From Rhizaria sp. SCN 62-66 (lineage: Eukaryota), in the NCBI GenBank assembly GCA_001724265.1, contig MEDY01000208.1, forward strand, positions 62,001 through 109,353: DNA of 47,353 nucleotides, read 5' to 3'. Below the pieces are notes generated by a model, which was not told the origin of the DNA, did no database searches, and worked only from the letters and a program-made list of their open reading frames with translations. Made by a program: the position numbers and the translations under genes. Positions 1-47,353 of this stretch are shown here, piece after piece. Each line of letters starts with the position of its first letter. Position 1 is the first letter of the stretch.

Positions 1-11
1 GCAACTTCACC

Positions 12-3000
12 ATGGGCCACGTCGTCGCCCCTCTGCACCACTTGTCTTCTTACCTCGTCCACATGGAGCAGCTCGACGATCCCGCCGCCCGCCTCTGTGC
101 GCCTGTGCTGCCCGACGCACTGGCCGAGCATTCGCGCGAGTTTGCCGCCACGCTCAACAAGGCCGTCACGGACGCTGTGGCCATCGCCGCCGCGGCCGCC
201 AACGTGTCGGCGTCGTCCACCGGCGTCGAGCACCTCAAGAACGCGATGGCCGCGATGGTGTCCGGTCAAACGGACCTCAGTTCGCAGGTTGTGCACGCCG
301 AACGCATGAAGCAGGACGCGACGCTGTGGCGCGCGCTGTGCGAGCTGGTTGAGCGCCGCATCGACGAGAGCTCTGGCAACACCACGCTCAACGCCACTCT
401 CGGCGGCGACACGAGCGACGCCGACATGGCGCTGGCCCGCCGCGCGCAGGCGTTGCTAGACGGCGTGCGGCCGCACTCGATGGTAGGCATCGCAATCGTG
501 CCCGCGCCAGACCGTGCCACGGGATCCGGCAAGGCCGTGTCTGCGGCGTCGTTCGTGCAGTCGATCGACGCCTTCATCGAGAACCACTACCTCGCGCTGC
601 AGTCCTCGGCCGCGGCCGGGCCTGGAGCCCCCGCGGCGGTGGCGCGCGCGCCCAAGCACGATGAGCTGCTCGAGCAGAAGTACCTCTTCGCAGTTGACCT
701 CGCTGTGTCGTACGCGTCTGCGCTCACGCTCGAGCAGTACCAGTGCCTGCTCGACCTCGGTGTGCAGGCCGCGACGCAGCTGGGCCAGTACTGCGAGACC
801 GCGCTCTTCTCGTACCTGTCCGAGCCCGCGCTTAACGCCGTCGAGGCCGCGATGCAGGACGCGCCGGAGCGCACGCGCCTCGCCGCGCAGGCCGCGCTCC
901 GCGCCCAGCGCGCGCTCAAGGATACGCTCGCCGTGCGCGCGCGGCTGTGCGCGCTGTACATCAGCTACGCGCAGCGCCGTCGCGCCGAGAAGGACGGCGT
1001 CGCCGTCGCGCTGCTGCCCGAGACGCTCGGCGGCCCCGCGGGCAACGGCGGCATTTCCTCAGCGCAGCTGCTGTCGGGCAGCGCGGGCACCGCCAACGCC
1101 ACGGGCGCGTACTTGGCTGGCGTGAGCGCGGGCGACTTTACCGCCGCGTGGCGCCACTACACCAAGTCGATCGAGTCGTCGGCGGCGCAGCACGAGGCGC
1201 TGCTGCCGCCGTGCCCATTCACGGCCAAGACTGCGATCCACGTGGTCCGCTACCTGGCCGAGAGCTCTGCGCGCGAGGCGCTGCTGGCGTCGCGCGAGCA
1301 GATTGACTCGGCCGGTGCGCTCGCGGCCGCGCTGTCCACGGCGCCCACGTCCGCGGTCGCGGCGTCGCTCATGTCGGCAGCGTCGGTGCTGTCCCCGACC
1401 GGCGGCAACAACGCGCCCCACCGCGGCGCGGTCTCGGCGATCGACGCGCTGACCACGGACGGCACCGTCGACGCAGTCGTCGGCACGGTCGACTCGCGGC
1501 TCTACGCCGTGCTTGCGCGCGCCATGCTGCCCGCGCTGGCCGCCGTGCGCTTCGCTATGCCCGCGGCCGTGAGCACGCTGCTCGAAGCCGTCGAGGCCGT
1601 CACGCCCGCCAACGCCGTGCCCGGCGAGACGCGCATCGCCGTCGCCAACAAGACGGTGCCGTCGGCGCTCGATGAGGCGATCGCGGTGTCGACGCAGTAC
1701 TCGCGCTTTCTCCCCACGCTCGCGCGCTGGGTGCAGTGGCGCGCGCAGGCGTACCAGCGCCTCGCGCAGTGGGTCGAGCTCGTCGTGCGCCCCGGGCTCC
1801 TCGTGCTCGCAGACGGGTCGCTCGTCAACGTGCACTCGGGCGCCGTCTCGGTCGTGCAGACGCTGACTGACCTTCTGGCCAAGGAGAACGCGTACCGCGA
1901 TGCCCAGGCGTACACGCAGATGTTTCTGTCGTACATCGAGACGATCCGCTGGCTTGCTCAGCGCGGCGCCTCTGCGGCGAGCTCTGTGGGCGCCAACACT
2001 GCGGAACTGCGCCAGCTCACCGCGCTGCGCCTCGCAGCGCTGGACCTGGCCGACGTTGCGCTCGACGATGCGCGCTCCCGCGACGCGCTCGTGACGGACG
2101 TGCTGGGGCAACCGTGCAAGACGCCGCTGGCGGGCCACCTCACGCTGCTCGTCGAGGAGCTTCTGCGCGACTTGGTCCCCGCGTTGGGCGAGGCGACGGA
2201 GCAGCCGCTGCGCGCGCAACTGCTGCTGCGCATCGCGGACCCTGTGGTTGCCGGTGAGTTTGCGCAGATGTGGCTGCCCGTGTGGCGCGACACCGAGATG
2301 TCGGCCGCCGTCGCCATGCGCTGCTTCTCCGCGCTCGCCGCGTATGTGCCGACGCTTGAGCAGCACATCCAGGCGCTCTACGCTAAGGCCGGCGTGGCTC
2401 CGGGCCAGGGCGCGCGCGCGCTGCCCGAGGGCTCGACCGTGCTGACCGAGGTGACGGTCGCCGAAGAGCGTCTGCAGCACACACTCGCGCTGCGCAACGC
2501 ACTCGCTCACGACTACCAGATGCTGCTGGTGTACCGCACGCTGCAACAGGCGGCGCGGCAGGCGACGCGGCAGCGCCAGGTGCTCACGCAGCACGTGCAC
2601 CTGGGCCGCGCTCTGCAGGGCGAGGCCCCGCCCGGTGCGATCCCGTCGCCCGACGAGCTCGAACTGCAGTCCAAGTTCCCCTCGTGGGTCGACTTACGCG
2701 CCGCGGCCGAGGCGAATCTGGACGCCGTGGTGGACCAGCTGTTGCTGTGGCGCCACCTGGGCCTTGCGCTCAAGCTCTACTCGATGCGCCTCGCACCCGT
2801 CGTCGACGCCGAGTCGCTGGGCGACCTCCAGGCCGTTTCTGCGGGCTTCGTGCTCACTCCCTCTGCCGAGCACGGCGCCGGTACTGAGGTCCGCCGCCGC
2901 TGGTTCTTCGGACAGGACCTGGCACCGCTGTCTGGCGCGGCGATGGGCCACAACGCGCACGTCGACGCCGCGACGGGCGGCCGCACGGGCATGTTCGGGC

Positions 3001-4379
3001 TCCACCTCGGTCTCGGCCTCGGCGTCGCGGACCGCGGCGTGCAGGCCGACTTCCCGCTCACGCTCTACACGAGCTGGCTGTCTGCGATGTCGGCGCAGGA
3101 GGCCGAGACCAAGTCCACGCCCGCCGGCTTCGACGCCGAGAGCCAGGCCATGCAGCGCCGGCTCGCTGTCAAGCTCGAGTCGACCTGCCTCGCCATGCTA
3201 CTGTCGCAGGGCGCGTCGGCGCGCTCGCGTCTGCGCGCGTTGCAGCGCGTGCAGGAGCTCAATGGACCCAACTTTAACGCGATCCAGGTGCTTCACATCC
3301 TCAAGTACCTTGTCATCCTGCTCGATCTGCCGCAGTCGCGCCTCATCGTCACGGACATCTTGCACCGCCGCTGGGCCGCGACCGCGGAGCAGCTCGCGCA
3401 GCTCGACGCCGAGGACGCTGAGACCGGCGGCGCCAACGGCGCGACGGGCGATAACAGCCACGGTGATGTCGACGCGACGTCACCCAAGGCGCTGCGCCGG
3501 CTGTACCCCATGCTGCCGCCCGGCGACGCGGCGTGGCTTCAGATGGCGCACGCGGCGTCGCGCATGCTGTCGATGCTACCCGCACGCGTGCAGTACGACC
3601 TGTGCACGCTGCTCGAGGCCGGTACCAACGGTGCGCAGACGCCCCAGGAGATCGTGGAAGGATTACTCCGCCTGGACCAGCCTGCGCTGGTGATGGCTGT
3701 GTTCCCCCGGTTCAAGCACCTGCTTTCGCTGGACAAGCTGCTGCTCTCAGCCACCGAGTGCTACACGGCGTTCTTCCTCCGCGGCGAGCGTGCCGTCACG
3801 GACGACGGCGTCGGCGCCGGCGAAGTCCCGCTCGAGACGGGCTTTTACTACCTCGACCTGTGCTTGCAGTTCGGCCAGGGCCAGTTCCAGCGCGTGGCGA
3901 CCAAGGTGCTTGAGATCGTGCAGACGCTTTCCCCGCTCGCGGGCTCCGTTCAGGCGCCCGAGGCAACGTACGACCTCACGGCGCGCCTGCTCGTGCACAA
4001 GCTGCTGCGGTACTGCCACACTTACTGCTACGCGCACTGCGACACGCAGACGCAGGTGCGGTTCCTGTACTACTACCGCGAGCTCGTTGGCCCCGGTGTC
4101 GACGCCGGCATCGACGCTAAGATCGCGGATGCGATGCAGGCGCAGGCCGCGCTGCAGACGGCCGAGCTTGTGCGCGCTGAGGCCGAGGCCTACGCGCGCG
4201 CGCAGCAGGACACCGTCGCGCAGGCCGGTGCGAGTCCCAACGTTGTCGCGTCGAACGAGGCGCTGGTCGAGGACGCGCCGGAGGAGGACTACGAGTACGA
4301 GGAGGAGTATGAGGACGAGGAGGACGAGTACGAGGACGACGCCGAAGAGGACGCTGCCAACGATGACCCCTACAACTGA
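12..4379 (+). CDS. Uncharacterised large Ala/Leu-rich, probably alpha-helical protein with an acidic C-terminal tail; may be 5'-truncated by the window edge
   Basis: 1455-codon ORF with strongly GC3-biased codons, ending in TGA (4377-4379) followed by an AT-rich spacer. The frame is open back to position 3, so the true start may lie upstream. The C-terminus is EEDYEYEEEYEDEEDEYEDD. No family recognised. Confidence 0.8.
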   Translation: MGHVVAPLHHLSSYLVHMEQLDDPAARLCAPVLPDALAEHSREFAATLNKAVTDAVAIAAAAANVSASSTGVEHLKNAMAAMVSGQTDLSSQVVHAERMKQDATLWRALCELVERRIDESSGNTTLNATLGGDTSDADMALARRAQALLDGVRPHSMVGIAIVPAPDRATGSGKAVSAASFVQSIDAFIENHYLALQSSAAAGPGAPAAVARAPKHDELLEQKYLFAVDLAVSYASALTLEQYQCLLDLGVQAATQLGQYCETALFSYLSEPALNAVEAAMQDAPERTRLAAQAALRAQRALKDTLAVRARLCALYISYAQRRRAEKDGVAVALLPETLGGPAGNGGISSAQLLSGSAGTANATGAYLAGVSAGDFTAAWRHYTKSIESSAAQHEALLPPCPFTAKTAIHVVRYLAESSAREALLASREQIDSAGALAAALSTAPTSAVAASLMSAASVLSPTGGNNAPHRGAVSAIDALTTDGTVDAVVGTVDSRLYAVLARAMLPALAAVRFAMPAAVSTLLEAVEAVTPANAVPGETRIAVANKTVPSALDEAIAVSTQYSRFLPTLARWVQWRAQAYQRLAQWVELVVRPGLLVLADGSLVNVHSGAVSVVQTLTDLLAKENAYRDAQAYTQMFLSYIETIRWLAQRGASAASSVGANTAELRQLTALRLAALDLADVALDDARSRDALVTDVLGQPCKTPLAGHLTLLVEELLRDLVPALGEATEQPLRAQLLLRIADPVVAGEFAQMWLPVWRDTEMSAAVAMRCFSALAAYVPTLEQHIQALYAKAGVAPGQGARALPEGSTVLTEVTVAEERLQHTLALRNALAHDYQMLLVYRTLQQAARQATRQRQVLTQHVHLGRALQGEAPPGAIPSPDELELQSKFPSWVDLRAAAEANLDAVVDQLLLWRHLGLALKLYSMRLAPVVDAESLGDLQAVSAGFVLTPSAEHGAGTEVRRRWFFGQDLAPLSGAAMGHNAHVDAATGGRTGMFGLHLGLGLGVADRGVQADFPLTLYTSWLSAMSAQEAETKSTPAGFDAESQAMQRRLAVKLESTCLAMLLSQGASARSRLRALQRVQELNGPNFNAIQVLHILKYLVILLDLPQSRLIVTDILHRRWAATAEQLAQLDAEDAETGGANGATGDNSHGDVDATSPKALRRLYPMLPPGDAAWLQMAHAASRMLSMLPARVQYDLCTLLEAGTNGAQTPQEIVEGLLRLDQPALVMAVFPRFKHLLSLDKLLLSATECYTAFFLRGERAVTDDGVGAGEVPLETGFYYLDLCLQFGQGQFQRVATKVLEIVQTLSPLAGSVQAPEATYDLTARLLVHKLLRYCHTYCYAHCDTQTQVRFLYYYRELVGPGVDAGIDAKIADAMQAQAALQTAELVRAEAEAYARAQQDTVAQAGASPNVVASNEALVEDAPEEDYEYEEEYEDEEDEYEDDAEEDAANDDPYN

Positions 4380-5232
4380 AGTACTCGTCAGTCACTCTAA
4401 ACGAGCTCGCGCAAAAGTGAAGTGAAGCGAGTGCTCAATGATGGGCCGTTTTTAGATTTGGTTTTAGGTTTTTGTAAATATGACTCATTATGCAACGTAA
4501 TAATAGCTGTATTGTCTCTTTTTTGTGTTGCCACTAGCTTCACTAATAATACTAATAATACTATAAGTAAATCTTAATAAAGCAATTTCACATTGAATCA
4601 AGAGAGTACTGCTTCACTACAGTTCCCCGAATGTTGAAATGCCTTTCAAGCCATGTCAACTTAAAAGAGCTTGTTGGTAATGTAGCAGAATATTGGCTTA
4701 CGTACAAATATCTACTGATGTTCACGCACAGTCTCAGAAGATGATGCTCACAGTCATTTCACATCACAATCGCTGCACTTAAAACACGCTAGCATTCATG
4801 CACTTTTGTTAGACTTGACAGTTTTGTTTTATCGATTCATCAAATCCCTGCATTTAAACGTCGTCACAATGCAAATAAATTTACGTGCATGTAGATATCA
4901 CAAAAAATTGACAACGCTCGAATTGGGTGCGGTCGCAACTTGAAACGAATTCCATGCCAGCTCGCAGACAGACAGCGAACAAGCAACTTTATGACAAAGT
5001 ACAACTGACCTGAAGAATGATGCCAAAGCAAATGCGACAGATTGCTTCAAGTAGATCATACTTGTTTCTTTATTGAAAAAAAAGGTTCATGTTCGAATCT
5101 ATTGTTTATACCTTTGATTTCACTTCAGATCATACTCGGTATTCCTCCTGCGTCCCACCTATCTGTTCTCACTCTGCACTTCGTCTACGCCTTTACCACA
5201 TCTTTGTACATCGTTTTTATTAGCTTAGCAAC

Positions 5233-8200
5233 ATGTCGTCAGACATGCCCGATCGCTTTTACAAGCGCAACCGGGAGTTTCTGCCGCCCGTGACCGCCAC
5301 CGGTGCGCCGGGCGGTCTCAACGACGGCGTGCCGCCGCCTGACGCGACGCAGATGAACCGTACTCTCGAGTACCTGCGTTCCGACGCTCTGCGCGACAAC
5401 CCCGCCATGGCCAAACGCATCTTTAACTCCGACGCCTACGCCGCTCTGGCGCCGCGCCTGCACGCCACGACCGCGCTCGACAAGGAAGTCAACGCCGACG
5501 CTGGCACCCGCCGCTAGCAGCGCAAGCTCCAGGGCGACGTTGCCAAGGGCGGCCGCGGAGGCCGCTTCACCGCCGGCACAGTTGACGACGACATTGAGGA
5601 CATCTGGGACGAGCTCGAGTGCAATCGCAAGCAGGAGTTTGCTCAGCACGCGCGCGCCGAGCACGAGCGTTTCCAGCGCAAGATCCATGACCAGGAAGTT
5701 GTGTTCGCCGGTGAGGTTGAGAAGAGCAAGGCGGCCATCCGCAAGCGCGACTCGCCTGACATGCCCACGCACGCCTCCAACGTGTCCGCTATTGTCGGCG
5801 AGGGTAAGTCCAAGAGCAAGAGCAAGCGTAAGAGCGAGATCGAGACTCAGGAGATCGCTCCTGCGCCCCACGGCAAGACGATGCCCGCGCACATCCAGTC
5901 TCAGCCGCAGCAGTCGCACATTGCTGCCAAGTCAGCGCAGCAGCCGCAGCACACGCTGTTCGGCGCGTCCCTCGACGACGTCGACGCGCGCGCCCGTTTA
6001 CAGAGCGAGATGCGGCGCGCGAACCGCAAGCTCTCGGCCGCGATGGGCGAGCTCGACGGCGCCGTGGACCGGCTGAAGCGCGTGCAGAGTGACAGCAAAA
6101 ACCGCGACGCGCCCATCTCTGGCGCGACTCCCGAGGAGGCCGAAGCGCGCCGCTGCCAGCGCGAGAAGTGCATCCAGCGCGGCGTGTGCAAGAACACCGC
6201 CAGGTGCGCGCAGCTAAACAAGGAGATGGCTGCACAGAGTCAAGGCCAGTCGCACAGTCAGGGCCAGAGCAAGATCCAGCAACAGACGCAGGCGTGTGAC
6301 CGCAAGGGCACAATCTGCGCTGCGGGCACCTGCGACCGCTCTCTGTGCCAGGGCAAGATTGCGCACAGCGAGGTCGGCGGGACAAACACAAAGGAGATGC
6401 GCAAGGAGTGCACTAAGGCCAAGGAGATCGCCGCGGCCGCCGCTGCTATGGGAGCAATCAAGAGCGGCATGGACGCGGCGCCACTCCGCAGCAGCGCTAA
6501 GAGTGGCACTAGCAGCAGCAGCAGTGCTATTAACAAGGGCAAGCGCGGCGCGACCATGCCGGTGCGCAGCGCATTTGGTGAGGACACCACAACTGAGGAG
6601 TCCGAGTCCGACGCCAGCACCACAAGCGCCGGCACAAGCGACGTCAGCAGCACGACGAGCTCCGGCACCAGCAGCGAGAGCAGCGACAGCGAGGCCGAGT
6701 GGCAGCAAGTCCGCGGCACGCGCAGCAAGGAGCGCGCGATTCGCCGCCAGGAGCTTCGCCGCCAGCGCGGACCGGCGGCGGACGCGATGTCATCGCTGAC
6801 CGACGTCGCCGGCTTCCGCGCCAGTGCGCACAACGAGAACGAGCAAGAGTGCCTCGCCCGCCGAGCCAACGCCAAGGCCGATGCGGCTGCGTTGGGCGCC
6901 AGCGACTCGTGCTTCGCGGTTCGCCACGCCGGCGCGCGCGAGACCCCGCTGGAGGCGGAGGCGCGGTGGCAGCGGGAGCACGACGACGCGCTGTTTGCGC
7001 GCGCGGCTCGGCGCAAGGACCATAAGATTCGACGCGCAATCCAGGAGCAGGGGCTGCCGCTGGCGGCCGCTGTGGCCGCTGCGGGCGGCGCAGCCGTGCC
7101 GGTGCCGGTGCTGGCCGAGATTGCCAGGCCGTACCAGGCGACTCCGCTGCGGCTTGAGGGCGCAAGCAAGGAGTCGCGTGCCAAGGAGGTCCGCCGCGCC
7201 GAGCGGGCTGCGCGCCGCGCGGAGAAGGACGAGCGCCGCCGCACGCGCGAGCTGGGCCGCGACATCAACGCTCAGCCGCACTACACCGGTCTGTTTGAGC
7301 CGGGCCACGAACAGCACATCTGGGGCGAGCGTGACTACGCCCACCAACAACAACAGCAGCAGCAACAGCAGCCTCAGTATCAGCGCCAACAGCAGCGCGG
7401 GCTACAGCGCGAGCGTGAGGAGGAGTTCCCGCCCCACGGCCACGCGAGCGGCAGCGAAGCCGAAGCTGGACCATGCTGGGACGGTCTATTTGTGCCCGGC
7501 CACGAGCAGCACCTGTGGGGCGAGCGTGACCCTGACGCGCCTGTCTTCCACCCGCCGCACCAGCACTACGCGCAGCAGATGCAGCGCGGCCAGGGCCAGC
7601 AGCAGCAGCGGGCAATGCAGTACCAGCAGCAACAGCGCCCCATGCAACAGCAACAGCAACAGCATTACCAGCAGCAGCAGCCCCAACAACAGCAGCGCTC
7701 GATGCAGCAGCAGCAGCAACAACCGCAGCAGCCGCGCGGACAGCAGCAACAAGGGCTGCAGCAACAGCAGCAGTTGCAGCGCGGCAACATCCAGCGCGAC
7801 GGCCACATTGCAGGCTGCCCGCGCTCAACGCACACGAGCTCCGCCGGCACAACCGCAGCGCGAAGCGGCAGTGTGCGCAGCGGCAGTGACGAGGGCGGGT
7901 ATGATCCGCACACGCGCGCTGTATCGGAAGACGAATGGAGCGGCACTGATATGACGCTGCCAGATAAGCCCATGCCCACGTACCAAGGGCTCTTTGACGA
8001 TGTACGCTAAGAATTTAGTGGTGAACCCGGCATATCTACTATTTGCTTACTATATGATAGTATCATTGAGACACGTTGCAAATTTCTTTTTCATATCCTA
8101 CGTTTTCTATCTTTTCTTTGTTCCTCCTTGCGTAGAGTTCTGAGCAGCACCTGTGGGGCCACCAGGACCCCAACGCAGTGCATTACTTCCACCACCCCAG

Positions 8201-9824
8201 CCACATCCAGCAGCACGATCAGCAGCAGCAGCAGCAGCCGCAGTCTCAGCGCGGCCGCAACATGAGCGACTACGTGCAAAGCGGTGCGCACGCCACGCAC
8301 GCCGGTCACTTCCCTGCCGACGGCCGCAGTCAGTACATCGCTTCGCACGGTCACCCTGACCCTCGCAGTCGCGGGCACCCGGACGCTGGCGCGAGGCCGT
8401 TTTACCCGTCCAACCAGGCCAGCATGACTCAGCAGCAAAACATGCAGCACATGCAGCAGCAGCCGCAGCATCAGCGGCACCAGCGCGGACAGGCGATGCA
8501 GATGCAGAGCTCCAGCATCAACGGGCAGACGCAGTCCAAGATTAAGCCCGAGTCGAGCTCGACTAGCGCCAGCAGCAGCAGCGGCGGCAGCACGAACAAG
8601 TACGGATACAGTGCGTCGCGCTACGGCTACCCCGCGCAATGGCAGGGGGCGATTTCACCGCGCACCGCCGCCGCGGCAGCCCAGGAACGCGGCACTCAGC
8701 ACGAGCATTTCGTGCGCCAGCAACAAGAAATGCACCGTGAGCAGCACTTGCAGCAACAGCAACATATGCAGCAGCAGCAGCAGCAGCAGTTGCGGCGCTC
8801 CAGTGACTCCGCACAGCAGCCTCAGCAGCAGCGACTGCGCTCTCAGCAGGCGCAACAGCAGCAGCGCCCTCAGCACGAGCAGCACCAGCAGCACCATCAG
8901 CAGCATCAACAGCAGCAGCAGGGCGACAGTGACGTCAACGCCAGCGGCGAGCGCGTTCGCTACGACGGCCACAAGATTGCGATGCACATGGACACCTGGC
9001 GCGAGTTCGACTTCACCAAGGAGGACGACCCGATGCCGCGCTACACCGGCCTGTTTGCAGACGACGAAGAGCAACACCTGTGGGGGCACCGCGACAACCG
9101 CGGGCGCAGCACCGACCGCGGCGGGTACCGGATGTAGAGTGGCCGGCCGTCATCTCAACAGCACCCAAAGCAACAACAGCAACAGCAACAGCAGCAACAA
9201 ACTGCAATCCCTGTGGGCGCGGCAACTCAGGCCATGCGCAGCGTCGCCTCTGCGCTCCGCAGCGAGCATAGGCAGCAGAGTCAGCGCAGTGACCCCAGTC
9301 AGCAGCGTCAGCACAGTGCCTCTGAGCATCAGCAAAGTGACCGTGAGCAGCAGCAAAGCGACAACCGCGCTGCCGCTGAGGCAGAGTTCACCAGCTCCGG
9401 CCATCGGCACCGTGCGACGAGTAACATTGCTCACAGTCACGCACGGACCCACCACGGCGAGTTTTCGCGCTCGACCGGGCTGAGGCACGTGCCGGCGCTG
9501 GCCTCGACCACGCACATCGGCAACTTCAACGCAGCTGCTGGAGCTCATATCGGTCGTGTCTACCTTGGCCGTGGGCATGGAGACCGTGACCGTGAGCAGC
9601 GCGACCGTGAGCGTGAACGGCGTGACCGTCTCAGTGAGTCGGAGTACAGTCGCGCGTGCGAGGCCGAGCGGCAGCGACAAATGCGTGCCGTCGACTATCA
9701 CATGTCGCACAGTCATCAAGCACACGGCGGCGACGGCGAGCACAGGGGCCACCACGTTGTGAACCCGCACAGCTACTGCGTTGATAGCAAGCGGGAGGGA
9801 GGCGAGGTGCATTGGCGCCCGTAA
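5233..9824 (+). CDS. Gln-rich low-complexity protein (~1485 aa) with four GLF-x4-EQH[IL]WG repeats; 2 exons; two in-frame TAG codons
   Basis: Exons 5233-8001 and 8136-9824; intron GTACGC...cttgcgtag in phase 0. The splice rebuilds a full repeat copy (YQGLFDD|SSEQHLWGHQD). ORF pieces 5233..5517 and 5701..8010 share one frame, as do 8178..9137 and 9213..9824; each pair is separated only by a TAG (5515-5517, 9135-9137). Ends in TAA. Confidence 0.8.
5515..5517 (+). other. In-frame TAG, candidate sense codon
   Basis: CGC CGC TAG CAG CGC AAG CTC; the same frame stays open with coding-type codons to the intron at 8002. Confidence 0.8.
7282..9095 (+). repeat. Four copies of an 18-aa motif [YW]xGLFxxxxEQH[IL]WG[EH][RQ]D
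   Basis: Copies at 7282-7335, 7477-7530, 7981-8001 + 8136-8168 (split by the intron) and 9042-9095. Confidence 0.9.
8002..8135 (+). other. Spliceosomal intron (134 nt)
   Basis: GTACGC donor, AT-rich body, pyrimidine tract and TAG acceptor; removal restores frame and repeat motif. Confidence 0.9.
9135..9137 (+). other. In-frame TAG, candidate sense codon
   Basis: CGG ATG TAG AGT GGC CGG; the frame continues through a CAA/CAG tract to TAA at 9822-9824. Confidence 0.75.
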
Positions 9825-10185
9825 GTGTGCGCAAGGCCAAGCGACTGCTTCATATTGCAATAATGTAACAAACTAACGAATCTTGGAGATTTTTAAACGC
9901 GAATTCTCACAATATTGACTTTTAATTGCAGTATATCTCCGCGTTGACGCATATAACGGTTAAAGTAACATCACCAAGCGAAACACGCAGATCGAGTAGA
10001 TGTATTCTTGCTTTGAATTATGAACAGGTATTCAAGATCCGAAAATACATCAACATTTGTGTATGAAGATACAACGAGAAAATAAACATGAAAAACAAAA
10101 TATTTTAATCAAATCAAATCTATCAAAAAAAAATTGGTGGTCATCAGAAGTACCAAGCTGCATATAATACAATTTAAAGCTTAAC

Positions 10186-11877
10186 TTAGTGCAGACACAC
10201 GGTGCCGTCGTGGCGGCCCGGCTCGCCCTCCCAGACCTGCGCCGCGCCTGCGGGCCTCTCCTTGGGCACCGGCGACAGTGGATACGGTGCCTGCCTGTGC
10301 CTGCGGTCTGCGCGCAGCACAGGCTGCGGCGGCAGCAGCAGCGCCTCGAGCGGCCGTGTCACGAGCATTTCGCGCGCGCCGGCGCCAAGCACGGTCTCGG
10401 CCAGATGCGCGGGCACGCCGAGCACCTCGACCCAGTCCAGCGAAGCCGGGGCGCCGCGCAACAGCCGCAGCTTGATGAACCGCGTGGGCAGGTAGCCTGC
10501 GTTGAGCGCGGTGACTTTGCCGCGCGGGAGGCGATCATCGCGCGCTACCGTCACCCAGTCGTCGTCGGCGCGGCCGCGGAAGGAAACGGACAGCTCGGCC
10601 GCCGCGGTCGCGCGGTTGCTAAGCTGGACGAAGCCGACGAGCGCGGGGGAAGCGAGCTCAAACACGATTTCGTGGTTTGCGCCCGAGTGGGCCGCCCAGT
10701 GCGAGCGCGAGTCGCGCGCCAATAGTGACGAGGCGGGGGCGCGCGGGGACTCGGACGTGACGGAGACAATGCGATACGGCAACACGCCGAGCTTGCTGCG
10801 GAAAGCGCCTGTCTTGGCCGCGGGAGCGCGCTTCGGGGCTGCGCTGTTCGCGGCAGCGCTGGCGTGGGTGACTGCGGGGGGACCGGCGGCGACGGCGGAT
10901 GCGGTGCGGCCGTAGGGGTACTCGCGCATCAACGCCACCGACTCGGGCAAACGCGCGGCAGCAGTAGCAGCGGCGGCGGCGGCAGCGGCTGAGGCGGAGG
11001 AAGCGTTTACAGAGTGTGCGAACGCTGATGAGGAGAGCGCTGATGAGGAGAGACCGCCCACGCGAGGGTGGGCTGTAGTGTGACTGTGCGCAGGAGCCGT
11101 CGAGTAGCCGTGGGCGCGAAGTAAGGCGTCCGCGCTGCCGAAAGCGTGGTGATGGTGCTGATGTCCATTGGAGTGACTGTGAGCATTGGAGGTGTTTTCG
11201 TTGTGGACAGTGTACGAGTGTGCGTCGTCGTCATAGTCGTCATCGTACACGCCGTGACGATCGGGGTTCCGCTGCCGACTCGCCCCACCGGCACCACCAG
11301 CGGTGCTTCCAGGAGTATTTGCCGTGTGGAGAGCGTTGGGACTGAGGCCGAGGCCGAGGTCGGGGCGGGCGAAATCAGTCGCCATATGCGCCAGCAACGC
11401 AGACGCAGTTGTCGCGGTCAGTGGACAACGCACACCGGAATCAGCGGCGGCGTTCCGTTTGTTGGTCGAAGCGCCAGAGCTCAGAAACACGCTCGAGCTC
11501 GAGTTTGAGTTCGCGCGGTGTGAAGTGACCGTGGGGCGGGCGCTGCTAGGGCGGCCAGCTGCGGGGACAGAGCGGCGCGCGGACGAGGAGGACGCAACGG
11601 CCGAGACAGAAGAGGACGATGAAGAAGGCGTGACACCGTAGTAGCCACATGTGGCAGCTGGCGGGGGCGGGATGGGGCCTTGCGCACGAGCGGCGTTGTG
11701 GGCTGAGTGGAGCTGGGCGGTGACGGCCTTGATCTGGGCCATGTCGCGTGCGAACGAGGCGTCGTCACCGGAGTAGCTCTCGGACGCAGACGCCACCGAG
11801 GCGTGTAGACGAGATGATGCCGGTCGGCTGTGTGAGTGAGAGCACCGCGCGCCGTGGGCGTGCGAGTGTGAAGACAT
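10186..11877 (-). CDS. Protein with a Ser/Ala/His-rich disordered N-terminus and a C-terminal galactose-binding-like (jelly-roll, XRCC1-N-like) domain
   Basis: 563-aa ORF ending in TAA. Region ~10413-10782 reads LPYRIVSVTSESP...LL...SHW...IVFEL...VQLSN...RFIKLRLLRG...VEVLGV, the strand pattern of XRCC1-N/discoidin-type domains. Confidence 0.7.
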   Translation of the reverse strand: MSSHSHAHGARCSHSHSRPASSRLHASVASASESYSGDDASFARDMAQIKAVTAQLHSAHNAARAQGPIPPPPAATCGYYGVTPSSSSSSVSAVASSSSARRSVPAAGRPSSARPTVTSHRANSNSSSSVFLSSGASTNKRNAAADSGVRCPLTATTASALLAHMATDFARPDLGLGLSPNALHTANTPGSTAGGAGGASRQRNPDRHGVYDDDYDDDAHSYTVHNENTSNAHSHSNGHQHHHHAFGSADALLRAHGYSTAPAHSHTTAHPRVGGLSSSALSSSAFAHSVNASSASAAAAAAAATAAARLPESVALMREYPYGRTASAVAAGPPAVTHASAAANSAAPKRAPAAKTGAFRSKLGVLPYRIVSVTSESPRAPASSLLARDSRSHWAAHSGANHEIVFELASPALVGFVQLSNRATAAAELSVSFRGRADDDWVTVARDDRLPRGKVTALNAGYLPTRFIKLRLLRGAPASLDWVEVLGVPAHLAETVLGAGAREMLVTRPLEALLLPPQPVLRADRRHRQAPYPLSPVPKERPAGAAQVWEGEPGRHDGTVCLH

Positions 11878-12429
11878 GGCGTGGGTGTCAACGGCTAGAA
11901 GGCGCGGTTCCTAGAAATTGAATTCCACCAATACAAACAACAAATGACGAAATGCGAATAATATGAATGAGTGTGATACACATGTGCAACACATGGTGTC
12001 AAGCAGTATATCAGCTTGTCGGTCTATTGGTGATGATCTAAAGAGTGAAACATCGGCCCTAGTCTTGCCTCCTCGCCACTTGGAGCCAGCAAGCAGCATC
12101 GTCGTTTCTTCCTCTAGGGTACATTTTGGCGTATACATTATATAAAAAAAGACCTAAAAGCTAAGCCTGACATATTGTGCACATATGATACACCTAAGTC
12201 TTCGTGGTGTGTTTTTATTTCGAACGTCCATAAATATAAGAGACATCTGTCGCTTGAACCAGCCAAAAAGTGGGGACAACGACAGCGCATGTGTTACATT
12301 CGACGGGTTTGTTTGGCGAGTTGGCAAGTGGCATGCTCTACACCAATAATTATGACTGCTAGCCCAGCAGATCCGTGCTTGTGGCTTGGTTGCAACATTG
12401 CGTTCCGGTTCGCTGTGACGTATGAAAGC

Positions 12430-13275
12430 TTAGAGCTTGGCCTGCAGGCGCTTGGCGACACCGACGGTGATTGTGGCGAGGGTCTTGCCAGTCTGCTTGT
12501 CAACAGCGCCGCACGTAATGGTGTCGCCGACGACAACGGGGCCGACGCCCGCGGGCGTGCCGGTGAAGATGCAGTCGCCTTCCTCAAGCGTGAAGAGCGT
12601 GGAGATGTGCGCAACGAGTTGGGGAACGCCGAAGAGCATGTCGCCGGTGTTGCCGCGCTGGCGCTGCTTGCCGTTGACGTCAAGCCAAAGGTCAACATTG
12701 GCCGTGTTGGTGACGGCAGAGGCCGGAATGAGGGCCGAGACGGGCGCGAACGTGTCCATGCCCTTGGCGATGGACCAGGGAAGGCCCTTCTTCTTGGCCT
12801 CCTCCTGGACCTCGCGCGCGGTCATGTCCAGACCGAGGAAGTAACCGGAGACGTGGGACATCGCGGACGCAACGGGGATGTCGCGACCGCCCTTGCCGAT
12901 GACGACGCCGAGCTCAACCTCGTGGTGAAGGTTGGTGCAGCCGATCGGCATCTCGATGCTGCCGGCGCCCGGGAGAAGGAACGAAGAAGGCGGCTTCAGG
13001 AACAGCACCGGCGAAGTGGCTATGCACAAAATAAGAGTTTTATATTGACGATTCAAGTAAGTATGCACTGGTGGTTTCCGAATAATGTCTGTTATCAATG
13101 CTATCAAGAGAAACCGTGATTCGGGGCAAGGACAAGGTCGGCTATAAGAATGGCTCAGAAGGGGGATTTTTAGGGACGTACGAACAGGGTTGTTCAGCTC
13201 CTTGGCGTGCTCCGCGAAATTGCGGCCGACGCAAACAATCTTGCGGCAGTGCTTGGTGAAATTAGCGATGCTCAT
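12430..13275 (-). CDS. FAHD1: Fumarylacetoacetate hydrolase domain-containing protein 1-like (acylpyruvase/oxaloacetate decarboxylase), 227 aa, 2 exons
   Basis: Exons 13275-13182 and 13019-12430. Motifs KIVCVGRNFAEHAKEL, PVLFLKP, HHEVELGVVIG, GLDMTAR, PWSIAKGMDTF and FTLEEGDCIFTGTPAGVG. The splice yields NNPVP-TSPVLFLKP. Ends in TAA. Confidence 0.93.
   Translation of the reverse strand: MSIANFTKHCRKIVCVGRNFAEHAKELNNPVRTSLKIPLLSHSYSRPCPCPESRFLLIALITDIIRKPPVHTYLNRQYKTLILCIATSPVLFLKPPSSFLLPGAGSIEMPIGCTNLHHEVELGVVIGKGGRDIPVASAMSHVSGYFLGLDMTAREVQEEAKKKGLPWSIAKGMDTFAPVSALIPASAVTNTANVDLWLDVNGKQRQRGNTGDMLFGVPQLVAHISTLFTLEEGDCIFTGTPAGVGPVVVGDTITCGAVDKQTGKTLATITVGVAKRLQAKL
13020..13181 (-). other. Spliceosomal intron (162 nt, 3n, no in-frame stop)
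   Basis: GTACGT...tgtgcatag; removal restores the conserved FAH-family alignment. Confidence 0.9.
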
Positions 13276-13570
13276 GACGACGATCACAATCTATCACAAC
13301 CCAACATCTCTAGTCACGTCACCTAGACACGACCCAGCAACGATTTTCCGCCTCCTCTCGAGGTGTGAGTAACGACTCGATAAACAGACTGCAATATCAA
13401 GATGATGCCCTCGTCAGTCGAAGTTTTTGCATTGATTATGAATTATATAGCTTACAATCTACTCTTATCTTTCTTAGCACTTCTTCAGCCCTTTTGTTTA
13501 CCCACAGAAACCTTCTTCTTAGAACAACGTAAAGCCCAGTCGCAGCCCGTGTTGTCGTTGTCCACTCACA

Positions 13571-16500
13571 ATGGACTCCACTCCGCCGTCCCCGGTGTTT
13601 GCGGACGGACTGGCGTCGCGCAGCAACGCCAACCTGGGTTCTATCTCCCCGCTTTCCTCCCGCGAGCCCTCAACCCGGGTCCAGCCCTCTGCAGCCGCCG
13701 GTGACTCCGCTGTTCTGTCTCCCAAGCGCGCCTCAGACTCTGCCGCTCCCGCCGCCGTCGGTAGCCGTGCCGAGGCACCCAAGCCTTCTGCCGCCCCGGC
13801 AGTTGACGACGACGCCGGTGGCATGTTTGGCTTTGACATCTCCGACGCTGACGACGACGCTGACGTCGACACTGGCGCCGGCGCGGGCGTCGTTGACGAG
13901 TATGCTCATGCCCGAGCTGCTGCCGCAGTTGCTGCTGAGCCTGAGGCGCCTGCTGCGGCGCCTTCCGAGGCACACTCCGCGTCTTTTACGGCGCCCGATA
14001 CAACAGCTCAGGTTGCGACTGAGCCTGCCTCTGCTGTTGACGCTCACTCTGATGCTAAGAGCGGCACAGATACCTTTGCAACCGACGCGAACTCCTCTGC
14101 CCTAGGCGCTGGCGCTGACGCTGACGCTGACGCTGATGTGGATGCCGGCGGTCTCGCTTCTGTAGCATCAACTGCTGTCGGCGAGATATTCCCTCTCGCT
14201 AGTGCCCCAGACTCTGAGGCTGCGCACGCCGACGCCGCCGCTGACTCTGTCTCCATCGCAGCATCCGCGAGTGCGGCGCCCGCGACTGGGGCTGGGGCTG
14301 CAGACGCGACTCCCGCGCCTGGTGTTACTTCGGCTGACGCTGCGGCGGTGGTGAAGCACGGCCCCGAGCTGCCGCCGCCGTCCTCGACCGTGACCGCGAC
14401 CGCGACGGGTGTTGCTGGGCCTGTGACCGGGACTGCCAACATGACCGACGCCGCTGCCGCCGCCGACGACGACTCTGCCGCTCACACCGGCACCGAGCCG
14501 CCTCTGTCCGACTCCGCGTCGCTCGACAAGGCTCTCAGCCCCCAGTTTGATCCTTGGGAATCCGATGCTGCCGGTGACGCTAATCGGGATGATGGTAAGG
14601 GTAACACTGCTACGGTGTCTGTACAGGATGACCCGGAGCGTGAGTATGCGGTTCCCATCAAGCCAGCGCCGCATATCAAGCCCTCATACAGCGCCGAACA
14701 CCCTGCGAACCCCACTCCCGCCGCCGCCGCTGAGGCTAAGGCCGTCCCTGCGACTGCAGCTGCGTCGCCCGCTGAGGCGGCGGCCACTGCCACTGCAACA
14801 GCGGAGACTCCAGCGAAGGCGGAGACTGCAGGCAAGGCGGCTCCTGCGGCCAGCAACGCGGGGACCGAGACCCCGGCTAAGACGGCAACGCCGAAGAGTC
14901 CTGCTGCCAAGGCGACGTCGCCTGCCAAGACGACTCCCACTGCGGCGGCGTCTCCGGCCAAGGCTACTCCCACTGCGGCAGAGACTCCCTTCAAGGCTGC
15001 TCCTGCAGCGACAGCTGAGACATCGGCCAAGCCAGCTCCTGTAGCGTCCTCGGCGGCTTCACAGCAGCCTGTACATATGACAGAGCCCAGCTCCCCAAAG
15101 GTTGATGCTAAAGTTGAGACGAAGCCTGGGACGAAGCCTGAGACTCAAGAGACGAAATCCGAGGCCAAGGCTGAGCGTGAGAAGGAGGCAGATACGTCGC
15201 ATACGAAGGCTGAAGCTCAGACCGAGACAAATGCTGAGGCTGCGGTCGGCAATGACTTCGATATGGATACTGAGCTTGACGCCGCCCCTGCCTCTGACGC
15301 CAAGAAGTCCGGGCCCGCAGCGGCTTCAGCCAGTGCCTCTGCAAAGCCTGCTGCCGATGCTGAGCCCGCTGAGCCTTCAAGCGCCGCAGTGTCGTCCCCT
15401 GCAAAGCCTAATGCGCCCTCTAAGGCGGCTCCAACCAAGGCTGCCCCGACAAAGGCTGCTCCTGCCAAGCCTGCTTCTGACGAAAACTCCGCTGCTGCTG
15501 CTGCGCCAAAACCTACTCCTGAGCAATCCGCTGTTGCTGAGAAGCCTGCTAAGCCCGTTATTGCTAAAGCGGAGCCCGTCGCGAAGCCAGCTGCTGCCAC
15601 GGCTGAGCCCACTGCCTCGTCAGCCGATGTTGCCCCTGCCTCGCCCGCTAAGAGCGCCTCCGCCAGTCCCCGCGATGGCGAGAGCAAGCCTTCCGAGGCG
15701 AACATCACTGAAACGACAACAGAGAGTGCGAAGCCCAGTCCCGCGAAGGCCAGTCCCGCAAAGGCCGCGCCAACCAAGGCCGCGCCAGTGAAGGCTGCGC
15801 CTGCAAAGGAGGCCCCCACTAAGGCGGCGCCGACGAAGGCTGCGCCTGCCGCTACAACGACGTCTCCAAGCAAGCCTGCGCCGACGAAGCCGACCCCCGC
15901 CAAGCCCTCCGCTACCCCGAAGGCCAACAGTACACAGAATGCCAGCCCCGTGGCCTCAGCTGCTACTGCATCGACAACGACGACGACGACTGAGACGGCT
16001 AGCGGCCACCAGTACAGCGTCGACAGCGCAGGCGACGGCTCCGGTCAGATCACGTCCCTCACGGGCGACGTATACACCGGTGCGTTCCGCGCGTGGCGGC
16101 GCCACGGCCGCGGGCTGCAGCGCTGGGCCGGGGGCGAGCGCTTCGAAGGGTCGTGGGTTGACGACCAGCAGAGCTGCGGTGTATTCACGGACGCGCAGGG
16201 CCGCCGCTGGGCCGGCGACTTCCGCAACAAACGTGTGCGGCAGTTGCGCGATGACGAGGACACGGCCGCTGCGATTGAGGAGGCGGCGGCTGCGGATGAC
16301 GCCGCCAACGCCGAGCCTGGCAGCAGCGGCAACGGCGGTGGTGAAGGTGAGGGCAAGATGGTCGTTGCGTCTGATGAGAGCAAGAAAGCGGCCAGTAAGC
16401 AAGACCGTGAGCGTGAGCGTCGCGTCAACAACCAGCAGCTGCAACAGCAACAACAACAGCACCGCAAGCAGCAGCAGCAACAGCAGCAGCAGCAACAGCA

Positions 16501-18213
16501 GCAACAGCAGCAGCAACAGCAGCAGATGTTGGCGCAGACTCGCGCATCGCATAACGCCACTGCGCGCTCTCCATACGCTCGCACCACTGCCTCCAACAGC
16601 GGTAGGGACAAGGACGCCAGCGGCCGCTCTGCTCAGAACCAGAGTCAGGGCGCGCAGCAGCAGCTGCCGAGCGAACCCGTGCCCGTGGAGGTGCAGGTGC
16701 AGCTGCTGGATTTGCACCGCACCTACGCTGTGCTGCCGCCTTTGCGCGATGCCAAGCCCAGCCCTAACGCCCAGAACCAGAGCGGCAACGGCTCGGCCTC
16801 CGCGCGCGGCGCTGGCGACGACGGCGCTGACCAGCAGGGCCAGCCTGACCAGGCGCAGGAAGGCGAGGGCGAGGGCAAGAGCGGGCCGAAGAACCGCTAC
16901 GCTCGCCTGTTGGCGCGGCTGAGCGAGAGCAGCGACAACGAAAAGAGCGGTGGCGGCCGTGGCGCTGGCGCGCGCTCGCAGCAGCTGCAGCAGCGCCGCG
17001 GCCTCGGCGACCGCGCCGAGATTGCAGACAGCACCGCGACGCACGTCGTGGCACTGCCGCCGCTGAATGAGGTCGGTCTTGAGGCGGATCGCGGCACTCG
17101 CTTCAAGTCGGCAGAGACATGTGTGCCTGGGCCCGGCGCCTACAACCCCTCTCGCAAGTACGTTGTGAACCCACATCAACACATCAACGAGTATATTTCA
17201 ATCTTGTATTGTTTTCATTTCACATGCTCACTCACACTGTTTTCGTGTTGTCTATTTGCTTCTCACTCAGGCTCCAAGAGCGTCGCGCGCCGTCTTCACG
17301 CATTTTAGGCCCTGGCGAACACTGCACCGACACCATCGTGCGTCTGCACCCGTCTCCCGGCCCCGTGTACGACGTGAACCCGCTGCCGATCATGCCGCGC
17401 GTGCATGCCGCGTCCTTCTCCCACAAGCTCGTCTACGACCCTGACTCGACCTCGATCACGCGGCTGCCGCTCGAGACGGCTCCGGGCCCCGGCGCGTACC
17501 GCGTCGTGCGCGCGCGCGACGGCGCCGCGCTGTTACAGGCCGGTACGGGCCGCGCGGACGCCCCCGCGGCGCCGATGTCGCACGCCGCGCGCATTCCGGT
17601 CCGCGGGCTGCAGTACCTTGGCCACCATCACATGCGCGACGCGCAAGGATGGTTCTCGCCGGGCCCCGCGGCGTACGCGCCTGTGTCGCAGACCGACATG
17701 GGGCGCGCGGGCCCGCGGCCGACGATGCTGGGGAAGAACCGCGACACGGTGCACGCGATCCCGCAGACGAGCGCGCTGGGCCCCGGCCGCTACAACCCGG
17801 TGCCCGAGGCGCAGAGCTCAATGGTCACCGCTCCGGCCGCTGTCGTGGGCACGGCGGAGCGCGCGCCGGACCGGGTGCGGCAGTTCACCAAGCAGCTGTA
17901 CCAGGGCAAGGAGTTCCAGCGCAACTACCAGGGCTTATTCTCGCCTGGTCCCGCGCAGTACAACGTGCCGGCGCCGTTTGTGAGCGCGAACAAGGGCGCT
18001 GGCTTCGCGCCACACCCGCTGCTGCGGCCGCTGCCGGGTGGGCCTGTGGCGTCGCAGCAAGGCGAGAAGCCCACTGCGCGCGAGAAGCAGCGCGCGGCCG
18101 CGACGCAAAAGCTGGCGGAGGAGCGCCAGCGCGACAGTGAGCGTAAGCAGCAGATGGCTGACACACAGCGCGCGCAAAGCACGGAGCACGAGTCTGTGGC
18201 GCAGGCCAACTAA
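13571..18213 (+). CDS. MORN-repeat + SHIPPO/STPG (PGPGxY) repeat protein, ~1509 aa, 2 exons; probably cytoskeletal or flagellar
   Basis: Exons 13571-17157 and 17271-18213; phase-2 intron GTACGT...ctcactcag. MORN-like GDVYTGAFRAWRRHGRG / GERFEGSWVDD / GRRWAGDFRN at ~16030-16230. Six PGP-type repeats (VPGPGAYNP, SPGPVYDV, APGPGAYRV, SPGPAAYAP, LGPGRYNP, SPGPAQYNV). Ends in TAA. Confidence 0.82.
15420..15905 (+). repeat. Degenerate 5-aa KAAP[TAV]/KASPA coding repeats in two clusters
   Basis: KAAPTKAAPTKAAPAK and KPSPAKASPAKAAPTKAAPVKAAPAKEAPTKAAPTKAAPA; synonymous positions differ between copies. Confidence 0.8.
17158..17270 (+). other. Spliceosomal intron (113 nt)
   Basis: GTACGT donor, AT/pyrimidine-rich body, CAG acceptor; joins ORF 13571 to the frame of ORF 17119..18213. 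Confidence 0.9.
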
Positions 18214-18493
18214 CTTAATTGGCGTGCATTTCGAATTCATTATCGTTATTTTTAGAACTCAAATTACTACGCATTAGAAATACAAATCTGAATTACAAAT
18301 CTGCATCTATTTGCACTCGCTCATGATCTCCAATGTTTGTCAATCGTCTGTCGTCAATCGATAGCAACATAAACATTGTATTGTGACAATAAAACTAAAT
18401 ATTCTGATGTATGTTCAACATATGAACAAAGTAACGGCTAAAATAACATAGTATAGACGTATAAACTAGATATGCAGTAGCTTCTTATTTCAG

Positions 18494-21400
18494 TTAGTAG
18501 TAGTTGGGCTTCTGAGGCGAACCAAATCCACGCTCGACTTTGTCAAGTTGCGCGGAGAGCAGTTCAGCTTCACGCTGCAACGCTGCGTTAACACTACGCT
18601 CCAAAGCGCTGCGGTGGCGTTCCGCAAGCGTGGCTGCAGTAAAGCCACGCTCAAGAACCACCGTGTTGGTCGTGTGCAGGTGATGCGCGGTAACCGCTGG
18701 CGACTCGCTTTGAAACTGTGCGCGCGGAGGCTGTGCGCGGCGCTGCGGTGACTGGGCCTCCGCGACGGCTGCAACGCGAGCACGATCAGCCTTGCGGTCA
18801 GCATCAGCAAGAGCGGCACGTGTAACACTCTCGGCCGCCGCAGCGTCATCTGCCTTGCGCTCAGCGACACGCTTGGCGCCTTCAGCAGCCTCAAGTGCGC
18901 CTTGCAGCAGCGCAGCACGTTGTGAGACTTCGCTTAACTCGGTCTTTAGACGAGCCGCAGTGGCTTCAGCGTTTTGTGCGCGCAAGCGAGCTTCATTAAT
19001 CTCCTGAGCGCTCGCAGCACGAGCCCGGGAGACAGCATCGTCAGCTGCAGCAACGGAGGCAGCGGTCGAGGCCCTCCGTGCATGCTCCCCCGCCACAACA
19101 GTGCGAGATGCTTCGGTAGCAACGCGCGCACGCAGCTCAGCAGCTTCTGCCGCTTTGACTGCGCGAGTAGACTCGTTCATAGCAGTGGCGGCGGCATTGC
19201 GCAGCTCAGCGGCCTCGGCGCGCACAGCAGCAAGCTCGCTCCGCAATTCGTCCTCACGCGCGGCAGCCGCAGTTGCAGCAGCAGTGGCTGTAGCCGATGC
19301 AACGGAGGATGCCTCGCGCAACGCAGCTGCAAACTGTTTCCGCTCTTGAGCGAGCGCCCTGGTCGCATTCTCGCGTTCTTGCTTAAGTTCGCGAGCAGCA
19401 TTCACGCGCTCTGCTGCGGCGGCTAAGCGAACGGAAGTGAGTTCAGTCTCTGCCTTAGCAAGTGCTGCGCGCACCGTTGCGACAGTCTCGGCAGCTGCCG
19501 CGGTCGCCGCGTTCTGCTGTACTTGAGCAGCGTCAAGAGTTGTCGACAGCACGTCACGCGCCTTTGCCACAGCGCTTGCAGCGGCTGTGGCACGGGCGCT
19601 TTCGGCAGCGCGGACTGCGGTTGTCGTGATTGCAGTTGCAAGCTCAGTCACGCCCCACGCAAACGAGCCTGCAGCGAGCGTTGCCGAAGAGCTAAACTGC
19701 GCGATGGGCGCAGTGGCAGACTGTGGGCTGAAGGCCAGTCCGGCATTACCACCGCGAGGAGGGCGCACTGGGGAAAGAGTCAGGTTCGCCCAGTGCGGCG
19801 AGCCCGCATCAGATACACCACGACCAGCAGCCTCAGTGGCGGCATCAGTGGCGTCGGTGGGCACAGGTGCGGCAATAATAGCTGCGACAACAGCTGGGAC
19901 GTCAACACCGAGTAATGACGCTTGAAGCCCAGTGCTTGCAGCAGCGCGGGTCAGCGCGCCTCCAACAGACTCAGCAAGCGCACGCACACGCGCTTGCAGC
20001 GCGGTGACAGCCGCGCGGGCAGATTCAGCTGCACGTGAGGCAGCTGCAGCAGAACGCTCGGCTTCAATCGCACGGGCCTGCTGTGCGGCTGTCTCTTCAC
20101 CAGCAGCAGCGCGCACTTCAGTCTCAGTACGCTCAAAAAGAGCTGACAGGTCAAGACGCGCGCGCTCACCAGCCTCGACAGCACCGCGGCAACGACGGGC
20201 CTCAGCACGCGCGGCGTCTGCAGCAGTTTGTGCGGCGTTACGGGCACTCTCAGCAGCTGCGAGTTCGTCCTCAAGTTCGGTGACACGAGCCTGCAGAGCG
20301 CTCAGTGCCGCAACGGCTTCGTCGCGACAACGGCGGGTCCGAGCCATCGCGGCGCGCTGCGCGGCGGCGTCACCACGCGCAGCCTCAACAGCAGCAGCAA
20401 GTCCAACGGAGTCAGCATCGGCCGTCCCAGCATTGCCGCTCACGGGCAGCGATGCCATGCGGCGGACGGTTGCTTCAAGCTCCGTGTTAGCGGCGGTAAG
20501 CTCGTCGCAACGAGCACGTGCGGCTGCAGCTTCGCTCTTGGTGGCGGCAATGTCGCGCCTTGCGTTCGCAGTCTGCCGCTTCGCAGCCGCAGCTGCATCG
20601 CGTGCGGTTTGCAGCTCATGTTCAGCATTCGCAGCCGCAGCCGCAGTGTCGTCGGCAGCGGCTGACATCGAGACATCAAGATCGGCGACAGCGCGGCGCT
20701 GTGCCGCCTCGGCGTGGCGAGCCTTGCGCTCAGCCTCCACCGCGGCAGCCTGCGCCACACGCACCTCGCGATCGGCCTCAGCAACACGCTCCAGCGCTGT
20801 TTGAGTGCGGGCGTCAGCCGCAGCAACACGGTTCTCAGCAGAGGCAGCGCGCGCCTCGGCCGCATCTGCACGTGCATTGGCGGCGTCTGCTTCAGTGCGC
20901 ACAGCAGCAAGCGCGGCTGCTGAGTCGGCGCGCGCTGCAACAGCGTCACGCTCAGCGTCAGCCTCGACAGCACGCACCTTAGCCTCGGCAGCGACCGTTG
21001 CGGCGTTGGCCTGAGCCGTGCGCGCACGCTCTGCGACGACGTTGTCTTCCGTCACGGACAGCCGCGCACGTAGCTCTTCATTTGCAGTTGCCAAGCTCTG
21101 CATATCGCGGACTGACGTTTCAGCAATCGTCTTAGCGGCAGCGACCTCACGCTGCGCAGCAGCTGATTCGTCACTAGCCTTTGCAGCAGCAGCCTGTGCA
21201 GCGTTGAGCCTCTCGCGCGCGTCACTGGCAGCGCGGACAGCCTCGTTTTTGTCCGAGTCAGCGCGGCGTGCCGCAGCCTCGGCAGCAAGTGCACGCGTCT
21301 GAGCGTCCGCGGCCCTCGCATCGGCGTCACCAGCAGCAGCAAGCTTTGCCCGCGCTGCCGCAGCGTCGCCCTCAGCCGTTGCGCGTGCATCCGCAACAGC

Positions 21401-24400
21401 AGACACCTCGCGACGCGCGCGACGCAGTTCTGCCTCGAGTCCGGGAACACGGCGGTCTTCAGCATCACGCACGCGCCGCTGCAGCTCCGCCACGCCGGCC
21501 GCACCGGCCTGACTCTGGGCAGCCACAACCTCAGCAGCAGAACGCACAGCGCGCTCAGCCTCGGCTCGTGCTGCAGTGGCCTCAGCGCGCATCGATGTGG
21601 CCGTGGTCTCAGCAGCTGCGGCAGCGGCCTTAGCAGCGGTGAGCTCAGCACGCAGCGCGCGTTCGACTTGGACACGTTCATGCGCCTCATTGCGCGCGAT
21701 CTCGGCTGCTGCAGCAGCTTCACGGGTGCGACGCGCTTCGGCGGCCTCAGCTGCACGTTCCGCAGATGCAGCGCGCTGATTGGCGGCCGCAAGTTGCGAC
21801 TCAGCCCTGTCACGCAAGTCAGTCATGCGAGTGCACTCGGCACGAGCACGACTCGCATCGCTCTTACCGCCGTCAGCAGCGCGTTCAGCAATATCGGCGT
21901 CAGAGCGCGCAGTAGCTGCGCGGGACTCGGCGTCCTCAGCACGTGCGCGCATTGCAGCGAGCTCATCGCGCAGGGGCCGCATCGTCGCGAGCGCGGCGTC
22001 AACTCGCTCAGCGTTTGCGGCCGCAGCTGCGATGGCGTCACCAAGCTTTGTGCGAACAGAAGCCGCGTCCTTGCCCGCAGCGCGCGCAGCGTCCTCAGCA
22101 GCAACCCTGCGAGCGCGCTCACTCCGCAGCGCCTCCTCAAGCGCAGTGAGCTTGGCTGAGATCTCGCGGACCGAGCCCTCGACGACAGCGCGGGCTGCGG
22201 CCTGCGACTGCTCCCAGAGAGCCTTCTCTTCGACAGCAGTGCGCGCGGCAACGGCCAGCGCAACGTCAGCCTCGGCCACACGTGCCTGCATCTTGGCGGC
22301 AATCGCTTCCGCCTCACGCGCGCGCCTCGCCCACTCGCCACGCTCTGCGGCCACAGCGACAGTTTGCGCCGTAGCAGCCTCCTCCCGAGCCCGTGTCTCA
22401 GCAACAGCGCGCTCAGCTGCGGCAGTCTTCGCAGCAGCAGCCAGACGCCGCGCCTCCTCAACAGCCGCGGTCGTCTCTGTGCGCGCGCGAGTCATAGCTT
22501 CGGCGTGGGCGGCTCGGGCCTTGTCCAACGCTTCCTCTCCGGCGACACGCGCTGCAGCCACTGCGGTGGCAATGCGAGACTCCGTTTCAGTCTCAGCCTT
22601 CCGCAAAACGCGCTCCAACGCGGCCTTAGCACGGCCGCGCTCAGCAGCAATAGCTTCATCAACCTTGCGCGCTCCAGCCGCTTCAGCAGCGGAGACACGG
22701 GCTTCGCTGTCACGCGCGGCGTCTTCCTTAGCACGTGTCACTGCGAGACGCAGCGCCTCGGCGCGGCCCTCGGCAAAGCGCGCGCGCGACTCGGCCTCGG
22801 CGGCTGCGGTGCGCGCGTCCGCCACAAGCAAATCCGCGGCAGCACGCGCACTCTCGGACGCACTGGCGCGCGCGTCGCTTAAGAGGGACTCAAGCGCTGC
22901 CGCGCGCTGCGCAGACTGAGCGCGGGCCTCGCTCAGAGCAGTCCGCAGCGCACCCGCTTCGGCCTCGAGCTCGTGAACGCGGTCTTCAGCCCTGACCGTA
23001 GCGGAAGTAGCGAGCTCAAGCTCGGCACGAGCGGCGGCAGCGGTCTCTGCAGCGCGCTGCGCGCGGGCCTCACTGGCAGCGCGCGCCTCAGTTGCAGCGG
23101 CTTCAGCATGGGCCAAGCGCGCATCAGCATCCTCGCGAGCAGCAGTAAGTGCGCGGACGTGAGCCTCATTCGCTTCACGCGCAGCGGCAGTCGTCTCGGC
23201 GAGAATAAGTTCGTGCGCTGCCGCAGCTTCTGTAGCGGCGGCATCTGCGGACGCGCGCACCTCTGCACTTCGCGAAGCCTCTGCAGCAATTTGACTCACT
23301 GCATCAGCAGCAGCAAGGGCAGCGGCTTCCTTCTCTGCAGCAAGCTCCTTTGCATGTGCCACCAAGGCGTTCGCAGCGGCAGTGCGGAGGGCCTCAATCT
23401 CGATCGCGTGAGCCTCAAGCTCGGTCGCACACTTTGCCGCTACATCAGTAGCAGTACTCCGTGCGAGCGCGAGTTCGGCCTCAAGCTCAGAGACACGGGC
23501 TTGAGCCTCGGCCAGAGCCGCCGTCGCCTTTGACTCTGCGTCGGAGTTAAGCTTCGTCGAATTGATAACAGCTTCATCAGCATTGCGAGTACACTCATCA
23601 AGTTGTTCATTGAGTTGCGCAATTTCTGCAGCTGCCTCAGCAGCCGCAGTCTTAGCGGCTTCCTCGGCCGCGCGCAGCACCTCCTTGTGACGCTGCTTCT
23701 CCTCGAGAATCGCAGCACGAGCTTCCTCAACAGCAGCGTCAAGTTCGCTATGCAGCGTCGCCAGTAAAGCCTCACTACGAGCGCGCTCAGCAGAAACTTG
23801 TTCGTGAGCACGCTTCTCAGCAGCAGCAATCGCAGTGGACAACTGCTCGGTACCAGAGGCCTTCTCAGCTGCTAAAGCAGCATCATGTGCCTTCTTCGCG
23901 GCGAAGAGTGCCTCATCATGTGCAGCAGTCATCGACGCGATTTCAGCGTCGTGCTGATCAGCCGCGTCTGTCAATGCAGCCTCTGCAGCCTGAACGCGTG
24001 CGGCACACTCGCGCTCCATCTCAGACAAAGCAGCGGTGTGTGCGGCGTCCGCTATGGATACTGCGTCACGCACCATCGCCACAGCCTGCGTGCGCATCTC
24101 AGCCTCCTTAGCAGTGACCTGCTGTTGCGCCTGTGTAAGCGCAGTCTGGGCCTCGTCGCAATGACGAGCGCACTCTGCCTGCATCTGCGCAATCTTCTCA
24201 GCAAGTTCAGCGGCAGCAGCAGAGGCCGCCCGCGCAAGCTCTCGGTGCAGCCGCGCCTGCCACAGGGCCTCACTCTCTGCAGCTGCGCGGCTCGCAGTCT
24301 CATGTGCGGCAGCGAGCTCCGCCTGGAGCGCCACGACCGCAACGCCGGCGTCACCCGCCGCCGCAGCGGCTGCAGCACGCGAAGACTCCCAGACCTTCTC

Positions 24401-27400
24401 CTTGGCGGCCGCGGCGTCCAGCGTGGCGGCAGTCTCCGCGGCGCGCACAGCTGCGGTGGTCCGTTCAACCTCCCAAAGTCCGCGAGCTTGTGCTAGCGCA
24501 GTCTCGGCCGCGGCGGCGCGCTCGGTGGCCGCTGCGGCAGACTCGGCGTGACGACGCGCCTCGGCGGCTTGCGACGCCAGCTGCTGCTGAAGAACTTCGA
24601 CGTGCGTCAAGGCTGCGGTAGCTCTCTCCTCTGCAGCGGCGCGCGCAGACGCAAGCCGCGATTGCCCGCCAGTCTCTGCCGCGGCCCGCGCGCGCTCCGT
24701 GGCGGCGAGCTCATCTTGCAGCCGCGCGACCGCCGTCTCAAGCGCCGCACGTGACCGCGCGGCTGCGGCAGCCTCTGCAGCGAGCCCGCGTTCGCGCACC
24801 GCGGCGGCGGTCGCGGCAGCTTCCTCACGCGCGCGCAGGTGGCCCAGCGCAGCGATAACGGCAGTGTCGTGGGAGCGGAACAGCGAGGCCGCGGCTGCCG
24901 CGTCGGCGCGGACTAGAGCGCGCGCGCCCTCCCACTCGCCGCGCAGCGCCACGACGGCGGCGCGCAGTGCGACGATGCCAGAGCGCAAGTTGTTCGCCCG
25001 GTTGGTGGCCGTCGCGGCAGCACGCTCTGCGGTCTCAGCACGCGCGCGCTCACGAGCGCTAGCTGCAATAGCAAGATCCCTATCTGCGAGCGCAGCATCA
25101 ACGGCAGCGGCACCTTCAGTCTTGCACCGGGCGAGGTCTGCGGCTGAGTTCGCGGCCAAAGCCTCCGCGTGTTGCAAGAACTCGCGACTCAGCGTGTCGA
25201 CAGCGGCCTCGTGCTCGCCTGACACGCGCGCCACAGCGGCGGTGGCCTCACGCACCGCGGTGGCACGGTCAGTCGCGGCGGCGGCCTCGCCAGCGCGCGC
25301 TGCATCAGCACCAGCAGCAGCCTCACGCAATGCTGTTTGTGCTGCGGACAGAGCGGTCTCTAGATCATGCACCTGCGCCTCAGCAGCCGCAGCGGAGGCA
25401 GCGGCGGCTTCGGCGGCATCTGCTGTCACATGCAGCTCGTCGTGCGCTCTATGCAGCTGGCTCTCAAGCTCATTACAGCGCGCCTCTGCAGCATGTAAGC
25501 GAGCGTCAGTTTCGGTTAGAGACTGTTCCGCAGTCTCGGCACGCAGCAGTGTCGCCTTAGCGGCGGACTCTGCCGCCTCCGCACGAGCCGCGGCCTTGTT
25601 GGCGTCCGCAGTCGTGCGCTCGCCCTGCTCTGTCGCAGCGTCAAGCGCAGCTTGTGCCTGAGCCAGAGCAGCGAGCAGCGACTCCGCTTCAGCTAGAGCC
25701 GCCGCAGCGTCAGCCCGCGTCGAGACGGTTTCAGCACGCGCAGCCTCTGCATCACTCTGCGCAGTGTCGGCTTCGGCGCGCGCTCTAGCGGCCTCGGTGA
25801 GCGCAGTGCTAAGCGCGTTTGCAGCCTCTTTCAACGCTGTCTCATACTCGGTCACCTCGTCGTCGCGCATACTAGTAGAGTCTGGGCGCGTCGTCTCGAG
25901 TTGACTGCGCAACGCCGCGACCTGGGTCCTGAGCGCATTGCAATCAGCCACATCGGCATCACGGCAGCGGCAGTCATTAGCAGCGGCCTCCGCAGCAAGC
26001 AGAGCTGCACGGACTTGAGCCAGTTCAGCCTCACTCTTTGCAGCAGCGGCCTCGGCCTCGGCCACACGTGTGTCGGCCATCACGACTCTACGGCGCACAG
26101 AGGCGGTATCGCTGCGCATCGAGTCGTCCCCGTCGGGCTCCGAGCACTGTGGCGTGGGCGGAATGATCGTGACAACCACAGGCGCTGACGACGGCCCGGC
26201 CGAGTCAGTGCTGTCAGGGCGCGCAAGCGCGGCAATCTGCGCGCGCGACTGCGAGCGCGATCGGGCGGGCAGCATAAACCCGCCCGTGGCCTCGGCAGCA
26301 CTCGCGGCGGCCATCATAGCCATCTTGAGCTGCTGCTCGCGGACCTTGGTGGCCTCCAGCTCGGCGCCCAGCGCGCGCGCCCACGCCTCCGCGGACTCGG
26401 CGCGCGACACCGCGGCAGACGTGCGGTCTTCAGAGATAGAAGCGTTGGTATCGTGGTCGTGGCGGTGTTTGGCGGCACTCTCAGCCGCGTGCTGTTGTTG
26501 GTGGTTGAATTGTTGCTGTAAGATCTGTTGCATTTGTTGCTGTTGCAGCTGCATTCGTTGCTGGAACTGTTGCTGCTGCGTATTGAAGGCGTAGCGCATT
26601 TCGGTGTTCTCTTGCTCAAGAAGAGTAAGGCGGGTGCTCGCTGCGTCGCACTGTGCAGTTGCAGCCTGTGCGCGCTGTAGCGCTGCGGTAGCCGCAGCAC
26701 TGGCCTCGGCAGCAGCAGTCTCAGCATCTGCAGTCGACTGCAAAGCCGCAGCGTTTTCTTCCTTGCCTCGGGCCAGCATTGCCTCAGCCTCGGCGGCCCT
26801 ATCCTCGGCTTCATCAGCACGTGCAGTCGCCGCGGCCGCAGCAGCCTCAGCCTTGACCCGCGCCTCGTTAGCCGCGACTACGTTCCCGCGCGTGCGCGTG
26901 GCGTGTTCGTTAGCAACCTCCAACATGCGGCCACACTCGGCCGTCGTCGCCTCCATCTTGTCCTGCGCAGCACGAGCAACGGCCTCTGCAGCATCAGCAC
27001 GGGCGCGCTGTGCCGCTTCAGCCGCGGACGCAGCAGCAGCGCTGCGCTCGGCCGCTGCGAGACGCGTCTCAGCTTCGGCAGCGGTAGCCTCTGCGCGTCG
27101 CTCCGCGACTGTGACGCGGGCGAGTGCTTCGTGAACAAGCCGGTCCGCCTCCGCAGCACTTGCATGCGCGCTAGCAGCACTCAAGTCGGCATCGGCCACG
27201 CGACGCTCAGCGTCTACAAGCACAGTCGCCACACGTTGCTCCGCAGCGGCTGCGCGCGCTTCACTCTCAACCACACGACTGTGCAGCTCCGCAAGTTTTG
27301 ACTCAGACGTCTTTAACACTTCGTCACGAGCACGAAGATCAGACTCAAGAGACTCCACCTGGGACTTAACGCACGCGGCATCGGCTGCAGATGCATTCGC

Positions 27401-28174
27401 CTTGGCCTCGAACTCAGCAGCGCGAGCGAGAGCAGCTTCTGCCTTGATCTCATTCGCCGCCGCAGCAGCAATGGTCGAGCTCGCAACCTCGTCAGCAGCG
27501 CGCGTGGCGCTCTCCGCAGCGGCCGCGCGCGCTTCCGCGTCCGCGGCGCTCGCGATAGCAGCAGCGGCAGTGGCTTCTGCGTCGGCGACGCGAACCTCCG
27601 CAGCAACCGACGCTGCCTTGGCATCGGACACCGCGACCTCAGCGTCGGCCGCAACAGCCTCGGCCTCCGCAGCGCGATCCTCGGCATGACTAGCGCGTGA
27701 GCTCGCCGCCTTAGCACGTGCGTCGCTGGTATTGGCACGGATCTCCGCAGCAGTTGCAGCTGCGTGTGCCGTGGCTGCGTCAGCTTCGGCTGCGACGGCG
27801 CGTGTCTCAGCCGCGTCGGCCCGAGCCTCTGCGTCACTCAACAGGGCCTCCGTGGACGACAGACGCGTGGAGAGCTCGCTCAGCGCACGCGACTGCAAAG
27901 TGACGGTCAGCTCAAACTGCTCCAGCTCGCGCTCACGCTCACGGTCGCGACTGTGAGTCTTGATGCTGCCCTGACCGTTAGTTGGTGCGTGCTCAGAGTC
28001 TGACTCGGCGTCAATGGAGATGTCCGCATCTGTGGCAGCGCCGGCGCTCGTGTTCATGGCAGTGGAGTCAGCGCTGTCATCAAGTATGTGCTTCGCAGTG
28101 ATATTGGCGTGGGTGTTGCCAAGCATAGAGCGCTGTAAAGCATTGAATGGCAATGCCGTCGTAAAGAACGATTC
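18494..28174 (-). CDS. Giant Ala/Glu/Arg-rich coiled-coil coding segment (~3226 aa); a separate gene or the terminal exon of the upstream coiled-coil gene
   Basis: Uninterrupted 9.7-kb frame ending in TAA. It is preceded by a CTAAC branch-like motif, a pyrimidine tract and TAG (28177-28175), and reads ESFFTTALPFN... from 28174. The first in-frame ATG is at 28126. Confidence 0.8.
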   Translation of the reverse strand, partial: ESFFTTALPFNALQRSMLGNTHANITAKHILDDSADSTAMNTSAGAATDADISIDAESDSEHAPTNGQGSIKTHSRDRERERELEQFELTVTLQSRALSELSTRLSSTEALLSDAEARADAAETRAVAAEADAATAHAAATAAEIRANTSDARAKAASSRASHAEDRAAEAEAVAADAEVAVSDAKAASVAAEVRVADAEATAAAAIASAADAEARAAAAESATRAADEVASSTIAAAAANEIKAEAALARAAEFEAKANASAADAACVKSQVESLESDLRARDEVLKTSESKLAELHSRVVESEARAAAAEQRVATVLVDAERRVADADLSAASAHASAAEADRLVHEALARVTVAERRAEATAAEAETRLAAAERSAAAASAAEAAQRARADAAEAVARAAQDKMEATTAECGRMLEVANEHATRTRGNVVAANEARVKAEAAAAAATARADEAEDRAAEAEAMLARGKEENAAALQSTADAETAAAEASAAATAALQRAQAATAQCDAASTRLTLLEQENTEMRYAFNTQQQQFQQRMQLQQQQMQQILQQQFNHQQQHAAESAAKHRHDHDTNASISEDRTSAAVSRAESAEAWARALGAELEATKVREQQLKMAMMAAASAAEATGGFMLPARSRSQSRAQIAALARPDSTDSAGPSSAPVVVTIIPPTPQCSEPDGDDSMRSDTASVRRRVVMADTRVAEAEAAAAKSEAELAQVRAALLAAEAAANDCRCRDADVADCNALRTQVAALRSQLETTRPDSTSMRDDEVTEYETALKEAANALSTALTEAARARAEADTAQSDAEAARAETVSTRADAAAALAEAESLLAALAQAQAALDAATEQGERTTADANKAAARAEAAESAAKATLLRAETAEQSLTETDARLHAAEARCNELESQLHRAHDELHVTADAAEAAAASAAAAEAQVHDLETALSAAQTALREAAAGADAARAGEAAAATDRATAVREATAAVARVSGEHEAAVDTLSREFLQHAEALAANSAADLARCKTEGAAAVDAALADRDLAIAASARERARAETAERAAATATNRANNLRSGIVALRAAVVALRGEWEGARALVRADAAAAASLFRSHDTAVIAALGHLRAREEAAATAAAVRERGLAAEAAAAARSRAALETAVARLQDELAATERARAAAETGGQSRLASARAAAEERATAALTHVEVLQQQLASQAAEARRHAESAAAATERAAAAETALAQARGLWEVERTTAAVRAAETAATLDAAAAKEKVWESSRAAAAAAAGDAGVAVVALQAELAAAHETASRAAAESEALWQARLHRELARAASAAAAELAEKIAQMQAECARHCDEAQTALTQAQQQVTAKEAEMRTQAVAMVRDAVSIADAAHTAALSEMERECAARVQAAEAALTDAADQHDAEIASMTAAHDEALFAAKKAHDAALAAEKASGTEQLSTAIAAAEKRAHEQVSAERARSEALLATLHSELDAAVEEARAAILEEKQRHKEVLRAAEEAAKTAAAEAAAEIAQLNEQLDECTRNADEAVINSTKLNSDAESKATAALAEAQARVSELEAELALARSTATDVAAKCATELEAHAIEIEALRTAAANALVAHAKELAAEKEAAALAAADAVSQIAAEASRSAEVRASADAAATEAAAAHELILAETTAAAREANEAHVRALTAAREDADARLAHAEAAATEARAASEARAQRAAETAAAARAELELATSATVRAEDRVHELEAEAGALRTALSEARAQSAQRAAALESLLSDARASASESARAAADLLVADARTAAAEAESRARFAEGRAEALRLAVTRAKEDAARDSEARVSAAEAAGARKVDEAIAAERGRAKAALERVLRKAETETESRIATAVAAARVAGEEALDKARAAHAEAMTRARTETTAAVEEARRLAAAAKTAAAERAVAETRAREEAATAQTVAVAAERGEWARRAREAEAIAAKMQARVAEADVALAVAARTAVEEKALWEQSQAAARAVVEGSVREISAKLTALEEALRSERARRVAAEDAARAAGKDAASVRTKLGDAIAAAAANAERVDAALATMRPLRDELAAMRARAEDAESRAATARSDADIAERAADGGKSDASRARAECTRMTDLRDRAESQLAAANQRAASAERAAEAAEARRTREAAAAAEIARNEAHERVQVERALRAELTAAKAAAAAAETTATSMRAEATAARAEAERAVRSAAEVVAAQSQAGAAGVAELQRRVRDAEDRRVPGLEAELRRARREVSAVADARATAEGDAAAARAKLAAAGDADARAADAQTRALAAEAAARRADSDKNEAVRAASDARERLNAAQAAAAKASDESAAAQREVAAAKTIAETSVRDMQSLATANEELRARLSVTEDNVVAERARTAQANAATVAAEAKVRAVEADAERDAVAARADSAAALAAVRTEADAANARADAAEARAASAENRVAAADARTQTALERVAEADREVRVAQAAAVEAERKARHAEAAQRRAVADLDVSMSAAADDTAAAAANAEHELQTARDAAAAAKRQTANARRDIAATKSEAAAARARCDELTAANTELEATVRRMASLPVSGNAGTADADSVGLAAAVEAARGDAAAQRAAMARTRRCRDEAVAALSALQARVTELEDELAAAESARNAAQTAADAARAEARRCRGAVEAGERARLDLSALFERTETEVRAAAGEETAAQQARAIEAERSAAAASRAAESARAAVTALQARVRALAESVGGALTRAAASTGLQASLLGVDVPAVVAAIIAAPVPTDATDAATEAAGRGVSDAGSPHWANLTLSPVRPPRGGNAGLAFSPQSATAPIAQFSSSATLAAGSFAWGVTELATAITTTAVRAAESARATAAASAVAKARDVLSTTLDAAQVQQNAATAAAAETVATVRAALAKAETELTSVRLAAAAERVNAARELKQERENATRALAQERKQFAAALREASSVASATATAAATAAAAREDELRSELAAVRAEAAELRNAAATAMNESTRAVKAAEAAELRARVATEASRTVVAGEHARRASTAASVAAADDAVSRARAASAQEINEARLRAQNAEATAARLKTELSEVSQRAALLQGALEAAEGAKRVAERKADDAAAAESVTRAALADADRKADRARVAAVAEAQSPQRRAQPPRAQFQSESPAVTAHHLHTTNTVVLERGFTAATLAERHRSALERSVNAALQREAELLSAQLDKVERGFGSPQKPNYY

Positions 28175-28383
28175 CTAGACGCAGAACAAGTAGCAAGGAA
28201 AACGACGTAAAACGAGCAATTCAGTTAGAGTCAAGTTGTGTTGTGTGTCAAAACGAGGGGGTGTTTATTCGGCTGGTGTGCCGGCACCCCCGCCGTAAGT
28301 TATTAAAAAGAAAACACATCACAAGAACGCTAAATATAGAACCGGTAGAAATAAACAATGTCGTGAAATTCACCACCAACGAA

Positions 28384-31300
28384 TCATTGATCGTGTTCAA
28401 ACGCGCTGGGTCCCAGCTGTGCGAGCGCTGCAGACGCTTCCACCCGCGACAGATCCGCCCTGCTCAACGCCGGTCCCAGCACTGCGCTCCCGACTCCCTG
28501 GTGATGCATCCCCTGCACAGCCCCGTTCATACCACGTACCTGGTGTTGCTGCTGCTGCTGTGGCTGCTGCGGGTGCTGCAGAGTGATGTTGGCGCTCCGT
28601 CCAGTCGCGCCCAACCCGCACGCGCCCCCGTTGGCCGCCGCCATCGACGCACCGTGTCCGACAGAGCCGCTGTTGTACAGCGCGCCCAGCGTCGCCTGAC
28701 TGGCGGCCAGTGCCGCGTCGCGGCGGCGCGCCTCGCGCTGCTCCTCCTCGGCCAGCCGCTCCGCGAGCGCGCGCGCCTTCTTCTTCGCCTTGTTCGCCGC
28801 CGCCGTAGCCTCCGCAGCGGCGTTCTCAGCCGCGGCGGCGCGCGCTCCAGCGGCGGCGGCCTCAGCGCGCGCGATCGCGGTCTCGGCCGCAGCCGCCGCA
28901 GCGGCCTCAGCGCGTGCGCCGGCGATCTCCTGCTGGCGCGCGGCGTCGAGCGCGGCGACAGTGGCACGCAGCGACACAACCTCGGCCTTGAGCGCGCCCT
29001 GTGCGGCCTCAGCCTCGGCGCGCGTGGCCGCGGACTCGGCCCGCGCGGTGGCAAGCGTCTCGCGCTCGCGGCGCGTCGCCTCGTCGAGCCGCCCCTCTAG
29101 CTCGGCCACCTGCGCGCGGAGCGTGTCGCCTTCGCCACCGTGCTCGCGCCGCAGCGCGGCGAGCTCTTTGCCCGCGCGGGCGGCCTCGCGGGACGCCTCG
29201 CGCTCCGTCTCGCCCGCGCGCTCGCGCCACTCGGCGGCCTCAGCGCGCAGCAGCGCCGCCTCGCGGTCCGCCTGCTCGCGCCACGCGGTCTGAGCGCGCT
29301 GAAACGCCGCCTCGGCGCGCTCCGTCTCGGCGCGGGCAGCGTCGCGCTCTTCGCGCGCGGTGTCGCGCTCACTGCGCGCGCGCGCAGCCTCCGCACGCAA
29401 CGCGCTGAGCGCCTCGTCTTGGCTCGCGCGCGCCACCGTAGCCGTGGCCTCAAGCGCGGCGCGCGCGGCCTGCTCGGCCTCGACCTGGGCGCCGAGCTCG
29501 GAGACGGCGCCGCGCAAGCCCTGCACCGTGCGCTGCAGCTTCGCGGCGGCCTCCTCGGCGGCAACGCGGCCCGCGCGCTCGCGGGCGCAGCGCTCGCGCT
29601 CGGCCTTGGCGTCGTCCTCGGCAAGCGCAACGCGGGAGTCGGCGCGCTTCGCAGCGGTCGCCGCCGCGCGCGCCGCCTCCTCGTTGGCCGCGCGCAACTC
29701 CTCGGCGTGCTCGGAACGCATGCGGGCCTCGCGCGCGCGCACAGCATCGGGAGCGAGCGAGTCGCGCTCTAGCTCGGCCGCTTTCTCCTGCACCTTGGCG
29801 CGCACGCGCACGTCCTCGGTGGCCTCAAGCGCGGCGACGCGCTCGTCGGCCTCGCGCCGCAGCTTCTCGGCCAGCGCTCGCAGCTCCACCTGGTGCTGTT
29901 GGCGCGCGCGCGCGAGCTCCTGCTCCTGCGCGAGCTCCGCCGCGGCGCCCGCGCTCTGCCGCGCCAGCGAGAGATCGCTCTCGCGCGCGCGGACCTCAAG
30001 CGCGAGCCGGCGCAACGCGCTGTCGCGGTCCGCCAGAGCGCGCTCAAGCTCGCCCTCACGCTCGGCCCAGGACTTAGCCTTACTCTCGAGCGCGGCGCGG
30101 CGCTCTTCCGCCGCGGCCCGGGCGGCGCGGGCCTCGGCGGCGTCCGCGGCGGCGCGGTCTCGGTCGGCGTGCGCGTCCTTGAGCTCGGTCACGCACTGTG
30201 CAAGCTTGCCCGCGAGCGTCGCGACGCGCTCCTTGGCTTCCTTGCGCTCGAGCTTGGCCGCGCGGCGTAAATCGTCGTAGCGCGCGGCCACGGCGGCAGC
30301 GGCATGTTGCGCCTCGGCCAGCGCGGCCGCGTGCTCGCGGTCGTCCGCGGCAACGAGTCCCTCGACTTTGTCACCCAAAAGCAGGTACTTGCGCTGCAGC
30401 TCAGCGCGCGCAGCCTCGGAGGCCTCGAGCTGCGCGCTGGCCCGAGTGAGCGCCGCGGCCGTGTCTTCCTGCACCCGCGCCAGCTCTACCAGGCGGCGCG
30501 AGAACTCGCCCTGCTCGGCCTGCAGCGCGGACCGCGCCGTGAGCGCATCGGCCTGCGCGTCGCTAACGGCGCGCTCGGCAGCCGCGAGGGACGCCGTGAG
30601 CGAGTCGACGCGCGCGCGCAGGGCCGCCGCGGGGGCTGAGCTCAAGTCGAGGCTGGCCAGCGCGGCGGCGGCGTCGGCCTCGGCGCGCGCGCGGGCCTGC
30701 TGCGCGGCGGCGGCGGCGGCGTTGGCGGCGGCGGCCTCGGCGCGGGCTGCGGTGAGCTCGTTCGCGTCGACCAGCGCAGTGCTATGGGGATGCGCGGCAG
30801 ACATGTTGAGCGCCGACATTCCACCCGCAGGGGCAGCGGTGGCGGAGACAAGCAGCGCGCGGTGGCGCGCGGCGTCGCTGTCAGCAATCGCCCGGGCGGC
30901 GCGGGAGCGTTCTTCGTCGACCGCGGCGACGGCTGACTCGGTAGCCGCGGCAACGTCTGCGCGCGCGCGGTCCTCGGTGGCGCGCAGACGCTCGCGCAGA
31001 GACGCAGCTTCGCGCGCGGCACGGTCAGCGGCGGCACGGGCGTCGGCGAGCGCGGCGGCGGCGTCGTCGGCGACGGTATGCATGTGCGCGGTCTCCTGCA
31101 GAGATAGGTTCAGCCGTGCAGCAAGGTCGGCGGCCTCGGCGCGCGCGGCGGCGAGGTCGCGCGTGAGAGCGTCGTCCCGCAGCGCAAGCGCGGCGTCGCG
31201 GGCCTGAACCTGCACGGCGTAGTCATGGAGCTCGGTCTGCACGCGGTCGGCGCGCGCGGTGGCGTCGGCGAGCGACTGCAGGGAGTGGGCGACGAAAGAC

Positions 31301-31832
31301 TCGCGCTCGAGGAAGAGAGCGCTGGTGAGGATCTCGTCGACGCGCTTCGTCACAAACGGCAGTGTCGAAGGGTCGACGGCGAGTGAGGACAGAACGCCGT
31401 CGGTCAGAGTCCGCTCAATGGTCTCCTTGATCACCTGTGGTGACAAATACCGATGCAAAAGACCGCAAAATGAAGGAAAACGGTTAGCATGAACGAGGGG
31501 TGACTGAGTGTGTGAGGGAAGAGAGAAGCAACACATGTCAAAACAGTGAGACGTACTGCAGATAAGTGGGAAAGGCGCTCTTCGTAGGCATCGTGAAGAG
31601 CCTTGTTGTGAACCTGACGCTCGCGCTCCATCGAGCGAATACGTTGGGCCATCTCGGGGCTCATCGACGGGCCCTGAACGAGAGAAGCCGAGATATCCGC
31701 CGCCGAACCAATGCCAGTGGCTAAAATAACAGTAAAACATAGAATTATGGAACGTGAGCTTTAGCAAAAATAAATGGTGTTGATCGAAGGTAAGACTGTG
31801 ATGTTGGGCGTACCTAATAGAGATGTCGACAT
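28384..31832 (-). CDS. Ala/Arg/Glu-rich coiled-coil protein, ~1077 aa, 3 exons
   Basis: Exons 31832-31814, 31720-31557 and 31434-28384; introns GTACGC...ttttag and GTACGT...gctaac...cacag. The phases match, giving MSTSLLATGIGS...LSHLSA|VIKETIERT. Ends in TGA; AATAAA lies at 28269-28264. Confidence 0.8.
31435..31556 (-). other. Spliceosomal intron (122 nt)
   Basis: GTACGT donor, GCTAAC branch-like motif, CAG acceptor, phase 0. Confidence 0.85.
31721..31813 (-). other. Spliceosomal intron (93 nt)
   Basis: GTACGC donor after a 19-nt ATG-containing exon; ttttag acceptor; phase 1. Confidence 0.75.
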
Positions 31833-32614
31833 CTCACTGATGGAGAGTACAACTAGGGAAGTTGTGTTGAAAGTTGCTAGGGTCTGTTCTGAACTGCGAA
31901 CTGATGCAATAAAGAGAAGTGGTGCAATTGTAAGAGATTTATTTGTGCAATGTCAAGGCAAACCATTTCACAGTCAAAATATGCCATGGATTCAAACGCC
32001 GAATCGTCTGCTCCTTCGCACGCCCAACCAACTTTTTGACCGTTGGAGGTTGAATAAGCAGAAACGAAGAGGTTTATCAAACTAATCAAATGCATTCGGG
32101 GTATTTGTAGTTCGATTGAAATCATTGCAATCTTGTATCAATTATCTTGCATGTATGGGTTGTATAGCCTTCATATGTCTCTCGGTATGTCTAGCTATGG
32201 TGTTTTCTCACTGTCACGCACGGGTTGCGCGCCTTGCTCTAATTGGTATACATTGTACTGCAAAATAAGAATGCGTATGCACACAGTGGCCGATCTCGCA
32301 CATGTTTCACGCTCGACATCGCAACGATATCTCAGTGTATGACGTGAAGACAAAAGTGGAACAAAATGTTATTTTGTATGGTTTGAATAGTTGATCACAA
32401 ATCGTGCAGCGCTTTGTTTGCTGTAGCACCGCAAAAACAACCGAATACACACACATATAAACGGGCTACAATAAAATACGTATACATAGACTGCTAACTA
32501 AGAATGATGGTAAGAAAGTACAAGTGTTAAGGTTGTGAATCGTCGTTCAAGTCAAATCGACTGTCAAACAGAAAGTCAAACAGCAAGCCAACGACTGCCG
32601 CCCGTGAAAGCATC

Positions 32615-34003
32615 TTACTGCGGCTGCTGTTGTTGCTGCTGATGTTGCTGTTGCTGGTGCTGCAGCCACAGCAGCTCTTGTTGCTGCTGTTGGTACTGCT
32701 GCTCCTGTTGATGATACTGTTGCTGCTCCTGCTGGTACTGCTGCTGTGCCATCGCCAGCGCGTAAGCCGCCGCGTCCGCCCCCATCGGCAGCACGCTCCC
32801 TCGCTGCTGCTGCTGCTGCGCTGGGGTGACTGTGGCGTTGACTGGCAGAGCGGGCGCCATCATCAGCACGCTCCCGCGGTGCCCGAGCCCCGGTCCCCCG
32901 GCAGCGGTGACGCTGCCCGCCGGAGGTGCCGCCGCCGCGGTGGTGGTGGTAACGGCGACCGAGGCTTCCGAGAGAGTGTCGTAGTGAACCGCGGGCCCGC
33001 CCGTGCTGCCGTCGGCGGACATGTGAGGCTGGATGCTGTGGGGCAGGTTCAGGGGCACGGTCAACGAGGCGGGGCGGTACGGCTGCTGCTGCTGCTGTTG
33101 AGGCTGCTGCTGAGGCTGCGGCTGCTGTTGATACTGCTGCTGCTGTTGCTGCTGGTATTGGAGCTGTTGTTGCTGCTGGTACTGCTGTTGCTGCTGGAGC
33201 TGCTGCTGCTGTTGTTGTTGCTGCTGTTGTTGATACTGTTGTTGCTGCATGTACTGCTGATACTGTTGCTCCTGCTGCGCATGTTGCGCCTGGGCCTGCG
33301 CCTGGGCCTGAGCCTGGGCCTGAGCCTGGGCCTGGGCCTGCGCCTGGGCCTGCTGCTGCATCAATTGCTGCTGCTGGAACTGTTGCTGCTGTTGTTGATG
33401 TTGTTGCTGCTGTTGCTGTTGCTGTTGTTGCTGTTGTTGCTGCGGGTTCATGTCGCCCCACTGCGATCCTGACCCCCAGGGCCGGCCGTTTGCACCCAAT
33501 GCAGACACGCTTCTCGGCGGGTACAGAGACGCGTCCCATTCACCCTGGCCCTGGCCCTGGCCCTGTTGCTGAGGCTGCTGAGGCTGAGGCTGGGGTTGGA
33601 CGACGCTCGGCGCCTGAATCAGAGACTGATGAGCCTGACTCTGAGACTGAGCTTGGGCCTGGGCCTGCGCTTGTGCCTGTTGTTGCTCCCATTGTTGCTG
33701 CTGCATCAGCTGCTGCTGCTGTTGCTGCTGTTGTTGCTGCTGTTGCTGGGCAGCCTTAGCACGGCGCACCTGCTCCAGCTTAGCTAACAGCAACTGCTCC
33801 TCGTCGTCCTGACCGGACACGCCCATCTGCTGTTGCTGCTGCTGTTGCTGCTGTTGCTGCTGTTGGGCGTGTGCGAGTGCAGACTGAGGGGGCACCGCGA
33901 TGCTGGTGTTGTTGACCGCGTTGCTGGAGTCCGCCGCCCGGTAGGCAGCGACCTGAGCGGCGAGGTATGCGCCGGCGGCCGACGAGCTCTGCTGCATCTG
34001 ATG

Positions 34004-34046
<43 letters not shown>

Positions 34047-37000
34047 TGCTGTTGATGTTGCTGCAGCTGCTGTTGTTGAGGAAGCGTGAGACCAGCGGTC
34101 GAGCCAAACGACGACTGCGGCGGCGGCGGCTGCTGCATCTGCTGCTGTTGGGACGGTGCGACCGACACCGACCCCGCGACGGAGGGCGCGGCGGCGAGCG
34201 TCGACAGCTGCAGCTGCGAGCGCGTGTGGGTCAACCGCGGGCCTCCGTCCGCACCGGCCGCGTTCTGAGCCTGAACCTGCGTTTGCGCCTGCGCCTGGGA
34301 CTGAGACAGGGAAACCTGCGTTTGCTGCTGCTGGAGTTGTTGGAGCTGAAGCTGGAGCTGCTGCTGCTGCTGTTGCTGCTGCTGCAGCGCGAGCAGCGCT
34401 TGCTGCTGCTGTTGGATCTGCATCTGCAGCTGCATCTGGCGCTGCTGGGCCGCTGCGTCATACGGCGCTCCGCCGCCGGCGACGGAGCCAGCGACCGAGG
34501 CCGCGGCCGGCGACTCCACCGCGCCGGCCGCGGCAGTGACGGGGGCGGTCCCAGCCACGGACACGGGGGCGGGGACGGCGACGGCAGCGGTCGGCGCGGC
34601 GGCGATATGCTGATGTTGCGTATTCACGGAGACGGTGCCGCTGGTGACCGTGGGCGCGCCGGTGGGCGCCGGTGTGGGCACGGGCGTGGGGGCCGAGGAG
34701 CGCGCGGGACCAATGGGGGCGGTTTGACCCACGAGTACCGGGCCGGGGGCGGTCACAGGTACGGAACCGGTGACTGAGGCAACGGGAGCGGGCGATGACA
34801 TGATGACGGGGGCGTAGAAGCTCCCCATCTGCTGCTGCTGTTGTTGTTGTTGTTGTTGTTGTTGTTGCTGAGAGATGGGCTGCGGCTGGGCGAGCGAGTA
34901 GCTATTGACCATCTGCGGCTGCTGCTGTTGCGCCTGCGGCTGCTGAGGCTGGGCCTGGGCCTGGGGTGGGGATCCGACGGACTGCAACTGAGGGAATGGA
35001 TACACCGCATTCTGCTGCGGTTGCTGAGGTTGCGGCTGGGATTGAGGTGTCGTCGTCATCGGCATCATCATCTGAGGCTGCGGCTGCTGCTGTTGGGGCA
35101 GGTGCTGCTGCTGAGGCTGAGGCTGTTGCTGAGGGGATGTCATGGGAGACTGAGACGGCATCAGCATTTGCTGCTGATGCTGCTGCTGCTGGTACTGATG
35201 TTGCTGCAGTTGTTGTTGCTGCTGCAAGTAGTACTGTTGCTGCTGCTGCTGTTGCTGCGCCTGAGCCTGGGCCTGCGCCTGAGCCTGAGCCTGAGCCTGG
35301 GCCTGAGCCTGCTGTTGTTGCTGCAACTGCTGCTGTTGCTGTTGCATCTGAGCCTGCATCAACTGCGCCTGGAGCTGCGCTTGTGACATGGACATTGGCT
35401 GCTGCTGTTGCTGCTGCACAGTCTGTTGCTGCTGCAACGGCGCAGCATACAACTGCTGCTGTTGCTGCGGTTGTTGTTGTTGCTGCTGCTGCTGAGGCTG
35501 CATCTGCTGCTGTTGGGCGTGATACTGCTGCTGCTGTTGCTGCAGCTGTTGCTGCTGCATCAACAACTGTTGCTGTTGCTGCTGCTGCTGCTGCTGCTGC
35601 TGTTGCTGCTGTAGCTGCGCAGTCGCGGGTGCGGCCGACAGCGAATTCACCGACGCGGCCGTGTACGCAGGCATTGTCGGCGCCATAGTCGTCGTCACAA
35701 CGACCCCGCCTTGTCCTTGGCCTTGCATCACCGGCGTCGACACTGCAGTGAAGCCGGCGGCAGAGGCAGGCGCAGCAGATGCCGCAGCAGCGGAGGCCGC
35801 GGGAGCACCAGCGGACGTGCTAATGCTCGCAGCTGGTGTCGCAGTCGTCGTCGCAGTCCCAGTCCCCGTCGCGGCGCCGGTGGAGGCAGTGGCGGGTGGG
35901 GGCGGCTGGTAGGGGCCAAGCGGCTTGCTCAACGCCGCCGTAAGCTCGGCCTCGATCAGGTCCGCAGACTCTGGCGCGAGCTTCAATGCGGTCGCCATTT
36001 CTTGCGCGATCCCGCGCGCCGTGTCCTGCGCCTGGTCAAAGACGAACCGGACTTGCTTCTTGCGCTTGGTGCCGACGTGGGAGAATTCGAGGCAGACTGC
36101 CGCCATCGAGTCGCCCGACGGGTGCTGGGTCGCGAGAGCCTTGACGCTCGCGACCACGAGCGGCGCGGTACTCGCGGCGGCTCCAGTACTCGTGGCGGCT
36201 CCAGCTCCGGTGCTCGTGGTGCCTGAGGCAGCTGCGGTACTCGTGCCAGAACCCGTGGCGGTACTCGCGGCGGCCGGCGCAGCTGCAGCTGCTGCGCCAC
36301 CACTCGGAGCTGCGGCTGCCGATGACGAGGGCGCGGGCGCGGGCGCGGGCATTTGCGCGACGGCGGCGTACGTGCCGAGCGGGCCCAGCGGCCGCAGCGG
36401 CGGCTGGGTCATGACGGACCACGCGCCGCTGCCGGCCACCGACGCAGGCGGCGCCGGCTCGGGGGCCACCACGGCCGCCGCCGCGGGCTCGGGGGCCACC
36501 ACGGCCGCCGCCGAAATAGCTGGAGTCGCCGTCGTTGTCCCAGTAGCCGGTGTGGCGGCAGCTGCGGAGGCGGCGGCGGTGGCCCGCTTGCGGCTGGGGG
36601 CTGTGAGCGCGGTCAAATCCACGCTGGCCGTGGGGGCGTGATGCGCGCGCGGCCTCTGCATACCGCCGGCAGCATTGTTACCACCACCACCACCGCCACC
36701 AGACGCAGCGGCGGTGTTGGCGGCAGCGGCGGACGTCGCAGTGCCGCGGCGGGCAGCGGCGGCGGGTGCACGAGGGGACACAAGCCCATGAGTACCCGAC
36801 CCGGCGGCGGCGGCGGCGGCGGCGGCGCTGGAGAAGGATGTGAAGCCGCCGTTGCGGGGCGTCTTGGAGCTGCACCGACGCGCCTTGGCGGCGGCGACGG
36901 CCCTGGCCTTGGCCTTGGCAGCCTTGCGAGCCGCCCTGGCCGCCACCGCGTCCGCGTCGTTCGGGTCAATGTCACTCCCATCACCGTCGGTGTCGTCCCC

Positions 37001-39243
37001 GTGTTTGTGGTGCAGGGTTGAGTCGCCGCCGTTGCCGTCGGAGTCGTCGGAGTGGGCGACTGACCCGTCGGAGTCGTCGCGCCCGCTGCGGCGGTGGTGG
37101 ATGTCGAAGTCTTCGTCGTCGGCAGCGTCGCCGTCCTCGTCCTCGTCGCGAGCCGCGCTGGCGGCCCCGTCGCCGTCGCCGACGTCAACCCCATCTGCGC
37201 TCTCACCGTCATTCTCGCCATCGTCGCCGTCGCCTGCCGTAGCGTCGGGATCGGGAAGGTTCAGAGCGCCAACATTAGCCTTGACCGCGTTCGCGCTCGT
37301 CGACCCCACAGCGGGCGAAGTCGCCGTCGCAGGCGAACCAGCGGTCGCGGGAGAAGCCGCGGTGTCGTGATGAGGGGGTTTCGCACTACCGCCACCGCCG
37401 CCGCTGGGGACAACCGATGGCGTCGCAGCCGCAGGGGGACAACTCATTGCAGCGGCAGCAGCCTCGCCAGTGCCAGTGTCGTCGTCATCGTAATCGAGCC
37501 CCAGCGTGACGTTGGCGCTGCCACTGACGTCGCCGTCCCCGTCCGCGTCGGGCTCAGCCTCGGCGCCCATCGTGGGGAAACCGCTGGGGATCCCCACGGC
37601 CACGTGCGCCCGCCGCGGCTGTGTCCCGCTCTTCTTCCCCTCGCCCTCAGCGCCGCCCGCACCAGCGCCGGCGCCGGCGGCACCATGCGCGCCGCTGCGG
37701 GGGAGGCCGCGGCCGGAGCGGGGCAGCCCGAGCCCGGAGCGTCCGGCGCCTGACCGGGCCTGGGCAGAGGCGTGCGCGGCGCGGTACGCAGCTTCGGCGG
37801 CCAGTGCTGCGTCGTCGTCGTCGTCGTCATTGTTGTTCGCGGCGGCTGCGGCGACAGCGGCTGACTTGGCAGCAGCCGCGGCGTCCTCGTCCTCGTCATC
37901 GTCGGCATTGAGGTCGTCATCATCATCGTCGTCGTCGACTTGGATGCCCTCGGCGACAGTATTGGTCGCACCGCCCGCGGCGGCGGCGTAGTCGTCGAGG
38001 TCCAAACCGTCACCGCCTGAGCCAGAAACAGCATTAGCGGCGGCGACAGCGGCGGCAGCGCCCGCGGCGGCCGCGGCGGCGGTGGCGGCGGCCGCGGCGG
38101 CCGAGTCCCCGGTGGCAGCAGCGCCAGCGCCGCCGCTCATCATAGTGCTGCGGCGGCGCTGCCTGCGTGCCGCCGCGGCCGCCGCGGCGCGCTCCTGCTC
38201 CTTGACGGCGGCGATGGTGGCGGCGATCACGTCCGTCTGGCTCATGCCGGGGACTTGTACCTCGGCGCCGCCGCCCAGCATCGCCTCCGCGGTCTCTGTC
38301 TGCACTGGCGGAGTCACAGGAGTCGCGGTCGGCGCGGCGGCGCTCGGGTCGGCCGTGGCCTCTGCAGCAGCTGTGGCGGCGGCGGCAGTGGGGGAGAGGG
38401 TGGTGAGATTGGTGTGAGCGGCCGCAGCGGGCTGCGCCGGACTAGGACTGGCGCCCACGGGCACCGCAGGCACTGCGGCGGGGGTCACGGGTACCGGAGC
38501 GGGGGTCACGGGTACTGGCAAGGGACGCGAGGGCCCGCTGTTGAGCACGATGCCTGCATTGGCGGCGGCGATGGCCTTCCGGCGCTCACGCTCTGCCTTC
38601 TCAGGATCCATCCCAGCAGCAGCAGCAGCAGCTGGAGCCGCAGCAATGGCGGTGCCGAGAGCGGCGTGTTGCTGGCCCGCGGCGTTAGAATTGGCGGCTG
38701 CATTAGCGGCGGCGTTGACGCTGTGGGCGACACTGGGGGCCGGGCTCGGCACGGGCGCAACGGGACCGTAGTTGCTGTTGTTGTTGCTGATGTTGACCGG
38801 CATCGCTGCGGCCATGACGTTAACCGGGGCGAGACCGGGAGAGGTGACGAGGCCGCCGGCGGTTGTCGGCATCAGCATAGCGTTGTTGGATGCGACTGAC
38901 CCGGGGGCCGGGACGGGAGCGAAACCGGGGAGCGCGGCGGCGTAATACGCGTTCATGTTGCTGTTGTTGTTGTTGTTATTATTGTTAAAGTTGTTGTTGA
39001 CGAACGCGGGGTCAGTCGGCATCGGCATAGGGTAAACGCCAGGATTGTTGTTGTTGATGTTGCTATTATAGGGCACCTGTTGCACCGGCATTGCAGCGTT
39101 GTTCGCAAAGCCTTGGTTCATACCAGGCATCCCCGGTTGCTGAAGCTGTTGCTGCTGCTGAAGCTGAGGCTGAGGTTGGAAGCCCTGCACTGGCGCGGCG
39201 GCGGCCGCAGCAGTAGGAGTCTGCGCCTGTTGCTGTTGCTGCA

Positions 39244-39287
<44 letters not shown>

Positions 39288-39293
39288 TGTTGC

Positions 39294-39325
<32 letters not shown>

Positions 39326-40742
39326 AGCCTGTGCATGAGCCTGAGCTTGTTGTGCGTTTGCAGTGGCGTGGGCGGGTGTGGGCGCGGCCGAGACCGGCGT
39401 GGGCGCTGCCGCCCCGGGCAACGGGTGCAGCTCAACGTCCATATTGTCGTCAGCCGAGGAGTATGTCAGAAACGGGTGCCGCAGGAGATCGTGCGCAGAT
39501 AGACGGAGGAACTGAGGGAACATGCAGAGCTCGACAAAGGCGCGCACTTCGCGGGACTTAATGCGGGCAAGCACGGCGGGGCGCTTGCCCTGGGTCACTT
39601 GGCGCCAAATCTGCACGGGGGTCTTGCACTCCTATGAAAGTAAAACAGATACAAATTCAAGAGATAGATCGACAGGTGAGAATATAAAGCAAGATAGAAT
39701 ATCCATAACAAAAACTGACATCGAAATAGATTACAATTATTTCATTAAAAAAAAAAAGATCTCGTCGAGGTTAGGCGATTCTGACGTACTTGGAAAGGGT
39801 ACTCCTTGGTGGCCATCTCGAGCACACACATGCCGAAGGCGTAAATATCGACCTTCTCAGTGTAGTCCTCGTTGTACAGCTCTGGTGCCATGAACTCCGG
39901 CGTGCCCAAGACGGACGCACGCGTGGCGTCTGATCGCTCTGCAGAGAGGCCGAAGTCGCCGATGCGGATCTCGCCGGTGTTGCCGTTGATGAAGATGTTG
40001 TCGCACTTGAGGTCGCGGTGGATGATCGGCGGTTCGTGCGAGTGCAGGTAGTCAAGCCCGCGCAGGATCTGCACGCACCACTTCTTCAGCACCTTAAGCT
40101 TGATGCACTTCATACGCGAAACGTACTGCTTGAGCGTGCCGGATGTGACGATCTCGGTGGTGAAGCAAATCTGTTCTTTGTCGTCGGTGGTCCAGGCGTG
40201 GTAGAAGTTGATCACGTGGTCATGTTTGAGCAGCTTGAGGATGTCGGTCTCTTTGCGGATCCGCTCCTGCTCGTGGGGCGGCATGCGGCGCAGATCGACT
40301 GTGTTCCAAGCCACTTCTTTGCCCGTATCGGTGTCGTAGGCGAGCCAAACATCTTTGTACGAGCCGCGACCTAACTTATGGTCAAACTAAACACATGCGG
40401 CGCGGTGTGATGCAAGTGTGGGTTGGCAATAGAGTCGTTGTGGGCGTGATTAGGGTTCGCCGGAGAGGTTTGAGGTGTTAGATATGTCAAGAAGGGGATC
40501 AAGGGGGGTGGAGAGAGCGTATGAGTGTAGATCTAACAGAAATCAAGATGAATAACCCTAACAGTAACTCCGGGGGTTACAATAGTCCGAATTCTAAAGT
40601 ATGGATAGAGAATGCAAGTGGTATAGAGTTGAAATTGCGACATTGTGCGTGATTGACGTACGCGCACGTATTGCGTGCCACCGTCGAGCACGGGAGACCA
40701 TTCGACCTCGGTGAGCGCGTCGCGGTTGATGGGCGCGGCCAT
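32615..40742 (-). CDS. WNK: WNK (With-No-lysine) Ser/Thr kinase with a very long Gln/Ala-rich tail and a CCT/OSR1-C-like domain, ~2564 aa, 3 exons
   Basis: Exons 40742-40662, 40386-39790 and 39631-32615. LGRGSYK carries the catalytic Lys in the Gly loop and EVAWN replaces VAIK. Also PPIIHRDLKCDNIFINGNTGEIRIGDFGL, SVLGTPEFMAPE and YPFQ|ECKTPVQIWRQVTQG. CCT-like VCLEF...KQVRFVFDQAQDTARGIAQEM at ~35930-36170. Ends in TAA. Confidence 0.93.
32618..35620 (-). repeat. Dense CAG/CAA (polyQ) and CAGGCY (QA) microsatellite tracts in the WNK tail
   Basis: Many (CTG/TTG)n runs on the + strand; another tract lies at ~39230-39325. Confidence 0.9.
39632..39789 (-). other. Spliceosomal intron (158 nt)
   Basis: GTACGT...tttcatag, phase 0; restores the kinase C-lobe. 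Confidence 0.92.
40387..40661 (-). other. Spliceosomal intron (275 nt)
   Basis: GTACGT...gtgtttag, phase 0; gives QYVR|FDHKLGRGSYK. Confidence 0.88.
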
Positions 40743-41524
40743 GGGGGCCAGTGCGGGGCGCGCGCACGCAAGCGGGCGAGCTTACGCAGTGGCTTGGGGC
40801 GCGAAAGGGCGACGACGCGGGGCGAGCGGGAGCCGAGAAGGCTGAGAAGAGAGGGAGGGGAAAGAAGGGGCCGCCGGGCGGGAGGGCCGGGGGAGCACCT
40901 CGCAGAGGCTGGGGCGGGAAAAAAACGCGCGGGATCGGCGTGTTCGTACCGGAGCGCTGCTGAAGAACTGGATTAGGGATGACAGATGCGAAGCAACGGC
41001 GAGAAAGTGAGCGAAGGAGAAGGAGCACACCGCGTCCAGTGGAGACGTCTCTGAGGGCGCGCGAAGGACTCGCGCGATACCATAACGTCCGTCGGCTCAC
41101 ATATTATTTGCACTCCAAATAGCAAAACGATGCGTTTGAACAACTCCCCATATTTCTGAACATGTATGACGTCCACACGACTCGCATTTCCCAGAAAACA
41201 TGTCTCCACGTCGGGTGCGGCTTGACTTTAAACCAGGCTCGCTCGGTCCTGGTCCAAGAGTCTCGACCGAGGCCCGATCTTTGATCATCTACACCGTCGT
41301 CTATTGATCGTCAATAGCTCTAACAATGTTTTTTTGCGCAGTCACGCTTTAAGATCCGTTTATATTCAAGTGTTTATTCTCTTAAAATGTTTTCTTCCCC
41401 TCACTGTGCCTCGCTTACCAGTGCCCTCGTTTTGACCGTTGATCTCTTCACCTCAGCCACAGCTCGCGCACCGCACGCACGACAAGCCATCGCTTCACTA
41501 TTTGACACCGACACAGGGCCTCGC

Positions 41525-43147
41525 ATGTCCGACCGTTACCGCTCCCGCTCTCGTTCTCGCTCGCCCCAGCGCCAGCGTGCTGCTGCGGGCGCCCCCGCTG
41601 CGCCCATGACTGAACGCTCACGCTCACGCTCCCCAACTCGCTCTCGCTCCCGTTCGCGGTCACCACGGCCACACTCGCGGTCGCAGTCACCTCGTGGTGC
41701 TTGTGCTCACAGTCGCAGTCGCTCGCCGGTGCAGCGCCCCCGTGGAGTCTCCCGCTCACAGTCACGGTCACGCTCACCGTCACGGTCGAGGTCACCGTTA
41801 CGGTCGAGGTCACCGGCTCGTGGTTCCAGTCGCGGCCGCGGCCGCGGCCAGAGCCGCGGCCGCGGCCAGAGCCGTGACCGCGATCAGAGTCGTGACCGCA
41901 GTAGCCGTGACCAGGAGTACGACCCTCGTCATGACAGCCCACCCCGGTCCAACGCCTCGTCGAAACCCCCCACAAACACCAACTCGCACAACAACCGCAG
42001 TCTCAGCCAGAGTCCTCGTGACCGCAGTGCGCGTGACCGTGAGAGTACTTACAGCCCGCGTCGTCGTCGTCATCCGCGCTTTCGCTCACGGTCGCGCTCT
42101 CGCTCACGGTCGCCTGCGCGCTCACGGTCACCTGCGCGTCGTTCACAGTCACCTGCGCGTCGCTCACGGTCACCTCGGCGCTCACGGTCACATTCGCGCT
42201 CACGGTCAGTGAGTCCCGAACAGCGGCGTCGTCGCTCTGTGTCACCGCCGCGCCGTGGCAACCGCTATCGCCGCGACAGCCGGAGCCGCAGCCGCAGCGG
42301 CCGCAGCGGTAGCCCCCGTCGTCGACGCAGCCTCAGCCGGAGCCGCAGCCTCAGCCGGAGCCGGAGTCGGAGCCGCAGCCGGAGCCGCAGCCGCAGTCTC
42401 AGCCCCCGGGGCCGTGGCTACAGCCCTCGTGACCGCAATGACCGTGAACGCGACTATGACCGTCGCAGTGGCTCTTATAACAATAAAGACAACAACAACG
42501 GCCATAGCCGTCGCCGCAGCCGCAGTCGTAGTGGTGAACGGCATCCTAGCCACAACAACCGCTCAAACTCGAACCAAGGCGACAATGGCAAGACTAGTGG
42601 TGGGAAGCAGCTTGCTTGGCTTAAACCCCGTCCTGGCGCTTCAAACAACAACGATACGAACACCTCTGCAAAGAACACTACGACTGCTGCTGCTGTTGTC
42701 AAGCCCCCTGTTGACTCCGCTGCCGCGGCCGCCGCGGCCGCTGCTGCCGAGTCTGCCGCTTTTGTTGCCCAGTTTGGCTTTGGCGGCTTCGGGCCCGGCG
42801 GCACTGTCGGCGCAGTCAAGCTCCGCACGGTCCCCGGCTCCGGCTCGATTCCGCAGCAGCAGCAAGTTAAGCCGTCCTCTGGCGCCGCGCCGCCGCCGCG
42901 GTTCGGCCCCGGGTCCGGCGAGCGGCTGATGGAGGTCGTGGCGAACGACCGTGTGGGCAAGAAGGTCCGCGTCAAATGCTACCCATCCGACACCATCCTG
43001 AGCGTGAAGAAGCTTATCTCCGCACAGACCGGTGTGCGAGCGGAGAAGATCCGCCTGCAGAAGGGGACGCAGGTGTACAAGGATCACATCCGGTTGATGG
43101 ATTATGATGTGCCCGATGGGATGGGGTTCGAGATGCAGTACAACTAA
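41525..43147 (+). CDS. UBL5: RS-domain protein fused to a C-terminal UBL5/Hub1 ubiquitin-like domain, ~540 aa
   Basis: The last 73 codons (42926-43144) read [36 protein letters not shown]...[23 protein letters not shown] and align without gaps to UBL5/Hub1. They follow long RSRSRSP repeats in the same frame. ATG 41525 was preferred to 41387 because the sequence between them looks non-coding. Ends in TAA. Confidence 0.9.
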
Positions 43148-43476
43148 GGGGCTCCGCAGCCCTTACTAAGGTAAGGGAGACGCATAACTGAAAACGAAGC
43201 GCAAAGCTTTGTGCGTTAACATCCGAGATTGAGCCATGTATATTGATAAGAATGAATACATAGTTTTGAAAATATTTATTGAACCAGTATGTACTGGCAT
43301 GTGCAAGATTCGTGGCCTTTGCAGTGGGCATTAGCTAGATAACAAAGTTAAAGACCATGTGACAAGGAAGTACTGGCTTGAGACAAGTCGCAAGCTGGGT
43401 TGGGAAGCAGGCGTGGTGACAGGCGCCCAATGACAATTGGCTTGCAACACAAGACTGAAATACGCAAGGACATTGT

Positions 43477-43917
43477 TCAAACGGCAGCGGGCGCCTCAGC
43501 CTTAGCAGCAGCAGCAGTGGCATGAGCGGCAGCCACAGCCGCAGCTGCCGCGGCGTCGTTGTCGGCATAGACCACAAAATCGATCTGAATAGCGTACTTC
43601 TTAGCAGCCGCAGCAGCGGGCTTAGCTGCGTCGCCGACTTTAGTTGCCGACTCTGCGGGCTGCTGCATTGCGGAGCCAACTTTGCAGGCGTAGACGGCGT
43701 GCGGGAGCCGGCGCTTGATGATCTCGGCCAAAGTGACCGTGTGCGCGATCGCGGAATTGACGCCGTACAGCGACACCTTGCGCACGCGGGGCTCGCCGGG
43801 AGCCGAAAACGTGGGCGCCGCAGTGGTGAGGCGGGACAGCGCGTAGTCAAGAAGCTTGGAGCGCGGACACGTGGCGCTGACGAAGATAACGTCGGGATCG
43901 CCGATGTCGGTCGCCAT
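43477..43917 (-). CDS. Alba-domain nucleic-acid-binding protein (Alba/Rpp20/Rpp25 superfamily), ~146 aa
   Basis: DVIFVS...LLDYALSRL...VSLYGVNSAIAHTVTLAEIIKRR...AIQIDF matches the Alba fold pattern (GxAIxxxVxxAEI[IL]KRR). Ends in TGA. Confidence 0.75.
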   Translation of the reverse strand: MATDIGDPDVIFVSATCPRSKLLDYALSRLTTAAPTFSAPGEPRVRKVSLYGVNSAIAHTVTLAEIIKRRLPHAVYACKVGSAMQQPAESATKVGDAAKPAAAAAKKYAIQIDFVVYADNDAAAAAAVAAAHATAAAAKAEAPAAV

Positions 43918-45036
43918 CCGGGATCTCTGCGGGAAACAAGGCACAGGGAAACACAATGTCCGTCAGTATACGTTTGAATAATAAATCCAAAGTTTATATA
44001 AATATATCTATAAGTGATGTTAATAATACTTCATGAATCAACGCATATGCCGCTCATGACAACTTTTTGATATGGTCAGTCGATGAGCCCATCCTGACTG
44101 TGTCGATAACCTGTCTGTGTGCGCTAGATTACGTCAATCCTGTCAGTGGCGGCACGGCTGCAGTAAATCAGGCAACAGCGCACGCCCAGACACCTGTGAC
44201 CTGCTCCGGCTCTCGCTCCGCCACAGCTGCATCAGCATCAGTTCTTGTGGCGACGCCGGTGCCGCAACTAGTTCCAGTGCAGCAGAGCACGGTGCGAGTC
44301 CTGAAATGATGGAGGCGCCGTTGGGCTGGCGTCTCTTTGCGTCGCTGGTGCCCGCCGTGTCTGGCGACTTTATTTCGGCGCCCAGTACGCTCTACGGTCT
44401 GTCCTGACAGTTTCCAAGATGCCCAGTGCGGCCACGACTGGCGGGGCGCCTGGAACCGCACGCAGGGGCTGTGGCGGGAATCGGCGGGGCTGGGGTGCAC
44501 ATGGGATCGTTCAAGGCGCTCGCGCAACCATGAAACATCCAGCAACAGCAGCACAACTACAGTCCATGATTATATCAGACTTATCTGTCTTCATATAGTA
44601 TATGTCATCCTAGCGATCGGCCACGAGTGCGGCAGGCAGAACCCAAACAACGATTTTGAGGGATATCGTACTCAGATGGCATTACGCCAACCATATTATT
44701 GTGATATCGCACGCAAAATGGATATGGCTTTAATTTATTTTGATATAGAAAGGATGGGCGTGCATTTTACTCGAGTAAATTACGATATTGCTCCCCAGAA
44801 TCCGGAAGAGCATCACTAAAACGTCATCATCGTGGCAGTGTGATCGTCAGATAGACTCTTAAGAAGAAAATTACAATTGACTCAACCGTTTTTACATTGT
44901 ACCTCTTTGTTGTATCCTCTTTTCCATCGTTTCGGTTGGGGGCCGATCATTTTTCCCTGGGTCATCCTCTACCAACCTTACCTTCGCAACTTATTGTATT
45001 ATGTGTTCGCGTTTCGCGATTTGATTAGACGCCCCC

Positions 45037-47353
45037 ATGACATCTAGGGCCTTGAGCTGCAAGATATGTGGCAAAAACATGCGGCAAACTGGCAAAAGCC
45101 GCCCACAAAGTCTTTGTCAGTTCTGTCTCAAGGTACGAAGCTTCTGTAACAAGTTTGTCAGATTCACCGGATTGTTTTTAAATCTGTCTATTTCGAAGCT
45201 GACACTGTTGGAAAATCCCACAATCTTCACTCGCGTGTGTTCTTCTATTTTCTTCTGAGCTTAGTCTGAGCTTGAGCTTCAAGATGAGTCCAGGTTACCA
45301 AACGGCACCAGCGACAAAGCCGATCTGTCCAGCACTATGAGCGGCCTAGTTGAGTTATCTCCCAACACTACTATTCATCAAAACCCAAGTGTACGTCATG
45401 CTTCTAATGTCAACCAAGACTTGTGACGCATTCTGTTTACTATCATACACCCTACAAGTCACCACCCGCTCCCCTAGGCGTAGAGCACTAACTAACAAGT
45501 TCATCTCCCCCCAATTTGCGATGAATGAATAACACGAACGATTTCTAGCGGTGTTACAAACATGACGAGCCCGTGCTTATGATTTACTGGTGCGACATTT
45601 GTGTCAGCGTCATCTGCAGCCACTGCGCACTTATTAACGGTGAACACAAAGACCACGCCATCCGCACCGTTGCCGCCAAGCATGCTGAGCTCCGCTCTCA
45701 CGCTGCCACACTTACTCCCCGCATTGCCACACTGGCACAGCAACTTAAGGATGAGATCGCACTCACCGAAGCCCTACGCACGGAGACCGAGGCCAAGCTG
45801 ACCACACTCTCAGCGACAACTGCGCAGTATTTATCCCACGCACTTGCTCCCCTGACAGCGTTGGCAAAACAACTGCGGCTCTTTCTGTCACAGCGCACCA
45901 AGCAAGAACATGATGTTCTAGCGCGGGCGCAAAACACACTTGCGAGCATGACTGGCGCCACCGATGCGCCAAGTATAACACGCCTCGGTCGGCTCCTAGC
46001 GTCACGGCCCGTCTGGCCTTTCTCAGGAAGCGTTGATCTCGATGACAGTGGACCCAAAGAGCAAGCGATCAATAATACGCTTGCCAGCACACCCTGGGCT
46101 GCTGCACGTGCTGCGTTTTAGGCAGCGACCACCGATGCAACTGCTGGATTAGTACCGCGCCAGGTCAAGTGCGAAGCTGATGTGCCACTCGCCGATTTGC
46201 TCTCTGCATCTAGCGGCGACGGCTTCGTTGCTGAGATTGGCACGGTTGAGCTGTGCGGCGTGCGTTTCACGTGCTCTGTGCGCCGCGGCTGCGGTTGCGG
46301 GGCTTCCCCGTGGATCCTGTCTCAACAGGCACAACAGGAATCGAGTGAATATAAAGCCGTTTCTGCCACATTTGTTGAGGGCACACCGTCCAGTGCAAAC
46401 GCATACGCAAGTTCAAGTCTTGCGACATCTGCGACACCTTTTTTTCAGTGCAAATGTGCGCTTGTCGGCGAGGTTACGGCGAATATTGTGTCAACAAGCC
46501 TTGCTGCAAGCTACGACGCCTGCGGAGCACGTGCTATGGCTGTCGCCAAACTGATTGAAACTGAGGACAGCGACGACGTTGAAGATGGCATTGGCAATCA
46601 AATCAAAACAAAGGAAACTGGCGAGAAGACCACGGCGACTTCTGGTTTAGTTGACTGTGGCGACGTTGTCAGTGGAAACACCTGTGAGTTTGGCACTGTC
46701 CGTGCAACCTTTACGGTGCTGCGCAATAATGGCTGCAAGAGCAGCAAAGCTCAGTCCGACGATAGCAACGCTGATAGCTCTGGTCTTGTTGGCACAATGC
46801 TGCTCACAGATATCAATAAGCGCATCACTGCTGTTGTCCTTGCACAGATGACGGACGCGCAGGCAGTGGTGACAGCGTCTACTGGTGTAAAATGGTGTGT
46901 ACGTGTCGCTGTTGCGTTCCTGGACGTTTTTCATGAGAAACGCGCGCTGCATATGCTGGCGGAAACTGTTCCGGTGGACTGGATTTTGAGGACTGAAAGT
47001 GCTGCTGCAGAGGCAGACGCAGCTGCAAAGGCTTCTGCGCAAGCCGCAGCAAAAGTCGCCGAAAGGGCAGCTTTAGAAGCGGCCTTATAGGCGCCATGGA
47101 AGTCAGTTGTACTGTCTGGTGATTGGGAGGCCGCATTTGATTCACACATTGCTTGCAGCCTAGAGGAGTGTGGGTACCCGCGTCGACAGGCAAAATTGGA
47201 GCCACGTGAGTACACCCCGTCTCCTGCTCCTGTGAGGGATCATGGAGTCCCACCTCCTGCGGCACTCACGCTACTACAAACAAAGGCTCGCGAGCGCATC
47301 CTGGCATATAGTCTGAAGCGTTTGAAGAAAGAGCACATGACATCTGATTTGGT
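45037..47353 (+). CDS. B-box zinc-finger + coiled-coil (TRIM-like) protein, 3'-truncated by the window; two in-frame TAG codons
   Basis: Exons 45037-45132, 45265-45390 and 45549->47353; both introns are GTACG...TAG in phase 0. N-terminal CKIC-x15-CQFC; B-box CYKH...WCDIC...ICSHC...HKDH followed by a helical segment. The frame is interrupted only by TAG at 46119-46121 and 47088-47090 and is open to the window end. Confidence 0.75.
45133..45264 (+). other. Spliceosomal intron (132 nt)
   Basis: AAG|GTACGA...ttttcttctgagcttag, phase 0. Confidence 0.7.
45391..45548 (+). other. Spliceosomal intron (158 nt)
   Basis: GTACGT...actaactaac...atttctag; places the first B-box Cys/His in frame. Confidence 0.8.
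46119..46121 (+). other. In-frame TAG, candidate sense codon
   Basis: GCG TTT TAG GCA GCG ACC; the same frame is open for 322 further codons. Confidence 0.7.
47088..47090 (+). other. In-frame TAG, candidate sense codon
   Basis: GCC TTA TAG GCG CCA TGG; the frame is open for 87 further codons to the window end, with no shift to AT-rich UTR composition. Confidence 0.6.

Follow-up and report, generated by a model that had tools for sequence, protein, structure and literature searches.

In an uncultured eukaryote with GC-rich, intron-poor DNA, sampled from wastewater and bioreactors, UAG is, on balance, probably a sense codon that was recently reassigned and is still little used, with UAA and UGA terminating translation. 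We analysed a 47,353-nucleotide stretch of its DNA (the window), in which genes are long with conventional GT-AG introns and GC content is 61–67% in coding DNA versus 27–40% in non-coding DNA. A reading made from the sequence alone (the sequence-only reading) had claimed four in-frame TAGs, and checked translations place them at 5515–5517 and 9135–9137 in one gene (gene A) and at 46119–46121 and 47088–47090 in another (gene B), all on the plus strand. The open frames described beyond them (828 codons after 5515, 228 after 9135, 322 after 46119 and at least 87 after 47088), the intron-aware gene models and the lack of in-frame TAA or TGA in any of the 11 window gene models all stood up to checking. 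The larger claim, that UAG has a sense meaning (or else undergoes editing or readthrough) and that UAA and UGA remain stops, draws support from homology, mRNA, paralogues, related loci and gene ends.

Gene A

Gene A comprises exon 1 at 5233–8001, an intron at 8002–8135 (GTACG...TAG, 134 nt, phase 0, 36% GC) and exon 2 at 8136–9824, all on the plus strand, and ends at TAA 9822–9824. A 4,690-nt cDNA contig (X4 record 9, depth 210) begins at 5222 and spans 5222–8001 joined to 8136–10002. Its GT..AG joint at 8001|8136 confirms the predicted intron; the mRNA has its first AUG at 5233 and runs on beyond the terminal TAA to ~10002. In the intergenic bins on either side X4 depth drops to 0, which identifies the contig as a transcript. 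This contig departs from the window at a single position (A>G at 6533), and the comparison of RNA with DNA that had been proposed for these sites shows TAG in the spliced message both at 5515 (codon 95) and at 9135 (exon 2). DNA contigs from a separate study (X3) cover both TAGs with 0 differences, although they reach them only 2–8 bases from contig ends, which counts against them, and no alternative letter is listed at either site in any of the four runs compared. Genomic DNA and mature mRNA of gene A both carry the two TAGs.

Homology and composition are continuous across these codons. One of two library matches, P0136, is collinear across TAG 5515 (39% identity over 137 residues) with no gap there. 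The 94 codons ahead of this TAG match P0136 residues 51–94 (E 1e-4), the 81 codons from the TAG to the next ATG match residues 98–151 (E 2e-10), and the alignment indicates that one conserved domain extends across TAG 5515. The codon score per codon around it, in the same frame, is 0.47 upstream and 0.60 downstream. Past TAG 9135, positions 9138–9821 have 61–65% GC and the in-frame pattern GC1>GC2<GC3, and GC falls to 40% directly beyond TAA 9822–9824, not at TAG 9135. A public fragment, P0135, ends exactly at TAG 5515.

Gene B and its family

Gene B is a member of a multi-copy, fast-evolving family. Its predicted plus-strand model consists of exon 1 (45037–45132), encoding a CxxC...CxxC zinc-finger-like N-terminus, exon 2 (45265–45390, with alternative in-frame acceptors at 45271, 45277 and 45289), and exon 3 (45549–47353), encoding a B-box and then a family-specific region and continuing past the window edge. 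The TAG at 45546–45548 was considered as a codon and rejected, being the intron acceptor; all of the related metagenome loci L001–L006 have TAG at this site, with divergent sequence upstream.

Eleven gene-B homologues (39–78% identity) align through both gene-B TAGs. At TAG 46119 the homologue column holds E in seven, K in two, and D and G in one each, and the paralogue codons opposite are GAG in four cases and AAG in one. TAG 47088 lies in the local motif ALEA[AV]L-E-AP and is faced by Glu in P0004, P0008, P0010 and L003, with GAG as the codon in L003 and L002. The only GTACG in exon 3 is at 46899 and no drop in GC follows it, in agreement with the earlier view that no intron of this type removes the gene-B TAGs. 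The TAGs sit within continuous conserved coding sequence.

Related metagenome loci carry additional in-frame TAGs, three in L003 and one in L002, bringing the total to eight with those of the window, and the tblastn alignments of L001–L006 contain no in-frame TAA or TGA. Yet another in-frame TAG, in L009, falls inside a polyQ run and was left out of the count of eight. The protein P0009 ends at the L002 TAG.

Gene ends

All ten complete genes of the window end at TAA (seven) or TGA (three) and none at TAG, just as the sequence-only reading had reported. On the plus strand, besides the TAA of gene A, these are a TGA at 4377–4379 (GC 0.61 before and 0.42 after), the TAA at 18211–18213 of a SHIPPO repeat gene (13523–17157 plus 17271–18213), and the TAA at 43145–43147 of a gene with a ubiquitin-like domain. 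On the minus strand, TAA ends an XRCC1_N-like gene (10186–10188), a FAHD1-like gene (12430–12432), a 3,226-codon ORF (18494–18496) and a WNK-like kinase gene (32615–32617; exons ~40742–40662, 40374–39790 and 39631–32615), and TGA ends one gene at 28384–28386 and the Alba gene at 43477–43479. A TAG at 17306 was rejected as a gene end, as it is out of frame past the intron at 17158–17270.

On their own these ten stops are weak evidence, a caution already voiced in the sequence-only reading. Pooled with the ends of the L003 ORF, L009, L002 and the minus-strand ORF of L007, they make a small sample of 14 with nine TAA, five TGA and no TAG. If TAG and TGA were equally likely, five of five non-TAA ends would be TGA with P ~0.03.

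Frequency of UAG and the residue it may encode

TAG occurs twice in gene A (1,486 codons) and twice in gene B (675 codons), and is found neither in the remaining nine window genes (11,333 codons) nor in the 2,506-codon ORF of L003. UAG has a frequency of ~0.3 per 1,000 window codons, is clustered (P ~0.02), and is confined to fast-evolving or low-complexity genes belonging to two gene families. FAHD1 and the kinase domain, the only two domains of the window that are well conserved, are both without TAG, so none of the TAGs occupies a strongly conserved position. Proteome-wide use of UAG, which is typical of fixed reassignments though not strictly required of them, was not seen in the sampled genes. 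The absence of TAG from ~13,800 other codons keeps a young or ambiguous state in play, and very rare UAGs confined to few genes fit either a young reassignment or inefficient decoding.

The residues facing the TAGs at seven sites, all of them variable positions, are E, E, D/N, Q, Q/L, S and V, and in L003 two TAGs lie opposite CAG. Summed over these sites, the fit is 8.2 for Glu, 5.4 for Gln, ~1 for K, D and S, and −11.0 for Leu; by alignment, Glu fits best and Gln next. This diversity of residues also matches random nonsense mutation.

We infer that translation passes through the TAGs, and analogy suggests how. Ribosomes would insert an amino acid at UAG and terminate only at UAA and UGA. The decoder is likely a tRNA with a CUA anticodon, which would pair with UAG and not with UAA, and recognition of UAG by eRF1 may possibly be weakened as well. 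A search for tRNA genes found none in the window or L001–L009, and a scan of 78 kb (the window, L001–L005, L007 and L009) gave no match to any Rfam family.

Alternative explanations

UAG could instead be leaky or ambiguous, with eRF1 still recognising it and a near-cognate or low-abundance suppressor tRNA giving substantial readthrough. Such an "ambiguous intermediate" would be avoided at gene ends and tolerated in a few dispensable or low-demand genes. We regard this as rather unlikely, though it accounts for all that reassignment does and also for the rarity and clustering of UAG (0 in ~13,800 other codons, P ~0.02). Moreover, the ratio of non-synonymous to synonymous substitutions is somewhat higher in the TAG-bearing copies than in TAG-free L001 (13:17) and L002 (16:23), and leaky decoding is compatible with a slightly raised non-synonymous share of this kind. 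Programmed readthrough can be stimulated by a sequence context or structure 3′ of the stop, an example being UAG-CARYYA, but the TAGs here share no common readthrough context, the next six bases being CAGCGC, AGTGGC, GCAGCG and GCGCCA. Two readthroughs would be needed for each gene-A product and three for L003, so that losses multiply, and gene-A mRNA is abundant although the would-be premature stop precedes an intron.

Under the standard code, the TAGs would be nonsense mutations in recently inactivated or truncated copies of gene A, gene B, L003 and L002. We consider this improbable, but parts of the data suit it well. TAG is the commonest one-step nonsense outcome in these genes (72% in gene A, 40–45% in the gene-B family); sequence rich in CAG and GAG mutates preferentially to TAG. 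The gene-B family is multi-copy and fast-evolving, and L001 contains a frameshift, which indicates that pseudogenes or assembly errors do occur in it. Diverse residues lie opposite the TAGs, and TAG is missing from all other genes. The four window TAGs alone are also weak evidence, as four of four in-frame stops there would be TAG with P ~0.08 under random nonsense mutation; significance comes only with the evidence from outside the window. When the fraction of one-step nonsense paths that lead to TAG is taken gene by gene (0.72 for the CAG-rich gene A, 0.40 for gene B, and 0.40 and 0.45 for the other two) and multiplied, eight of eight in-frame stops being TAG over the four genes has P ~0.002, and a pooled estimate gives 0.007–0.015.

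Other features of these four genes sit poorly with inactivation. In pseudogenes, indels are usually more numerous than nonsense substitutions, but the four TAG-bearing genes have no frameshift. At column 34, the TAG of L003 is opposite GAT, GAC and AAC in paralogues, two mutational steps away, as expected if that codon evolves as sense. Beyond the first TAG, private substitutions show a synonymous excess: of the changes in gene B, 21 are synonymous and 26 non-synonymous, compared with 74% non-synonymous under neutrality (P 0.003), and L003 has 13 and 16 (P 0.023), or 11 and 6 when five sequences are used (P 0.0009). Gene A is identical across independent samples, and its mRNA is spliced and abundant. 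Among the 14 gene ends none is TAG, and all five that are not TAA are TGA (P ~0.03).

Alteration of the TAGs before translation, whether by editing (e.g., UAG to UGG), missed introns, or assembly or sequencing error, is very improbable: the X4 cDNA consensus has TAG at 5515 and at 9135 alike, contrary to the UAG-specific editing that the sequence-only reading had entertained (contigs drop minority variants, so this speaks to majority-level editing only), it has no joint there other than that of the intron (8001|8136), independent X3 DNA agrees at the gene-A TAGs, and paralogues are ungapped across those of gene B.

Comparison with known nuclear codes

Nuclear codes that split UAG from UAA are rare, and the cited accounts name a single rhizarian, a single fornicate and a small number of ciliate lineages (PMC5304391, PMC11687900). 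In the rhizarian exLh (Sainouroidea), nuclear UAG is described as Leu with UAA and UGA as stops, and 71 genes are listed with a total of 384 in-frame UAGs, many of which occupy conserved Leu positions (PMC5304391). The organism studied here resembles exLh, as portrayed in that text, in that UAG alone occurs in frame, the sampled genes end only at UAA (the majority) or UGA, use of UAG is uneven between gene classes, and a CUA-anticodon tRNA is the proposed decoder (PMC5304391). It differs in that UAG amounts to ~0.3 per 1,000 codons and is absent from strongly conserved sites, and in that Leu fits badly (−11.0 versus +8.2 for Glu).

In Iotanema spirale (Fornicata) UAG alone is likewise reassigned, to Gln, and UAA is the main stop, according to the same paper (PMC5304391). 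Gln ranks second in our fit, and CAG stands opposite two L003 TAGs; however, UAG is said to be widely used in I. spirale (PMC5304391), and Glu outscores Gln in our data. Phyllopharyngean ciliates are reported to use UAG as Leu or Gln with UAA as the preferred stop (PMC11687900). They share with our organism an uncoupling of UAG from UAA (probable here), the preference for UAA and discovery through metagenome data, but their UAG is used proteome-wide and suppressor tRNA(CUA) genes are recorded in two genomes (PMC11687900). In contrast to these ciliates, coding DNA here is 61–67% GC, and genes are long with conventional GT-AG introns.

Precedents for a UAG whose meaning differs from that of UAA come from an oligohymenophorean ciliate, in which UAA and UAG encode different amino acids (PMC10553269), and from Blastocrithidia nonstop, in which UAR is given as Glu (PMC12153298). 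UAA is reassigned as well in both, as these accounts describe them, whereas here it forms 9 of 14 gene ends. A literature search in which the combination was not queried by name found no report of UAG as Glu with UAA and UGA as stops.

Implications

Gene callers that assume the standard code cut short proteins of this organism, as in P0135 at TAG 5515 and P0009 at the L002 TAG. Every further case in which UAG alone is reassigned also tests ideas on stop-codon capture. It is conceivable, if unlikely, that the organism represents an undescribed lineage early in the capture of UAG, which would have been purged from gene ends and barely introduced inside genes, maybe as Glu. UAG is seemingly gone from gene ends yet very rare within genes, and this could be an early stage of reassignment, one that theory predicts and that has rarely been observed.

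In-frame UAG codons and gene ends

Gene A (5233–8001 and 8136–9824, plus strand) contains in-frame TAGs at 5515 and 9135, and gene B (predicted exons at 45037–45132, 45265–45390, and 45549 onward, plus strand) contains in-frame TAGs at 46119 and 47088. These four codons had been reported in the sequence-only reading and are confirmed here, as are the lack of internal TAA or TGA in any gene model of the window and the ends of its ten complete genes (seven TAA, three TGA, no TAG). GC content drops after every one of the ten gene-end stops, steeply for most. Two further TAGs were considered and rejected. The TAG at 17306, a candidate gene end, is out of frame past the intron at 17158–17270. That at 45546–45548, a candidate fifth in-frame TAG, is the acceptor of an intron; it recurs at the corresponding position of six related metagenome loci (L001–L006), whose sequences diverge upstream of it. 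One-step nonsense mutations would produce TAG in 72% of cases in the CAG-rich gene A and in 40% in gene B, which gives four TAGs out of four a chance of ~0.08, and the window observation is therefore weak by itself.

Transcript and homology of gene A

Sequencing runs were compared with the window over 4400–10200, among them a cDNA library (X4) and a DNA run from a separate study (X3); runs X8–X11, holding small shares of the stretch, and the uncovered parts in X7 and X8 were left out of the evidence. The X4 contig (4,690 nt, depth 210, adapter sequence at both ends) joins 5222–8001 straight to 8136–10002, with the 134-nt, phase 0 intron at 8002–8135 (plus strand) removed at GT..AG, and X4 depth is zero in intergenic bins on both sides of the gene. 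This contig is the mature transcript. The contig departs from the window at a single base, 6533 (A>G), where either strain variation or editing may be the cause, and both gene-A TAGs are thus retained in the mRNA, the outcome of a comparison of RNA with DNA that had been proposed from sequence. DNA contigs of X3 likewise contain both TAGs with no differences, at sites merely 2–8 bases from contig ends, and alternative letters at the TAGs appear in none of the four runs compared. Together these results exclude sequencing error, splicing-out, and majority-level editing for gene A. The first AUG of the mRNA is at 5233 and its end lies ~178 nt past the TAA at 9824. Only ~11–20 nt of the contig precede this AUG, a hint that 5' UTRs are very short. 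A selection test from strain variation had no substitutions to analyse because the runs that contain gene A scarcely differ from the window.

A HMMER search with gene-A residues 1–420 against 1.84 billion representative proteins returned two matches; an earlier word search for homologues, limited to 508–1,619 residues, found none, and gene A has no match in Pfam. The first match (P0135) is a 90-residue public fragment corresponding to the gene-A N-terminus that ends exactly at TAG 5515, as a standard-code gene caller would leave it. The second (P0136, 348 residues) is a distant homologue with 39% identity over 137 residues, ungapped at TAG 5515. The 94 codons 5' of this TAG match P0136 residues 51–94 (E 1e-4), and the 81 codons from the TAG to the next ATG match residues 98–151 (E 2e-10), which include the best-conserved block, GDV.K.GRGG....G...DDIED. 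Since both flanks match independently and collinearly, a single conserved domain straddles TAG 5515. In the same frame, the codon-usage score is 0.47 per codon before this TAG and 0.60 after it. The 228 codons that follow TAG 9135 retain 61–65% GC with an in-frame GC1>GC2<GC3 pattern, and GC falls to 40% straight after the TAA at 9824. The codon-usage score fades toward the gene end (0.37, 0.12, and 0.03 per codon), and TAG 9135, taken alone, would fit a recent truncation too. Between long polyQ tracts at 7400–9100, gene A repeats the motif Y-x-G-L-F...E-Q-H-[LI]-W-G-x-R-D, one copy of which is split by the intron.

The gene-B family and related loci

In the protein collection, 11 homologues of gene B (39–78% identity) were identified, and all align through TAG 46119 and TAG 47088. 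The homologues have E (7), K (2), D, or G in the column of the former and E in that of the latter, within the motif ALEA[AV]L-E-AP. No family matches were found in the prokaryote genome collection or among viral contigs. A metagenome scan yielded nine loci (L001–L009). L006 represents gene B itself, identical to it across all 168 residues that the locus covers (100%), and L001–L005 are copies at 85–90% nucleotide identity. The family is probably multi-copy. For two of its proteins, P0006 and P0009, the longest contig listed is 23,918 nt in each case; they probably lie on one contig, and the copies would then be paralogues. The family, comprising gene B, L001–L007, and L009, is characterized by an N-terminal zinc finger followed by a B-box and a repeat rich in Ala, and its DNA is of lower GC (51–59% in the loci). 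L008 shares 27% identity with P0006 where the two align, and its alignment holds three stops, of which one is a TAA or TGA in frame; it was dropped from all counts as too distant and probably intron-bearing.

Further in-frame TAGs occur in L003 (three), in L002 (one, four codons upstream of the conserved C-terminal FRPV), and in L009 (one, inside a polyQ run). The tblastn alignments of L001–L006 contain no in-frame TAA or TGA, and L001 has one frameshift, near 2790. One of the L003 TAGs stands opposite GAT, GAC, or AAC in all paralogues and would need two substitutions, a change that evolution as a sense codon would account for more readily. The L003 copy adjoins a large receptor-like protein encoded by a 2,506-codon ORF (2–7522, plus strand) that ends in TAA and has Sushi, TIG, ephrin-receptor-like, and TRP-channel-like domains.

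For the eight in-frame stops of the window, L003, and L002, the chance that all are TAG is ~0.002 when per-gene TAG shares are multiplied (0.72² × 0.40² × 0.40³ × 0.45) and 0.007–0.015 by a pooled estimate. The loci add gene ends in TAA (the L003 ORF and L009) and TGA (L002 and an L007 minus-strand ORF), bringing the tally with the window to nine TAA, five TGA, and no TAG; if TAG and TGA had equal odds, all five non-TAA ends would be TGA with a chance of ~0.03. Private single-base changes 3' of the first TAG were compared with a neutral non-synonymous share of 74%, and the gene-B family copies show a synonymous excess over neutrality. Synonymous and non-synonymous changes number 21 and 26 in gene B (P = 0.003), 13 and 16 in L003 with four sequences (P = 0.023), 11 and 6 in L003 with five (P = 0.0009), 17 and 13 in L001, which has no TAG (P = 0.0003), and 23 and 16 in L002, whose one TAG is near its end (P = 0.00001). 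Constraint looks slightly weaker in the TAG-bearing copies than in L001 and L002; the test disfavours old pseudogenes and still allows recent ones.

Scarcity of UAG and candidate encoded residues

All four window TAGs fall in two genes (clustering P ~0.02). The nine other window genes (11,333 codons), the 2,506-codon ORF of L003, and the conserved FAHD1 and kinase domains are free of in-frame TAG. No strongly conserved residue is hit by TAG, and the aligned residues vary by site. A crude BLOSUM62 scoring of seven sites, valid for ranking only, places Glu first (8.2), followed by Gln (5.4), with Leu at −11.0. Such rarity and patchiness speak against a simple, settled reassignment.

Gene content and lineage

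The 47,353-base window is of eukaryotic origin, with long genes on both strands. GC is 61–73% in coding sequence against 27–40% in introns, UTRs, and intergenic DNA, so sharp a contrast that GC alone marks gene boundaries; a GC-rich island at 44080–44560, which separates gene B from the Alba gene, lacks both a clear frame signal and a gene assignment. Recognised domains are FAA_hydrolase (FAHD1-like), Alba, SHIPPO repeat, XRCC1_N, ubiquitin-like, B-box, and protein kinase. The kinase gene (32615–40742, minus strand), which we take to be WNK-like from its motifs, has exons at ~40742–40662 and 40374–39790 and a last exon that forms a 2,338-codon ORF; of its introns (40375–40661 and 39632–39789), the second splits the kinase domain. 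Introns are scarce, and all six that can be defined start with GTACG (8002, 17158, 45133, and 45391 on the plus strand; 39789 and 40661 on the minus strand). This invariant 5' splice site might aid lineage identification. In the introns at 8002 and 17158, GTGAACCC is a second common element, located within the first 30 bases. The best named matches of the FAHD1 protein, at 44–46% identity, are from fungi, an amoebozoan, a choanoflagellate, an ichthyosporean, and animals, and a search for further contigs through FAHD1 retrieved relatives from bacteria and archaea alone, none above 39% identity. Samples with window sequence come from bioreactor, wastewater, and microbial-fuel-cell metagenomes of several studies.

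Interpretation and comparison with known codes

TAGs lie in a spliced, abundant mRNA and in conserved domains, every in-frame stop in four frameshift-free genes is TAG, and none of the 14 gene ends counted is TAG, which together make termination at these codons unlikely. The proposal that UAG is read as sense while TAA and TGA stay stops is accordingly supported by mRNA, homology, TAG-only in-frame stops, and TAG-free gene ends. We lean modestly toward a sense UAG that remains sparsely used, whether through recent origin or inefficient decoding. That UAG is instead ambiguous and leaky is a distinctly less probable reading. Recent pseudogenes under the standard code are less likely again: four TAG-bearing genes lack frameshifts and their in-frame stops are exclusively TAG. 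Editing or artefact is very improbable.

UAG-only reassignments are described in the rhizarian exLh (Leu) and the fornicate Iotanema spirale (Gln) (PMC5304391), and in phyllopharyngean ciliates (Leu and Gln) (PMC11687900). As portrayed there, UAA is the dominant stop in these organisms, as it is in the organism of the window; however, UAG is widely used in them, compared with ~0.3 per 1,000 codons in the window. The same papers argue for tRNA(CUA) as decoder, and by analogy a tRNA(CUA) may decode UAG here. No tRNA genes were found in the window or L001–L009, and Rfam gave no match across the 78 kb searched. UAG as Glu with UAA as stop was absent from the results of literature searches, which did not target this pairing. 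If confirmed, sense UAG in this organism would represent a further UAG-only reassignment, possibly at an earlier stage than the known ones.
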